From Candidatus Poribacteria bacterium (GTDB lineage: Bacteria; Poribacteria; WGA-4E; PCPOR2b), in contig OZ220744.1 in the NCBI GenBank assembly GCA_965116925.1, positions 2,368,001-2,432,000 on the forward strand: 64,000 nt of DNA, in the 5' to 3' direction. Made by a program: the position numbers and the translations under genes. Numbering within the stretch: the first letter of the stretch is position 1; each line of letters begins with the position of its first letter. Below the pieces are notes generated by a model. It saw nothing but the letters and a program-made list of their open reading frames with translations, was not told where the DNA came from and searched no databases. Of the stretch, positions 1-64,000 are shown one piece after another.

Positions 1-75
1 GTTGGGAATTTCCTTTTCCAAAAATCCCATTTCGGATACATTATCAAGTCTTTGGTACAAAAACTGTTCAGCCAT
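1..75 (-). CDS. 5' fragment of a gene running off the left edge (MAEQFLYQRLDNVSEMGFLEKEIPN...); possibly a type III restriction Res/helicase subunit
   Basis: Manual translation; ATG at 75 preceded by AGGGA. The product guess rests only on recollection of similar N-termini. Confidence 0.4.
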   Translation of the reverse strand, partial: MAEQFLYQRLDNVSEMGFLEKEIPN

Positions 76-134
76 TATAAATTCCCTTTAACTAGGATAG
101 CTCAAGTTGCGACGTACCCTATAATTCTGTACAT

Positions 135-552
135 TGCGCTCCGCTGGAGCGCGGAGATTAAACATATCGCCCATCTATAGACATATCGCTCCGCTGGAGC
201 GAATAAGAGAATCTCAACTCTCTTGTTGGTCCATCTGGATAAATGCTAGGCACGGTTGCCGCCGTAGTGGGAGAAGCTTCTAGCCTTGATATGCGTTCTC
301 AAGTGCTGCACCGCTGTGATTCAGCCAATAATCCGTGCAATCTGTGCCATCAGTTTAATCCGCGATTCAGACAAGGGATACATGTCGCCCCTCTGGGGCT
401 AAATGCACCAATGCACCATCTCCCGTCTCCCGTTCCGTTTTCTATCCTGTAAATCCTTCAATCCCCGATGAAGCATCGGGACTAAGAAGCCTGAAGATCC
501 TGATTCAGACAATAATGCGGAGTTACGGCACACGGAGTGTGCCTACTACTAT
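135..552. repeat. Cluster of short intergenic palindromes and repeats
   Basis: CGCTCCGCTGGAGCG twice (~138, ~188); GCCCCTCTGGGGC at ~387; GATTCAGAC twice; GGCACACGGAGTGTGCCTAC hairpin at ~527. Confidence 0.7.
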
Positions 553-574
553 AAAAAGAAAAAATCCTCCGGTG

Positions 575-748
575 TCAAATGCAACAGCTTTTTAGGCAAT
601 TTTCAACGATACGACACAGCTCTGAGAACACTTCTTGTTCATTATCTCCGTGACAGCCACCATAAAAGAGTCCCGGACAACTGCCAACATAGCATTGGTC
701 TTCATCAGACCATTCGACAATCTTGACGTAACGGCTGCTTGTATTCAT
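575..748 (-). CDS. HicB-like antitoxin, 57 aa, probably C-terminally truncated (not in ORF track)
   Basis: Manual translation MNTSSRYVKIVEWSDEDQCYVGSCPGLFYGGCHGDNEQEVFSELCRIVENCLKSCCI; GAGGA RBS; the WSDED..Y...P.L..C.G pattern is HicB-like. Confidence 0.65.
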   Translation of the reverse strand: MNTSSRYVKIVEWSDEDQCYVGSCPGLFYGGCHGDNEQEVFSELCRIVENCLKSCCI

Positions 749-795
749 TTTTTTGATTCCTCAATAGCGGCTTTGACAGCCCTTTCTTGTAGACA

Positions 796-1968
796 CTAGG
801 CACGATTGCCGCCGTAGGTGGAGGACAGATGTGTGTCTTCTGTGAAACGCCCTCCACGTAATGGCGTGATGTCCACCGTGCTGGCAGCACCGTCTGCGAT
901 GAGTTCTGCCATACATAGTCCAATGGCTGGCGAGATCTTGAAGGAGTGACCACTGCCGCCTACGGCAAGGTAGAGCCCCTCGACATCGGGGCTTTTGTCC
1001 AAGATCATGTTCCAGTCGGGGGTGACGGTGTATAGACCGCTCCATCCTTTAACGAACATTGCATCTTCCATTACTGGGAGCCGGTGGCTCAGGCGACGAG
1101 CGACGTCCTCGACAAAATCGCGGGAAACATCGCGTGAATATTGGTCGGGATCTGTCAGTTCGTTCTCTTTGGGGTGACCGACACCGATGAGGAGCCTCCC
1201 ACGCTGCTCAGGACGCCAATAGGTTCGATCTACCATGTTGGAAACGGAGTGACGCATGGGCGGTATATCCGCGGGTATTCGAGCGACGACTTCTGATTCG
1301 CGTGTAACTTTGAGAGGGAGGTCTAGCCCCACCCAACCCCCCACCGCTTTCGCCCAAGGTCCGGCGGCATTGACGACAACGGGTGTACTAATCTCGCCGT
1401 AATCCGTGACGACGGCAGAAACGCGCCCATTACTCAGTTTAATATCGCGGGCAGGGGTCTGGAGGTAGACTTGTGCGCCGTTGCTTTTGGCTTTGGCGGC
1501 GAAGGCACTCACCATGCCGTGGGGGTCTACATAACCGGAGTCCGGCTCGTGAGCCACGCAGCCGATCCCTTCCATATTTAAGCCCGGTAGTGCTTCGGCA
1601 GCATCTTCCAATGAAACCTCCCAAGTCCGTACACCCAACCGCTTCAGTTGTGCCATATTGTCATGGAAAATATCGGCAGCCTCCGGTGGGACCAAAAAAT
1701 ACCAACCGACGTTGTGAAGGACTTCTGCTCCATCAAACATTTCGGGAAAGCGCTGGAAAATTTCGAGGCTCTTCTTGACAAGACGGATACTGACTTCGTT
1801 GGAGTAGTGCTGACGCATAATTGCCGCTGAATCGCCTGTGGAACCGGCGCAGAGTAAGCCCTTCTCTAAGAGTACGACATTTCGCACGCCTTTAGCGGTT
1901 AGATGATACAGAAGGCTTGTGCCGATGGCACCTCCTCCGATGATGACTACATCGGCTGTCTTAACCAT
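796..1968 (-). CDS. FAD-dependent oxidoreductase (DAO / sarcosine oxidase beta-like)
   Basis: N-terminal DVVIIGGGAIG, VVNAAGPW, GGSGHSFK; start moved to ATG 1968 (AAGGAG RBS). Confidence 0.9.
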   Translation of the reverse strand: MVKTADVVIIGGGAIGTSLLYHLTAKGVRNVVLLEKGLLCAGSTGDSAAIMRQHYSNEVSIRLVKKSLEIFQRFPEMFDGAEVLHNVGWYFLVPPEAADIFHDNMAQLKRLGVRTWEVSLEDAAEALPGLNMEGIGCVAHEPDSGYVDPHGMVSAFAAKAKSNGAQVYLQTPARDIKLSNGRVSAVVTDYGEISTPVVVNAAGPWAKAVGGWVGLDLPLKVTRESEVVARIPADIPPMRHSVSNMVDRTYWRPEQRGRLLIGVGHPKENELTDPDQYSRDVSRDFVEDVARRLSHRLPVMEDAMFVKGWSGLYTVTPDWNMILDKSPDVEGLYLAVGGSGHSFKISPAIGLCMAELIADGAASTVDITPLRGGRFTEDTHLSSTYGGNRA

Positions 1969-1993
1969 TGATATTTCTCCTTTACCGATATTT

Positions 1994-2203
1994 CTATTTC
2001 CATACTTCATCCTCCGAATCATCCAACCATTCTTCAATCAAATTGGCACTATGATTTGAAAATAGCAATGTTTCGGTTTCATCATGCTGTGTCTGTCGCG
2101 CCCGTTGTTCATAGCGTTGTTTTATAAACAGGAAAAAGTCATAAATTTCCTGTTGTGCTTGCTCGGGCAAAGATTGCCACTCTTGATTATCAATTGCTTG
2201 CAT
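1994..2203 (-). CDS. DUF2281-like small protein (putative antitoxin)
   Basis: SLPEQAQQEIYDFFLFIKQR N-terminus and acidic W..D.EDEVW tail; GGAG RBS. Confidence 0.65.
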   Translation of the reverse strand: MQAIDNQEWQSLPEQAQQEIYDFFLFIKQRYEQRARQTQHDETETLLFSNHSANLIEEWLDDSEDEVWK

Positions 2204-2272
2204 TGCGATTCTCCATAGATTGGTTGTACTCCTTTAACTCGTAGCAACTGGCAACTTCATACTTATCGTATT

Positions 2273-2387
2273 GGCTCATGTAAAAACGGAGTGCAATTGC
2301 GGTGAACGCGTTGAGGGCGGGGCAAGATGCCCCGCCTACGGTTTTCGAGGTAAGTCGATGCTGTTGCACTAATTCTTAACATGAGCG
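2273..2387. mobile_element. MITE family A copy (degenerate)
   Basis: GGCTCATGTAAAA...GTGCAA / TTGCAC...TTAACATGAGC ends; core GGCGGGGCAAGATGCCCCGCCTAC; target duplication not clean. Confidence 0.7.
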
Positions 2388-2395
2388 ATAGCGTT

Positions 2396-3160
2396 TTACG
2401 CCTCCGGGGTCGGGTTGATGCCGTGAACCATTAATCCGTGTCCGGGGGAAACGTGGACATCTTTGAGCCGTTGATCGGTGGCGGAGCAGTATTGGAATAG
2501 GACAATGCGTCTTGGGTGATCAGATCTATTTAGGTATGAACCGTGTGGGGTCAGGTAGCTAAAGAGCAGCACATCGCCTGCGTTCCCTTCGCAGGGGGTC
2601 GCATCTTCAATGGGGTATTTCTGTGGTGAGAGGTAAAGTCCATCGGGTTCGTGTGGTAAGACTCCTTGTTTATGGACGCCCGGCATGACACACAGGCAGC
2701 CACTTTCTACGGTTGCATCTTCAAGATAAATGACCGCAGCAATCATCGAGTCATTTTCGTAGGGGAAATAGTGATAGTCTTGGTGCATCGGAAACGGGGA
2801 GCCTTTTTCGGGCGGCTTGACGTGTAGTTTTGTGTGATGCAGTTGAACATTGGGCCCAATCAAATCAGCGACAATCTGCGCTAACTTTGGATTGACCAAC
2901 ATCCGGGTGAAAACTGCGGAATGGTATTGCATGTTATGGATACCGAGCATTGATGTCTTGCCAAGTTCTTCTTTGGGAATTTGGGTTTCTTGCCATTTGC
3001 CTCGCCATGTGCCTTCAAGTCGGCGTCCACTCTGCTGGACGCGGTCAAACATCGCATCGGTTTCGCGGACGCATTCCTCAATCTCTTCAGGTGTGAAGAC
3101 CCCTTCGGCGAGGAGGTAGCCGTTATCTTTGTAAAATTGAATTTGTTTGGGTGTCAGCAT
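2396..3160 (-). CDS. Phytanoyl-CoA dioxygenase (PhyH) family protein
   Basis: FYKDNGYL, HQD and distal HGS..N.S..R iron/2OG motifs. Confidence 0.9.
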   Translation of the reverse strand: MLTPKQIQFYKDNGYLLAEGVFTPEEIEECVRETDAMFDRVQQSGRRLEGTWRGKWQETQIPKEELGKTSMLGIHNMQYHSAVFTRMLVNPKLAQIVADLIGPNVQLHHTKLHVKPPEKGSPFPMHQDYHYFPYENDSMIAAVIYLEDATVESGCLCVMPGVHKQGVLPHEPDGLYLSPQKYPIEDATPCEGNAGDVLLFSYLTPHGSYLNRSDHPRRIVLFQYCSATDQRLKDVHVSPGHGLMVHGINPTPEA

Positions 3161-3194
3161 GGGTTCACTCCGTGTTAGTTCATTGGTTCATTAG

Positions 3195-5063
3195 TTATCG
3201 TCGCTTAAACCGGCTCTCTAGTTCATTTCGGTGCATTTCTACAATGATGGGGCGTGCGTGTGGACAGTTAAACGGCAGCTTTGCTTGAGAGAGATCTTTG
3301 ATTAGGTTGACCATCTCCTCCATCGTCAGTACATCCCCGGCTTTCACGGCGGACTTGCAGGCGAGCATGATGAGTGCCTTGTCTTGTGCTTCGAGATGTT
3401 CTACGGTTGGTGTTGTGGCATTCCCGATCCCATCTAGCAGATCTGTGACTGTCGCGCTGACAAGCCCTGTGGGTAGCGTTGCGGGGATAGATCTGACAAG
3501 GATTGTTTTTCCGCCGAATCGCTCTACATCGAAACCGAGTTTTTTGAACATTTCGCTGTGGGTGTCAAGTGTTGTCAATTGTTGGGGTGTTGCTTCAATG
3601 GTGACAGGCAGCAACAGTCCCTGCACAGGAATGCTGTCTGTTTTTAGTTGTTCGACAAAACGTTCGTACAACACGCGCTCGGCTGCAACGTGTTGGTCAA
3701 TCAGGAAGACCCGATCTCCGCCTTCTGCGACGATGTAGGTATTAAACAGATTGGTTTTTAGTTGGACACCTTCAAAGTCGAGGAGCTGAAGCTCTGTCCC
3801 GTCGGGGATTGGGTGTTGTGGTAGCTGCACCGATTCGACCTGAAGGGGTTCACCCTGTGGATCAGGTGCTTCGGGTTGTAACGGTGTAGTGATCGGATCG
3901 GAGGTTGGCACCGGTTGTATAGATTCGCTCTGTTCCGTAGGGAAGATGGAGGTGCGTGTATCCCCTTCTATTCGCGGTCGTTGCGGTGGAAAGTTTTTGG
4001 GGACATCTTTGCCTTCAACCGTTGGATCTTGCGCCGATTCAATTTTTCCCTCTTGGGTTTCTATTTTGGGGATATATTTGTTCTTGTAGATGCTGCTATG
4101 TAGCAGACGCACCACTCCGCTGTAAAGGCTGCGCTCGTTCTGGAATCGCACCTCGATCTTGGCTGGGTGGACATTGACATCAACGTGCTGTCCATTCATT
4201 GTGAGGAACAGAAACGCGACGACATACCGATCCTTCGGGACCATAGATCGCATCGCCTCGTTGAGGGCTGCGCCAAGCACTTTGCTCCGGATAGGGCGCC
4301 GGTTCAAGAAAAAGAGTTGATAGTTACGGTTTGCCTTCGTAAAATCGGGTTTGCCGATAAAGCAGTGGAGATGAAGGTTCGGGAGATCGGCATCGAACTC
4401 GATCAAATTTTCGGCGAACTCTTTTCCATATAGGAGACGGATGCGTTCTATATAAGATTCACACGCTCGGACATCAATGAGAGAGCGATTGTTGTGCGAG
4501 AGGGAAAACTGGGTTTGCGGGTTAGCAAGCGCTGCCCACATCACCTGATTTGTGATGTGATTCAACTCTGTCGCATCAGTTTTGAGGAATTTCAGCCGTG
4601 CTGGTACGTTGAAAAAGAGGTTATTGACCGTGATGTGTGTCCCCGGCGAGCAACCGCTTGCCTGTACAGGACGAATCACACCACCTTCGACGGGGATCTT
4701 TGTGCCTTCGACTGCGTCGAGGGTTCGTGTCAGCAGTTCAAACTGGGATACTGACGCTATACTCGGAAGTGCTTCCCCACGAAATCCGAACGTTTGGATA
4801 GTTTCTAAATCTTCAACGGTGTTGATTTTACTGGTTGCGTGGCGTTCTATAGCGATGAGCGCGTCCTCACGGCTCATGCCTGCGCCGTTATCTGAGACTG
4901 AGATGATTCGCTTGCCACCCGCCCGGATTTCGACATTGATTTTCGTGCTCTCGGCGTCGATTGCATTTTCGACTAACTCCTTAACCACGGATGCCGGACG
5001 TTCAACGACCTCGCCGGCGGCAATTTTGTTCGATATGTCAGGGGGTAAGATCCTGATTGGCAT
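3195..5063 (-). CDS. mutL: DNA mismatch repair endonuclease MutL
   Basis: IAAGEVVERPASVVKELVENAIDA, GFRGEALPSI, DQHVAAER, CPHARP. Confidence 0.98.
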   Translation of the reverse strand: MPIRILPPDISNKIAAGEVVERPASVVKELVENAIDAESTKINVEIRAGGKRIISVSDNGAGMSREDALIAIERHATSKINTVEDLETIQTFGFRGEALPSIASVSQFELLTRTLDAVEGTKIPVEGGVIRPVQASGCSPGTHITVNNLFFNVPARLKFLKTDATELNHITNQVMWAALANPQTQFSLSHNNRSLIDVRACESYIERIRLLYGKEFAENLIEFDADLPNLHLHCFIGKPDFTKANRNYQLFFLNRRPIRSKVLGAALNEAMRSMVPKDRYVVAFLFLTMNGQHVDVNVHPAKIEVRFQNERSLYSGVVRLLHSSIYKNKYIPKIETQEGKIESAQDPTVEGKDVPKNFPPQRPRIEGDTRTSIFPTEQSESIQPVPTSDPITTPLQPEAPDPQGEPLQVESVQLPQHPIPDGTELQLLDFEGVQLKTNLFNTYIVAEGGDRVFLIDQHVAAERVLYERFVEQLKTDSIPVQGLLLPVTIEATPQQLTTLDTHSEMFKKLGFDVERFGGKTILVRSIPATLPTGLVSATVTDLLDGIGNATTPTVEHLEAQDKALIMLACKSAVKAGDVLTMEEMVNLIKDLSQAKLPFNCPHARPIIVEMHRNELESRFKRR

Positions 5064-5104
5064 GGTCAACTCCTAATACGTGAAACGTGAAACGTAAAAA
5101 GTAT

Positions 5105-5236
5105 GGCTCATGTTAAGAAAGCGTGCAACAGCAACCGAGTTTTCGTAGGGGTTGGGTCACCCAACCCTTACTACGGGCGGGGAAACCCCGCCCCTACGAT
5201 TTCGTTCATATTTTGCACTTTCTTTTTACATGAACC
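5105..5236. mobile_element. MITE family A with 8-bp target site duplication AAAAGTAT
   Basis: GGCTCATGTTAAGAAA...TTTTTACATGAACC; AAAAGTAT at 5097-5104 and 5237-5244; two GTAG/CTAC hairpins inside. Confidence 0.85.
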
Positions 5237-5304
5237 AAAAGTATATTAACGCAAGTTACCACATGTGCTCCGCTGGGGTTTTGATAGTTCTTCAGTAATC
5301 AATA

Positions 5305-5667
5305 TCAATCTTCTTGTGATTCGATATAGATACGTAACACTGCGTTCATTTTTACTAGGTACTGGTCATCCGTTTTCTCGAACCATTCCAAGACTTCCCT
5401 ATCCACAGGAATCAAGGCATACTTTCCACCATTTGCTAACAACTCACCAATTGTCTGCTCATCCTCCCACAGCATCTCTCCATTGGCATAGATAGCCCGT
5501 TTGAAACGGTTCAATTCTGTCTCGGTTAGTGGTTGAGCATCAGGGTCAGACTGAGCCGTTTTGTATAGGTCTTCGTCCGTCATCTTGTCAACCCGCTCCC
5601 AATCGGTCTCATCAATCTGCCCTTCAATTTCGTCAAGGGTATATGAGGAGATATTTTCGTCTTTCAT
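5305..5667 (-). CDS. BrnA-like antitoxin (type II TA)
   Basis: TDWERVDKMTDED..DPDAQPL and C-terminal D.EVLEWF...MNAVLR; overlaps the toxin gene. Confidence 0.85.
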   Translation of the reverse strand: MKDENISSYTLDEIEGQIDETDWERVDKMTDEDLYKTAQSDPDAQPLTETELNRFKRAIYANGEMLWEDEQTIGELLANGGKYALIPVDREVLEWFEKTDDQYLVKMNAVLRIYIESQED

Positions 5668-5911
5668 CTTTCGTTGCCTTTCTCGCTGAAATGATTCGGA
5701 TGTTCCGGTTACGCAGGGTATAAACTACCTGTAAAATTCTGGATTCTATTCGTCCAATCGCAATCCGTCGTTCCTCACCATAGTCGTTTCGATTATCTTC
5801 CCACTGTAGCACTTGACCGTTGAAAATCGTTGCAGCTTTCCGAAAGCTGATACCATGTTTTTGAATATTTTGTCGGTTTTTTCGTTCGTCCCATTCAAAG
5901 GTGATTGGCAT
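5633..5911 (-). CDS. BrnT family toxin (DUF497)
   Basis: FEWDERKNRQNIQKHGISF...YGEER...IRIISARKA; the upstream ORF extension lies in the tRNA and is discarded. Confidence 0.9.
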   Translation of the reverse strand: MPITFEWDERKNRQNIQKHGISFRKAATIFNGQVLQWEDNRNDYGEERRIAIGRIESRILQVVYTLRNRNIRIISARKATKDERRKYLLIYP

Positions 5912-5928
5912 AATGAGATGAAGCAGTG

Positions 5929-6022
5929 TGGCGGGAGAGGGTGGGAGTCGAACCCACCTACCCACTTGCATGGGCAAGCTGGTTTTGAAGACCAGTAGAG
6001 CCACCGGACCCTATCCCCTCCC
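5929..6022 (-). tRNA. selC: tRNA-Sec (anticodon UCA)
   Basis: GGGAGGGG...CTGGTCTTCAAAACCAG...GTGGGTTCGACTCCCAC-CCTCTCCC-GCCA; 8-bp acceptor stem, 5-bp T stem, long variable arm, encoded CCA; next to selB. Confidence 0.97.
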
Positions 6023-6116
6023 AGATAGAAATTTAGACAAAATTTGTTTAATTCACCTGAATTTTCCCATTTTTCCCGTGAAATTGTAGGTTTTCCCGAT
6101 TGAAAGAAGATGCTTG

Positions 6117-8039
6117 CTACGCTCGACGTTGAGATTTTCGTAGCCGTCGGTGGTTTCCTTCGCGGATTGTCAATCCTTGCCCGTCGCAGTATTCGAGAAA
6201 CGGCACAGCGTATTTCCTGCTGGTTTGTGCGAGCTCTCGGAATTCGGCAACGGTTATTATATCATTTTTCTGGAGGTAATCGGTAAGCGAATTCACAATT
6301 TCTTCAAACATTTGGGTATGAATAAATAGGTCATCTGCAATTCTAATGAATCGTCCGAGGTTCATCAGCGCGTAAAAGGTCTGCTGCACTGACTGCGGCG
6401 GATATTCAGACAGTTGGGCAGTCAATTCAGTCATGGCTGGGGTATTTATGCCAGCGTCGAAGAAGATTTTTTCGATTTTTTCCTTGATATCTTCCTCCTC
6501 TCCTGAGAATTGGATTTGATGCGACGATAGGCGTAGTAGATTCCCATCGGTGATAATCTCTTGCTGGCGAACTAGTTGATCGACAATTTTCTCAAAGCCG
6601 ATTTCGTCGAGTTTGAGTTGGAGACGGAGTTGCGAGGTGTTTTGACCGGGGGCGAGCGGTTGATCTTCATGGAAATTTGCTAGCGCGTTAATCAGACTGG
6701 CTTGTGCTTGTTCTGTCCGATCCATCGCAGAAACGAGTGGCGTGGCTCCCGGCCAACGTACAATTTCTTGATGGTCCTCAAGATCTTTTAGTAACCCTCT
6801 GAAATCTGCATCGGTATAAGGGAGGTAGTAGCGGAGAAATTCTTCTGGCACGCAGAGTTCACGGTTTTGTGCCAATACCAATCTCACAACTTCGGCATCA
6901 TCTGCGTCTTCCCACACTGTGAGGGTTTCCAGTGTCTCTTCCGTGAATCGTTTGTGGCGTGGAGCGAATGGGTTAATCACTCGTCCGCCGCCGACCGTAT
7001 GTTGGGCGGAGAAATCGCGCACGATAAACCGATCTCCCTTGAAGGTCAAAATCGGTTTCTCAAGGCGTAGCTGGAGCTGCGTCGAATCCCCCGGCAGAAC
7101 CCCTTCGTCCATCAGTAGGATTGCGCGGCAAAATGTCTCGCTTGTTCCGAGATAAAACCGTAGGCGCGTCCAGTGTTCAAGCATTCTTGGGAAGGATGAC
7201 AGGAGGTTAAGTGACACGTCAATATTGTCTGTGACCTCTGAAAATCCGCTTGGACAGAGTACATTCCCCCGTTCAATTTGGTCTTTGGTGATGCCTGACA
7301 GATTCAACGCTGTCCGTTGTCCTGACTGTGCGTTTTCCGCTTGTTCATTGTGAACTTGGACGCCGCGGACACGTACCTCTTGTCCTTGGGGTAGCATGAC
7401 GAGCCGTTGTTCGCGTTGGATTGTGCCGCCCATCAGCGTGCCTGTCACTACCCCGCCGAACCCTGTCATCGAAAAGACGCGGTCCACATATAGGCGTGGG
7501 ATTCCATTATGCCGCTCTGCTTGCGCCTCCGTATTGACACACGCCACGATTGTACTCTTGAGTTTATCTAAGCCGTCGCCTGTTATCGCTGAGACATGGA
7601 CGGTGGGTGAGCCTTCGAGGGTTGTTCCGACCAACATCTCTTGGGACATTTCGGCGGATTCCGCCAGCTGGTCGGGCGTCACCAGATCCACCTTCGTCAT
7701 GACGAGGATGCCGGTCGAAATGCCGAGTAGATCGAGGATCTCCAGATGTTCCAGCGTCTGTTCCTGTACACCTTCTTTTGCATCAACGACAAGCAGCACC
7801 ATGTCCATCCCGTACGCGCCTGAGAGCATGTTTCGGATAAACCGCTCATGTCCGGGGACATCAACGATTCCGGCACGCGAACCGTCCGGCAGATCGAAGT
7901 AGGCGAAACCCAACTCGATTGACAGACCGCGTTCTTTCTCCTCTTTGAGCCGATCGGTTTCGATGCCGGTGAGGGCGTGTATCAGAGCGGATTTCCCGTG
8001 GTCAACGTGTCCGGCGGTGCCGATGATGATATGTCGCAT
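6117..8039 (-). CDS. selB: Selenocysteine-specific elongation factor SelB
   Basis: [20 protein letters not shown]-terminal [11 protein letters not shown] winged helix. Confidence 0.97.
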
Positions 8040-8054
8040 GGTATCCTATTCTTT

Positions 8055-9500
8055 CTAAGTCGAATGGTTCAATCCCCCTTGAAGTTGTTCCATCACACCC
8101 TTTGCTGCTTTGACGATCCGCTCCAGTTCTCCTTCAAACACTGTCCGAACATCGAACCGGAGTCGCTCGTCCTGTACGCGGCCAATTATGGGTTTCGGTT
8201 GCGCTCGGAAGTGTGCCGCGAGGGTTTCGGTGGAGATTTGCGGCGCGTGTAGGCTGACAGCTAGACTCGGTAATGTATCGACGGGTAGCGAACCGCTACC
8301 AATCTGTGCGGTGCTTTCTTCAACCGTAACTTGGATTACGTCATCGAAGATTTGCCGGAGATGATTGGCGAGTTTTTCAGCGACCTCACGGATCTCGGCT
8401 ATTGGTCGCGTGTAACGCTGAAGCATTGGTAGTTTTTCGGTCAGTTCCTTTTCGTTAAGGTAGAGCCGTAGGGTGGCTTCGAGTGCAGCGATGGTGAGTT
8501 TTCCGACGCGCAACGCTCGCATCAATGGATTCTTGCGAATTTGCTCGATTGCGTCCAACCGACCCACAATAATCCCCGCCTGCGATCCGCCGAGCAGCTT
8601 GTCACCGCTGAATGTGACGACATCGACACCGGCATCTACCCGCTCGCGTACCACCGGCTCATGGGGCAAACCGTAACGGGTCAGATCAATCAACGAACCG
8701 CTTCCGAGGTCCTCCATCGTTGGTATGCTGTGTTGACGTCCAAGTTCGGTGATTTCTTCCATTGTGGGGGTTGAAGCGAATCCGACGACCTTGTAGTTGC
8801 TCGGATGTACCTTCAGCATCAATGCCGTGTTTTCGTTGATTGCGTTCTCGTAATCTCGAAGATGTGTTCGGTTTGTCGTCCCTACCTCGCGCAAAATGGC
8901 TCCGCTCGCCTCCATCACATCGGGGATGCGGAACGCCCCACCGATTTCAATGAGTTCGCCGCGGGATACGATGACCTCTTTATCGCGTGCTAAGGTATTC
9001 AACGCCAGTAGTACAGCTGCTGCGTTATTGTTCACGATTGTTGAGGCTTCGCATCCCGTCAATCGCTTCAACAGGGGTTCCGTCAGTCGGTCTCGGTGCC
9101 CACGCCCACCGGTATCCAGATCGTACTCCAGATTCACATAGTTAGCAGCGGCTTGCGCGAGGCTTTCAGCTGCCGAAGCACTGAGCAGTGATCTGCCAAG
9201 GTTGGTGTGTGTGATTGTGCCGGTGGCGTTGACAATTGAACGGAGTGCGGGAGCGGTTAGGGTTCCAAGTTCCGCTCGGACGAGTGCTGCATACACCGAT
9301 TCATCGGGAGGTTCCGCGATTTTTTCGTTAAGGATTTGCCCCCGAATTTCCGCAGTGACGGTGCGTAAAGCCTCCGTTATGAGATCTCGCGAATAGTTTT
9401 CCTGCATTCGGAGAAACGGTTCGCGGGAGAGCAACTGTTCAATGGCGGGGATGCGGCGTAAAGCCTCACCCTGTTCTGGGGTTAATTTTTTTGCCGGCAT
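8055..9500 (-). CDS. selA: L-seryl-tRNA(Sec) selenium transferase SelA
   Basis: NATGTITHTNLGRS, VSRGELIEIGG.FRIPD, FSGDKLLGG PLP lysine. Confidence 0.97.
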   Translation of the reverse strand: MPAKKLTPEQGEALRRIPAIEQLLSREPFLRMQENYSRDLITEALRTVTAEIRGQILNEKIAEPPDESVYAALVRAELGTLTAPALRSIVNATGTITHTNLGRSLLSASAAESLAQAAANYVNLEYDLDTGGRGHRDRLTEPLLKRLTGCEASTIVNNNAAAVLLALNTLARDKEVIVSRGELIEIGGAFRIPDVMEASGAILREVGTTNRTHLRDYENAINENTALMLKVHPSNYKVVGFASTPTMEEITELGRQHSIPTMEDLGSGSLIDLTRYGLPHEPVVRERVDAGVDVVTFSGDKLLGGSQAGIIVGRLDAIEQIRKNPLMRALRVGKLTIAALEATLRLYLNEKELTEKLPMLQRYTRPIAEIREVAEKLANHLRQIFDDVIQVTVEESTAQIGSGSLPVDTLPSLAVSLHAPQISTETLAAHFRAQPKPIIGRVQDERLRFDVRTVFEGELERIVKAAKGVMEQLQGGLNHST

Positions 9501-9595
9501 GTTTTTTTAATCCATGTTAAATTCACCGCAGAGGCGCAGAGTGCACAGAGTTTTTCTTGTTTTTCTCCGTGTTTGCTTTGGTAAAATTGTTGTCC

Positions 9596-10591
9596 TCAGA
9601 CATCAAACAGGTTGATAACTTTTACTGGCTTCCCTGTTTCTGCGGACTCCACGCCTGCGACCAAGGCTGAAACGGTTTTTGCGCCTTCGCGGACATCAAT
9701 CAGTGGTTGTGTTCCATTAATCACGCAGTCAACGAAATGGGAAACTGTTTCCTGAATTGCATCTCCATCGTCTGCGACAATCTCTTCTGTGTGACCATCG
9801 GGATGGTGGATACGGTTTTTCCAGATCGTTCCTTCTGTGCCGTAGATAGAAAGAAACCCCTCACCCATCCCGCGACCTTTGCAGCCGCTGGTAACAAGCA
9901 CTTTACCGACGCAGCCATTCTCAAACTGAAAGGTGAAGATGTAACAGTCATCGAGCGGAAAATCTTGTGCGGCGTACCCGTTGGAATAGGCGTGGACCTC
10001 TGTAACGTCGGCACCGACCGTCCACCGGAGTAGATCGAAGGGATGGCAGCCTCCTCCAATCAGGATGTTCTGTGCGGTCTGCGGATGAGATCGCCAAGTT
10101 ACCGGATTGTAGAGGGAACGCATGTCGTGGATGTAGCTGCCTTCAACGAAAAAGGCATGTCCGATCCCTTCGGCGTCGTAGATCCCCTTAATCCGCTTGT
10201 AGATAGGTTCAAATCGCATGAACTGGCTCGCCATAAAGATGAGGCCAGTTTCGTCGACAGTTCGTACCAATTTTTGGCAGCTTTCTATATCGACCCCCAT
10301 CGGTTTCTCGCATAGGACGTGCTTTCCTGCTCGAAGTGCTGCGATAGCGTGTTCAGCGTGAAAGAAATCTGGGGTACAAACCAAGATAATCTGGATGTCT
10401 GCATCGTCCAATAGTTGCTGATAGTCGGTCGTGGCGTACTTCATTTGACCTTGACGACACAAATCTTGCGCTGTTTCTTCGTTATCATCGGCAACGCCGA
10501 TTAATTCGGCATCAGGGCAAGCTGTAAATGCTTTGATATAATCAGATACGTGGACATCGCTGCCAATCAGTCCGACGCCTAGCGTGTTCAT
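9596..10591 (-). CDS. Gfo/Idh/MocA family oxidoreductase
   Basis: AGKHVLCEKPM, GCHPFD. Confidence 0.9.
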   Translation of the reverse strand: MNTLGVGLIGSDVHVSDYIKAFTACPDAELIGVADDNEETAQDLCRQGQMKYATTDYQQLLDDADIQIILVCTPDFFHAEHAIAALRAGKHVLCEKPMGVDIESCQKLVRTVDETGLIFMASQFMRFEPIYKRIKGIYDAEGIGHAFFVEGSYIHDMRSLYNPVTWRSHPQTAQNILIGGGCHPFDLLRWTVGADVTEVHAYSNGYAAQDFPLDDCYIFTFQFENGCVGKVLVTSGCKGRGMGEGFLSIYGTEGTIWKNRIHHPDGHTEEIVADDGDAIQETVSHFVDCVINGTQPLIDVREGAKTVSALVAGVESAETGKPVKVINLFDV

Positions 10592-10603
10592 CTGCGTATC
10601 CTT

Positions 10604-11566
10604 TTAGAATCCGGCACTCTTATCAACCTGGTTCCGCAACGGTAATTCTCCGCGCACGAAGCGTCCGATATTTTCGCCGAAGATTTCGAGGACGTGCTGT
10701 CCCTCAAACTGTGTGCCGCCGGAAACGTGGGGTGCGATCAATACATTTTCCATCTCCCACAGTTCGCTATCTTCGGGCAGCGGTTCCGTTGCGAAGACGT
10801 CCATTGCCGCTGCGGCTAACCGTCCCTCACGCAACGCCGTTGCCATCGCTGTTTCGTCAACGATGCCGCCCCGTGACATAGGCACTAGCATCGCTGTGGG
10901 TTTCATCAGTGCTATCTGTTCCGCACCGATCATGCCGCACGTCTCCGGTGTGCGGGGAACGGCGATTAGCAGATAGTCGGATTGGCGCAACAGGTCGTCG
11001 AGTCGATCAAATCCCCACACGGCACTGACATAGTCCGGCTTGTCGCCCGGATAGAGGTCTACGGCGATGATTCGCATATCGAAGGCACTTCCCCGTTTGG
11101 CGATCTCACGTCCGATGTTTCCAAATCCGACGATCCCCATGGTGCTGTTGGTCAACTCTAGCATCTTGGGGCGAATTTTACCGATTGCCCATTGTTTATG
11201 TTGCTGTGCAAGGATAGAATCTCTGATGCCGCGGGTAAAGGCGAGAATCATGGCGATCGCGCTTTCTGCGACGCACGCGGCGTGGGTGCCGCTAGCACTC
11301 GTGAGCAGGACATCGCTCTCCACCAGTTCGGGGATGGAGACAAAATAGTCTACCCCGGAGCTGGGGGACTGAATCCATTTGATGTTTTTAGCCGCTAGGA
11401 AGAGATCGCGATTGAGCCAGCCGATGTAGACATCGGCGTCGGCGATAAGCCTTGGCGCATCTTCTGGTTTGGCACAGTGCACAAATTCTACGTCAGGATA
11501 TGCTTTCTCGAATTCGGGGATTCCGTCTTCGAGTTTCATGTGGTTGGGTCCGACCAAAATCTTCAT
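10604..11566 (-). CDS. D-2-hydroxyacid dehydrogenase
   Basis: GIVGFGNIG, SRGGIVDE, DVFATEPL, PHVSG. Confidence 0.9.
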   Translation of the reverse strand: MKILVGPNHMKLEDGIPEFEKAYPDVEFVHCAKPEDAPRLIADADVYIGWLNRDLFLAAKNIKWIQSPSSGVDYFVSIPELVESDVLLTSASGTHAACVAESAIAMILAFTRGIRDSILAQQHKQWAIGKIRPKMLELTNSTMGIVGFGNIGREIAKRGSAFDMRIIAVDLYPGDKPDYVSAVWGFDRLDDLLRQSDYLLIAVPRTPETCGMIGAEQIALMKPTAMLVPMSRGGIVDETAMATALREGRLAAAAMDVFATEPLPEDSELWEMENVLIAPHVSGGTQFEGQHVLEIFGENIGRFVRGELPLRNQVDKSAGF

Positions 11567-11949
11567 CTACAGTATGTTCTCCTTCGTATATGTGAGCAAT
11601 TTTCTTTGAAAGCGTGGTTTCTGAGAATCGTAACATGGTATACTTACGGTGAACTCTATAATTACTTGGCTCATCTCAAAAGAAAGTGAAACGTGAAAAT
11701 AATTTGTTCATTGGTTCAGTTGAGCTATGAAGTCCCAATTCTATTGCACGATTCCCAACGCCCGATAAATCGGGCAACTACAATACGCTCGATAAATCGG
11801 GCAACTACAATCTGAAGTGCGTAACTCCTAAGAAGATTTATCCGCCACAAAATTCAATTTATAGTCGCAGGCAGTATACCATATCTATCGTTAATCTGAA
11901 ACCTATTTTTTCCAAAGTGAGTTCCCGTTGCAGTGAAGAGGAGATGAAA

Positions 11950-12780
11950 ATGACTAAAGAATTGAGTCAGCGATTAGAAGAATATAAGGCAAATGGTTTC
12001 ACCGTTTTTGAGGGTTTATTCACCGAGACGCAGATGCGGAGTTGGCGTGAGAGGCATCAGGAGTTAATGGAAGATTATGATGGACAAACTTGGTTCGGTA
12101 ATATGCTCGAATATGCGCCAAAGTTGATGTGGCCCGCGGTAAAGCATCCAACGATACTCGATTTTTTGGAGATAGTGATGGGACCGTTTGTCCAACTCGA
12201 TAACCTTACCCTTGCTGCGTTTCCGAGTGTTCCGAAGAATCAGGCTGAGGGGCGGGCGTCCGGTTGGCATCGAGATCGGTGGGCAAGGGTGCCGCAAAAG
12301 GATATCTATGAACGGCCACTCGCCTCGAATGCGATCAGTTATTTGCAGGATTTAACAGATGAGTACGGTCCGTTGCGGGTGATTGTGGGGTCGCATCGGC
12401 AGCCAATTACGATAGAGATAGAAGATCGGAATAAGCCGCATCCGGACGAGACTTTGCTCTATATGAAGGCGGGTGATGTCGTTGTAACACACAACCATCT
12501 CATTCATTCAGGAACGCCGAACAGTGCCGATGGTTTACGCTATTTCTTCAGCATTTATTACAATACGACGTGGCTCAAGCATACCGATAACCACAGTGGA
12601 CCTCTGACGCAACGGCTTCTTGAGGAAGCGCGGGAGCGGGACGACCACCGACTGATGCGACTTTTGGGGGTTGATACTCAGTTGCAGCCGCGCTGCAATT
12701 CGGGGTTTCTGGCTCCGGATGAGGATCGGTGGGAGGAATGGATTGCTGCGGATCGTGCTGCGATTAAAGCGGAAGAGTAA
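11950..12780 (+). CDS. PhyH family dioxygenase
   Basis: WHRD, GPLRVIVGSH, HSG.PN; GAGGAG RBS before ATG 11950. Confidence 0.85.
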   Translation: MTKELSQRLEEYKANGFTVFEGLFTETQMRSWRERHQELMEDYDGQTWFGNMLEYAPKLMWPAVKHPTILDFLEIVMGPFVQLDNLTLAAFPSVPKNQAEGRASGWHRDRWARVPQKDIYERPLASNAISYLQDLTDEYGPLRVIVGSHRQPITIEIEDRNKPHPDETLLYMKAGDVVVTHNHLIHSGTPNSADGLRYFFSIYYNTTWLKHTDNHSGPLTQRLLEEARERDDHRLMRLLGVDTQLQPRCNSGFLAPDEDRWEEWIAADRAAIKAEE

Positions 12781-13013
12781 TACGTAATGCGTGATACGTA
12801 AGAAAAAGCGGAATTGGCATCTGCGTTCCCTGCGAATAAACCTTGCCGTACTAAATCGTTGGAGTTTTGGGGGTTGGGTTTCACGGTGTCCGTTCAACCC
12901 AACCTACGGTGATGATGGAGTGCAGTAGGTCGATTTTCCAAAATCGACGTTTGGTTGTCGATATGTGAATCTCTACCTACGGATTACTTAGGAGGTTAGG
13001 TTAGCGTTCGGTG

Positions 13014-14063
13014 TTAGAAGCCGAGGGAGTCTGCGATGTTGTACTCCTCCGCCAGAGATTTGAGGGTATTCCATGTCGCATCTTCGATGAAAATGCCTTC
13101 CTGCAACTTCTGCTGAGTCCGCAGATGTTCTAATTCGCCAGGATAGAAGACCTCTGTGAAACCGGTTGCCGGTGGACAACTCTTCAGATAGGCGGCGAAT
13201 TCTGCGACCTCTTTCTTGAATTCAGCGAGGGAACGGAAGGCGTCTACATTGAACGCTGCCATGAAACATCCATCGTTGTGCTTGCCCGCCGGGTCATGTC
13301 CAAAACCGAGCCCGGTGAGGATACCTGAGAAGATTTCAACCATCACCGAGAGTCCGTATCCCTTGTGTCCCTCTGGTCCCCCTAGTGGGAGTTGAACGCC
13401 GCCACGCCCCAAGTCTTCAGGGTCTGTGGTTGGGTTGCCATCCTTATCAAGAATCCAACCCTCTGGAATTTCAGTCCCGCGCGTACGCGCCACATTGATT
13501 TTACCTCCCGCAACAGCACTGGTTGCCATATCTATGAACAGGGTGCCCTCCAGATCGCTGGGCATCGCCATACAGATGGGATTTGTGCCGAGCCGTGCTT
13601 CTCTGCCGCCGAATGGTGCGACCGATTTGCTGGTGCGCCCAGAATCGGCGGTCATCATGCCGATGAGATCTGCTTGGGCTGCCATGATGGGGTAGTCTGC
13701 CACCCGTCCGACGTGGCTCTGCTGGTAGACAGTGGTGGCTGCGACGCCATGTTGCTTTGCCTTGTCGATAGTGATTTGCATTGCTCGCTCGGAGACCACG
13801 TATCCGAATCCCCAGTTGCCGTTGATGACTGTGGTGGCACCGGTTTCTTGGACGATCTCAAAGGGCGCGCCCGGTACAATATGTCCCCGTTTAATCCGAT
13901 CGATGTAACCGGGAATCGCAATAATCCCGTGTGAGTCGTGGCCCGCCAGATTGGCACCCATGGAGTGTCGAGAGATGATTGACGCTTCCTCCGCGCTGGC
14001 ACCGGCTCCCTGAAGGAGTTGGGAAGCAATTTCTCGTAATCGTTCAGCTGAAATAGTCGGCAT
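13014..14063 (-). CDS. Ldh_2 family oxidoreductase (malate/sulfolactate/ureidoglycolate dehydrogenase-like)
   Basis: GHDSHG, LGTNPI, DMATS, GHKGYGL, PGELE. Confidence 0.9.
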   Translation of the reverse strand: MPTISAERLREIASQLLQGAGASAEEASIISRHSMGANLAGHDSHGIIAIPGYIDRIKRGHIVPGAPFEIVQETGATTVINGNWGFGYVVSERAMQITIDKAKQHGVAATTVYQQSHVGRVADYPIMAAQADLIGMMTADSGRTSKSVAPFGGREARLGTNPICMAMPSDLEGTLFIDMATSAVAGGKINVARTRGTEIPEGWILDKDGNPTTDPEDLGRGGVQLPLGGPEGHKGYGLSVMVEIFSGILTGLGFGHDPAGKHNDGCFMAAFNVDAFRSLAEFKKEVAEFAAYLKSCPPATGFTEVFYPGELEHLRTQQKLQEGIFIEDATWNTLKSLAEEYNIADSLGF

Positions 14064-14094
14064 GATATTCTCCTGATGTTGAGTTATGTTTCTA

Positions 14095-14123
14095 ATCTAG
14101 CAGAATCGGGATACTTTGTCAAG
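14095..14123 (-). promoter_or_regulatory. sigma70-type promoter for the Ldh_2 gene
   Basis: TTGACA-17-TAGATT with TGn on the minus strand. Confidence 0.6.
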
Positions 14124-14241
14124 TTGAAATTGGGCGTGAAACGTGAAACGTGATGCGTAAATGACGCAAATTGTATCCACTTTTCGAGCATGGCGCACTG
14201 AACGAAAGATTACAGAAAATTAAGCCATTTTTCGTTTCTAC

Positions 14242-14270
14242 TTGCCTTATACGGGTTTTCATGCTATAAA
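14242..14270 (+). promoter_or_regulatory. sigma70-type promoter
   Basis: TTGCCT-17-TATAAA with TGn. Confidence 0.45.
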
Positions 14271-14288
14271 AATCCCTAAGATAATCTT

Positions 14289-14304
14289 TGGCATCTTTTT
14301 TGCC
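14289..14304 (+). promoter_or_regulatory. sigma54 (-24/-12) promoter
   Basis: TGGCATCTTTTTTGCC fits TGGCAC-N5-TTGC spacing; identical copy at 15434. Confidence 0.75.
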
Positions 14305-14392
14305 AATTTATCGTTGTTGAGATTTATAGCTGAACGTGGAAAAATACGCCATTCGCTCGATTGGAAAACGAGCATTGTAAAGGAGATCACAG

Positions 14393-15139
14393 ATGAAACA
14401 CAAGATGTACATCGCATGGTATTGGTATGTTATAGCTATTTTCGTATTAGCCTCTGTTACAGGAACTATGACCGTAGTGGCGGAGGAAGAGGGTTCCTCA
14501 TTACCCGTTGACATCGCAATTGATGCCACGTATGCAAGTGCCTATTATTGGCGCGGTGCGAGTGCAGGTGCTGGGACAAGTTTTATGCAACCTTCTCTTG
14601 ATATCTCGTACGCTGCTGGACCTATCAGTGTTGGTGCCAATGTTTGGTATTCGCAGGGTATTGATGGTGGCGATGCGGACAACAGCGAGATTGATTACAC
14701 GGTATACCTCGGCACTAGCCTTGGAGCGGTTGATATCAGCGCAGGTGTTATTGACTACGTGATTCCAGGCAGTTTTCCGTTCGCAGAAGACCATGTGCTT
14801 GAAGCGAACCTAGGTGTCGGTATCAGTGCATTGCCGTTTGACAACAGTATCACCTTTTATACGAATCTTGCCGGTGATGATGATAGTTCGATGTATCTTG
14901 CTCCGAGCCTTGGAACCAGCTATAAAAACTTGGGGATTGGATTGACGGCCGGTCTTGCCCTCGGTGAAAGTGAGCTTTATGGTACTGATGGTGCTGCGCT
15001 AGTTGACATCACACCGAGCATTTCCTACTCCATTGCCGGTGATCCAGAAACATCTGTTAGCTTCAATATCGGTTATAACCCTAATTCGGGTCTGAAGATG
15101 TCGTATGTCACCCTTGGTACTTCGTTCAGTATTGATTAA
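14393..15139 (+). CDS. Outer-membrane beta-barrel, TorF/Gcw_chp-like putative porin
   Basis: Signal peptide, YASAYYWRG, EIDY, alternating beta strands. Confidence 0.7.
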   Translation: MKHKMYIAWYWYVIAIFVLASVTGTMTVVAEEEGSSLPVDIAIDATYASAYYWRGASAGAGTSFMQPSLDISYAAGPISVGANVWYSQGIDGGDADNSEIDYTVYLGTSLGAVDISAGVIDYVIPGSFPFAEDHVLEANLGVGISALPFDNSITFYTNLAGDDDSSMYLAPSLGTSYKNLGIGLTAGLALGESELYGTDGAALVDITPSISYSIAGDPETSVSFNIGYNPNSGLKMSYVTLGTSFSID

Positions 15140-15205
15140 AGCACCGGGATATCTGGTGCCTGTCAACATTTATGTGAGACACCTCCGGCATTCCCGGATA
15201 AGTAC

Positions 15206-15248
15206 CCAATCGTAGAGCGAGTTCCCTTCGTCTCTACGATTGGTTTTT
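15206..15248 (+). terminator. Hairpin plus T run after the first porin gene
   Basis: CCAATCGTAGAG...CTCTACGATTGG-TTTTT. Confidence 0.65.
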
Positions 15249-15433
15249 CAACTAGCAATTTGAGTTAAAATTTAGGCAATGCGCTGCTTGAATTTTCAGC
15301 AGATTAGTGAAAACCGTGTCAACTTCCCATCAATAATCCCGAAGAAATAATCACCTCAAAGATTAAGCCCACCTACTGTTTCCGCCCACTTCGCACAGAT
15401 TTTCATAAAATAAAAAATACGCCGGTCAATCTT

Positions 15434-15449
15434 TGGCATCTTTTTTGCC
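15434..15449 (+). promoter_or_regulatory. sigma54 (-24/-12) promoter of the porin-urt-ure operon
   Basis: TGGCATCTTTTTTGCC; a TGC-N11-GCA dyad at ~15285-15301 could be an enhancer. Confidence 0.75.
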
Positions 15450-15598
15450 CATGTCTATCATCGTATCCTATTCAGGTTGTTGATGAAAACGCTCATTATC
15501 AAGAATAGCGTGTCTGATTCGGCAATAGACCGGTTGAAAGCAAGCGTGGACGAAGTCCGCAGCGATGCTTTCAACATTATTCCAAAAATGGAGGGTAG

Positions 15599-16567
15599 TT
15601 GATGATTTTAGCAAAGTTAAACAGCAGAGGTGTGCGGTCATATTTATGTGCTTTTGCTATGTTGGCACTGACTTTGACGCTCGGTTCCGCTTCTGCGGAG
15701 ATTAAACTGAACGATAACCTGGCGATCTCGGGCTTTCTTGATATGTCGACCGTAACGACTATGGGTGATGAGACTGAAACAAGCCTGTCTTTCGATCAGT
15801 TCGAGATGGACTTTCACCTGAACTACGGTTCAGTTACTGGGCAGGTTGATATTGATAGCACAGATCCGGACCAAGGCATCAAGTTGGAGCAGGGATTTGT
15901 GACGTACACGGCTCCTAAAGATATGCTACCCGGTGTGAGTATTACTGCGGGGCGTTTCCTCAGTTCCTTAGGATTTGAAGCGGCGGAGCCGACAGGTCTC
16001 TATCAATACTCTTTTTCAGAAGGTATTCCCTATCCCGGTTATCAGAACGGTGTTGCAGTTAATGTAAAACCTATGAAAGAAGCAGGACTTTACGTTGCGT
16101 TTCTATCGAGTGTTTGGGATGCCAACGAGACGGATGCAGGGACCCCTGGCATTGAAGCCCAGCTTGTGTTGACCCCAATTGAGCAGATTACTGCGAAGGT
16201 TGGTTATGCGTTAGACGCGATGGACGACTATACACAGACTGAACTCAATGCGTGGGTGTCATTTGCACAGGGACCGCTGACTCTTGCTGGAGAGATTGAT
16301 TTGCTGGGGAACTGGGGTGCTGACGGTAATAGCGGTATGCACTTTTTGGGCATGGCGAATGTTTCACTGGCGGATATAATTTCCGCGCCGGTTGGTGTAA
16401 CGTTCCGTTTTAGTGGTATCGACACAGATCTTGGAGGCACCTCCACGGAGTTCACGTTTAGTCCCTCTTATAGTGCTACGGATAACTGGTTACTTCTTGC
16501 TGAATTCAAACAGCGGCTTGACGCTGAAGAGACAATTATTGCTTTTGAATCACTTTTTACATATTAA
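15599..16567 (+). CDS. Putative outer-membrane porin (BBP2-like beta-barrel)
   Basis: Signal peptide (ASA-EI), ISGFLD, LEQGFVTY, GRFLSSLGFEA.EP..LYQYS, C-terminal aromatic residue. Confidence 0.75.
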   Translation: MMILAKLNSRGVRSYLCAFAMLALTLTLGSASAEIKLNDNLAISGFLDMSTVTTMGDETETSLSFDQFEMDFHLNYGSVTGQVDIDSTDPDQGIKLEQGFVTYTAPKDMLPGVSITAGRFLSSLGFEAAEPTGLYQYSFSEGIPYPGYQNGVAVNVKPMKEAGLYVAFLSSVWDANETDAGTPGIEAQLVLTPIEQITAKVGYALDAMDDYTQTELNAWVSFAQGPLTLAGEIDLLGNWGADGNSGMHFLGMANVSLADIISAPVGVTFRFSGIDTDLGGTSTEFTFSPSYSATDNWLLLAEFKQRLDAEETIIAFESLFTY

Positions 16568-16608
16568 TTTAAGATCCGATAACCATAAATTTTTAAGGAG
16601 ATTATCAA

Positions 16609-17883
16609 ATGTTTCGATTGTACAGTATTTTTGCGATAGGTTTGTTAATTTTGGCTGTAGGAATGCTCGGCGTTGAAGAGGTAAACGCTGGGCCTCATGA
16701 AGTGAGAATTGGTGTGCTACATTCTTTGAGTGGAACGATGGCGATCTCTGAGACCTCCCTCAAGGACGTTGTTGAAATGGCGGTTGAAGAGATTAACGCC
16801 GCCGGTGGGGTGATGGGGAAGCAGATTAAGCCGGTCGTTGTTGATCCTGCCAGTGACTGGGATCTTTTCGCAGAAAAGGCGAAAGATTTGATCGTTAAGG
16901 AAGAGGTTGCTGTGGTCTTTGGGTGTTGGACCTCCGTGAGCCGGAAGTCTGTTCTGCCTGTTTTTGAGGAACATAACTCCCTGCTTTTCTACCCGGTGCA
17001 GTACGAAGGTGAGGAGCAGTCGCTCAACGTATTCTACACCGCCGCGACCCCGAATCAGCAGTTGATTCCTGCAGCTGAGTATATGATGGAAGAGGTCGGT
17101 GCCAAGAAGTTTTATCTATTGGGAACAGACTATGTTTTCCCGCGCACGGCGAACAAGGTGCTGAAGGCTTATTTGAAGACGAAGGGTGTGCCGGATGAGA
17201 ATATCGTCGAAGAATACACGCAGTTCCACCACCAAGATTATCAGACTATTGTCGGCAAAATTAAGAAATTTGCTGCCGGTGGCGACGCTTGTGTGCTATC
17301 CACGATTAATGGCGACAGCAATGTGCCTTTCTACAAAGAGTTTGCGAATCAGGGCTTGACCTCCGATGACTGCCCGATTATGGCGTTCTCTGTTGCGGAA
17401 GATGAGTTGCGTGCGATGGACGTGCCTCCCCTCGTTGGACACCTCGCCGCTTGGAACTATTTCCAGAGCATCAATACACCAGAGAATAAAAAGTTTGTGA
17501 AGAATTTCAAGGCGTTCTGTGAGCGAGAAGGTTTGCCCGGCGGCTCAAAGCGTGTTACGGATGATCCAATTGAAGCCGCATACTTTGGCGTTTATGTTTG
17601 GAAGGCAGCCGTTGAGAAAGCGGGTTCCTTCGATGTCGATAAGGTGCGGGAAGCGGTCTACGGGTTGGAGTTTGACGCACCCGGTGGCAAGAAGATGATG
17701 CACGCAAGCAACCAGCATACGCTGAAACCGGTTTATATCGGCGAAATTAAGAAGAATGGTCAGTTCAAGATTATTTACAAGTCAGATGGGCTGGTTTCGC
17801 CCGATTCGTTTAGCAGGTATCTCCACCCGGATGGCAACTATCCTGCGCCGACCGGCGGTCCAAAGGAGAAAGTTGGGATGTAG
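16609..17883 (+). CDS. urtA: Urea ABC transporter substrate-binding protein
   Basis: IGVLHSLSGTMAISE, FGCWTSVSRKSVLP, YPVQYEG. Confidence 0.95.
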   Translation: MFRLYSIFAIGLLILAVGMLGVEEVNAGPHEVRIGVLHSLSGTMAISETSLKDVVEMAVEEINAAGGVMGKQIKPVVVDPASDWDLFAEKAKDLIVKEEVAVVFGCWTSVSRKSVLPVFEEHNSLLFYPVQYEGEEQSLNVFYTAATPNQQLIPAAEYMMEEVGAKKFYLLGTDYVFPRTANKVLKAYLKTKGVPDENIVEEYTQFHHQDYQTIVGKIKKFAAGGDACVLSTINGDSNVPFYKEFANQGLTSDDCPIMAFSVAEDELRAMDVPPLVGHLAAWNYFQSINTPENKKFVKNFKAFCEREGLPGGSKRVTDDPIEAAYFGVYVWKAAVEKAGSFDVDKVREAVYGLEFDAPGGKKMMHASNQHTLKPVYIGEIKKNGQFKIIYKSDGLVSPDSFSRYLHPDGNYPAPTGGPKEKVGM

Positions 17884-17888
17884 TTGAC

Positions 17889-18030
17889 AGCGGAGAAAAC
17901 GGGAAAACGAGAGAAAGAGCAGACGTGGAAGCGAGGGAGCAGGTGAGCGAGGGGATTAAAAAAACACACGCTTCCACGCCCCCTCACACACTCGCATATA
18001 CTTTCTCCCGTTTCCTCACCCGCTGCATTT
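17889..18030. repeat. Long imperfect inverted repeat between urtA and urtB
   Basis: CAGCGG..AAACGGGA..CGTGGAAGCG pairs with CGCTTCCACG..TCCCGTTT..CCGCTG. Confidence 0.6.
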
Positions 18031-18066
18031 TTCTGTTTCACACTTCACGTTTCACACAATGAACTA

Positions 18067-19860
18067 ATGAACCTTCCCTATAGTCCCATGCCAAGAATCT
18101 GCATAATCATTTCCCTTATTCTTTTACAAATAATTGGTATTCTGTATCCCTGCTTTGCTGAAGGCGATGACATATTCATCCGATCTGAAATCCACAAACT
18201 TGCTAGTGAAGATACTGAGGGTCGCAAGGCTGCAATCATGACGTTGGCACAGGCCGGGGACCTGCGCGTAGAAGCGATTCTTGAGTCGTATAAATTGGGC
18301 GAATTTTATCTCTGGAATGGCGAGGTGGTGCTTTGCAAAGAAACCGTTGAGGATGAGGATTTCAACGAATTTTGCCTCCTTTCAGACTTACTGACTGGTG
18401 AGGCGATTTTGGATACGGACGGAAAACAGGCTCAAATTCCGTTGGAAGAGTTGGAAGAAATTGCTCCATCGCGGGCAGAACGCAAACTCGCAAATAGCGC
18501 GAAGTTTCTTGTAAGGCTTTCGTCGCCGGATCCTGAGATTCGGAGGTCAGGTGTTAAGAAGTGCGGTGACCCGCCGGGAATTATCGAGGCTGTTCCTCAA
18601 CTTGAGGAGATGGCACAGAACGACCCTATTAAGAAAATTCGGTATATTGCCAAAGAGAGCCTACTCCTCATTCGCCTGAGCCGGACACCTTTAGAGAAGG
18701 ACTCTGACGCACATCTTGAAATTGTTCGTGAGTTGGGGAGCATGAAAAGCCTGCGTGGACTTCCCCGGTTGGAGGAGATGTTTGATGAGCTGATGGTAGA
18801 GGTCGAAGCCTTGCCGGACTTTGAGGAAGGGACAGACATCGAGGACCTTGAACCGGCTGATGCGGAGGCACTGGGTATCTATAAATATGCGATTGCGTAT
18901 AAATACGCGATGAACCAGATTGACAATTATCAAGGTTTTGTGGGGGGGATCGGCAATATATTCCGCGGGCTTTCGCTTGGATCGGTGCTTATATTGATGG
19001 CGTTGGGGCTTGCGATTACTTTCGGTCTGATGGGTGTTATCAATATGGCGCACGGTGAACTGATGATGATCGGTGCTTATGCGACCTTTGAGATGCAGAG
19101 GTTGTTTGGTCATACGCCAGATAATCCGTCCGACTGGTATTATGTTGCAGCACTGCCTGTATCATTTATAGCGGCGGCTTTTGTTGGTTATCTCATTGAG
19201 GTTTCCGTTGTCCGCCACCTGTATCGCCGTCCTTTAGAATCATTGTTAGCGACATGGGGAGTTGGGCTGGTCCTGATTCAGTTAGTACGCATTCGCTACG
19301 GCGATAACATCGGGGTGAACGCACCGACTTGGGCGCGTGGTGGGCTTGAAGTGGTGCAGGATCTCATCGTTCCCTACAGTCGCTGCTTTATTATTCTCTT
19401 GTGCGCTTTGTGTGTGCTGCTGATCTATTACTTGATGAACTACACCAAGCTCGGCTTGCGGATGCGAGCGACCATGCAGAATCGGAATATGGCGAACAGC
19501 ATGGGCGTGAACACACAGCGGGTTGATCGCTATACCTTTGCTTTCGGTTCTGGGATTGCTGGAATCGCGGGGTGTGCGTGGACACTTATCGGCGGTGTTA
19601 CACCTGACATGGGACAAAACAACTTCATCATTGATTCATTTTTGGTTGTTGTCACAGGGGGCGTGGGCGAATTGATTGGTGTTATCTGTGCGGGGTTGGG
19701 GATTGGCGTATTGATGAAGGTTATTGAGCCGTTGGGAATTGGTTCTATGGTGGTTGGGGCAATTTGGGCGAAAATCTTACTCCTGATTATTATTGTTGGG
19801 TTCATCCAGTTTAAGCCTGCGGGCTTGTTCGCACCGAAAGGCAGACTCAGTGATGTTTAG
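18067..19860 (+). CDS. urtB: Urea ABC transporter permease UrtB with N-terminal helical extension
   Basis: LGLAITFGLMGVINMAHGELMMIGAY, LLATWG. Confidence 0.93.
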   Translation: MNLPYSPMPRICIIISLILLQIIGILYPCFAEGDDIFIRSEIHKLASEDTEGRKAAIMTLAQAGDLRVEAILESYKLGEFYLWNGEVVLCKETVEDEDFNEFCLLSDLLTGEAILDTDGKQAQIPLEELEEIAPSRAERKLANSAKFLVRLSSPDPEIRRSGVKKCGDPPGIIEAVPQLEEMAQNDPIKKIRYIAKESLLLIRLSRTPLEKDSDAHLEIVRELGSMKSLRGLPRLEEMFDELMVEVEALPDFEEGTDIEDLEPADAEALGIYKYAIAYKYAMNQIDNYQGFVGGIGNIFRGLSLGSVLILMALGLAITFGLMGVINMAHGELMMIGAYATFEMQRLFGHTPDNPSDWYYVAALPVSFIAAAFVGYLIEVSVVRHLYRRPLESLLATWGVGLVLIQLVRIRYGDNIGVNAPTWARGGLEVVQDLIVPYSRCFIILLCALCVLLIYYLMNYTKLGLRMRATMQNRNMANSMGVNTQRVDRYTFAFGSGIAGIAGCAWTLIGGVTPDMGQNNFIIDSFLVVVTGGVGELIGVICAGLGIGVLMKVIEPLGIGSMVVGAIWAKILLLIIIVGFIQFKPAGLFAPKGRLSDV

Positions 19861-21103
19861 AAAAGCTGGAATTACACAAATGAGTGATCAAGGGTCGAGC
19901 GAAGGGAGTTCCCAATCTATCGAGAGAAATGAACAGGAGTTATGGCAGGATAGAAAAATCGAATCGGAGAGAGGTCTAGTCAACGACCAATTGTCAATTT
20001 TTCTCCGTCGCTATGTACCGTGGGGGCTGTTTTTCATTGGCTTGGTTGTCATCCCTGCCTTGTACTACATGGAGCTGATTACCCTCGGAACGGTAAATAT
20101 GCTCGGTCGGTACATGGCGTTTGCGATTGTTGCGGTGGGGCTTGATCTTATCTGGGGCTACACCGGTATCTTGAGCTTGTGCCAAGCCTTCTTTTTCGCG
20201 TTGGGCGGTTATGCGATGGGGATGTATTTGGCGCACCATGGCGGGCCGGAGGGGATTATAGATATGAATAACTGGAAAATCCCTGCCTGCCTGTATGTGG
20301 TTTATCCGTATAAAGTTGGTGAAGTGCCGGGAGATGCCCTCGTTCCATGGTTCTGGAAGCCGTTCTATACGCTTCCGGTCACAGTGATTTTGGGATTGCT
20401 GATTCCGGGTGTAGCAGCTTTGGCGATTGGCTATTTCGGCTTTAAGAGTCGAGTTCGTGGGGTCTACTTTGCCATTCTGACGCAAGCGATTACGGTCGCT
20501 GGGTGGCTGGTGTTCTGTATGAATAACATGAAGCTGTGTGGTACAAATGGCTTGACACGCTTTGACCGAATCGCGGGGTTTAAGCTGACAAATCCTCATG
20601 TCAAAGTGAGCCTGTATATCATCACGCTTCTGGCACTTGTTGGGGTTTACGCGTTATGCAAGCAGATGGTCAGATCTCGTCTGGGGCGTATCCTCATCGC
20701 CATCCGAGATGACGAAACCACCTTACGATTTTCAGGCTATAAGCCGTACATCTATAAGCTCTTCGCTTTTAGCCTTGCGGGAATGATTGCTGGACTCGGT
20801 GGAATGCTGTACGCGCCGCAGATGGGTATTTTTACACCGACGAACATGGAAGCAGGCGCTTCTATCTTGGTGGTTGTCTGGGTCGCGGTTGGCGGGCGTG
20901 GTGCGTTGTCCGGGGCGATTCTCGGTACATTGGCTGTGAATCTGCTTTATAATTATTTTACTTCTGAGAAGAACTTATTGCTGTTTACTTGGCGGGCGGA
21001 ATATTGGCAGTTTATTTTGGGTGGGTTGTTTATTGGAGTAGTTTTGCTGTTCCCTGGAGGGTTAGTCGATCTATGGCATCGCTTGGTGGGTAAGGCGAAA
21101 TGA
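19853..21103 (+). CDS. urtC: Urea ABC transporter permease UrtC
   Basis: LDLIWGYTGILSL, RGVYFAILTQA, WVAVGGRG. Confidence 0.93.
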   Translation: MFRKAGITQMSDQGSSEGSSQSIERNEQELWQDRKIESERGLVNDQLSIFLRRYVPWGLFFIGLVVIPALYYMELITLGTVNMLGRYMAFAIVAVGLDLIWGYTGILSLCQAFFFALGGYAMGMYLAHHGGPEGIIDMNNWKIPACLYVVYPYKVGEVPGDALVPWFWKPFYTLPVTVILGLLIPGVAALAIGYFGFKSRVRGVYFAILTQAITVAGWLVFCMNNMKLCGTNGLTRFDRIAGFKLTNPHVKVSLYIITLLALVGVYALCKQMVRSRLGRILIAIRDDETTLRFSGYKPYIYKLFAFSLAGMIAGLGGMLYAPQMGIFTPTNMEAGASILVVVWVAVGGRGALSGAILGTLAVNLLYNYFTSEKNLLLFTWRAEYWQFILGGLFIGVVLLFPGGLVDLWHRLVGKAK

Positions 21104-21133
21104 GGATAATCATTGAGGAGGAGCACTGTTAAT

Positions 21134-21934
21134 ATGAACCAAGCCCAACGGATTGCTGCATACAAAGAATATAGCCCACGCGACAGTCGATTTACCGAGG
21201 AGCGGTATCTGCTCTTTTTGGAGGATATTACCGCTGTCTTTGATGGGTTCAAGGCGTTGGATATAGAGGCATTGGGGATTGAATATAACGAACTCCGTGT
21301 AATTATTGGTCCTAATGGCGCGGGCAAAACGACGCTCTGCGATGTTGTGAGCGGGAAAACTCGACCGACGACCGGATCTGTCTTTTATGATGGTGCCGAT
21401 ATTACCCAACAGACAGAAGCGGAAATTGCCCTGCGGGGAATTGGCAGAAAATTTCAGACACCCACCGTTTTTGATAGCCTCACAACCTATGAGAATATGG
21501 AGATTGCTTTGCCCGGCCACTTCCGCCTGTGGTCGAACCTGTTTGGTTCCACGACGAAAGCCCAGCGTGAGCGGATTATGGAGATTTTGAAGCGTGTTGG
21601 ACTTGCCGATGAGCTACACCGCGAAGCGAAATATCTGAGTCATGGGCAGCGTCAGTGGCTGGCGATTAGCACGCTGATCCTCTCGGACCCTAAGCTGCTT
21701 CTTGTTGATGAACCTGCTGCGGGTTTGACAGACGCAGAAACGGCGTTGACTGCCGAACTTCTCCTCGAATTAAAGGCGGACCACACGCTCATTGTCATCG
21801 AACACGATATGGATTTTGTGCGTCAACTCGATTCTTTTGTGACCGTACTGAATGAGGGAGTTATCATGGCGGAAGGAATGATGCACGAGGTTCAGCAGAA
21901 CGAGGAGGTTATTGAGGCGTACCTCGGACGGTAG
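21134..21934 (+). CDS. urtD: Urea ABC transporter ATP-binding protein UrtD
   Basis: GPNGAGKT, GIGRKFQTP, LSHGQRQWL. Confidence 0.93.
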   Translation: MNQAQRIAAYKEYSPRDSRFTEERYLLFLEDITAVFDGFKALDIEALGIEYNELRVIIGPNGAGKTTLCDVVSGKTRPTTGSVFYDGADITQQTEAEIALRGIGRKFQTPTVFDSLTTYENMEIALPGHFRLWSNLFGSTTKAQRERIMEILKRVGLADELHREAKYLSHGQRQWLAISTLILSDPKLLLVDEPAAGLTDAETALTAELLLELKADHTLIVIEHDMDFVRQLDSFVTVLNEGVIMAEGMMHEVQQNEEVIEAYLGR

Positions 21935-21947
21935 CGACCAAAATACT

Positions 21948-22643
21948 ATGCTTACAGTGTCAAATCTTTCATTTTCATACGGGGAAGTTCAGGTGTTGCG
22001 TGGAGTTGACGTTCATGTGCCTGCGGAGACCATTGTCTCTATGATGGGTCGCAATGGCGTTGGCAAAACGACGTTGATGAACAACATCGTCGGATTGCTC
22101 AAACCATCGTCCGGTTCAATTCAGATCGAAGAACAGGAGCTTGTAGGGGTCGCAGCACATCGTCGGATTCGTGCGGGGTTGGCTTATGTGCCGCAAGGAC
22201 GGATGATCTTTCCGCGGTTGACTGTTGAGGAGAATTTAAGGGTTGGACTCTCGGCGCGGGCGGACAAGCAGACGCAGATTCCTGACGAGATATATGAACT
22301 TTTCCCGATTCTCAGGGAGATGGGGAGCCGGATGGGGGGCGATCTCTCCGGTGGTCAACAGCAGCAGCTCGCTATTGGACGGGCCCTTGTCACCGATCCA
22401 AAAGTGCTGATCCTTGACGAACCGACAGAAGGGATTCAACCGAACATCATACAACAGATTGGGACGGTGCTGCGCCAGTTGGTTGAAACCAAGCGGATGA
22501 CAATCCTCATCGTTGAGCAGTATCTCGATTTTGTTCGGGAGTTCTGTCAGCAATTTTACATTATGAACCGCGGTGAGATTGTCGCAGACGGTGAGACCAG
22601 CGCGCTCAACGAAAACATGATCCGGGAGTACCTTAGCGTTTAG
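21948..22643 (+). CDS. urtE: Urea ABC transporter ATP-binding protein UrtE
   Basis: GRNGVGKT, GGDLSGGQQQQLAI, DEPTEGIQP. Confidence 0.93.
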   Translation: MLTVSNLSFSYGEVQVLRGVDVHVPAETIVSMMGRNGVGKTTLMNNIVGLLKPSSGSIQIEEQELVGVAAHRRIRAGLAYVPQGRMIFPRLTVEENLRVGLSARADKQTQIPDEIYELFPILREMGSRMGGDLSGGQQQQLAIGRALVTDPKVLILDEPTEGIQPNIIQQIGTVLRQLVETKRMTILIVEQYLDFVREFCQQFYIMNRGEIVADGETSALNENMIREYLSV

Positions 22644-22644
22644 T

Positions 22645-23493
22645 ATGTCACGCATTGACTCTAGCGCCGGGCGTCACGGCGAACTTAAACTCTCTTTTGT
22701 ACAACAGGACGATCGAACTGTGATGGCGGAGAGTTTCTTTCGGGTGCCGTTACAGGTGATGAAGCCCCGTTACGACGCGTCGGGTTGTGTTTGTGTGTAC
22801 CTGTTGAGTCCGACGGGCGGCGTGGTTCAGGGGGACGACTACCAGATTGAGGTGACACTTGCGCCCAACACTCACGCGACGCTGACGACGCAAGCGGCGA
22901 CAAAGGTTTATGCCATGCCGCTTCAGGGGGCTACGCAATCAATGCGGGTGCGGGTTGGGAAAGATGCGATCTTTGAATACCTGCCTGATTCGACAATTCT
23001 GTTTCGAGATGCGAACTATAGTCAGGGCATCTCCCTCTTTTTGGAGCGTGGGGCAAAGGTTGCTTTGCAGGAGATTGTCATGCCGGGGCGATTGGCGCGG
23101 GGCGAGACGTTGGTATTTACACAGTACCAGAGTCGCATTGAGGCATCCGATTCGGAGGGGTTGGTGCTCTATGATACCTGCTGTATTGAACCGAAGTGTC
23201 AGCCTTACCTCACTGGTCCCGGTGTATTGGAAGGATATCCGTGTTGGGGCAGTTGGTATCTGATTGGCGATTTTGAGATGGCTTGGTGGGAGATGCTCTG
23301 TGATTTTGCGGAGCCAGTCCTCAATCAACCACCGAAATCGATTGGTGGATTGTCCCAACTACATCGGGGTGGTATTGCTATCCGGTTACTTGCTCATAAC
23401 GCAGAGGTGATTCAATCTGCCTTTCAAACGATCTGGAATTGGTTGAAAACGGAGCACTTGGGACTCGAAACAGTTGATTTGAGAAAGTATTAG
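22645..23493 (+). CDS. ureD: Urease accessory protein UreD
   Basis: SPTGGVVQGD, TTQAATKVY, EYLPD..I.F, GRLARGE. Confidence 0.9.
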   Translation: MSRIDSSAGRHGELKLSFVQQDDRTVMAESFFRVPLQVMKPRYDASGCVCVYLLSPTGGVVQGDDYQIEVTLAPNTHATLTTQAATKVYAMPLQGATQSMRVRVGKDAIFEYLPDSTILFRDANYSQGISLFLERGAKVALQEIVMPGRLARGETLVFTQYQSRIEASDSEGLVLYDTCCIEPKCQPYLTGPGVLEGYPCWGSWYLIGDFEMAWWEMLCDFAEPVLNQPPKSIGGLSQLHRGGIAIRLLAHNAEVIQSAFQTIWNWLKTEHLGLETVDLRKY

Positions 23494-23511
23494 ACTTGGA
23501 GGAGATGACCT

Positions 23512-23814
23512 ATGAACCTGACACCGCGTGAACAAGAGAAATTGATGATTTATGTTGCTGCGCAGCTTGCCAAGGATCGGCGAGCTCGCGGTTTAACGCT
23601 GAACTATCCTGAAGCGGTTGCTATCATCACCGCCGAAATCTTGGAGGGCATCCGCGACGGGAAATCGGTTGCAGACTTGATGCAGTACGGTACAACACTG
23701 TTGAGCCGTGATGATGTGATGGAGGGTGTACCGGAGATGCTGCATGAGGTGCAGGTCGAAGGGACGTTCCCTGATGGCACGAAGCTTGTTACTGTTCACA
23801 ACCCAATTCGGTAG
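23512..23814 (+). CDS. ureA: Urease gamma subunit
   Basis: [23 protein letters not shown]. Confidence 0.98.
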
Positions 23815-23822
23815 GAGTAAAA

Positions 23823-24137
23823 ATGATTCCCGGAGAATATATACTTGCGGAAGAGAGTATCACCGCCAATGATGGGCGTGAAACTGTCGAGTTGACCGTT
23901 GCTAACACGGGTGATAGACCGATACAGGTCGGCTCGCACTTCCACTTTTTTGAGGTGAACACCGCGCTCCAATTTGAGCGGGAGAAGGCGTTTGGGATGC
24001 GGTTGAATATCCCCTCCGGTGTGGCTGTCCGCTTTGAGCCGGGGGACGAAAAAACGGTGACGCTTACGGAATTAAAGGGCAGACGAATTGTGCACGGATT
24101 GAACAATCGAACCGACGGACCGCTTGATAAAGGGTAG
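23823..24137 (+). CDS. ureB: Urease beta subunit
   Basis: [20 protein letters not shown]. Confidence 0.98.
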
Positions 24138-24381
24138 GAAATCTGCCTTCGATTGGTACTTTTCTGATTTATATATAACGCAAGTTGCTAGGGCGTGTTG
24201 ACATCTTGAAGCTGCTCATTCGGCAAATGCTGTAATCATCAAGTAATCTGTCAAATGTAGCGCGAACTGTTAGTTTGCAGGTTAGGATCACAATCTAACA
24301 GATCGTGGTACAAAAGTAGATTGTAGGTCGAGTTGCACTTTACTTTATTATATGAACCAGTAGGGGATATAACGAAAAAAA

Positions 24382-26100
24382 ATGGCACTCAATATTCCAC
24401 GACGAACATATACAGACATCTACGGACCGACCGTCGGCGATAAGGTGCGCCTTGCGGACACTGAGCTATTTATTGAGGTCGAGAAAGATCATACAGTTTA
24501 CGGCGATGAGTCGAAATTTGGGGGCGGTAAGACGCTGCGCGACGGGATGGGACAGATGCCCGGTGCCACAAGCACGGAAGGGGTCCTTGATCTCGTCCTG
24601 ACCAACGCTCTGATTCTGGACTATTGGGGAATTGTTAAGGCGGATATCGGCGTGCGTGACGGAAAGATTGTCGGGATTGGGAAGTCCGGGAATCCGAACA
24701 TCATGGATGGTGTCAGCGATGGTATGGTTGTCGGCGCGGGGACGGAAGTCATTGCCGCCGAGGGGATGATTGTGACGCCGGGGGGACTTGATGTCCATAT
24801 CCACTTCATCTGTCCACAGCAGATTGATGAGGCGCTTTCGTCAGGAGTCACAACGATGATTGGTGGCGGAACCGGACCCGCAACCGGCACAAACGCCACC
24901 ACCTGCACCCCCGGTGTGTGGAATATCGAGCGGATGTTGGAAGCCGCTGAGGGGTTCCCAATTAACCTCGGCTTTCTGGGTAAGGGGAACTCATCGCTGC
25001 CGGAGTCGCTCAACGAACAGATTGAGGCAGGTGCGCTAGGGCTAAAACTTCATGAGGATTGGGGAACAACGCCTGCTGCGATTGATTGTTGTCTATCTGT
25101 CGCTGATCAGTACGATGTGCAGGTTGCCATCCACACCGACACACTCAACGAGGCGGGTTTTGTCGAAGATTCGATCGCTGCGTTCAAAGGGCGAACGATT
25201 CACACGTACCACACAGAAGGCGCAGGCGGTGGCCATGCGCCGGACATCATCAAAGTCTGTGGTCACAACAATGTTCTGCCTTCCTCGACCAACCCGACAC
25301 GACCGTTCACGGTCAACACGATTGATGAGCACCTCGACATGCTGATGGTTTGTCACCATCTCGATGCCTCTATTCCGGAAGATCTCGCCTTCGCTGAGTC
25401 GCGGATTCGACCGGAGACCATCGCTGCTGAAGATGTCCTGCACGATCTCGGTGCCTTTAGCATGATGGCATCGGATTCGCAGGCGATGGGGCGTGTTGGT
25501 GAAGTCATTCTCCGCACATGGCAGACCGCACACAAGATGCGGGAGCAACGTGGTCGTCTGCCTGAAGAGAGGGGTGCCAACGATAACGTCCGTGCAAAAC
25601 GGTACGTCGCTAAGTACGCGATCAATCCGGCAATCACCCACGGTATCAGTGACTATGTTGGGTCGATTGAGGTGGGTAAATTAGCGGATCTTGTTATCTG
25701 GGATCCGGCGTTTTTCGGTGTCAAACCGCAATTGGTGTTAAAGGGTGGATTCCTTGTCTGGGCGGCGATGGGGGATGCTAACGCCTCGATTCCGACGCCG
25801 CAGCCCGTTTTGGGCCGCCCGATGTTCGGTGCGTTTGGGCGTGTTCCCTATTCTACCTCGTATACTTTTGTCTCGCAGGCGGGTGCTGAAAGAGAGATGG
25901 GGAATCGTCTCGGTCTGCAAAAGCCGACTGTCCCTGTGAAAAACTGCCGTGAAGTGGACAAATCGTCGATGATAAACAATACCTACCTACCGAAAATTGA
26001 GGTAAACCCCGAAACCTACGAAGTCCGCGCTGACGGTGAACTCCTCACCTGTGAACCCGCCGAAGTCCTTCCGATGGCACAGCGTTACTTTCTATTTTGA
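24382..26100 (+). CDS. ureC: Urease alpha subunit
   Basis: [30 protein letters not shown]. Confidence 0.99.
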
Positions 26101-26326
26101 AAGATTCGATAGTTGCCTCCATTGGCGTGCGTGTGCACCCTCTACAATCTTATCAAGAAATTTCCTCGAATTTTTGATTCCCAGTCCATCTCCAACTATA
26201 TGCTTGACCGAAATCCTGCTATAATACTATAATTATCAGTAGAGTCATTTTACTCGTAGATGGGTAAACATAATACCTTTTTCGATAGGAACTTGCGTCA
26301 AAATATAGACTTAGGAGGACGCTACG

Positions 26327-26707
26327 CTGAATTGTCCATTCTGCCCCCCAAGGGTCAACGACGAATCGGTTCGACTTGAGAATGAGTTGAGTCTCTTTAT
26401 AGATCTAAAACACTCGGTGCTGCAAGGGTCGGGAATTATTGTGCCAAAAGCTCATCGCGAATCAACGTTTGATCTCACTACAGAAGAATTTAGCTCCACA
26501 TTTTCACTCCTTACCGAAGTCAAAGCACTGATTGATGCTGAATACAATCCGCAGGGCTACAATTTGGGTTGGAATTGCGGTGGGATAGCTGGGCAAACGG
26601 TATTCCATGCCCATTTGCATGTTATTCCACGTTATGCGTCCGAACCTTATGCAGGTAGAGGAATTCGTTACTGGCTCAAGCAGGAATCCAATCGGCGTAG
26701 CACCTAA
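26327..26707 (+). CDS. HIT family hydrolase (probable non-canonical start)
   Basis: AGQTVFHAHLHVIPRY; in-frame upstream NCPFC motif after AGGAGG. Confidence 0.85.
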   Translation: MNCPFCPPRVNDESVRLENELSLFIDLKHSVLQGSGIIVPKAHRESTFDLTTEEFSSTFSLLTEVKALIDAEYNPQGYNLGWNCGGIAGQTVFHAHLHVIPRYASEPYAGRGIRYWLKQESNRRST

Positions 26708-26892
26708 CAAATCGTTAGCTTGGTTGTGGGCAAAGTTCCGCTTCCACTGAATTTAGTTGTTTAGGTAGCAAAACATTGGCTGGTGCTGCTATGAATTGCG
26801 TTGAATCTAAAAGACTACAGGACCTGCTTTCATCACTATCGAGTCTACACGCCTAAAGCGGAAAACATGATTAATAATGGTCAGAGACTTTA

Positions 26893-27120
26893 ATGCGATA
26901 TAGCCACTCAAATAAACATATTCGTGATGCAATTCGTTACGCTGAAAACAAAGGTTGGAACGTTACAAAAGCGGGAGCTCGAGCACACATCTGGGGGACA
27001 CTATGGTGTCAGCAGCGTACCCGCGAGGGCTGTTTCATTCGAGTCATGTCAACGCCGCGAAATCCTGAACGACATGCCCGTGACATCCGCCGCTATGTTG
27101 ACCGTTGCCCTCATTCTTAA
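26893..27120 (+). CDS. Small basic HicA-like protein (putative toxin)
   Basis: H.NK.I..AI.YA...GW, AHIWG, STPRNPE.HA. Confidence 0.6.
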   Translation: MRYSHSNKHIRDAIRYAENKGWNVTKAGARAHIWGTLWCQQRTREGCFIRVMSTPRNPERHARDIRRYVDRCPHS

Positions 27121-27162
27121 CAAAGGGAGCAGATGAGATAATCAATGAGAGAGGTATTTACC

Positions 27163-27495
27163 ATGAAAGCACATGAATTCACACTGATTTTAACAGCTGA
27201 TCCAAATGAAGAAGAATCGGATCGACTCTATAGCATCTTTGATGATGGTACGCTTGCCACTGTTGCCGGGGTGCCGCAGATTCACTTTCATCGCGAAGCG
27301 CGGTTATTGGAGGAAGCCATCGATTCTGCGCTGATGGCTGTCAAAAGAGCCGGTTTTGATGTTGTCCGTGTGGAAATCGAACCGGAGGTGATGCAAGAGA
27401 CACAGGTATCTCAAGCAGAACATCAACTGCATGATATTACCACCCAACAAACCGATGTCCTTGAAAGTAGGCTGTGGGTCGGCTATATATGGTAA
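27163..27495 (+). CDS. Acidic partner protein (putative antitoxin, HicB-like fold)
   Basis: EFTLIL...F.REA..LEEAI.SA...V..AG; follows the basic protein. Confidence 0.55.
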   Translation: MKAHEFTLILTADPNEEESDRLYSIFDDGTLATVAGVPQIHFHREARLLEEAIDSALMAVKRAGFDVVRVEIEPEVMQETQVSQAEHQLHDITTQQTDVLESRLWVGYIW

Positions 27496-27560
27496 ATCGA
27501 CGGTATCTTGATCTCGTGTAGCGGCTTATTCAACCGTTTCATTGAGAGAGGTGTGCAGCA

Positions 27561-28169
27561 ATGAGGACGATTGTCATACTATGAGTGGTATTCTTCGTTA
27601 TTATTGGCTGCGATGATGATGAATTTCACAATAGTTTACCTATCATTGACCGTTTAATTCTGCCTGAGGAGGTGAGTCCGGGGGCTAGCGTGGAGTTGCG
27701 AGTGGTTGCGCGCGACAGGGACGGCGATGTGTTGATCTATGTCTGGGAAGTGGACAAGGGCAAACTGGATTCAAGGACGGGACAAATCGTGAAATGGACG
27801 GTCCCTATAAAGCCAAAGCGGTGGGTGGAGTTGGTCTCGGAAGTACGCTCAAGCGTGTGACGGAAGAACTTGGGATTGCAGAGAAGGTTGAAGAGGGCGG
27901 AGAGGTACATTGGTATTGGAAAAAGGGCATTGAGTTTATGGTGCATTAGAGAAATAAGTAAACATTTACCAATAACCTTGACCTTCGCAGAGTGGTCAAA
28001 GTCCCCCTGATAAGGGGGATTTAGGGGGTTGGCTGTGCATTGGGAGTGTCTAAGTAATTCTAAAATTTACCATAGTTACGATGCTGATGCCAAGGTTAGG
28101 AACATTTCGATCTTTAAGCCTGTCGGTGCGGCTCCTGTAGGATTCGACGGAACTTTACTAGCTGAGTAG
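27561..28169 (+). pseudogene. Decayed paralogue of the downstream lipoprotein gene
   Basis: TGA at codon 8 where the paralogue has Trp; internal deletion with frameshift near 27805; MITE insertion; C-terminal YDADAKV..FKPVGAAP matches the paralogue. Confidence 0.88.
27939..28072. mobile_element. MITE family B with TA target duplication
   Basis: TA at 27937-8 and 28073-4; imperfect ~28-bp TIRs; core CCCCCTGATAAGGGGGATTTAGGGGG; removal restores GIEFSYD. Confidence 0.85.
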
Positions 28170-28350
28170 GTGTGGGACTTAAAGCTAGTAGTACAAAAGA
28201 CACAGGTATTTCAAGTAGAATGGTAACTGCGGGGTATTATTGCCTATCAAACCTTACCCTTGAAGGGAGATCCAAGTAGGTTTGACAGCCTCCGATAAAC
28301 CCGCGTTATCTTGGTTTCGTCTAGTCTGACGTTGTAGCTTATTTCATTTT

Positions 28351-28441
28351 GGCTCATGTTAAGAAAGAGTGCAACAGAAATCGTAGGGGCGGGGTCTCCC
28401 CGCCCGCGCTTCGCATTTTGCACTTTCTTTTTATATGAGCC
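28351..28441. mobile_element. MITE family A with 8-bp TSD TTCATTTT
   Basis: GGCTCATG...TATGAGCC; TTCATTTT on both sides; core GTAGGGGCGGGGTCTCCCCGCCC. Confidence 0.85.
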
Positions 28442-28470
28442 TTCATTTTTTATCAATAGGAGCCATACTA

Positions 28471-29550
28471 ATGAGAGTGATTGTTATACTGTGGGTAATA
28501 TTATTTGCCATTACTGGCTGCGGTGATGAAAGTCCCAATGATAGCGACAATAGTCCACCTGTTGTTGATCATTTGATTGTTCCGGAGGAGGTTAACCCGG
28601 GCGACAGTGTCGAATTGCAAGTGGTTGCCCATGACGGGGACGGCGATGCGCTGACCTATGTCTGGAACGTAGAAAAAGGGGAATTGGATTCAGAAACGGG
28701 GCAGATTGTAAAGTGGACGGTCCCTTCAGATCTGAAAGCGGCGACTGTGACTGTTTCCGTGAATGATGGTGTAAACGAATCGGTTACCGAGATAAAAAGG
28801 GTTCCGATTAATCTCCAAAATGCTGCGCCTGTTATTCAGAAGATTGTTGTTACAGAGCGGGTTCATGCAGTCAGCCGTGTGGAACTTCAAGCGATAGTTG
28901 AGGATGCGGACGGTGATACCTTGACTTATAGCTGGGACGTGCAGAAGGGACTGCTCGATTCAGAGGCGATTTCCACACCGACATGGACTGCCCCCATTGC
29001 GATGGGTGTCGTGAATGTACGGTTGACAGTGGATGATGGGATAAACGAGCCGACTACCAAATCGGTATCTGTCCTTGTTATTCACGGGTTGGTTGCGCCG
29101 GGGGCAGAGGCGGCTGGCATCAAATTGGGGGACACATTTGATAGAGTGAAAGCGATCTACGGAAACCCGAGTAGACATCAGGGTGAAAGGTTTGAGTATT
29201 GGGACCCAGACTTCGGGTTATCTGGTATTCTTGATAGCATCAACCGCGTTGATGGCCTATTTTTAACTAGGCCCAATAAAGCCAAAACGACAGGCGGGGT
29301 TGGTATTGGAAGCACACTCAAGCATGTGGAGGGAGAATTGGGGGCGGCTGAGGAGATCGACCAAGTGGAAAGAGTATATTGGTATTGGAAAAAGGGCATT
29401 GCATATGGTTACGATGCTGATAACAAAGTCATAAGCCTTTTCGTGTTTAAGCCGATTGGTGCTGCCCCCGCAGGATTCGATGATGCGCTACCACATGAAC
29501 AGTTGCTAGAACATAGAGCTGCCTTAGACAGATCTTATTCGACGGAGTAG
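28471..29550 (+). CDS. Lipoprotein with two Ig-like (PKD/cadherin-type) repeats
   Basis: Lipobox ITGC; N.PP...D.DGD.LTY.W...G repeat twice. Confidence 0.8.
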   Translation: MRVIVILWVILFAITGCGDESPNDSDNSPPVVDHLIVPEEVNPGDSVELQVVAHDGDGDALTYVWNVEKGELDSETGQIVKWTVPSDLKAATVTVSVNDGVNESVTEIKRVPINLQNAAPVIQKIVVTERVHAVSRVELQAIVEDADGDTLTYSWDVQKGLLDSEAISTPTWTAPIAMGVVNVRLTVDDGINEPTTKSVSVLVIHGLVAPGAEAAGIKLGDTFDRVKAIYGNPSRHQGERFEYWDPDFGLSGILDSINRVDGLFLTRPNKAKTTGGVGIGSTLKHVEGELGAAEEIDQVERVYWYWKKGIAYGYDADNKVISLFVFKPIGAAPAGFDDALPHEQLLEHRAALDRSYSTE

Positions 29551-29791
29551 ATTTCAGAGATGATGAGAGGTTGTTATGTGTAGCCGGAAAGTTCTGTTGA
29601 CCGGCTGCCGCAACAGAAAATATCCGAAGGACAAGATCAGGAAACTGAGTGAGTTGGTGTCGCGCTCCATGCTCCTGTCTGGAACAACCAAAAGAGATTG
29701 GACAAATGGGAGCCGATTATGCTATTATTATGGGCAAATAGTAGATTGTTCCCACAAGATGGGATTCAATCAGGAATGGAGGTGATGTAAG

Positions 29792-30061
29792 TTGCCCACT
29801 AGAAGCTCTGGTATGAAGCATGTCCGCGCGGATCAGAAGAAACGAGATCGGAACCTGCGGCGCAAGTCTGCGTTAAAAACGATGCTTAAACAGACCGAAG
29901 CTGCGATTGCAGATGGAGAGATGGAACAAGCCCAGGAATTGTATCGTCAGGCGGCGAGCCAATTGGATAAAGCTGCGGGGAAAGGGATTATTAAGAAGGG
30001 CATGGCAAATCGGAAGAAATCCCGTCTAGCGCATGACATTAATAAAATAGCGACTGCGTGA
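29792..30061 (+). CDS. rpsT: 30S ribosomal protein S20
   Basis: RN...KS..KT..K, LDKAAGKGII.K..A.RKKSRL; GGAGGT RBS, TTG start. Confidence 0.95.
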   Translation: MPTRSSGMKHVRADQKKRDRNLRRKSALKTMLKQTEAAIADGEMEQAQELYRQAASQLDKAAGKGIIKKGMANRKKSRLAHDINKIATA

Positions 30062-30213
30062 TATGGGAATGAGTTAATGTGTGAAGCGTAAAACGTAAAA
30101 AAATTGAGATTTTTTCCCTTACGTTTTACGCATTATGTTACTACTTTTTGCAGGGGATTTTCCCTTTTATTCTCCTGTTTCCGCCGCTAATGGTGCTAAT
30201 TTGAAAAAGAGTC

Positions 30214-31116
30214 ATGAAGTGGTCCCCCCGTGTAAAGCCTACCAAAATCCGCCGTCTCTACCGCGCCGCTCGGCTGGGTCTCTACGATGACGATCTGTTA
30301 CAGACTGTCGGTTGGGAGCTCTATGGTCGTTGTGCTGACATCGCAGCGGTCGCCGATGTTTACCGAGACGGACTGGTTCCCTGCCCCCAATGCAGCACAA
30401 AGATAAAGCGTCGAATTGATCCACTATTTCGCTCTAGCGACGGTGGTACGCACGAAAACTGGTTTCATTGCCCGCCCTGTACGCAACGACTGCTCTGGCG
30501 CGACTGTCGTGAATCCCTCCGTGAAAGTCCGCGCTGTTTCGATTGTTATGCCCTACTGGAGGGCGCAGAGGAGTTGCAGTGCCGTTGCGGTAGAGTGTGG
30601 GATCGAAAAGCCTACCATCGGTCGGTGAGAACCCGCGTCCGCCTGCCTTGCCCCCACTGCGGCCTGATGATACGCAAACCATCTTTTGAAGTGACCGAGC
30701 GAGTCGTCAGACACCGACGGTCTCGCCCTGAAATAGAATGCCCTAAATGCCAAGCAGTCGCGTTGCATGTGCGCGGCAATATCGAGTGTACCGCCTGCGG
30801 CTACAAACGGCGATGGCGGGATTACCGCAAAAGCCTGAAAAAGCGAGATGAAAGACTTGAGTGTGCAAGCTGTGGGCACAGCTTTAGATGGCAGGCATGG
30901 CGTAAAAGTGCCAGGTCCTTGAGAACCGGTAATCCGAGTCCGGCGCGTGAATTCGTTGAACGATGGCCCAAATGCCGCACCCCAAAAGCCCGCATGATCC
31001 AGATTGATCGCTTGCTGCAAGCACTGCACGGCCGGGGGGCGTTAGCACCCCTGTTCATTGTTGGCAATGCGCGCAATATCCGCCAAATGCTCGATGAGTT
31101 CGCCTCACAGGTTTGA
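30214..31116 (+). CDS. Arg-rich multi zinc-ribbon protein of unknown function
   Basis: CPQC, CPPC, CFDC, CRC, CPHC, CPKC, CTAC, CASC. Confidence 0.75.
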   Translation: MKWSPRVKPTKIRRLYRAARLGLYDDDLLQTVGWELYGRCADIAAVADVYRDGLVPCPQCSTKIKRRIDPLFRSSDGGTHENWFHCPPCTQRLLWRDCRESLRESPRCFDCYALLEGAEELQCRCGRVWDRKAYHRSVRTRVRLPCPHCGLMIRKPSFEVTERVVRHRRSRPEIECPKCQAVALHVRGNIECTACGYKRRWRDYRKSLKKRDERLECASCGHSFRWQAWRKSARSLRTGNPSPAREFVERWPKCRTPKARMIQIDRLLQALHGRGALAPLFIVGNARNIRQMLDEFASQV

Positions 31117-32460
31117 GTTGAGGGAAGTGATAGTTGGTTCCGCCCGGATAAACTCGCCTTCCAACGCCGTCAACTCCATTGGCAAAATCTGATTCACCGC
31201 CGAATCAGGCGCATCCATCAACACCCGCAGATAATTCTCCGTAAACCCCGCTAGATGCCCGTCCGCACCTTCGCGGCTCTCCTCAACCAATACGTTCATC
31301 GTCTTGCCTAACATGCGTTCCCGAAATTCAACACCGAGTCGCTTTCCCAACGCGATCATCGCTTTGCTGCGTTCGGCGGAGACGTGGGGTGGTACGTGAT
31401 CCGCGTAATCCGCTGCGGGGGTGCCACGTCGGGGGGAGTAGCGGAAAACGTGTAACTGACTGAAACCGATTTCTTCGACAAATTGTAGCGAGTCCTCAAA
31501 ATCGGAATCGGTTTCGCCCGGAAAGCCGACCATGATATCGGTAGTGATTCCAACATCCGTGAACGAGATGCGGAGTTTTTCGACAAGGCGCGAAAATTCT
31601 GTTCTTGTATAGCGACGGCGCATTTGACGCAAAGTCTTATCGCTGCCTGCCTGTAACGGTAGATGGAAGTGGGGCATACACTTGGGCAGTGCTGCCATCC
31701 GATCGACCAGATCGGGTGGAAAATTCATCGCCTCAATCGAACTGAAGCGGATGCGCTCCACTCCCTCAATGGGGTGAATGTGTTCTAGAATGTCTGCAAT
31801 AGTTATCTGACGACCGCTATCCAGTCCATAAGCCCCCAGATGGACGCCGGTGATAACGATTTCCTTGTATCCGTTTGCGACGATCTGTTCCGCTTCTTGC
31901 ACGATGTGGGGTAGAGGACGGCTCGTCATGCGTCCACGGACGTAGGGGATAATGCAGTAGGTACAGAAGGCACTGCATCCGTCCTGCACCTTAATGAGCG
32001 CGCGTGTGTGCTTGCCCGCTTCACTCACCGACATACTGAAATTTGCGTGTTCGCGGACGGCGTCATGATGGGCAGGTTCAATCTGCAACAACGGTGAGCG
32101 ATCCTTTTCTTTCCATGATTCGTGAACCAGATCCAGATACTTCTGAAGATCCGCCTTCTCACGATTACCGAAGACGAGTGAGACGCCCGGAATCGCCTCA
32201 ATTGCCTCCCGATCACTTTCAGCGTAACAACCCGTGACGAAGACTTCGGTATCGGGATTTTTCCGAACGGCTCGCCGGATGACTTGACGGGCTTTTTGGT
32301 CTGCGGCATTTGTCACGGTGCAGGTGTTGATGATGCAAACGTCCGCGGGGGTGTTCTCTCCTACGACGGTATATCCGTTACGAAGCATCACCTCCTGCAT
32401 CGCTTGTGTGTCGTATTGGTTCACCTTGCATCCCAAGGTGATGAGTGCCGCTGTTGGCAT
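31105..32460 (-). CDS. mtaB: tRNA threonylcarbamoyladenosine methylthiotransferase MtaB
   Basis: TLGCKVNQYD, INTCTVT, KVQDGCSAFCTYCIIPYVRG. Confidence 0.92.
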   Translation of the reverse strand: MPTAALITLGCKVNQYDTQAMQEVMLRNGYTVVGENTPADVCIINTCTVTNAADQKARQVIRRAVRKNPDTEVFVTGCYAESDREAIEAIPGVSLVFGNREKADLQKYLDLVHESWKEKDRSPLLQIEPAHHDAVREHANFSMSVSEAGKHTRALIKVQDGCSAFCTYCIIPYVRGRMTSRPLPHIVQEAEQIVANGYKEIVITGVHLGAYGLDSGRQITIADILEHIHPIEGVERIRFSSIEAMNFPPDLVDRMAALPKCMPHFHLPLQAGSDKTLRQMRRRYTRTEFSRLVEKLRISFTDVGITTDIMVGFPGETDSDFEDSLQFVEEIGFSQLHVFRYSPRRGTPAADYADHVPPHVSAERSKAMIALGKRLGVEFRERMLGKTMNVLVEESREGADGHLAGFTENYLRVLMDAPDSAVNQILPMELTALEGEFIRAEPTITSLNSNL

Positions 32461-32485
32461 TTTCGTTCTCCTTCGATGGCTTAAT

Positions 32486-33280
32486 TCAACATTCGGAGGG
32501 CTTCAGTGCATTTTTGCCGAAAATCACCGGGAACGTCTCGCCCGTTGTTACATGTTTTGTCGCTGCATCCATATAAGCAGCACTGAATGCGCGTCGCTGT
32601 TTTCCCGTTGGATTTACCCCGGAACGGTGTAGCAGGAGGTTATTCAGCAGGACGACTTCGCCCTCTTCCACCTCCAAATCGATGGCATTTTCCTCCAACT
32701 GATATTTTTCGGCCTCCGCTTCGGTAGCGAAATGTCCCTCATTTATCACGCCGTGTTTGTGGATACCGGGCACGATTTGCATACAACCGTTTTCTACTGT
32801 TGCGTCGTCTAACGCCATCCAGACGGTAATAATTGGGTTGCGGTCTAGTCCCCAGCCTACCCCAACATCTTGATGCCACGGTAGGACAGTGCCTTGATTG
32901 GCAGGTTTATTCATAAACATCGCCCGGTAGATCGACACATCTTCGCCGATGTAACGCCGTGTGATGTCACGCAGGAGTGGGTGCTGCATGTAGGAGAGGA
33001 ACAAGGGGTCTTGCTCAAGGTCCATAATCTTCCGGTATTGAAGTGTCGCGCCCTTGTGTCCCACACTCTCTGGAGGTGCTTCACGGTAGACACCGGTGGT
33101 GCTATCGAGTTGGAACCGCATATTGTCGTAGGGTATAATCCCCAGCATAATGTCATCAATCCGTTGCTGCAACGCAGCTAACTCTTTCTTTGATAGGAGG
33201 TGTCCGAGTCTCACGTACCCCTCCTCCATAAACTGAGTGTGTTCTTGACCCCCAAATTTAACAGGTGACTTTGTTGACAT
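32486..33280 (-). CDS. PhyH family dioxygenase
   Basis: PWHQD, WMALDDATVENGCM, LHRSGVN. Confidence 0.9.
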   Translation of the reverse strand: MSTKSPVKFGGQEHTQFMEEGYVRLGHLLSKKELAALQQRIDDIMLGIIPYDNMRFQLDSTTGVYREAPPESVGHKGATLQYRKIMDLEQDPLFLSYMQHPLLRDITRRYIGEDVSIYRAMFMNKPANQGTVLPWHQDVGVGWGLDRNPIITVWMALDDATVENGCMQIVPGIHKHGVINEGHFATEAEAEKYQLEENAIDLEVEEGEVVLLNNLLLHRSGVNPTGKQRRAFSAAYMDAATKHVTTGETFPVIFGKNALKPSEC

Positions 33281-33316
33281 GGATAGAATCTCCCTTCGGT
33301 TTATGTAAAAAAAAGA

Positions 33317-34126
33317 TCAAAACTCTTGTGCCTCTGCTTGTTTCGGCGGCATCACAATAATTTCGATTCGACGATTTCGTGCTCTTCCTTCGCGGGTTTT
33401 ATTTGTTTCGATTGGACGGTAGTAGGCATAGCCAACCGCTGCCAAACGGGCGGGATCCACACCAGCGCGCGTTTGTAGATAACGGACGGCAGAGATCGCT
33501 CGTTGCGTGGATAGGTCCCAATTGTTTAAGACTGAACCTCTGAATGGGACATTGTCGGTATGACCTTCAACGCGAATCTCTCGATCTGGAAAACGGTTTA
33601 AGAAAGTCTGAGCGATCTTGTCCAAGACACGTTTTCCAGCAGCTTTAACGTCGGCCTTTCCGGAGTCGAAGAGAATTTTATCCATTAGATTGACGGTTAA
33701 TTGTCCTTGGAGCATGGTGATAGTAATTTCTTTCGCTTCGATCTCTTTTTGGAGTTCCTCTCGGAGATCTCGGAATTCTTCCTCTTTCCGTTTTAGTTCC
33801 TCTTGTCTACGTTGCTTCTCTGCAAGAAGTTTTGTCGCCTCCGCTTCCGCTTTTGCTTTGGCTTCATTCAAATTGGTTGCACGTTCTTGTACCTCGTCGA
33901 TTGTGTCCTCTAGGAGGTCAATCTTGTTTTTCTTTGCATCGAGTTCTGCTTGGGTTGTAGTCAATTCATTTTGTAACTGTTCAGACTTTTTTTGGTAGGT
34001 AATCCGACTTTCCTGTTCTGCTTCAAAGTTATTCTTAAATTTGAATATGTAGTAGCTCATAATGGTGACAAGTAGGAGCAAGATAACCCCTGCGATGCCG
34101 CCAATGAGATACAGTTGTCTTTTCAT
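33317..34126 (-). CDS. OmpA/MotB-family protein (TM anchor, coiled coil, peptidoglycan-binding domain)
   Basis: ILFDSG, VEGHTDN, NWDLS..RA, NRRIEI. Confidence 0.88.
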   Translation of the reverse strand: MKRQLYLIGGIAGVILLLLVTIMSYYIFKFKNNFEAEQESRITYQKKSEQLQNELTTTQAELDAKKNKIDLLEDTIDEVQERATNLNEAKAKAEAEATKLLAEKQRRQEELKRKEEEFRDLREELQKEIEAKEITITMLQGQLTVNLMDKILFDSGKADVKAAGKRVLDKIAQTFLNRFPDREIRVEGHTDNVPFRGSVLNNWDLSTQRAISAVRYLQTRAGVDPARLAAVGYAYYRPIETNKTREGRARNRRIEIIVMPPKQAEAQEF

Positions 34127-34304
34127 TCGTCTCTTACTCCCTTATCCTTGCTTTCATTAGCTAATATGTGTTGGTTTCCCAGTTTCGGTTCAACCCAACC
34201 TATAACACTAGGAGCACGTCCTACTAGAATAGACACCAACTTGGATTATAATAGTAGCATAATGTGGGTTAAATCTCAATAAATTTTCTCTGTGCAGAAA
34301 GTGA

Positions 34305-34332
34305 TTGACACTTTGAATAGCTTTGCTATAAT
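34305..34332 (+). promoter_or_regulatory. sigma70-type promoter
   Basis: TTGACA-16-TATAAT with TGn. Confidence 0.65.
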
Positions 34333-34379
34333 TAAGTTTATACGGAATTTTGAATGTTTGTCCCGTCGGAGGTTCACCG

Positions 34380-35183
34380 ATGAGAACACTCCCGTTTTTT
34401 CTCCTGATTTTCGTCCTTTTTTTGAATTGCCAGCCTGCTGAGAAGCAGCCAGAGCGGAAAGAGAAATTGAGTCGTGAGGCGACGCGGCTTAGGTTGGGCA
34501 TGGCACTCACGCCGGAAGATCCGACCGGGTATTTGGAACTCGGCGAAGTCTACCACGAAATGGGAGAGTATGAGAAAGCGATTGAGCAATTTCAGGAGGC
34601 GTTGGCAATTGATGAGGAGAATGCACAAGTGCACAACGCGCTCGGTTTAGTCTATATAGATATGCTACTAACGGGTCCGGCGATTGAAGCATTTCAAAAG
34701 GCGACCGACCTCTCCGCCGATAATCCAGCTTTCCTCAACAATCTGGCTTATGCTTATGACACCGCGGATCAGTTTGGTGAGGCGATCGAAACATATCGCA
34801 AGGCAATTGAGGCTGACTCAACCTTTCAAGATGCATACTTCAATCTGGCGGGTGCTTATCATGCGCGCGATCAATTTGAGGAGGCGATAAGCTATTATCA
34901 GCAAGCCATTGCATTAGATGAAAGTGATCCAGACGCACATTATAACCTCGCACACGCCTATCAAGAGACGGAGCAGTTTGATCACGCCCTCCGTGCATAC
35001 GAAACGGCTCAATCGCTTAACCCGGAGGATACGGAGGTATACTACCACCTCGCGCGGATGTACGAAAAGCGGGGGGACCGCCTCACGATGAAACGCTATT
35101 TGGATATCTTCCTAGAACGCGCGGCGGATTTACCGCAATTTCAAGATGAGATTGAGGTTGCCAAACAGATGTCGGATCAGTAG
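34380..35183 (+). CDS. TPR-repeat protein, probable lipoprotein
   Basis: Hydrophobic leader ending FLNC; ~6 TPR repeats. Confidence 0.88.
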   Translation: MRTLPFFLLIFVLFLNCQPAEKQPERKEKLSREATRLRLGMALTPEDPTGYLELGEVYHEMGEYEKAIEQFQEALAIDEENAQVHNALGLVYIDMLLTGPAIEAFQKATDLSADNPAFLNNLAYAYDTADQFGEAIETYRKAIEADSTFQDAYFNLAGAYHARDQFEEAISYYQQAIALDESDPDAHYNLAHAYQETEQFDHALRAYETAQSLNPEDTEVYYHLARMYEKRGDRLTMKRYLDIFLERAADLPQFQDEIEVAKQMSDQ

Positions 35184-35232
35184 TAGGGCTGTTAGTCGAT
35201 TCATGTGAATGATTACAAGGATTTACAGGTAG

Positions 35233-36153
35233 ATGTTAGACAATCTCTCCAAGCTGATCACCGAGCAAAAAAATCCGAACTCGGTCGATATTGACCTCAA
35301 ATCAACGGAAGATATTTTGCGAGTCTTTCACGAGGAGGATCGGAAAGCCCTTGCGGCTGTTGAAGCTGAATCCGTATCTATCGCGCAAGGAATAACCCTC
35401 ATCACAGAAGCATTTCGTCTAGGTGGACGGCTTTTTTATATCGGTGCGGGGACAAGTGGTAGGCTTGGTGTCCTTGATGCGTCCGAATGCCCACCGACGT
35501 TTAGCACGCCGCCCAGTATGGTACAGGGAATTATCGCCGGTGGGGACCGGGCGTTGCGTCGCTCTGTTGAGGCTGCGGAGGATAAGCCTGACGTTGGGGC
35601 ACAAGCCGTGCGAGATAACGGTGTAGCCGATCAGGATGTAGTGGTTGGCATTGCTGGTAGCGGTCGCACGCCTTATGTGCTTGGCGCGTTGGAGGAAGCG
35701 CATCGAATCGGTGCCAAGACCATTTTCCTGTGCTGCACCCCGCCTGCTGATAACCTGAAAGCATTTGTAAATGTCTTTATCGTGCCGGTGGTTGGACCGG
35801 AGATTATCACTGGTTCAACACGACTCAAAGCTGGGACAGCGACGAAGTTGGTACTAAACACCCTCACCACTGTCTCGATGATTCAGATTGGTAAAGTTTA
35901 CAACAACTTGATGGTTGATATTCAGGCATCAAACGCAAAACTTGTTGATCGCGCGGCGCGTATTATTATGGAGATTGCGGATGTGGATTATGCGATGGCA
36001 CAGACGGCATTGGAATGCGCCGGTGGCAGCGCGAAGGTTGCAATTGTCATGCTTGTGAGAGGAGTCGATCAAGAGGAAGCGGTTGCGTTATTGGAGGAAA
36101 ACGATGGTTTTCTCCGACGGGTGTTGGAAGATATTTCGTACCTCGGGGGATAA
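35233..36153 (+). CDS. murQ: N-acetylmuramic acid 6-phosphate etherase
   Basis: GAGTSGRLGVLDASECPPTF, GPEIITGSTRLKAGTA. Confidence 0.96.
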   Translation: MLDNLSKLITEQKNPNSVDIDLKSTEDILRVFHEEDRKALAAVEAESVSIAQGITLITEAFRLGGRLFYIGAGTSGRLGVLDASECPPTFSTPPSMVQGIIAGGDRALRRSVEAAEDKPDVGAQAVRDNGVADQDVVVGIAGSGRTPYVLGALEEAHRIGAKTIFLCCTPPADNLKAFVNVFIVPVVGPEIITGSTRLKAGTATKLVLNTLTTVSMIQIGKVYNNLMVDIQASNAKLVDRAARIIMEIADVDYAMAQTALECAGGSAKVAIVMLVRGVDQEEAVALLEENDGFLRRVLEDISYLGG

Positions 36154-36160
36154 ACTTTTT

Positions 36161-36251
36161 GGCTCATGTGAAGAAATTGTGCAAAGAAACCGAGTTTTGC
36201 GGAAAAAATTCGGTTTCTCCTAGCGTTTTGCACTTTCTTTTTATATGAACC
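36161..36251. mobile_element. MITE family A with 8-bp TSD AACTTTTT
   Basis: GGCTCATG...TATGAACC; AACTTTTT on both sides; core GAAACCGAGTTTT..AAAATTCGGTTTC. Confidence 0.85.
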
Positions 36252-36274
36252 AACTTTTTATCAGGAGACATAAT

Positions 36275-37039
36275 ATGCAAAATATCATCGCATGTAATTT
36301 GAATAGCTATGGACAGTTTAGTGAAGGTGCGTATGCACATCTTGCACAGATTGGGTTGACGAACGTTGAGATCGCTGCGCCTGCGCCGGGAGATGTCGAT
36401 AACGTGCTGGCTGAGTTGAAGTCCCACGGACTTACAGCAACCAGCGTTGCTGCGGGTTGCAATGTTCAGGATGAAAACGTTGTTTCGGACTTTCAGGCGT
36501 GCTTGGACGCGGCAGACCGAATCGGCGTGAAGGTCATCTTTACCAGTGCCCACGCCGGGGACCATGATCGAAATGTCATCTATGAACGGCTGAGGGGGAT
36601 TGGTGAGAATGCCGCACCGCTGGGGATCAAGGTCTGTTTGGAAACGCATCTCGATCTGGCGCACAACGCTGATGTCGCGCTCGAAACGATGCAGGGAGTC
36701 AATCACCCGAATATCTGTATTAACTTCGACACGGGCAATGTGTATTTCTACAACCGTAACGTCACTGCTGTTGGAGAACTTAGGAAGATTATCAAGCATG
36801 TCGGTGCGGTTCATCTCAAGGATACCAACGGTGGGTATCGGACGTGGCACTTTCCCGCGCTCGGTGAGGGCGTGGTTGATTTCAAAGGCGTGTTTCAGAT
36901 CTTGAACGATGCTGGATTCTATGGTCCCTGCGCGATGGAGTTGGAAGGGATCGAAGGCGAAGATATTGATGAGGCGGGGGTACAAGCACGCATGGAGCAG
37001 TCTGTGACTTATCTCAAGGGTATTGGAATAATGGATTAG
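36275..37039 (+). CDS. Sugar phosphate isomerase/epimerase (xylose isomerase-like TIM barrel)
   Basis: LETH, NFDTGN, VHLKD, LGEGVVDF, ELE. Confidence 0.88.
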   Translation: MQNIIACNLNSYGQFSEGAYAHLAQIGLTNVEIAAPAPGDVDNVLAELKSHGLTATSVAAGCNVQDENVVSDFQACLDAADRIGVKVIFTSAHAGDHDRNVIYERLRGIGENAAPLGIKVCLETHLDLAHNADVALETMQGVNHPNICINFDTGNVYFYNRNVTAVGELRKIIKHVGAVHLKDTNGGYRTWHFPALGEGVVDFKGVFQILNDAGFYGPCAMELEGIEGEDIDEAGVQARMEQSVTYLKGIGIMD

Positions 37040-37071
37040 ATGCGCCTCTGCGGCGAATTGCTAGAAAAGTG

Positions 37072-37100
37072 TTGACACAACGCAGTCGAGTCGGTAAAAT
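37072..37100 (+). promoter_or_regulatory. sigma70-type promoter
   Basis: TTGACA-17-TAAAAT. Confidence 0.55.
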
Positions 37101-37152
37101 CAGCGACAATTTTTGGTACGGTTTTATTCATCTTAACGTAAGTTGCTACACT

Positions 37153-37300
37153 GGTTACGGCACGCGGATGAAGATTAATTTATTAATTGGGTAATTTCCG
37201 AGCGACGCCGGCGCGGTTGCAAACCGCGCCTACCATATGTTTCGAGGAAAATCGGGATTACCGATTTAAATACTTAAACTTCATGAGCGTGCCTACTACT
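37153..37300. repeat. Nested inverted-repeat element
   Basis: Split copy of the GGCAC-GTGCCTACTAC hairpin enclosing ATGAAG..CTTCAT, GGTAAT..ATTACC and GGCGCGGTT..AACCGCGCC. Confidence 0.7.
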
Positions 37301-37322
37301 ATGGGAGGGGAGGAATGAGTAG

Positions 37323-38123
37323 ATGGCTGATGCACTACCGCTTATTGCATATCCAGATTTAGAGAGTCGGGTGAAGGCTGTGGAGGAAGATGGCTTTGTC
37401 TATTTCCCTGGGGTTCTCAACGCCGATGAGATTGCTGAACTGCGAGATGCCATGGATCGGTTGACGCAGATACCGGAAAGTTTCGATAGACACAATACCC
37501 CTGAAAACGGTGGTTTTCTCAATAAACATATCAACAATGCGTTCAATCGGGATGTCGTTTTTCTGCAATATCTTGATAAGCCGGAGATTATTGAGTTGGA
37601 GGAAGCGATCCACGGCGAGGATTGCCATGTTATTGGAATGACAGCGTGGACGACGGGTCCCGGGCGTCCGGATCAGGGTTTACATACTGATTGGCTGCCG
37701 ATTAGCCTACCGGCGGATGTGTTAGCGGATCCGCGGGTGAAGGTTCCAATTTTTATCACCACTGCCCATTTTTATCTTGATGACCTATACGAAGAATTGG
37801 GACCGACGAAGTTTATCCCGGGGAGTCATCAGGCGGGACGCAGCCCAAACGGCGATGTTGAGTATCAGGGTGTTGGAGATCACAGTATCCTGTGTAATGC
37901 CGGCGATGTTGTTGTTTTCCGAAGCGAGGTTTGGCACCGTGGATCGGCGAATACGAGCGATCAGGACCGGTATCTATTGCAGGTGCATTACGCGAAGCGG
38001 ATGATTACACAGAAGTTTCCGCCCTATCTCAACAAGTTTCAGTTTGACGATGTGATTCTCTCGCAGGCAACGCCGCGACAGCGCCGGCTGCTTGGTGACC
38101 ATCGACCAAGTAATTATGATTGA
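37323..38123 (+). CDS. PhyH family dioxygenase
   Basis: LHTD, GPTKFIPGSH, WHRGSAN. Confidence 0.88.
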   Translation: MADALPLIAYPDLESRVKAVEEDGFVYFPGVLNADEIAELRDAMDRLTQIPESFDRHNTPENGGFLNKHINNAFNRDVVFLQYLDKPEIIELEEAIHGEDCHVIGMTAWTTGPGRPDQGLHTDWLPISLPADVLADPRVKVPIFITTAHFYLDDLYEELGPTKFIPGSHQAGRSPNGDVEYQGVGDHSILCNAGDVVVFRSEVWHRGSANTSDQDRYLLQVHYAKRMITQKFPPYLNKFQFDDVILSQATPRQRRLLGDHRPSNYD

Positions 38124-38270
38124 GAGGTGTTCAGGCGTTAGGTGAATAGAGGTTGGAAGGGAAGGATGGGAGCGTTCCTGCGATTCTGATCTTTTTACGT
38201 TTTACATGGTGCGTCCAACCTGAAGCGTGGCTTAGAATGTGGAACGTAGGAGCAAGAAGCGCGAGGAGCA

Positions 38271-39167
38271 ATGGATCGAAAATCTAAAATCGCAGCCGAC
38301 CAACCGAGTGCCAAGATTATCGCATTGGTATTGTTGCTTGGCTTGCTTTGGGGTGGGAACTCGGTTTCGATTAAAATCGGCTTGCAGGATGTTCCGCCGT
38401 TTGCACTTGCGACGATGCGTTTTCTCCTCGGATTTGCTGCGATTACGCTGTGGTCATTACATCAGCGGGTTCAGCTCCGAATGAATCCGGGCGAGTTGCT
38501 CCCACTACTCTTTGTGTCGCTGATTTTCACGCTGCAGATTAGCACGCTGAATCTCGGAACGCAGATCACAGAGGCGTCACGCTCGACGGTTTTTATCAGC
38601 ACATACCCGTTTTTTACTGCATTGTTCGCGCATTTCTGGGTGCCGGGGGATCGGCTCTCATTCAGGAAAACAGTAGGGATTACCCTTGCGTTCGGTGGTG
38701 TCCTACTGACTTTCGGGGGCAATCTAAAATTTGACTCGCAGGATTACCTGCGTGGGGACCTGATTGTCCTGTTGAGCGGTTGTCTGTTAGGACTTCGGAC
38801 GGTCGTCACCAAACTCATCATCCAGTCCATCCATCCTTATCGGCTACTATTCTGGTTGATGATTTTCAGCGTCCCATGTTTTGTTATTTCGAGTTTGTTC
38901 TTAGAGAGGGGTGCGAACTTTCGCTTTTCGGTTTCCGGTGTGAGCGCAATTTTCTATCAGGGCATCGTGATTGCTGGGTTCTGCTTTGTCTCTTGGACCT
39001 CGATCCTTGAAAAGTATAGTCCGAGCCGGTTAGTTGTCCTGTTCTTTCTGACGCCGTTGTTTGGGGTGTTTTTAAGCTATCTGCTTTTGGGCGATGAGAT
39101 TGGTTTCGGGTTGGTTGTCGGCGCCTGCTTGGTCGCTTATGGCATTTATCTTGTCAACAAGAATTGA
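38271..39167 (+). CDS. DMT/EamA family transporter
   Basis: ~10 TM segments, LWG.N, P..LA..RF, LTPLFG. Confidence 0.9.
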   Translation: MDRKSKIAADQPSAKIIALVLLLGLLWGGNSVSIKIGLQDVPPFALATMRFLLGFAAITLWSLHQRVQLRMNPGELLPLLFVSLIFTLQISTLNLGTQITEASRSTVFISTYPFFTALFAHFWVPGDRLSFRKTVGITLAFGGVLLTFGGNLKFDSQDYLRGDLIVLLSGCLLGLRTVVTKLIIQSIHPYRLLFWLMIFSVPCFVISSLFLERGANFRFSVSGVSAIFYQGIVIAGFCFVSWTSILEKYSPSRLVVLFFLTPLFGVFLSYLLLGDEIGFGLVVGACLVAYGIYLVNKN

Positions 39168-39217
39168 GCATTAGCGTATAAAAACAGGGGAGCGAAATTC
39201 CAAATCGGGAGGGGTGT

Positions 39218-40423
39218 ATGCAAACAGACAAGGTCAGATTAGCGATCATTGGTTGCGGCGGGATGGCGGGGGCGCATCTGAACGCCTACATTGGTCTCAA
39301 GAATCGTGGCATCGATATCTTTGATTTTGTAGCGATGTGTGATATAGATATAGATCGGGCGAAGGGTTTTGCTTCGAGAGCTGCCGAGGTGCAAGGGGGT
39401 GTGGAACCCAAGGTCTACGACGATATTGATAAGATGCTAGCACAGGAGACGTTGACCGCCGCTGACATCTGTGGACCTCATTTCTTACATCATACGCTTG
39501 CGATTGCTTGCTTTGAGGCGGGGGTTGATGTTATCGTTGAGAAACCACTTGGGGTGACAGTCCGTGCAGGCTGGAAGATGATAACGAGTGCAGCAGCCCA
39601 CGATCGTATCCTTGCCACCGCAGAGCAGGTGCGGCGATGGGTGAGTTCGCGCACAGTTGAGTGGTTAATCAACAAGGAGAAACGGATCGGGGAGCCTCGT
39701 ATGTTTTTTCGACAGGGTATTAGCGGGGCTAACAACGATCCTGAAAATCTCTTGCGCGATGAAATGACGACGTGGCGGCGAGAGAAACTCACAAGTGGTG
39801 GAAACGGGATCATTGATGGTGGAGTGCATTACATAGATCTCCTGATCTATTTTTACGGTGAACCCGATGAAATTTACGCCAGATCGGAGAATCTGACTCA
39901 ATACCAGTTCAAAGATCCGGACGGCAATTATATTCCACAAACCGTCGAGGATACCGCGCTCGCAACGATCACATTTAAGAGTGGTGTCATCGGTCAATGG
40001 GTCAACACCGGTGCTGCTCCGGGACGCGGTATCGGCTATAACAGCTACCACGGCAGCATCGGTTCCATCTACAGTACCGGTGGATACCCACAATCGCCTG
40101 AGTTGCAGCTATGGGATGGAAGCACTCAAGATCCAGACACCTTGCAAAGCACCTACATGGCGAATCTCAGCCCAGAGGAGAAGGAACGGTTGTTCCCGCA
40201 CGGCATCACGGAGGGGGTGATGCTTGAGGTCTACGATTTTCTGGACGCGGTTCGTAGGCGGCGTAGACCGGAGCTTGATGGGGTTGATGGCTTGAAAGCA
40301 CAGGCGGTTTGCAACGCGATCTATGAATCGGGGTGGGCCGGTCAGGCGGTCAAATTCGATGATGTATATAATGACAGGGTGACAGGGTATCAGGATGAGA
40401 TCAACGACCGATGGGGGATCTGA
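39218..40423 (+). CDS. Gfo/Idh/MocA family oxidoreductase
   Basis: AIIGCGG, VEKPL, DGGVHYID. Confidence 0.9.
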   Translation: MQTDKVRLAIIGCGGMAGAHLNAYIGLKNRGIDIFDFVAMCDIDIDRAKGFASRAAEVQGGVEPKVYDDIDKMLAQETLTAADICGPHFLHHTLAIACFEAGVDVIVEKPLGVTVRAGWKMITSAAAHDRILATAEQVRRWVSSRTVEWLINKEKRIGEPRMFFRQGISGANNDPENLLRDEMTTWRREKLTSGGNGIIDGGVHYIDLLIYFYGEPDEIYARSENLTQYQFKDPDGNYIPQTVEDTALATITFKSGVIGQWVNTGAAPGRGIGYNSYHGSIGSIYSTGGYPQSPELQLWDGSTQDPDTLQSTYMANLSPEEKERLFPHGITEGVMLEVYDFLDAVRRRRRPELDGVDGLKAQAVCNAIYESGWAGQAVKFDDVYNDRVTGYQDEINDRWGI

Positions 40424-40476
40424 GCATCTATTTAAAAGCCTGAGTTCAGCCTGAAATGAGGAGAAAAGAGCAGTAT

Positions 40477-40950
40477 ATGGAGTGGAAGTTTACGCTCGGT
40501 GTTGGTGGGGCGGTTGTGCGTGATGGGCAGCTTCTCTTGGTTCATCATGCCTACGGTGCCAAGATGTGGCAGATTCCGGGCGGATATGTCAAGCCGGAGG
40601 AATGTGCCCATGAGGGGGTTGTGCGGGAAATCTACGAAGAAACCCACATCCGCGCAGCGGTTGATGGTCTGCTTGGCGTTCGCCACCGTGTGAAGAAAGG
40701 CGATAATTCGACCTATCTTATTTTCAGATTGACACCGGTTGAATTACACGATCCCATTCCCGATGAGCGTGAGGTTGATGCCGCTGGATACTTTAGCCTT
40801 GCCGAGATTGAAGCGTTTTCACCAGACGAAATTCCTGCGCTCAATAAGTGGGTGGCTCGGTGTGTTTTGGGCAAAACGCCAAATATGCTGTTGGATCAAG
40901 GCGACCCCGATGGGCTTAATCGATCGTATAACCTTTACATTTGCTCTTGA
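40477..40950 (+). CDS. NUDIX hydrolase
   Basis: PGGYV..EE......REIYEET Nudix box; alternative start 40456. Confidence 0.88.
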   Translation: MEWKFTLGVGGAVVRDGQLLLVHHAYGAKMWQIPGGYVKPEECAHEGVVREIYEETHIRAAVDGLLGVRHRVKKGDNSTYLIFRLTPVELHDPIPDEREVDAAGYFSLAEIEAFSPDEIPALNKWVARCVLGKTPNMLLDQGDPDGLNRSYNLYICS

Positions 40951-40982
40951 ACGTTTTACGTTTCACGTATGAGGAGACTGAC

Positions 40983-42050
40983 ATGAATCAACGCGAACAG
41001 GAAACAATTGTCAATGCAGACCAGCTCCAACAGGTCTGTAGTCAACTGTACCAAAAGGCTGGTGTCGCACAGGAATACGCCGATACCATCGCCCAGATGC
41101 AGGTTTTAATGGATTTGCGAGGCGTTCCTTCACACGCAACACGCGGCGTGCCGGGCTATGTGCGTGGAATGATAAGCGGTGGCACTAACCCGAATCCCGA
41201 TATTAAGACGCTTGAAGATAACCCTGCGTCTGCCCTACTCGATGGGGATCGAGGTTTCGGGCACCTTGTCGCGATCCACGGAATGAATCTTGCTATTGAA
41301 AAAGCGAGGGCAACTTCGATCGGGGTTGTAGTTGTTCGCAACAGCAATCACTTCGGCGCTGCTTCCAGCCATGCGATACGCGCACTTGAACACGATATGA
41401 TTGGCTTTGCGACCACCAATGGCGGCGGCGTGAATGTGGCGGTCTTTGGTGCAAGGACTAACTCAATTGGTAACAACGCGCTCGCTTTTGCCATTCCCGC
41501 TGGCGAAGAACCACCGATTGTGTTGGATATGGCGTGTGGTGCTGCGGCTGCTGGCAGAATTGGGACCGCCCGGATGTATAATCAGAAGATTCCCTTGGGC
41601 TGGGGACTGGACGAGAATGGGGAGGAGACTGATGATCCGTCAAAGGTGGCAGCGATCCTGCCCGCTGCGGGTCCGAAAGGCTCTGCGCTCGCCATGATTA
41701 TGGATGTGTTGTGTGGGCCGTTGGGTGGCGGACTGATGGGAATCAATAAGGCGTACAATCCACGGAACGCGCCGCCGGAAAAAATGGGGACAGCTCACTT
41801 TTTCTTTGCTATTAATATTGCGAGTTTGACCTCGATAGATCAATTTAAGGAGGAGATGGACGAACAGATTCGCACGACTCGCAAGGCGAAACCGCGGGCG
41901 GGATTTGATCGGGTTACGCTGCCCGGTGAAATTGAATGGGAACTCACCCAAGAACGCCGCGCAAACGGTATTCCACTCCATAAGTCTCAAGTAGTGACTC
42001 TTGAAGAGTTGGCGGATGAGCTCGGGGTGCCTGTGCCGTGGAGAACGTGA
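40983..42050 (+). CDS. Ldh_2 family oxidoreductase
   Basis: RGVPSH, NSNHFGAA, VLDMA, PKGSAL, LPGEIE. Confidence 0.9.
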   Translation: MNQREQETIVNADQLQQVCSQLYQKAGVAQEYADTIAQMQVLMDLRGVPSHATRGVPGYVRGMISGGTNPNPDIKTLEDNPASALLDGDRGFGHLVAIHGMNLAIEKARATSIGVVVVRNSNHFGAASSHAIRALEHDMIGFATTNGGGVNVAVFGARTNSIGNNALAFAIPAGEEPPIVLDMACGAAAAGRIGTARMYNQKIPLGWGLDENGEETDDPSKVAAILPAAGPKGSALAMIMDVLCGPLGGGLMGINKAYNPRNAPPEKMGTAHFFFAINIASLTSIDQFKEEMDEQIRTTRKAKPRAGFDRVTLPGEIEWELTQERRANGIPLHKSQVVTLEELADELGVPVPWRT

Positions 42051-42164
42051 AACGTGATGCGTGAAACGTGAAGACGGCTTGTTCATTGGTGCGGTTGGAC
42101 TAGGAAGAGCAGGCTACGTGGCTTAAAAAAAGACAGTGCAAAACGCAAAGAGAGACCGACATCA

Positions 42165-43820
42165 CTAATTTTCCTCGGTGATAATGAGCAACTGATTCGC
42201 TTCAACATTTGTGAGCGTTTGTTCTGCGCCGCGGGACCAGGTAATTTTCACTGTTTCCGCTTTCGTTTCTGTCCCTAGTCCAAAAAGGAGCCGCAGGTCG
42301 TGTCCTGAAAGATAGCTTGCCCCGGCTTGGACCTCTCTCATCTGGGAATGGGAGCGGGTCACAACTTCGACACGCGCACCTATACCATCACGGTTGCTTT
42401 TGGTCCCAACGGTTTTTATCATCAGCCAGTTGTGTTTGCTTCCACCTTCGTTGCGGAGCAGCACCCCTTCCTGATTCAGGTTCACGACAAAAATGTCAGT
42501 GTCGCCGTCGTTATCGTAATCGCCAAAGGCGGCACCACGTCCCACCTTTTTGATTGAGAAATACTCACCTGATTGATTGGAGGCATTCACGAAAGTTCCC
42601 TCTCCTGTGTTGATGAAAAGTTGGTCGGTTTGTGCGTATTCGAGCACATCGGATTCTGTTGGATAGAGATGACCGTTGGCGACAAAGAGATCTAATGCTC
42701 CATCGTTGTTCGCATCGAAGAACTTTGTTCCGAAAGCCAATTTCAGGAAGCTGATCTCCCCCAAGCCTGCAATGTTTGTGAAGTCGATTAAGGCACCGTC
42801 TGCGGTGTTATGGTACAGAGTATTTGTCTCGTTGGAAAAGTTAGTGACGAAAATGTCCAAAGCACCATCGTTATTGTAGTCCCCGAAATCGACTCCCATT
42901 CCGCCTTCCGCAACGCCGTGTTCGTTATATGCTGCACCCGCAAAGGGAGCAATATCCACAAAACGTCCCTCACCAATATTGCGGTAGAGAAAATTGGGCG
43001 TTGTGTCGTTGGCGACATAGATATCGATACGTCCATCGTTGTCGTAATCCCCGCAGGTGACACCGAGACCTTTGCCGTCATTGTTATAAATGCCTGCCTG
43101 TCTCGTTACATCGGTAAATGTCCCATCGCCATTGTTTCTGTAAAGGGTATCTGATACACCTTCGTAGACCTGTGGATTAGAATAAATCCGCCGCCCACGG
43201 GGATCATACCAATCCCGATCTTTGGCTATATCATAATCGAGGTAGTTGACGACGTAGAGGTCTAGGTTGCCATCATGGTCGTAGTCCACGAAGGCGCAGC
43301 TGGAACTCCATTTTTCTCCATTTCCCACACCCGCATGAGCGGTCACATCGGTGAATGTGCCATCCCCGTTGTTCCGATACAGAAGATTTTCGCCGAAATT
43401 GGTCACGTATAGATCTGCGTCGCCGTCGTTGTCGTAATCTGCGGCAACGCAGCCCATACCGTAGCCGGTGTCTCCCACACCTGCTGTGGCAGTGACATCG
43501 GTGAACGTGCCATCTCCTGTATTTTGATAGAGGTAGTTCGTGGGTGGCGCAGCTGCTTCAAAGCCGGGCAGCGGTGCACCGTTGACGATGTAAAGGTCTA
43601 AATCGTCGTCATTATCATAATCGAGGAAAGCTGCGCCTGATCCCATAGTTTCCAGATAGAACTTGCGATCGCTAGCACCATTGACGTGCTTGAAGGTGAT
43701 TCCTGCCTGTTTAGTGGCATCAACGAATTGGACTGCCATTTGTGCGTGACAAGGGACAATCAGAAGGTTAAGTATCAGGAGAAACCAATTTCTTAGCTTT
43801 CGTTGCATTCGTCTATCCAT
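42165..43820 (-). CDS. CRTAC1-like FG-GAP/VCBS repeat protein with ASPIC/UnbV domain
   Basis: Repeated DYDNDGD.D; SNRDGIGARV, YLS...LFGLG. Confidence 0.9.
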   Translation of the reverse strand: MDRRMQRKLRNWFLLILNLLIVPCHAQMAVQFVDATKQAGITFKHVNGASDRKFYLETMGSGAAFLDYDNDDDLDLYIVNGAPLPGFEAAAPPTNYLYQNTGDGTFTDVTATAGVGDTGYGMGCVAADYDNDGDADLYVTNFGENLLYRNNGDGTFTDVTAHAGVGNGEKWSSSCAFVDYDHDGNLDLYVVNYLDYDIAKDRDWYDPRGRRIYSNPQVYEGVSDTLYRNNGDGTFTDVTRQAGIYNNDGKGLGVTCGDYDNDGRIDIYVANDTTPNFLYRNIGEGRFVDIAPFAGAAYNEHGVAEGGMGVDFGDYNNDGALDIFVTNFSNETNTLYHNTADGALIDFTNIAGLGEISFLKLAFGTKFFDANNDGALDLFVANGHLYPTESDVLEYAQTDQLFINTGEGTFVNASNQSGEYFSIKKVGRGAAFGDYDNDGDTDIFVVNLNQEGVLLRNEGGSKHNWLMIKTVGTKSNRDGIGARVEVVTRSHSQMREVQAGASYLSGHDLRLLFGLGTETKAETVKITWSRGAEQTLTNVEANQLLIITEEN

Positions 43821-43824
43821 TATT

Positions 43825-46800
43825 TTATTTGGCTCGAAGTTGCCGGGCGATTCTGAATTCTTGGGCGGCTTTTTTGGGTTCGCCCAGTCGTTTATACGTT
43901 TCGCCGAGATTTTCGTGGAACTCTGGGTTGCGTGGATCGAACCGAATAGCAGTGGTAAATGACTCTGTTGCGTCGGAATACCTTCTCTGTAGAAAGTAGC
44001 TCATCCCAAGACTATTATGTGCCTTCGGTTCATTGGGCGCGAGGCGGACGGCGGTTTCGCAAACACGCTGCATTTTATCTAGCCGGTTGAGTCTCATATA
44101 GCATACCGCGAGTATATTGTAGGTTTCCCAGTTGTTGGGACTAAGTTTGGTGGATTGCTCTAAGGGTGTAATGGCTTTCTCAAATCTACCGTATTGTACG
44201 TGAACGCGCCCAAGCTGATACCACCGTTCGGGGTTGTCTGGATTCTGTTGAAGGGCAATTTCAAGTTGTGAAACAAGATTCATATAAGGCTTGAGGTTCT
44301 GGTACTTTCTAATCAGTTCGGCACCTTTCTGGACGTTCCCTTGTCTGATATATGTGTTCCCCAGACTGTAGTACGCTCGAATCTGATCTGGATCCAGTTC
44401 GATTGCTCGTTCAAAACAGCTAATCGCATCATCAAAATTGCCCTGTTTCAGATAGACCATGCCGAGGTCATAGTAGGGGTGGTAGGGATAATCTGGGGCG
44501 ACTTTAGGATTCAGTTCGATAGCTTGGCGCAAGGCTTGAATCGCCTCTGGATACTGATTTCGTCTGAAGTAGGCAACGCCGAGCATCTGGTGTGGTGTGG
44601 GATTTTTGGGATCTAGCTTGATTGCGGTTTGGAGGGATTCGATTGCCGCTGCCGTTTTAGCAAGGTAAAGCAGATAGATCCGTCCAAGGAGACGGTGCGC
44701 TTCCGCACGGTTGGGGTCGATTTGAATGGCTTTTTTGAGCGATTCCACAGCGAGTAGATAATTCTGGTTTTTACTTAAATCTAGCCCGCGATTGTAATGT
44801 TCCACAAAGGCAGAGAGGTCGCTGTCTTCCGAAGCACGCTGTACTGTTTGTGTCGAATGCACCTCGTGATGCGTCTGAGGCACTTCAGATCCCTTGTCCT
44901 CTATCTGAGTTTTTGAGCCCAATTTTAATTTTTTGAGTTCGATAGTTGTGTATTGCGTTTCATCTTCGGTGATCTGAATGAAGTGATCGAGGGGCACGTC
45001 ATGGAACTTTTGTGTGAGTCCGGTGGTGTGCCAGAAAATCTCAAGTTTCTCGACTTTTTCCGCCTGACCTAAGCCGATTGTCTGTCGGAGCGGATTGGCA
45101 CCGAAGCTGCCCCCACTGTTGGCATACTTGTAAATCGAACGTCGTTCCCCGTTTTCGATGACCTCAGCATGGATACGCGCCCCGATTGCTGACCGGTTGG
45201 AATCCACACCGACGAGCTTAATCGTGAGAAAATGGTTTCCAAAGCCGGGGTTTTCATACAGGACGTTGCTATACCCATCGCCCGGAAAGGCACCACCCAT
45301 CTGCTCGAAGATGTCTTGGTCGCCATCGTTGTCGAGGTCAGCGAAGACGATAGCGTGTCCCTTCTGCAGATGCCCAAACCCGCCAGCGTAGGTTACGTCC
45401 ACGAAGCCTATGCCCTGCCGATTGCGATACATGACGCTTGGCATTAGGTTTTTATAGTCCGGATATCCGGTGCCGAGATAGAAATCGAGATAGCCATCGT
45501 TGTCGAGGTCGCCGAAGTTTGAACCCATAGGCGCGTTGGGTCGTACGAGATTGTGTTGGTGTGCAACTTGGTTGAAACCACCCTGCCCATCTCCACGATA
45601 CAGATGTGGTAATCCACCTTCATTGAGATCGGGACGGTTATGATATGTTGTCCTCGATTCTGTCTCTGCCGCAGAAGGTGGGGCACCTATGGAGATGCCG
45701 AGGGCGTTTGCTGCGAGATGTGAGATACCAGCGGAATAGGCGGACACATACAGATCCAATGCCCCATCGTTGTCGAAGTCCCAAAACCAAGCGGGGAAGC
45801 TGCGTATCGGCAGGTCAATATTGAGTTGCTTCGCCACATCGGTGAAAGTACCGTCCCCGTTATTGCGAAAGAGGTGGTTGACACCTTTGAAATTGGACAC
45901 ATATAGGTCGAGTAACCGATCTCCATTGTAATCGCCCCAGATCACTGACTTGGTAAAACCGTAGTTTTGCACACCGGCTTCCGCAGCTACATCGGTGAAC
46001 GTGCTATCCCCGTTGTTGCGGAATAGCTGACATGGGGCGTTGAACGTTTCGGTAGACTCATTTCCGATGTATAGATCGAGATCGCCGTCGTTATCGTAGT
46101 CGCCCCAAGATGCTGTCTGAGTGGGATAATGCACCTTGCCTAAACCTGCGTCGAAGGTTACATCGGTGAACGTGCCGTCTCCATTATTACGCAGCAAGGA
46201 GTTTGGGTGTTGCCCCGCAGCTTCCAACCAAGCACCTCGCAATACAAGGATATCGACATTGTTGTCGTTGTCGTAGTCCGCTTGGAGGAGGTTCAATCCG
46301 CCGTACAGACCTAGAAGCCCTGCCTGTTCGGTTCGTTCTGAGAAGGTGCCATCCCGGTTGTTCTGAAAAAAGCGGATTTGTCCGGCGGGATCCCACGTGG
46401 AAACGACGAGATCTAGGTAGTTATCGTTGTCGAAGTCATCAACGATCGCACCACCGGATAGATCAAATGTGTCAAGTCCCAGATGTGGTGCAATGTTAGT
46501 GAAACGCGGCATTTCTTCTGAGGATTGAAATGCCTCTGGGGGCAGGAGGTATCGCTTGGGAACCTGCTCTGGATAGCGGCCGATCGTCATGTAAGCGATG
46601 TTGAGCAGCCATCTCGCCTCCAGATGGAGCGGCAATTCAACCGTTGTATTTCGCAGCACTTCTGTGAGGTAGGTTATCGCCTGTATTGACCCCTCTTGTT
46701 GGGTGTGAATCCCACCATCTCGTAACGGCAGAATGCAGCTGTCAGGGTTGCTCGCAGTTCCGATTTCGCTGGGGCAGCAATTCTGTGTTTCGCCCTTTCG

Positions 46801-47304
46801 CATATATGCGACACCGAGGCGAAAGAGGGTTTGATTCGCCATCAATGGGGAGAGTTGTCCCCTCAATCGAGGCAGCAGTTTTCCTGCTTGTGTGAGTTGA
46901 TCTATTGCTGCCTCTTCATTACCGAGCCGAAGTTCTGCCTCACCGAGTTCTGTATGGAGACGCCATCGGTTAAGGTTTGAAGCCTCGACGGGTAAGTTGG
47001 CGAGATGTCTACGCAGCTGGCGTGCTAGTCCCTCGCCTAGGTAATTGTTTGTTTCGGCAGTTTGATCAGCGATACCCTTGAGAAGGGTGAGCATCTTTTG
47101 ATGGCTTGCGGTCGGCGTATCGGTATCGGAGGAAACATTCCCCGTTATGACGATGGCTGTTCCTATAACGATCAAGCCAAGCACGACGTAGGGGAAACGC
47201 CTGAAATACGTTTTGATTAATGATTGCTGCACAACTTGATCTTTCAAATTGAAGTCCGCAAGATAGTGTACTGGGTTGTTAAAATTTCGCTTGATAATTG
47301 GCAT
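43825..47304 (-). CDS. FG-GAP repeat + ASPIC/UnbV + C-terminal TPR protein
   Basis: TM segment, ETQNCC..SCILP, DFDNDG repeats, SNRSAIGAR, ~9 TPRs; start uncertain. Confidence 0.88.
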   Translation of the reverse strand: MPIIKRNFNNPVHYLADFNLKDQVVQQSLIKTYFRRFPYVVLGLIVIGTAIVITGNVSSDTDTPTASHQKMLTLLKGIADQTAETNNYLGEGLARQLRRHLANLPVEASNLNRWRLHTELGEAELRLGNEEAAIDQLTQAGKLLPRLRGQLSPLMANQTLFRLGVAYMRKGETQNCCPSEIGTASNPDSCILPLRDGGIHTQQEGSIQAITYLTEVLRNTTVELPLHLEARWLLNIAYMTIGRYPEQVPKRYLLPPEAFQSSEEMPRFTNIAPHLGLDTFDLSGGAIVDDFDNDNYLDLVVSTWDPAGQIRFFQNNRDGTFSERTEQAGLLGLYGGLNLLQADYDNDNNVDILVLRGAWLEAAGQHPNSLLRNNGDGTFTDVTFDAGLGKVHYPTQTASWGDYDNDGDLDLYIGNESTETFNAPCQLFRNNGDSTFTDVAAEAGVQNYGFTKSVIWGDYNGDRLLDLYVSNFKGVNHLFRNNGDGTFTDVAKQLNIDLPIRSFPAWFWDFDNDGALDLYVSAYSAGISHLAANALGISIGAPPSAAETESRTTYHNRPDLNEGGLPHLYRGDGQGGFNQVAHQHNLVRPNAPMGSNFGDLDNDGYLDFYLGTGYPDYKNLMPSVMYRNRQGIGFVDVTYAGGFGHLQKGHAIVFADLDNDGDQDIFEQMGGAFPGDGYSNVLYENPGFGNHFLTIKLVGVDSNRSAIGARIHAEVIENGERRSIYKYANSGGSFGANPLRQTIGLGQAEKVEKLEIFWHTTGLTQKFHDVPLDHFIQITEDETQYTTIELKKLKLGSKTQIEDKGSEVPQTHHEVHSTQTVQRASEDSDLSAFVEHYNRGLDLSKNQNYLLAVESLKKAIQIDPNRAEAHRLLGRIYLLYLAKTAAAIESLQTAIKLDPKNPTPHQMLGVAYFRRNQYPEAIQALRQAIELNPKVAPDYPYHPYYDLGMVYLKQGNFDDAISCFERAIELDPDQIRAYYSLGNTYIRQGNVQKGAELIRKYQNLKPYMNLVSQLEIALQQNPDNPERWYQLGRVHVQYGRFEKAITPLEQSTKLSPNNWETYNILAVCYMRLNRLDKMQRVCETAVRLAPNEPKAHNSLGMSYFLQRRYSDATESFTTAIRFDPRNPEFHENLGETYKRLGEPKKAAQEFRIARQLRAK

Positions 47305-47381
47305 TGGTGGTGCTACCCTAAAAGCGTGGTGAACTGCAACTTTCAGTCTACAATCGAGGTCGGCTTACAGAGGAGTTAATT

Positions 47382-48134
47382 TTGGAAAATATTAAAACGT
47401 CCAGACATTCGGATGAGGCTCGTGATCTGGATGCGCTTGTAGATCAGTTAGATCCCAACAGCGTCCCCCAAATTCGTTGGGTCTATCGTGCTGCCCGACG
47501 TATCAACAGGGGGGGGCAGAAGCTCGGTATCTTCTCTGGGTCTTTCAACCCGCTCACCGTTGCCCACATCAAAATGATCGAGGCAGCACAGAAAAAATAC
47601 GATCTGGACGAGATTTTGCTAATTTTGGCAAGGGCGAATGTTGACAAGGGTGTGTTCGGTCTCTCTCTTGCCGATCGTTTGTTGATGCTGAAAGAATACA
47701 CCGTGAACCGTGAGGATTTTTCTGTTGCCGCTTGCAGCCACGGTAAATTCATTGAGAAGGTTGAAGCGTTAAAATCTGCGTATCCCCCCGGCTCACACTT
47801 TTCGTTTATTGTTGGCTACGATACGTTCATTCGCCTGTTCGACCCGAAATATTATACCGATTTGCACAGCGCATTGGAAGCCCTTTTCGATCAATGTCGC
47901 TTCATCGTTGCGAACCGCCAAGACTATGATGCGGAGGCAGTGAAACAGGTGATGGAATCGCCGGACTACCGTCGTTACTCAAGCGGAATTGATCTGATCG
48001 AGTTGCCAGATTTTTATGCGGAGATTTCTTCGACGGATATCCGAGCGCAGATTCAGGCGGGAAATTCGGTGGATCACCTTGTGCCATCGGAAGTGCAGGG
48101 ATTCCTCAAGGCAGTTCAGGCTTATCAGGCTTGA
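47382..48134 (+). CDS. Nicotinate/nicotinamide-nucleotide adenylyltransferase-like nucleotidyltransferase
   Basis: SGSFNPLTVAH, VGYDT..R, ISSTDIR. Confidence 0.8.
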   Translation: MENIKTSRHSDEARDLDALVDQLDPNSVPQIRWVYRAARRINRGGQKLGIFSGSFNPLTVAHIKMIEAAQKKYDLDEILLILARANVDKGVFGLSLADRLLMLKEYTVNREDFSVAACSHGKFIEKVEALKSAYPPGSHFSFIVGYDTFIRLFDPKYYTDLHSALEALFDQCRFIVANRQDYDAEAVKQVMESPDYRRYSSGIDLIELPDFYAEISSTDIRAQIQAGNSVDHLVPSEVQGFLKAVQAYQA

Positions 48135-48721
48135 ACGCTGATTGGGACGGGGGTTGTCCACTCATAATGAATGACGACCCGGTTGGTCCTTGGACAGATG
48201 TAAACTTGTTGATCTAGATGGTCACAGTGCAGACATGTGCGGGCCCAACTCCTTGACTGCATTGGTAAAAAAAACTCGCATTTTGTGGCAATCTGTTTCA
48301 TCTGCTCGTGATTTGCCGCGGTCAGATAGAACGCCTCAACTGACTCGCCTACGAGGTTGATTACGCGATCTGTCCGTCCTTCTCCTTGCCATATCTCGTT
48401 AATCAGTTCTTCCAAAATAGCGCGATAGGTCTGTTCTCCACTTGGCTCTGGTGAATGGAGGGTGATATCGTTTTCTAGGCTATATTGTATCAGGTGTTTT
48501 AATTTGCTCTCCTCCTTACGATATTCTGCTCTCATTTCAGCCATAAAGTTTTTACGAAATTCTTCCCAACCAATTTCTCTAGATCTCCACTGTGTAAGCA
48601 ACTCCTTTGATGGTGCCAATTCTGTGATATTCTGCATGGCGGGAATTTTTTCGTAACAGATCGCGTATTTTTTGTCCGTTTTGCTGGCTGCGGCGTTTTC
48701 TACTGAGTTTAAGTATAGCAT
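48125..48721 (-). CDS. DUF488-like protein with C-terminal Cys cluster
   Basis: LAPSKELL..W...WEEF...F..E; C...CxxC...C tail. Confidence 0.6.
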   Translation of the reverse strand: MLYLNSVENAAASKTDKKYAICYEKIPAMQNITELAPSKELLTQWRSREIGWEEFRKNFMAEMRAEYRKEESKLKHLIQYSLENDITLHSPEPSGEQTYRAILEELINEIWQGEGRTDRVINLVGESVEAFYLTAANHEQMKQIATKCEFFLPMQSRSWARTCLHCDHLDQQVYICPRTNRVVIHYEWTTPVPISVQA

Positions 48722-49101
48722 GATTTTACCTCTTTTCTGTTAAAGATTATCACTCATGTTAAGATTTAGTGCAAAGAAACCGAGTTTTCACCCCCTCTAA
48801 TCCCCTCGCAAGCGGGGAGAGAGAAGAACGCGCAATGAATTGCGCTACTACAAACTGAAGTGCGTAACTCCTATTGTGTAAAGACAGTGCACCTATTTTA
48901 TCCTGGTGCAACGAAAGTTTATTTTCCGAATCCACTTTAAGAACGGCAAGATCGCTAATCTTGATACAAAAACTGTGAAGATTGCCTATTGTTACTATGA
49001 GCAGGATTCGGTTGCGGGGTGATGGACACCTCACTTTCGATATTGACAATTTGGTTCATTGGTTTATTTTGGTTGGCATTACATTTGCGTGGAGGAATAC
49101 A

Positions 49102-50085
49102 ATGACACGAACAGGTACGCAGGTTGTTGTTAGACCGGACAATAGCGTAGGAACAAAGGCGACTGAGATTCGTTCGCCAGGAAGCGGTGAGGTGCTTGTC
49201 GAGACGGCGTGTACACTGATTAGCGCGGGTACTGAACTCGGCACACAAGAGCAGGGACGGACAGACGATTTTACCCCCGGCTACTCAAACACCGGCCGTA
49301 TTATTGAAATTGGTGAAGGGGTGGAAGGCTACGAAATCGGGGAGCGTGTGTTGTCGCTGGGACGACACGCTAGTCATGTAACTGTGTCGGCTGCACCACA
49401 ATCGTTGGCGAAACTGCCGGATAGTGTGTCTTTCGATGAGGGCACCTTCGGTGTGCTGGGAAGTGTTTCAATGCACGGGGTCCGAAAAGCGCGGATTGAG
49501 TTGGGTGAGTTCGCCTGCATTACAGGGATGGGACTCGTTGGACAGTTGGCGTTGCAGCTTGCAGCGCAAACGGGTGCGGAGTTGCTCTTCGCAATTGATC
49601 TGAGTGAGCCGCGATTAGGGGTGGCAAGAGATTCGGGGGCGACGCATGCCCTGAATCCGAAGCAATGTGATCTTCGCTCCGAGGTTGGTAGCATCACCGA
49701 AGGACGTGGATTGGACGTGACCATTGAAGCGTCCGGTTATCCGGAGCTGCTGCCGATTGCGTTTGACATGGCGCGCATTGGTGGGCGAATTATGGCGTTG
49801 GGATCAATCTGGCACCGAAAGGTTGAGGTAGATTTTATGGATTTTCACCTGAAGGAACTGACCTTAGTTGGGTGTCATCAGCCGAAATGCCCGACGGTTG
49901 CGACGCCTGCGTTTCCTTGGACACAACAGTATAACCGGCGTCAGATTTTGAAGATGATTGAGCGCGGTGAACTCAACGTAGATCGTTTAATCACGCACCG
50001 ATTGCCTTATACGGAAGCAGGTGAAGCTTACCGGCTGCTGCGTGATGAGCGGGATAAATCGTTGGGGGTCGTGTTGACTTGGTAG
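49102..50085 (+). CDS. MDR-family (zinc-binding type) alcohol dehydrogenase
   Basis: ISAGTE, PGYS..G, GMGLVG, LITHR; GGAGG RBS. Confidence 0.88.
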   Translation: MTRTGTQVVVRPDNSVGTKATEIRSPGSGEVLVETACTLISAGTELGTQEQGRTDDFTPGYSNTGRIIEIGEGVEGYEIGERVLSLGRHASHVTVSAAPQSLAKLPDSVSFDEGTFGVLGSVSMHGVRKARIELGEFACITGMGLVGQLALQLAAQTGAELLFAIDLSEPRLGVARDSGATHALNPKQCDLRSEVGSITEGRGLDVTIEASGYPELLPIAFDMARIGGRIMALGSIWHRKVEVDFMDFHLKELTLVGCHQPKCPTVATPAFPWTQQYNRRQILKMIERGELNVDRLITHRLPYTEAGEAYRLLRDERDKSLGVVLTW

Positions 50086-50199
50086 TGAAACGAAAAGAAT
50101 AATTACGTAATGCGTAATGCGTAAAATGGTTTCCTTACGTATTACGTATTACATAGCCTTTGTGCTTGATTTAAGCCTAACCATTCGGAGGATCGCAGT

Positions 50200-51684
50200 A
50201 TGGAACACACAAATATCACGGCGCGAGAAATTCGATTATTTGCGATACTCGCGCTCGTAGCAGGGATCATTTTTGACTACCTGTTTTTTGGAAAGGCAAT
50301 CGGGGTTTCATATCCGTTGTTTGTGGCTGTTTTCTACTGCGTATTCTGGGTTGCTTCACACAAACGGGTTTCGTTCCAAATTGACTTTGGTTGGTTTCTG
50401 TTTATCCCTATTTTATTGCTCTCGGCTGCGTTTGCCCTCCATTCAAACCCGGTGTTGCTTGCTCGCAATTTTGTCCTGATTCCACTGCTCCTGTTTGTTC
50501 AGACGACGCTGCTTGTCTATGGATATGAGTGGTCTAGCGTGCGATGCGTCGGCCGTTTTATAGGAAGATTGCTCAGTCGATTTTTTGACAATGCGCCAAA
50601 GGTATTCTTGGAGGTAATCTCGCTAGCAAAAGTCGCGTACAGAATGGCACCTGAAAAGCGTAAGACTCTCAAAAATATCCTCATTGGCTTGATAATTTCT
50701 GCGCCTCTCTTACTTATTGTAATTGCATTGCTCGCGGAGGCAGATACAGTTTTTCAGAACGTTATCGCTGATATTTTCAAGTCTTTGGAATTTATTGATT
50801 CCATTCCTTTCGCCGAGCATGTGGGAGTTATTGGGATTATCACAGTGTTGCTGTTTGGTTATTTGGCGGTTGTACTAAGGGCAGAGGTGGAGGGGGTGCC
50901 CGCACCGGCGGAGAGAGGTATAGGGGGCTGGGACGCTACGATCGTTGTTACGGTTTTGGTGATGGTGAACGCTGTTTACATTCTCTTCTGTGGGATTCAG
51001 TTTACATACCTTTTTGGGGGTGAGGAAGTGATTCGCTCTATCCCTAATTACACTTACGCAGAATACGCGAGACGGGGTTTTTCCGAGCTAATTGTTGTTA
51101 CCGTTATTAACCTAAGTATTTTACTGATAGGTCTGCGCGTCACCAAAAATGATGGAAAGTTAGATCGTTTAGTTCTTGTGCTACGCTGTCTGCTCGTACT
51201 TTGCACCGTGATTATGCTCTATTCCGCACACTTGCGATTGAAGTTGTATGAGGAGGCGTACGGCTACACCTACGCACGGATTTTTGCCCACACATTTATT
51301 GCTCTGCTTTTTGTGCTGTTTATGCTTACCCTTTACAAGTTCTGGCGGAGGGACTTCCCTTTGCTCAAAGCGTTTGCTATCGCGGCGTTGCTTACCTATA
51401 CCACCCTGAATTACCTCAACATTGACGCAGTTATTGCACGGAAAAACGTCGATAGGTACTTTACGACTGGTAAGATGGATCTTGACTATTTGCAGGAGTT
51501 GTCCTACGATGCGATACCGGAATTGAGGCGTTTGAGTGCTGCGGACAGTGGAGATGTGGATAAAAAGAAAGTGGAAGCATTTCTTCGGGATAAACAGACG
51601 CAGTTGGGGTCGCGAAGCCATTGGCAATCCTACAATCTCTCGAAGGCGAAGGCAAAACGGATTTTGTCTGAAATTCAGCAGTGA
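50200..51684 (+). CDS. DUF4153/DUF4173-like membrane protein
   Basis: TYAEYARRGFSEL, RL.LY..AYG.T..R, D.DYL..LS.DA. Confidence 0.8.
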   Translation: MEHTNITAREIRLFAILALVAGIIFDYLFFGKAIGVSYPLFVAVFYCVFWVASHKRVSFQIDFGWFLFIPILLLSAAFALHSNPVLLARNFVLIPLLLFVQTTLLVYGYEWSSVRCVGRFIGRLLSRFFDNAPKVFLEVISLAKVAYRMAPEKRKTLKNILIGLIISAPLLLIVIALLAEADTVFQNVIADIFKSLEFIDSIPFAEHVGVIGIITVLLFGYLAVVLRAEVEGVPAPAERGIGGWDATIVVTVLVMVNAVYILFCGIQFTYLFGGEEVIRSIPNYTYAEYARRGFSELIVVTVINLSILLIGLRVTKNDGKLDRLVLVLRCLLVLCTVIMLYSAHLRLKLYEEAYGYTYARIFAHTFIALLFVLFMLTLYKFWRRDFPLLKAFAIAALLTYTTLNYLNIDAVIARKNVDRYFTTGKMDLDYLQELSYDAIPELRRLSAADSGDVDKKKVEAFLRDKQTQLGSRSHWQSYNLSKAKAKRILSEIQQ

Positions 51685-51765
51685 TCTTTATAGGCAAGTT
51701 ACCACCTAAAATTAACCGCAGAGACGCAGAGAACACAGAGAATAAGAAAATGGGTAAAACATCTT

Positions 51766-51850
51766 GGCTCATGCTAAGAAATCGTAGAAACCGAGTTTTT
51801 TTCAAAACTTGGTTTCTCTTTATACTTTGCACTTTCTTTTTGTATGCCCC
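51766..51850. mobile_element. MITE family A copy (degenerate)
   Basis: GGCTCATGCTAAGAAA...TTTGCACTTTCTTTTTG; GAAACCGAG..CTTGGTTTC core. Confidence 0.65.
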
Positions 51851-52063
51851 TCAACCTTCGTCGCTGGTGAAGCCGTGTGCCTTACCGTAGCGGGGCAGCC
51901 AGTAGTCAAACCAAGTGGCTTCGCATCGTTCATCGCAGAATTTTAGGGATTTGCCATCGTATTCTACGCGCCATAAACGTCTGATCAACATCTTTCCACA
52001 GAGGTCGCAGTGGTGGATTTGTGTGGCGTATAGCGCATCGGAAATTGGTTCCCACTGAGCCAT
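51851..52063 (-). CDS. Small Cys4 metal-binding protein (TRASH/YHS-like)
   Basis: CDLC-x20-CDERC; TGATG overlap with the upstream gene; GGAGG RBS. Confidence 0.7.
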   Translation of the reverse strand: MAQWEPISDALYATQIHHCDLCGKMLIRRLWRVEYDGKSLKFCDERCEATWFDYWLPRYGKAHGFTSDEG

Positions 52064-53847
52064 CAAGATGCCCTCCTTTCGCGACGAAGATCGATTGTCC
52101 TATTTTCATCAACATACCAGTCTCCTGCTTCCTGAATAAGTGCCACGGCGTATATATCACACGCTTCTTCGGGTGATACCAAGCCTTCACGGACATCATC
52201 TAAAACCTCGCTTGGAACCCGTTTTTCAGGGGGACCGTACCCACCGCCTCCCGGGCTGACAATCCTAATTTCGTCTCCGGCTTGGATCTGAATATCGGCG
52301 AATTTATTGGGAGAGGCAGTTCCGTAGACTTCGGAAAATGTCCGCCACCGGTCATCTCCATTTTTCCGAATCCGCACCGCGCCGCTCGATCCTTCTTTAC
52401 CACCAAACAGTCCCCACGCCCCTGTCTCGTGCCGGTCCATAAAGCTCGAAACCGTGATTTCCGGTGCGAGCACTTCAATAATTCTTTCGCTGCCACAGCC
52501 GCCGCGATGCTGACCGTGCCCGCCCGAATCCTCGACGATACGGTATGTCTTCGTCAGCCAAGGGTAGCGTGTCTCAAAGACCTCAACTGGCGTATTTCGG
52601 CAATTTCCATTAATTGGGCATTGTGTGTGATTTCCGTCGCCGGTCGCCTTGCCTCCCCAGCCGCAGCCGTCGATGTGGTAGTTTGCGTAATACTGTCCTG
52701 TATTTGGGTGTATCCCTCCGAAAAGAAAGTTACAGGAACTGGCACCGGTCGCCGCGGCGACGCGCTCCGGCACTGCGCCTGATAGACAGCCGAATAGGAC
52801 ATCAACGATCCGCTCGTGAATCTCGGAGTTGCCCCCGACGCTGGGGCCAGGGTGTTTTACATTCACAACAGTGCCCGGTGGGACAATCAGTTGGATGGGG
52901 CGATAACAGCCTGAATTGCGGGGGATGGTCTGATCGGTGATGTTGAGCATTGCGTTGAACGTGGCAGAGGCGGTCACACCGTAGGTGCAGTTGCAGGGAC
53001 CCCGCGCTTGGGGACTTGAGCCGGTGTAATCAAAGAGGATGTTTTCGTCCTCCACGATGGCTGTGCAGTTGATGCGATACCGTTTGTCAGGAACAACGCC
53101 GTCATTCTCGATCCAGTCATCGAATTGGTACTCGCCGTTGGGGATGTCTCGGATTTCTGCCCGCATCCGTGCTTCGGAGTAGTCCATGAGCTGCTTGCCT
53201 GCGGTGAGAATTTCATCGAAACCGTACCGATCGAGGAGTTCATGGAGTCGCCGCTCTGCCACATTGAGCGATCCGAGCATCGCGTGAAAATCGCCCCAAG
53301 AGGTGCGCGGTGTCCGGTGATTTTCAAGGATAATTTTCCAGATGTCTTCAACGGGTTCGCCTTCTCGGATAATCTTGACCGGCGGCAATCGGAGCCCCTC
53401 TTGGTAGACCTCCTTGGCATCCGCTGCGAAACCGCCGACCGCTTTCCCACCAATCTCTGTGACGTGGGCGATGTTGCCGATGAACCCGTATAACTCGTCG
53501 TCGTGGTAGACCGCTTGAATCACTGTATGCTCCGGCATGTGACATCCGCCGCGGTAGGGGTCGTTGTGCATCACCACATCGCCGGGCTTGAAGTTTTCCA
53601 GACCGATTTCGGCGATCGTCCACTGCATGGTGTAGAGAATTGCGCCGATCTGGGCGGGACAGAACTCCGCATAAGCCACCATCTCGCCGTCGCGATCAAA
53701 GATAACGCAGGAGAAATCCAGTCCTTCGTTGAAGATGGAGGAGTAGGAGGTCTTCATCATTGCCAATCCCATCTCACGACAGGTATTGACGAGGTAGTTG
53801 TTGATGATGGTGAGTGTGACGCTGTCTATCGGTTTTTCTGTTTTCAT
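52063..53847 (-). CDS. Hydantoinase B / oxoprolinase family protein
   Basis: DFSCVIFD, NDPYRGGCH.PE, YQEGLRLPP, PVEVFE.RYP, PGGGGYG. Confidence 0.92.
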   Translation of the reverse strand: MKTEKPIDSVTLTIINNYLVNTCREMGLAMMKTSYSSIFNEGLDFSCVIFDRDGEMVAYAEFCPAQIGAILYTMQWTIAEIGLENFKPGDVVMHNDPYRGGCHMPEHTVIQAVYHDDELYGFIGNIAHVTEIGGKAVGGFAADAKEVYQEGLRLPPVKIIREGEPVEDIWKIILENHRTPRTSWGDFHAMLGSLNVAERRLHELLDRYGFDEILTAGKQLMDYSEARMRAEIRDIPNGEYQFDDWIENDGVVPDKRYRINCTAIVEDENILFDYTGSSPQARGPCNCTYGVTASATFNAMLNITDQTIPRNSGCYRPIQLIVPPGTVVNVKHPGPSVGGNSEIHERIVDVLFGCLSGAVPERVAAATGASSCNFLFGGIHPNTGQYYANYHIDGCGWGGKATGDGNHTQCPINGNCRNTPVEVFETRYPWLTKTYRIVEDSGGHGQHRGGCGSERIIEVLAPEITVSSFMDRHETGAWGLFGGKEGSSGAVRIRKNGDDRWRTFSEVYGTASPNKFADIQIQAGDEIRIVSPGGGGYGPPEKRVPSEVLDDVREGLVSPEEACDIYAVALIQEAGDWYVDENRTIDLRRERRAS

Positions 53848-53975
53848 TTATTTTCTCTAGTCAGGAATTTATAGTATGTGTGCCCGTCAGAAATCGAGTT
53901 CTTAGAAAAACTTGGTTTCTCGGAGAACAGCCTAACAGCAAACCTACCCTCCAAAAGTATCAACCCAATTAGGTT

Positions 53976-54464
53976 TTATTGCTTTTTGAAGACAATGACC
54001 TCACCATCGTCGCTGTTAATTGTGAGGGTATTCCCGCTTCTAGACCATGTACCGGTATCTTCGTCTGCACCTCCAAAAAAAGTAGGTGCTTCTCCTTCCG
54101 TTGTGATTGTGAGTGTATAGCTGGAGCCAGATAGAGAGTAAGTACCCATAAATTTAACTGAACTCTGTAGTGAAAATTCGGTCCCTCCCTCTTTTACTTC
54201 AACCTTTACAGCAAAATCCGCATCCATCATTCCGTCGTCATTAAACGTCCAGTTGTTGGTAACAATAGAAAAATTTATGCTTTCTTCTCCAAAATCTGCT
54301 GCCAAAGCTTGTTCTAAACTCTGACCATCAATGCTTTCTATTGCCCATGTGCCGACCCAATCATTCTCATCATCTTCACTACCACAACCGACGACTCCGA
54401 TAATAAGAAATGCACCAAGGCCAACTAACCACAAAAACGAACGGGGACTTACTTGTTGAAACAT
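53976..54464 (-). CDS. Lipoprotein, lipocalin-like
   Basis: Lipobox VVGC, WVGTW, GTY..SG..TL and GTW..SG..LT. Confidence 0.7.
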   Translation of the reverse strand: MFQQVSPRSFLWLVGLGAFLIIGVVGCGSEDDENDWVGTWAIESIDGQSLEQALAADFGEESINFSIVTNNWTFNDDGMMDADFAVKVEVKEGGTEFSLQSSVKFMGTYSLSGSSYTLTITTEGEAPTFFGGADEDTGTWSRSGNTLTINSDDGEVIVFKKQ

Positions 54465-54555
54465 TTTTTGTTTTCCTTATTAAGTTGGAATAAACTTTAG
54501 ATTTTTGAATAAGAAACAATAAGGAAAACAGGCCACAAATGCCTATCTCCCTTTT

Positions 54556-54638
54556 GGCTTCATGAAACCGATGTCGAGATAGGGCGGGGCAGGATGCCCC
54601 ACCTACGGTTTCCGTTGCACGCTTTCTTAACATGAGCC
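54556..54638. mobile_element. MITE family A copy (degenerate)
   Basis: Right end TTGCACGCTTTCTTAACATGAGCC; core GGCGGGGCAGGATGCCCCACCTAC as at ~2316. Confidence 0.65.
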
Positions 54639-54700
54639 AATACTTTTTAACCCACTTTCCTACTTCAGAATCATCATCTGTCGTGTGGCGGAGTAGTTGG

Positions 54701-56386
54701 CTACTGTGAGAACGCATCTGCAACCCACACCAGATCCAACATATTAACTATCCCATCTCCGTTAATATCTGTTGGTAAATCCGGACCTTCACTACCAAAT
54801 GCGGACGCAACCAAAACCAAATCTAGGAGATTCACGACACCGTCGTCGTTGACATCCGTTGCAATCGGTGGTGGTTCTGTATCCGAGATAACGTTAAAGA
54901 TTACCGGATCATCTATAACCAATCCCGCAGCGGTTGCGGAAACGGTGTGTATTCCCAAATTCTCTCCTAGCGTGAGTGTGCTCTGCGCCCTGCCATTTTC
55001 CTCAGTGGTTGTGTGTGTGACACTGAGCGTTCCGTCGCCGGCAGTCACGGCAAACGTGACCGGAACCCCCTCAAACGCGGAACCGTACTCATCCCGCACT
55101 TCAACGACAAATGGGTTCAGTGTTACAGAGGGAGCACCGCGCTGGTAACCCGAGATATTCAGGATGGTCGTAGGGGTACGGTGGCGAAAACGGAAGCTAA
55201 CGCCTCTCGCCCTTAGGATCGGGATGTGTGTGTGAATTGATGGGTAGTTAAGAGAATTTTCTCGCAGCCCAACTATGTCTTCGTCCCCTAACCCCGTATT
55301 TGTTACTAGGGTTGAGATATCCGATATAGCGTTGTCATATAGCCACAGCCATTTTAGATTAGTCAATCCTGCTAGCGGTGAAATGTCCGATATGGAATTG
55401 TGCACAAGAGACAGTTCCGTCAGATTGATTAGTCCTGCCAGTGCCGAAATATCAGATAGTGAATTACCCCCAAGATCTAGATCTATCAGGTTAGTCAATC
55501 CCGTCAGAGGCGAAATATCGGATATAAAGTTACTCACAAGATATAACCGTTTCAGGTTGCTTAGTCCTGCCAGAGGCGAAATATCGGATATTGGATTATT
55601 TCTAAGAGACAGTCCTGTCAGTGTGGTTAATTCCATCAGCGGCGAAATATCGGATATTGGGTTATTCGTAAGAGAGAGCCATTTCAGGTTAATCAGGTCC
55701 GCTATAGGTGAAATATCCGATATAGGGTTGTCGTCAAGAGTTAGCGATATCAGGTTGGTCAACCCTGTCAGCGGCGGAATATCTGATATAGAATTGTCGT
55801 TAAGATCCAGCCCCGTTAGGCTGGTCAACTCTGTCAACGGTGAAATGTCTGATATAAAGTTGTTCCCAAGACCCACTCCTGTCAGGTGAGTCAATCCTGC
55901 TAGCGGCGAAATATCCGATACGGAGTTGTCATCAAGACCTAGTTCTATCAGGTTGGTCAATCCCGCCAGCGGTGAAATGTCTGATATAGAGTTGCCCCAA
56001 AGATATAGAACTGACAGGTTAGTTAATCCTGCCAGAGGCGAAATATCTGATACGGAGTTGTACCCAAGGTTTAACCATGTCAGGTTAGTTAATCCTGCTA
56101 CAGATGAGATATCCGATACAGAGTTGCCCTCAAGATCCAACCCTGTCAGATTGATTGCGAACTCCAGTCCGGTCAAATCGCTTATGCTAGCGTCGTCTCC
56201 TTCAAGATCTGTCAAGATCTCCATCTCTGCCACAGTGATTATGGCACCTGACGCTTTGCCGAGGGCGGCTTCGACGACAGTGCGGAGGTTGGGGTCGGGG
56301 ATGTTCACTGTTTGTGCCGTTGTTGTCAACGGAATCGAGACGCAGATTAACAGGAAAAAAGTGAGACGAAAAAGTTGTGTTCTCAT
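54701..56386 (-). CDS. Internalin-like LRR protein (LRR1): ~13 22-aa repeats, Ig-like and dockerin-like domains; C-terminal domain deleted
   Basis: Signal peptide, IPDPNLR cap, L..L.L..N.ISDISPL repeats, DVNDDGVVN. Confidence 0.9.
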   Translation of the reverse strand: MRTQLFRLTFFLLICVSIPLTTTAQTVNIPDPNLRTVVEAALGKASGAIITVAEMEILTDLEGDDASISDLTGLEFAINLTGLDLEGNSVSDISSVAGLTNLTWLNLGYNSVSDISPLAGLTNLSVLYLWGNSISDISPLAGLTNLIELGLDDNSVSDISPLAGLTHLTGVGLGNNFISDISPLTELTSLTGLDLNDNSISDIPPLTGLTNLISLTLDDNPISDISPIADLINLKWLSLTNNPISDISPLMELTTLTGLSLRNNPISDISPLAGLSNLKRLYLVSNFISDISPLTGLTNLIDLDLGGNSLSDISALAGLINLTELSLVHNSISDISPLAGLTNLKWLWLYDNAISDISTLVTNTGLGDEDIVGLRENSLNYPSIHTHIPILRARGVSFRFRHRTPTTILNISGYQRGAPSVTLNPFVVEVRDEYGSAFEGVPVTFAVTAGDGTLSVTHTTTEENGRAQSTLTLGENLGIHTVSATAAGLVIDDPVIFNVISDTEPPPIATDVNDDGVVNLLDLVLVASAFGSEGPDLPTDINGDGIVNMLDLVWVADAFSQ

Positions 56387-56584
56387 GGGGTTATCTCCTC
56401 CGCGATTGGAAATGCGTGTGAAATCTCTGTGGATTGATTGCCTGTTACTTTTATCCAGACGCGGATCTCGGTTTCACTAGAGAGAATTTTATGCCGATCA
56501 GCATACTACAAAATAAGGGGGTAAGTCAACGTTTTTTTCAGGTTTGATGTTCTTGGAGAGGCAATTTCCGCTCAGGTTTTTTGG

Positions 56585-56613
56585 TTTACAGAGACCTTCT
56601 GTCATGCTATAAT
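56585..56613 (+). promoter_or_regulatory. sigma70-type promoter upstream of ribE, duplicated at 60016-60044
   Basis: TTTACA-17-TATAAT with TGn. Confidence 0.65.
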
Positions 56614-56698
56614 AACTCACCTAATCTACGATCAACATCCCTGATACAAATCGGGGGAACAGACTCTAACAGGGAGATTGAAACTAAAGCAGATAGTC

Positions 56699-57343
56699 AT
56701 GTTCACAGGAATTGTTGCCGAGTTGGGAACCGTAAAGGGGATTCAGCGCAGCTCACAGGCGGGAGTGCTGACCATTACAGCCGCAGAGGTATTATCGGAT
56801 GGGGTTGTCGGGGATAGTATTGCGATAGATGGGGTCTGTCTGACGATCACGGATCTGACGCACGACAGTTTCACGGCAGATGTTTCTGCTGAGACATTAC
56901 GTCGCACAACATTGGGTTCCCTCAAGCCGGGCGATCCGGTCAATCTTGAGAGCGCGTTGCGCTTGGCGGATCGGTTGGGCGGGCATCTCGTTTTAGGGCA
57001 TGTTGACGAGGTCGGGATCATCAGCGGTTGGCAGGACGAAGGCACATCATCATTGATGCGCGTTTCGATTTCTCCTGAAGCAATGCGGTATGTGGTGTAT
57101 AAGGGCTCAGTCTGTGTTGACGGTGTCAGTCTGACAATCTCAAATCTGTTTGACGATGGTTTTGAGGTCGCGCTTATCCCCCACACCAAGCAGGTGACGA
57201 CGTTGGGACATAAACGGGTTGGCGATCGTGTGAATATCGAGGTAGATCTGTTAGGGCGGTATATCGAACGGTTGTTGACTTATCCATCTGTCGAAGGGGC
57301 ATCAATCGATATGGACTTCTTAGCAAAGCACGGGTATATTTGA
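56699..57343 (+). CDS. ribE: Riboflavin synthase (alpha chain)
   Basis: MFTGIV, GDSIAIDGVCLT, GGHLVLGHVD. Confidence 0.95.
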   Translation: MFTGIVAELGTVKGIQRSSQAGVLTITAAEVLSDGVVGDSIAIDGVCLTITDLTHDSFTADVSAETLRRTTLGSLKPGDPVNLESALRLADRLGGHLVLGHVDEVGIISGWQDEGTSSLMRVSISPEAMRYVVYKGSVCVDGVSLTISNLFDDGFEVALIPHTKQVTTLGHKRVGDRVNIEVDLLGRYIERLLTYPSVEGASIDMDFLAKHGYI

Positions 57344-57360
57344 AATCAAAATTTCGACTA

Positions 57361-57520
57361 TGATGAATTCTAAAAACAGATAGACACTTTCGCCCCTCGG
57401 TTTCGATCCCGATTCTCGGGATTCCGATGTATCGGAACAGGAATACGGGACGAGGAGAACGGTAGGTGCGGTTTTCTAACCGCACCAGCTTGGAGTGTCC
57501 CATTAATTCTAATTAACCCA
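57361..57520. mobile_element. MITE family B copy
   Basis: TA-TGATGAATTC..TAGACACTTT left end; GGAGTGTCCCATTAATTCTAA right end; GGTAGGTGCGGTT..AACCGCACC core. Confidence 0.65.
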
Positions 57521-57525
57521 CTTTC

Positions 57526-59721
57526 CTACTTGAGAATCGTCATCTTCCGTGTGGCAGAATAATCGCCCGCTGTAAGGGTGTAAAAGTAAGTGCCACTTGC
57601 CATAGGTTCGCCGAATTCATTTTTGCCATCCCAATAGGCGGCACGGCTGCGGGTCTGATATATACCTGCGGGTTGATGTCCGAAGGCTAACTGCCGAACT
57701 GCTTGTCCGCTTGTGTCGTAAATAGTCAAGGTGACATCTGCCTCCTTTGCAAGATTATACGGTATCCACGTCTCCGGATTGAACGGATTTGGATAGTTGA
57801 GCAACAAAACAGTTTCTTTCGGTATCAGTGTTGCAAGAAGTTGCTCTAGAAACAGAATGCCTTTTAGAGACGTTGCATCTGTGAGATCTAGTTGTTGTGC
57901 TTGGGAAAGCCACCACTTTACATCTGCTGCGGTCAACATTTCAAATGCTTGTGCCGACGGTGCGGCCTCCGCAGCTCCAAACGCATCCGCAACCCATACC
58001 AAATCCGAAATATTAACTACCCCATCTCCATTAACATCCGTTGCTATATCCGGGCCCTTGCTCCCGAATGCGGACGCAACCAAAATCAAATCTAGGAGAT
58101 TCACGACACCGTCGTCGTTGACATCCGTTGCAATCGGTGGTGGTTCTGTATCGGAGATAACGTTAAAGATTACCGGATCATCTATAACCCATCCCGCAGC
58201 GGTTGCAGAAACGGTGTGTATTCCCAAATTCTCTCCTAGCGTGAGCGTGCTCTGCGCCCTGCCGTTTTCATCAGTAGTTGTGTGTGTGGCACTGAGTCTA
58301 CCGTCACCGGCAGTCACGGCAAACGTGACCGGAACTCCCCCAAACGCAGAACCGTACTCATCTCGCACTTCAACGACAAATGGTTTCAGCGTTACAGAGG
58401 GGGAGCCGCGCTGGTAGCCTGAGATTTTCAAGATTGCCGAAGGGGTACGGTGGCGAAAAATTACCTTAACTCGTCTTTCTTTTAAAATTGGGATGTGTGT
58501 GTTAAGCGATGGGTAGCTCAAGGGATTGCCTCGCAGCTCAACTTCATCTGCATACCCCAACCCTGTATTTGCTACCAACGCTGAGACATCCAATATAGAG
58601 TTATTCGCAAGGTATAACCATGTCAGATGAGTCAATCCTGTCACAGCCGAAATATCAGATATGGAGTTATTCGCAAGGTATAACCATGTCAGATGAGTCA
58701 ATCCCGCCACTGGTGAAATATCGGATATAGAGTTGCCTTCAAGATCGAGATCTGTTAGATGAATCAATCCCACCACAGGCGAAATATCAGATATAGAATT
58801 GCCTCCCAGATATAGCAATGTCAGCTTGGTTAATCCGGCTGTCGCCGATATATCGGATACCGAGTTCTCCCCCAGATCTAGCTCTTTGAGGTCGGCTAAT
58901 CCCATCACTGCTGATATATCCAACACTGCGTTGTCCCGAAGAGACAACATGGTCAGGTTAGTCAATCCTGCTAGGGGCGAAATATCGGATATAGAGTTAC
59001 CCTCCAAATACAGTTGTGTCAGGCTGGTTAATTCTGCCGCAGCCGAAATATCCGCTATCAAGTTACTACCCAAAAACAGCGATGTCAGATTAGGTAATCC
59101 TGCTAGGGGCGAAATATCGGATACCGAGTTCTTTGAAAGGCGTAGTGCTATCAGGTTAGTCAACCCTGCTATGGGTGAAATATCGGGTATAGAGTTGTAT
59201 CTTAAATCCAACTCTATCAGTTTGTTTAATCCCGCCACGGGCGCAATATCGGATATAGAGTTACCTCCAAAAAATAACTTAGTCAGATTAGTTAATCCCG
59301 CCACGGGCGCAATATCGGATATAGAGTTATCCCAAAGGTCTAGCCGTGTTAGATTAATCAACCCTGCTACAGGCGCAATATCGGATATAGCGTTGCGTCC
59401 AAGAGATAGCTTTGTCAGGTTAGTTAATCCCGCTAGGGGCGCAATATCGGATATAGAGTTATCCCAAAGATACAGTCGTGTCAAATTAGTCGCGAACTCG
59501 AGTCCGGTCAAATCGCTTATGCTAGCGTCCTGTCCTTCAAGGCGGGTCAAAGTCCCCATCTCTGCTACAGTGATTGGGTCCCCCGATGCTTTACGGAGAG
59601 CGGATTCGATAACAGCACGGAGGTTTGGGTCGGGAAGGTTCACCGTTTGCGCCCTTGTCGGCAATGGAATCGAGACGCAAATTAGCAGGAAAAAAGTGAG
59701 ACGAAAAAATTGTGTTTTCAT
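57526..59721 (-). CDS. Internalin-like LRR protein (LRR2): ~14 repeats, Ig-like, dockerin-like and C-terminal FlgD-Ig/T9SS-like sorting domain
   Basis: Same architecture as LRR1 plus NYPNPFNPETWIPY...WDG.N..GE..ASG.YFY..RKM.ILK. Confidence 0.92.
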   Translation of the reverse strand: MKTQFFRLTFFLLICVSIPLPTRAQTVNLPDPNLRAVIESALRKASGDPITVAEMGTLTRLEGQDASISDLTGLEFATNLTRLYLWDNSISDIAPLAGLTNLTKLSLGRNAISDIAPVAGLINLTRLDLWDNSISDIAPVAGLTNLTKLFFGGNSISDIAPVAGLNKLIELDLRYNSIPDISPIAGLTNLIALRLSKNSVSDISPLAGLPNLTSLFLGSNLIADISAAAELTSLTQLYLEGNSISDISPLAGLTNLTMLSLRDNAVLDISAVMGLADLKELDLGENSVSDISATAGLTKLTLLYLGGNSISDISPVVGLIHLTDLDLEGNSISDISPVAGLTHLTWLYLANNSISDISAVTGLTHLTWLYLANNSILDVSALVANTGLGYADEVELRGNPLSYPSLNTHIPILKERRVKVIFRHRTPSAILKISGYQRGSPSVTLKPFVVEVRDEYGSAFGGVPVTFAVTAGDGRLSATHTTTDENGRAQSTLTLGENLGIHTVSATAAGWVIDDPVIFNVISDTEPPPIATDVNDDGVVNLLDLILVASAFGSKGPDIATDVNGDGVVNISDLVWVADAFGAAEAAPSAQAFEMLTAADVKWWLSQAQQLDLTDATSLKGILFLEQLLATLIPKETVLLLNYPNPFNPETWIPYNLAKEADVTLTIYDTSGQAVRQLAFGHQPAGIYQTRSRAAYWDGKNEFGEPMASGTYFYTLTAGDYSATRKMTILK

Positions 59722-59853
59722 GGATTTATCCCCCTAGCAGTTGGAAATGTGAGTAGGTATCTGTGCCTTGGTGGTTTGTTACCCTTATCCGAACGGGGCA
59801 TCTAATTTCCCCGCCATAGCCTCGATCGCCCGGTCAAGGCTACGGGAGAATTA

Positions 59854-59986
59854 TGGAATAAATAGAACTTTTGCCCCTCGGCTTCGATCCCTCCGATAAA
59901 TCGGGGTAAACTAATTATCGGGGCCGGTAGGTGCGGTTAGGAAACCGCACCGATTTGGAGTGTCTTATTCATTCTAAGATCCACTA
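59854..59986. mobile_element. MITE family B copy
   Basis: Right end GGAGTGTC..TTCTAAGATCCACTA-TA; same core as the 57361 copy. Confidence 0.65.
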
Positions 59987-60644
59987 TAAATGACTCTAAC
60001 GCTCAGGTTTTTTGGTTTACAGAGACCTTGAGTCATGCTATAATAACCACAGTTGCTGCTTCCGATACTGAAGGTTGAATAGGGGCTTATTTGCCTAGCA
60101 AACCCTCGTTATTTTTTCTATGGGAACGTGACTGAAAAGTTCGGTTTCTCTTGTGAATACGCAACTTAGGTTGTTATCATCGTAGACAAATGCAGTACTT
60201 TAACCCGCTGCGATTGTAGAGCAACTTGTGTGCCATGCCTTTATTAACAATGAGGAACGCTGTCAGAATGATCGGGAGATCCCTCGAACCGTCGAATTTT
60301 ATCGTCAGATCCGAATAGGTATCGTTACACACAACATACCCATGAAGTTAAGGGTATTGTTGTGGATTGACACCCCATCCGGCTCATTGACACCTCTGGA
60401 ACAATCTAGCCGTAACTACCCAGAAATCGGGCGCATCTCACTTGTACATGATTTGAAAATTGCCCAATACCGTGCGAACCAGTTGGTGTCTTTAACCTTA
60501 AGTGTGCAAAGTACAGATTAGATGACTGCTAGAGGGGTATGACTCGCGCCCGATGTCTGATTAGGGTCTATCAGTCTATATCCCCCAAGATCTGTAAATC
60601 CCATAGTGAATGAGTCGATTTGCTATCTTAATCGATAAGATTTA

Positions 60645-60743
60645 TGGTGAACACCAAAAATAAATAGACACTTTCACCCTCCGGTAGGTGCGTTTTCCTA
60701 ACCGCACCGGCTTGGAGCGTCCCATTAATTCTAAGATCTACTA
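60645..60743. mobile_element. MITE family B copy immediately upstream of ribBA
   Basis: TA-TGGTGAAC..TAGACACTTT and TTCTAAGATCTACTA-TA. Confidence 0.7.
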
Positions 60744-60761
60744 TAAATGAAGGCATCATCT

Positions 60762-62021
60762 ATGAAGTTTAACACAATTCCAGAAGCAATTGAGGCGATA
60801 CGGAATGGAGAGCTAATTATTGTCTCCGACGATCCGGATCGGGAGAATGAAGGCGATTTAATCATGGCAGCGGAGAAAGCCACGCCGGAGGCGATTAATT
60901 TCATGGCGAAGTACGGGCGTGGTATGATTTGTCTTCCTGCCACCGCGGAGCGGTTGTCAGAGTTGAATCTTCCGTTGATGGTCTCGGAAAACACCGCACA
61001 GCTGCATACAGCGTTTACGGTAACAATTGATGCCAGCGATGTGACCACCGGCATCTCCGCCTACGAGCGGGCACATACGATTCAAAAGTTTGTCCAGCCA
61101 GAGACGACAGCGGAGGATTTCGTCCGTCCGGGCCATATCTTCCCGCTGCAAGCAAAGGAGGGCGGGGTTTTGCGGCGTGCCGGTCATACGGAGGCGACGG
61201 TTGATTTGGCGCGCCTGGCGGGACTCTATCCGGCGGGGGTTCTCTGCGAAATCTTGAACGAAGATGGTACAATGGCGCGGCTGCCGCAGCTTTTTGAGTT
61301 CGCTGAAAAGTATGGCCTAAAGTTTATCACTATTGCGGATCTAATCGCTTACCGACGGCAAACGGAGACGCTTATCAAACGGGTTGCCGAGGCGGATCTC
61401 CAGACGAGGCACGGCTACTTCAGGCTCCATTCCTACCAAAGTGCTGACGATGATAAAACTCACATTGCATTGATCAAAGGAGACATTTCGGACGGTGAGC
61501 CGGTGCTAGTGCGGATGCACTCGCAATGTTTCACCGGGGACGTGTTCGGTTCGCTTCGATGCGACTGTGGCGAGCAGTTGGAGAAAGCAATGCAACTGAT
61601 CCAGAAGGAGGGGCGGGGTGTCTTAGTCTATATGCGTCAGGAGGGACGGGGCATGGGACTCGGCAACAAGATTCGCGCCTACCGGTTGCAGGACAGCGAG
61701 GGGCTTGACACCGTTGAAGCGAATGAGCGACTTGGTTTCCCCCCAGATTTGCGGGATTACGGCGTGGGTGCCCAGATTTTGACAGACCTCGGTGTGGAGA
61801 AGATGCGTCTGTTGACGAACAATCCGCGTAAGGTGAGTGGTCTTGAGGGGCATAGTCTTGAGATTGTCGAGCGGATTCCGCTGCAAACGAGGCCCCATGA
61901 GTTTAACCGTCATTATTTGGAAACGAAGAAAACGAAGCTAGGGCATCTGTTGTTAGATACTATCAACGAGGAGAAGGAGGAGACGGTGCACGGTTATGAT
62001 GGCCTGATGGTTCAGGGTTAG
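60762..62021 (+). CDS. ribBA: Bifunctional DHBP synthase / GTP cyclohydrolase II
   Basis: [33 protein letters not shown]. Confidence 0.97.
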
Positions 62022-62041
62022 ACCACCTGCACTAAGGAACA

Positions 62042-62512
62042 ATGCCAAATATCTACGAAGGCAATCTTATCGGTACGGATCTGAAAATTGGGATTGTGGT
62101 CAGTCGGTTTAATAGTTTTATTACCACCAAATTGTTGGATGGGGCATGTGACGCGCTTAAACGCCACGGTGTGAACGAGGACGATGTGGACATCTGCTGG
62201 ACGCCCGGTTCGTTTGAGATCCCCACTACGGCAAAGCGGCTCGCTGATAAGGGGCGATATGATGCGGTTATCTGTATCGGTGCGGTGATTCGTGGTGCAA
62301 CACCGCACTTCGACTTTGTCGCCAACGAAAGCGCGAAAGGAATCGCACAGGTTTCTTTGAATACAGGGATCCCGGTGATTTATGGCGTTATCACTACTGA
62401 TACGATTGAGCAGGCGATTGAACGCGCTGGCACGAAGGCGGGGAATAAAGGGGCAGAAGCGGCGGTCACTGCGATTGAGATGGCGAACCTGTATCGGCAG
62501 ATTGACGGATAG
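62042..62512 (+). CDS. ribH: 6,7-dimethyl-8-ribityllumazine synthase
   Basis: [28 protein letters not shown]. Confidence 0.97.
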
Positions 62513-62537
62513 AGGGATTGATAGGCACTTTAAGCTT

Positions 62538-63389
62538 ATGGCAGCCTTAGAAGAAATCAAAATTGGTAATGGGCGGATTATCAAAGGGGATTGTCTCTCA
62601 GTCATGGATAATTTCCCCGACAACCATTTTATGCTTGGGTTCACCTCGCCTCCCTACCTAAACGCGATTAATTATGAGGAGCATATTGAAAAGCTGCACG
62701 GGGCCAAGGCACGATGGGAACGAGAAGATATATCCTACGAGGAATATCGGCTTTTTCTGGAGAATCGGTTCAAGGCATTGCTGCGAATTACAAAGCCGGG
62801 AGGACACAATGTGGTAAATATTGCCCCGGTCCTATGGAATGGTACGCGGACTGCGCTCCCGTTTCATTTTGTCAGTTGGCTTGAGGATATTGGCTGGCAA
62901 TTCAAGGAGGATATTATCTGGGAAAAGCCGGTTGCGAGGGATCGGCGATCAGGAGTTTTGTTACAGCATCCCTATCCCGGATATTATTATCCTAGTTTGG
63001 TTGCCGAATATGTATTTGTCTTCCAGAAACCTGCCGATAAGAAAAGTCAGAACAACATTTATTGGGATAGAAGTAATGAAGAGAAGACAAAAAATGAGAT
63101 TGACCTGAAGGATTATCAAGGCGAGAAAAGCAAAAACGTCTGGAAAATCCGTCCATTAGCTCCTCAAGAAAATCTGCATCCGTGTCCATTTCCATTAGAA
63201 CTTGCGGAACGGGTCATCCAGTTTTACTCTTATAGGGGAGATTCGGTGATTGACATTTTTGCTGGAAGTGGACAGACAAATTGTGCTGCTGAAAAATTGG
63301 GCAGAGCGCATGTCGGCATTGAAACGCAACAAAAATATATAGATTATGCGCTTGAACAGTATCATCAAATTTTGAACAGCGAGACATAG
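62538..63389 (+). CDS. Site-specific DNA methyltransferase, beta class, N4-cytosine type
   Basis: TSPPY catalytic motif, HPCPFP, DIFAGSG. Confidence 0.9.
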   Translation: MAALEEIKIGNGRIIKGDCLSVMDNFPDNHFMLGFTSPPYLNAINYEEHIEKLHGAKARWEREDISYEEYRLFLENRFKALLRITKPGGHNVVNIAPVLWNGTRTALPFHFVSWLEDIGWQFKEDIIWEKPVARDRRSGVLLQHPYPGYYYPSLVAEYVFVFQKPADKKSQNNIYWDRSNEEKTKNEIDLKDYQGEKSKNVWKIRPLAPQENLHPCPFPLELAERVIQFYSYRGDSVIDIFAGSGQTNCAAEKLGRAHVGIETQQKYIDYALEQYHQILNSET

Positions 63390-63390
63390 A

Positions 63391-64000
63391 ATGAAAGCAA
63401 CTGTGCTGCATGGAGATTGCGCCTTGCTATTAGACCAACAGAACATCCCTTTTGGGCATGTTGATCTCACCTTTCTCGATCCACCTTTTAATCAAGATAA
63501 AGGCTACAACGAGTGGGATGATAACTTGCCTGAAGCGCAGTATTGGAAGTGGATGGGCGATGTGTGCACGAAGATTTACGACCGAACTGCTTCGGGTGGC
63601 GCAATCTATTTTATGCAGCGCGAGAAGAAAACCGAGGCTGTGCTACGGTGTTTACGCGAGTCTGGGTGGACGTTTCAAAACCTGATTATTTGGAAAAAGA
63701 AAACGTCCGCTGTCCCCGGGATGAATCGTTTTGGCAAACATTACCAGATCATCGCCTTTGCAACGAAAGGGGAGCGTCCACGGGTATTTCATCGTTTACG
63801 AATCAATCCACCACTCCCTGCGGGCTACAAATATGAACGGGAAAACGGCATGTTCGTCACCGATGTGTGGGACGATATTCGTGAGTTGACATCGGGCTAT
63901 TTTGCCGGAGATGAGGCACTGCGGGATACAGAGGGCAATCGCTTGCACAAGCAACAGACACCGATTCAACTGCTCCTTCGGATAATCCTCTCTTCCACAA
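63391..64000 (+). CDS. Second site-specific DNA methyltransferase (DPPF), truncated by the window edge; not in ORF track
   Basis: Manual translation MKATVLHGDC...FLDPPFNQ...NLIIWKK...TDVWDDI...HKQQTP. Confidence 0.88.
   Translation, partial: MKATVLHGDCALLLDQQNIPFGHVDLTFLDPPFNQDKGYNEWDDNLPEAQYWKWMGDVCTKIYDRTASGGAIYFMQREKKTEAVLRCLRESGWTFQNLIIWKKKTSAVPGMNRFGKHYQIIAFATKGERPRVFHRLRINPPLPAGYKYERENGMFVTDVWDDIRELTSGYFAGDEALRDTEGNRLHKQQTPIQLLLRIILSST

Follow-up and report, generated by a model that had tools for sequence, protein, structure and literature searches.

The window, the whole stretch of 64,000 nucleotides that was analysed, comes from a sponge-symbiont bacterium of the Poribacteria and contains members of a family of short, non-coding elements with TIRs, target duplications, empty alleles and ends common to an autonomous element in relatives, and these elements are MITEs. 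Their ends are of the IS1595 type, and the reading that we favour with good confidence is that they were moved in trans, that their interiors were overwritten by host palindromes and that the composites were then copied to new sites. Each component belongs to a known kind of selfish DNA, and the unusual features are the layering and the length constraint, with one kind of selfish DNA likely spreading another in a shell that is mostly about 91–93 bases long.

Copies in the window and across the genome

The three copies with perfect 8-bp repeats reported by the first-pass annotation were recovered with exact coordinates and exact duplications (Table 1). The minor copies that it listed (2273, ~24330, ~48752, 51766 and 54556) are real, the first being a whole copy and the second and third single ends, and the core without ends that it had placed at ~53890 is a free hairpin. 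The statement that the interiors differ held in that distinct REP-like interiors occur inside the same ends, but these are not wholly unrelated, as the GTAG hairpins of copies 1 and 2 are surrounded by arm pieces of the GAAACCGAG hairpin (H). The overall similarity of copy 2 to copy 3 reaches only z = 2.2.

Table 1. Family members and related features in the window.
Feature	Position	Strand	Details
MITE copy 1, 132 bp	5105–5236	+	Duplication AAAAGTAT, exact
Copy 1, target duplication, 8 bp	5097–5104 (left) and 5237–5244 (right)	+	
Copy 1, right-end-type TIR	5105–5128		
Copy 1, hairpin-arm remnant	5129–5143		
Copy 1, inverted GTAG-REP pair	5145–5197		
Copy 1, left-end-type TIR	5213–5236		
MITE copy 2, 91 bp	28351–28441	+	One GTAG hairpin (28383–28405) fused to hairpin-arm remnant
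Copy 2, duplication	28343–28350 and 28442–28449		TTCATTTT, exact
MITE copy 3, 91 bp	36161–36251	+	Carries GAAACCGAG hairpin H at 36185–36218
Copy 3, duplication	36153–36160 and 36252–36259		AACTTTTT, exact
Whole MITE, 115 bp	2273–2387	-	GTAGGCGGGGCATC REP type; worn duplication; class n = 17
Lone left-end-type TIR	11668–11691	+	Followed by heptamer repeats; absent from the first-pass list
Lone decayed left-end-type TIR	24333–24358	+	Placed by eye from sequence
Lone right-end-type TIR	48751–48774	+	Followed by H arm and another hairpin
Decayed H-type MITE, 85 bp	51766–51850	+	Old insertion common to G124, G143 and G047, interior different there
Free H-type hairpin	53889–53921	.	Without IS ends
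Decayed copy	54556 (approximate)–54638	-	REP hairpin and one good TIR (ending 54638)

Each of the three window copies is matched by empty sites in sister genomes, as are further sites, so that the empty alleles looked for in related genomes are present for all three. The target of copy 1, whose class comprises 50 copies in this genome (median nearest-neighbour identity, 0.985), is in single copy in G085, G098, G148, G090 and G128, and the same element occupies the site in G124. The site of copy 2, a type with five copies in the genome, all with exact duplications, is empty in G134, G084, G050, G085 and G047, and in G015 the target holds a 115-bp element with another REP. Copy 3, positioned immediately upstream of the start of the next gene, has the commonest interior (H; n = 76), and its site is empty in 16 of the 18 aligned relatives and occupied in G124 and G098 by other family elements in the opposite orientation. 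Public-run contigs over 27800–37200, broken at repeats, provided no clean empty allele, and none was present at 51766 among the three relatives that aligned.

Genome-wide, the ends form imperfect inverted repeats of 24 bp, with 337 matches (≤6 mismatches) on the plus strand and 333 on the minus strand, whereas a single strand of the reversed genome gave 11. Paired ends <450 bp apart defined 211 elements with modal lengths of 91/92 and 132 bp. The expectation of 8-bp duplications throughout the genome was borne out, as 127 of the 211 carried one (≤1 mismatch) compared to 0–1 of 211 for shifted controls and a mean of 1.8 (maximum, 6) for swapped flanks; across duplication lengths of 2 to 12 there was no peak other than 8. 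A logo of the 127 sites describes an AT-rich W4-N4-W4 target of 12 bp, of which the central 8 bp are duplicated.

An IS1595-family partner

The same ends occur on an IS1595-family element of ~985 bp in 9 of the 19 genomes of the genus, in agreement with the proposal that the ends are IS-derived. In G124, G101 and G085 the IS has the TIRs of the MITEs, in the first two together with exact 8-bp duplications, and the right-end-type TIR of copy 1 is identical to the IS right end in G124. Among 30 IS loci across the phylum, both ends were ≤6 mismatches from the MITE ends in 21 and exact duplications were found in seven; an exact 8-bp duplication is present at L047, L055, L057, L059 and L061. The commonest MITE left end, AAAAAGAAAG, had no exact match among the IS left ends found. 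The IS1595 elements with the highest scores in the phylum have different ends. The ends had initially been described as typical of ISL3-like (also IS256- or IS1-type) elements, an origin that was abandoned because the window genome has no match to PF01610, PF00872 or PF03400 and the ends flank an IS1595 gene in relatives.

The transposase domain of the partner, DDE_Tnp_IS1595 (PF12762), scored 58 bits against a cut-off of 27, and the Zn_ribbon_IS1595 domain (PF12760) fell below its cut-off (E = 4e-4; 20.7 bits against 25.4), with two CxxC pairs visible in the alignment. In G124, G101 and G085 the transposase is divided between two ORFs that overlap at a G5-A7-G run, an arrangement that likely reflects a -1 frameshift. 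A single-ORF relative of 319 aa in G034 is 60–61% identical to the two split ORFs and matched NF033547 at 97.2 bits (cut-off, 75), compared to 63.3 bits for the second ORF of the split transposase alone. The partner may belong to the ISH4 subgroup of IS1595.

A transposase of this family likely moves the MITEs in trans. The search for an autonomous element with the same TIRs succeeded in relatives and not in the window genome (99% complete), where no IS1595 transposase was found by domain search or, at E < 0.01, by tblastn with the partner ORFs. Since the transposase was not found there, the bursts in the window genome are likely relics of a time when the IS was present. A metagenome scan recovered 23 stretches with these ends, none with a transposase between them. 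No clear similarity was detected between the MITE interiors and the interior of the IS (a single p = 0.04 among 18 tests).

Interiors and their proposed exchange

The interiors are mosaics of small palindromes. The cargo units Ra, Rb and Rc each have a GTAG tag and a short palindrome and occur in many extragenic copies and in inverted pairs, and free copies account for 90 of 200, 161 of 295 and 111 of 158, respectively, and for 50 of 211 copies of H (reversed controls, 0; the H count is from a pattern with a control of 0 that replaced a first, too loose one with a control of 164). Hairpin H has neither a GTAG nor a CGTC tag in its sequence. It flanks a RAYT-like gene (71.5 bits against the cut-off of 80 for NF047646) in every one of the 12 genomes that have this gene, and by pattern it does so on both sides in 10, the copies being mostly kin at one locus; the claim that the GAAACCGAG core is unrelated to the GTAG/REP cores was withdrawn on this ground. 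The RAYT/Y1 genes sought in the window genome number five, of which L002 is a RAYT (121.5 against 80 bits) flanked by GTAG repeats other than Ra, Rb and Rc, and L001 is IS200-like with Ra/Rb-like pairs upstream, but no RAYT flanked by exact Ra, Rb or Rc was found in that genome.

At least four GTAG hairpin types in the window genome join the H arm at a single point, between AGAAAC(C/T) and GTAG, and this arm is present on 16 of 39 GTAG hairpins immediately following a right end, as selected by a loose pattern that lets in false matches, compared to 55 of 2497 elsewhere. In G101 the upstream H of the RAYT-like gene is replaced by an H-REP chimera that also forms the interior of the 112-bp MITE and here has no IS ends. 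The idea that the ends capture or exchange cargo gave way on this evidence, since a hairpin-to-REP change outside any IS ends points to an exchange that acts at the hairpin, with the transposase re-amplifying the product. The cargo likely changes at the hairpin and not at the ends, and the IS ends likely move any interior.

The combinations of ends and cores, once tabulated as the first-pass annotation had proposed, cross between end subtypes and cargo classes, with ATTT ends on H (22) and on a REP pair (31), and AAAG ends on the REP pair (16), two other REP classes (5 and 5) and H (1). Near-identical composites also form species-specific bursts, of 132 bp in the window genome and of 148 and 172 bp in G085, where the 148-bp form accounts for 17 of 51 matches and the 172-bp form for 14, and duplications were present at 25 of 30 fetched loci.

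We consider it rather unlikely that no exchange took place, each class being a separate lineage founded once by nested insertion in an ancestral 91-bp MITE, and any difference in cargo at a site reflecting independent hot-spot insertions. Targets are limited (about 27,000 non-coding motif matches), most classes retain H arm remnants, and the sites at 36161 and 28351 have elements of another subtype or orientation in a few relatives and are empty in most, all consistent with separate lineages. In-place interior change and independent insertion were compared in a sample of 200 kb of eight genomes. However, the orthologous insertion at 51766 has the same, asymmetric flanks in four species and different interiors, and one REP pair stands behind two end subtypes. 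The H loops are inverted in near-equal numbers (14:14, 9:6 and 8:5), and a second, CTAG-ended MITE family contains the interior of the 134-bp class together with a shortened IS end. Active capture of resident REPs as a composite transposon, with one IS end landing on each side of a hairpin, is less probable still: some elements of 151–213 bp have a decayed internal end, then extra cargo and a second end, as read-through to a neighbouring end would leave, but the common classes have no internal ends, the REPs join the H arm at one point and the same chimera exists without IS ends.

Under the favoured account of in-place overwriting and movement in trans, the transposase would recognise only the ~24-bp ends, so any interior would be carried along. 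Interiors would be altered where they stand, chiefly at hairpin H, as GTAG-REPs enter its arm at the CG, other small repeats insert, loops invert, segments are deleted and repeats with a REP in common recombine; the REPs could enter either by a RAYT-type enzyme or by recombination. Once the interior had changed, copies of some composites likely reached new sites. If transposition works best at ~91–93 bp, or if this is the smallest size that still moves well, unrelated interiors would come back to that length, and the longer composites (115, 132, 148 and 172 bp) would still be mobile. More tentatively, and on balance doubtfully, HUH (RAYT-type) enzymes may write REPs into one site in H and the IS1595 transposase may disperse the products and select the ~91–93-bp shell. 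Were such a two-enzyme relay true, a DDE-transposase MITE would be the vehicle on which REPs spread, and the geometry of the IS1595 transpososome would be readable from the lengths that occur in nature.

Known systems and element length

The route by which REPs reach new sites is still debated, and REP hairpins within elements that have fresh duplications and empty sister alleles provide a concrete case of another one, in which the REP hitch-hikes on a MITE. The IS1595 family is little studied, and the present set amounts to a test kit for it, with an intact IS, natural substrates by the hundred, a clear target motif of 12 bp and a sharply preferred length common to unrelated interiors. No description of such layering was found in the open-licence literature.

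The family is characterised by an 8-bp target duplication, TIRs starting GG and an N-terminal zinc ribbon with DDE_Tnp_IS1595, as described in PMC8101967. The partner IS shares the duplication, the GG-starting TIRs and the DDE domain, with the zinc ribbon below cut-off, but differs in its split transposase in the genus of the window, and the MITE interiors differ in being host palindromes. GTAG-REPs have a GTAG tag, a GC-rich hairpin, inverted pairs, an extragenic location and many free copies, and in Anabaena GTAG dimers are inserted in longer palindromes, as outlined by Di Nocera et al. (2013, PMC3733652). The same REP, REPIN and REPtron traits are seen here; in contrast, many REPs here are enclosed by DDE-transposase ends that have fresh 8-bp duplications, the window genome yielded no RAYT with these exact REPs, and H is untagged. 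BOX/RUP/SPRITE clusters, described as nested bacterial repeats (PMC10969869), and the BrickBuilt MITE, described with a minisatellite inside (PMC4596501), are alike in having small repeats within or inserted into MITEs, whereas here one end pair bears many unrelated interiors and composites were amplified as families, species by species.

Interiors that cannot be aligned recur at 89–94 bp, among them interiors of another family that have no hairpin, and this recurrence is suggestive of an optimal length at about 91–93 bp. In four genomes of that other family, a pattern that permitted 48–348 bp returned 62 elements with related ends and without GTAG or H cargo, all of 83–94 bp and 53 of them of 93 bp; other interiors of 90–91 bp were found in G061 and G140. 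Several equal-length interiors fold weakly and differ in sequence. The other-family interiors are related among themselves (z = 2–7), and the 115-bp class matches one of these at 17 of 20 bases (p = 0.002 before correction for 70 comparisons). The 91–93-bp mode could alternatively represent shared descent from one old MITE. Retention as functional RNA or regulatory modules (terminators or mRNA stabilisers), the constant length reflecting RNA function, is scarcely credible. In its favour, 204 of the 211 elements are intergenic, and of the 154 in same-direction spacers 79 lie ≤60 bp from the next start codon; against it, most relatives have empty sites, convergent spacers are not enriched (22/204 elements compared to 409/3883 spacers), and same-length interiors are unlike in sequence, several of them weakly folding.

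Sharp preferred or minimal lengths in IS1, IS50 and Paramecium IESs are ascribed to transpososome looping in the discussion of PMC3464196; the length here is 91–93 bp compared to 64–70 bp there, and no helical periodicity above that length could be replicated. For 26 interior clusters ≤200 bp in the window genome a 10.5-bp lattice of lengths gave a Rayleigh p of about 0.001, a period of 21 being equally good. Helical phasing failed on 25 relative-only clusters (p = 0.76). It failed again on eight multi-copy lengths chosen by hand from the sister genomes, with p = 0.94 for a period of 10.5 and p = 0.09 for 10.8, the best of the directed tests, and the 148- and 172-bp bursts do not lie on the lattice. 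Pooling of twelve multi-copy clusters yielded p = 0.02, but four of these are near 91 bp and distinct sites are not assured for all copies; a weak helical effect may act below about 140 bp.

Ends, target and partner element

This family is an IS1595-derived MITE whose interior has been repeatedly overwritten by host palindromes, and composites of MITE and palindromes have probably spread in species-specific bursts. The component parts are known kinds of element, and an arrangement with a repeatedly overwritten MITE interior is absent from the available portions of reviews that mention nested repeats. New here are the hairpin H as both a repeat beside a RAYT-like gene and a probable landing site, probable change in place at an orthologous site, and a conserved shell length.

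The three elements described in the window by the first-pass annotation lie where it had placed them, and exact direct repeats of 8 bp flank every one. The window's genome (one contig, 6.47 Mb) was scanned with the six window ends (≤6 mismatches), yielding 337 ends on one strand and 333 on the other; a control scan of a single strand of the reversed genome gave 11. Pairing gave 216 elements (211 <450 bp) and left 238 unpaired ends, a few of which are chance matches within another repeat. An 8-bp duplication (≤1 mismatch) was found in 127 of the 211 elements (controls: shifted, 0–1; swapped flanks, ≤6). At these 127 sites the target was W4-N4-W4, of which the middle 8 bp are duplicated, and 88 matched a strict form of this motif. 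Almost all copies were intergenic (204 of 211), with no excess of these in spacers of convergent genes.

An autonomous element sharing these ends, which the first-pass annotation had proposed to look for, was found in relatives but not in the window's genome, where ISL3, IS1595, IS1 and IS256 transposase profiles and the ORFs of the relatives' element had no matches. In three relatives (G124, G101 and G085), MITE-type ends flank an element of ~985 bp, with exact 8-bp duplications at five loci in G124 and G101; window copy 1 has a left end identical to the right end of the IS in G124. One ORF encodes a putative zinc-ribbon/HTH and the other a DDE_Tnp_IS1595 domain, overlapping at a G5-A7-G run, and the pair is probably joined by a -1 frameshift, since a relative with one 319-aa ORF, which scores above the NCBIfam IS1595 cut-off, aligns with both at 60–61%. 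These features fit the IS1595 family definition in the available text of PMC8101967. Across the phylum, 35 of 151 genomes contain close homologues, as do 9 of the 19 genomes of the genus, and both IS ends are ≤6 mismatches from MITE ends at 21 of 30 fetched loci. A ~181-bp internal-deletion derivative in a relative retains the transposase gene's 3′ end; such deletion is a conventional route to a MITE. Within the IS1595 transposase gene at one G085 locus (L062) sits a small 26-bp palindromic repeat of a type that has 81 copies in the window's genome and is also present in MITE interiors.

Locations of MITE copies and associated features (G000 is the window's own genome)
Feature	Location	Remark
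MITE copy 1	window 5105–5236	
MITE copy 2	window 28351–28441	
MITE copy 3	window 36161–36251	
Insertion common to four species	window 51766	
Spot variable among species	window ~5250–5260	
Short ORFs	window 5305–6004	
Another small repeat	window 27996–28077	very high copy number, judged by aligned-contig depth
Proteins with 22-aa repeats	window 54701–56386, 57526–59721	66-nt unit
Genes with ~55-aa repeats	window 42165–47304	
CTAG-ended MITE, examples	G000:C1 near 253098, 788747	
~901-bp IS within MITE ends	G000:C1:5709940–5710917, 5899568–5900545	separate 8-bp duplication each
RAYT-like gene	L004:1294–1860 (G000:C1:5954903–5955466)	directly downstream of cas1, upstream of cas4
Split IS200-like gene	L001:1185–1839	
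IS internal-deletion derivative	G119:C27:9698–9876	

Interchangeable interiors and shell length

The 211 elements carried hairpin H alone (n = 76), an inverted REP pair (~132-bp class, n = 50), heptamer repeats (n = 21), a 115/118-bp REP class (n = 17), a reversed REP class (n = 8), a 134-bp-class pair (n = 5), a single REP (91-bp class, n = 5) or other interiors (n = 29). All cargo modules were also found away from IS ends, and one relative (G020) has H matches with paired MITE ends absent by exact pattern. At least four GTAG hairpin types are joined to H at one identical arm point, on either arm; the window's genome has 18 arm-REP-arm matches, at least one outside IS ends and one false. GTAG dimers within longer palindromes were noted, without follow-up, in Anabaena (Di Nocera et al., PMC3733652, section 7).

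The earlier remark that two different cores share a length of 91 bp proved general, with unlike interiors of similar length in other genomes. A multi-copy 91-bp interior in G061 has no recognised hairpin, forms of 90–91 bp in G140 bear other hairpins, and several interiors of 89–94-bp elements are mutually non-alignable. Four genomes belonging to another family contain 62 elements with related ends (83–94 bp, 53 of them 93 bp) and interiors without H or GTAG hairpins; 9 of 15 fetched had exact duplications. Only 2 of 134 duplication-anchored elements in the window's genome were <89 bp. Because a looping constraint is known to cause such limits in short transposons (available text of PMC3464196), the MITE would appear to have a minimal or favoured length; part of the common length may be explained by descent of all these elements from a single old MITE of 91–93 bp. 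A helical periodicity above 91–93 bp, seen in the window's genome, failed in relatives.

Orthologous sites, chimeras and bursts

Empty sites were found in relatives at all three window loci, as the first-pass annotation had anticipated, and in 200-kb stretches from eight relatives. The 36161 site was empty in 16 of 18 aligned same-genus genomes, with other family members in opposite orientation at the target in G124 and G098. At 5105, the 132-bp element was also present in G124 and the site was empty in at least five genomes, with the downstream gene missing in several others. The 28351 site was empty in five clear orthologues (six further matches may represent a neighbouring paralogue), and in G015 a 115-bp family member bearing another REP occupied the target. 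Near copy 1, many relatives (L087, L097–L103) show tRNA-like sequence directly after mutL, where the window's genome has short ORFs.

The insertion at 51766 has matching asymmetric flanks in four species and, as these are shared, probably a single origin. Its interior is H in the window, loop-reversed H in G124 and, in G047, an H arm plus GTAG REP; in G143 the interior has been deleted. Both loop orientations of H were found in similar counts, and end subtypes combine across cargo classes. A second MITE family has CTAG ends and REP type Rb as cargo (51 pattern matches in G000:C1); among the matches listed, some are chimeric, with a 134-bp-class interior and a shortened IS end, which points to recombination between repeats via the shared REP. 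Two H-type copies each have the same ~901-bp IS inserted in their right end, at the same position; the MITE end looks like a target of this IS.

Median nearest-neighbour identity in the window's genome was 0.985 for the 132-bp class versus 0.902 for the H class. Relatives carry other forms: among 51 matches, G085 has 17 copies of 148 bp and 14 of 172 bp with a poly-C/poly-G hairpin, G143 has 178-bp copies, and G084 has 133-bp copies. Across these forms, duplications were retained at 25 of 30 fetched loci.

H and the RAYT-like gene

A RAYT-like gene flanked by H directly follows cas1 and precedes the next cas gene; a short intervening ORF is a putative cas2 by appearance. H was found ≤400 bp from the gene in 12 of 12 genomes possessing it (both sides in 10), these genomes being kin and not 12 independent events. 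Its product falls short of the RAYT cut-off. In G101, the upstream H is replaced by the same arm-joined H-REP chimera that is seen in MITE interiors. At a separate locus, a ~119-bp TA-ended element interrupts an IS200-like gene, upstream of which lie three tandem units of ~239 bp, each with a REP pair.
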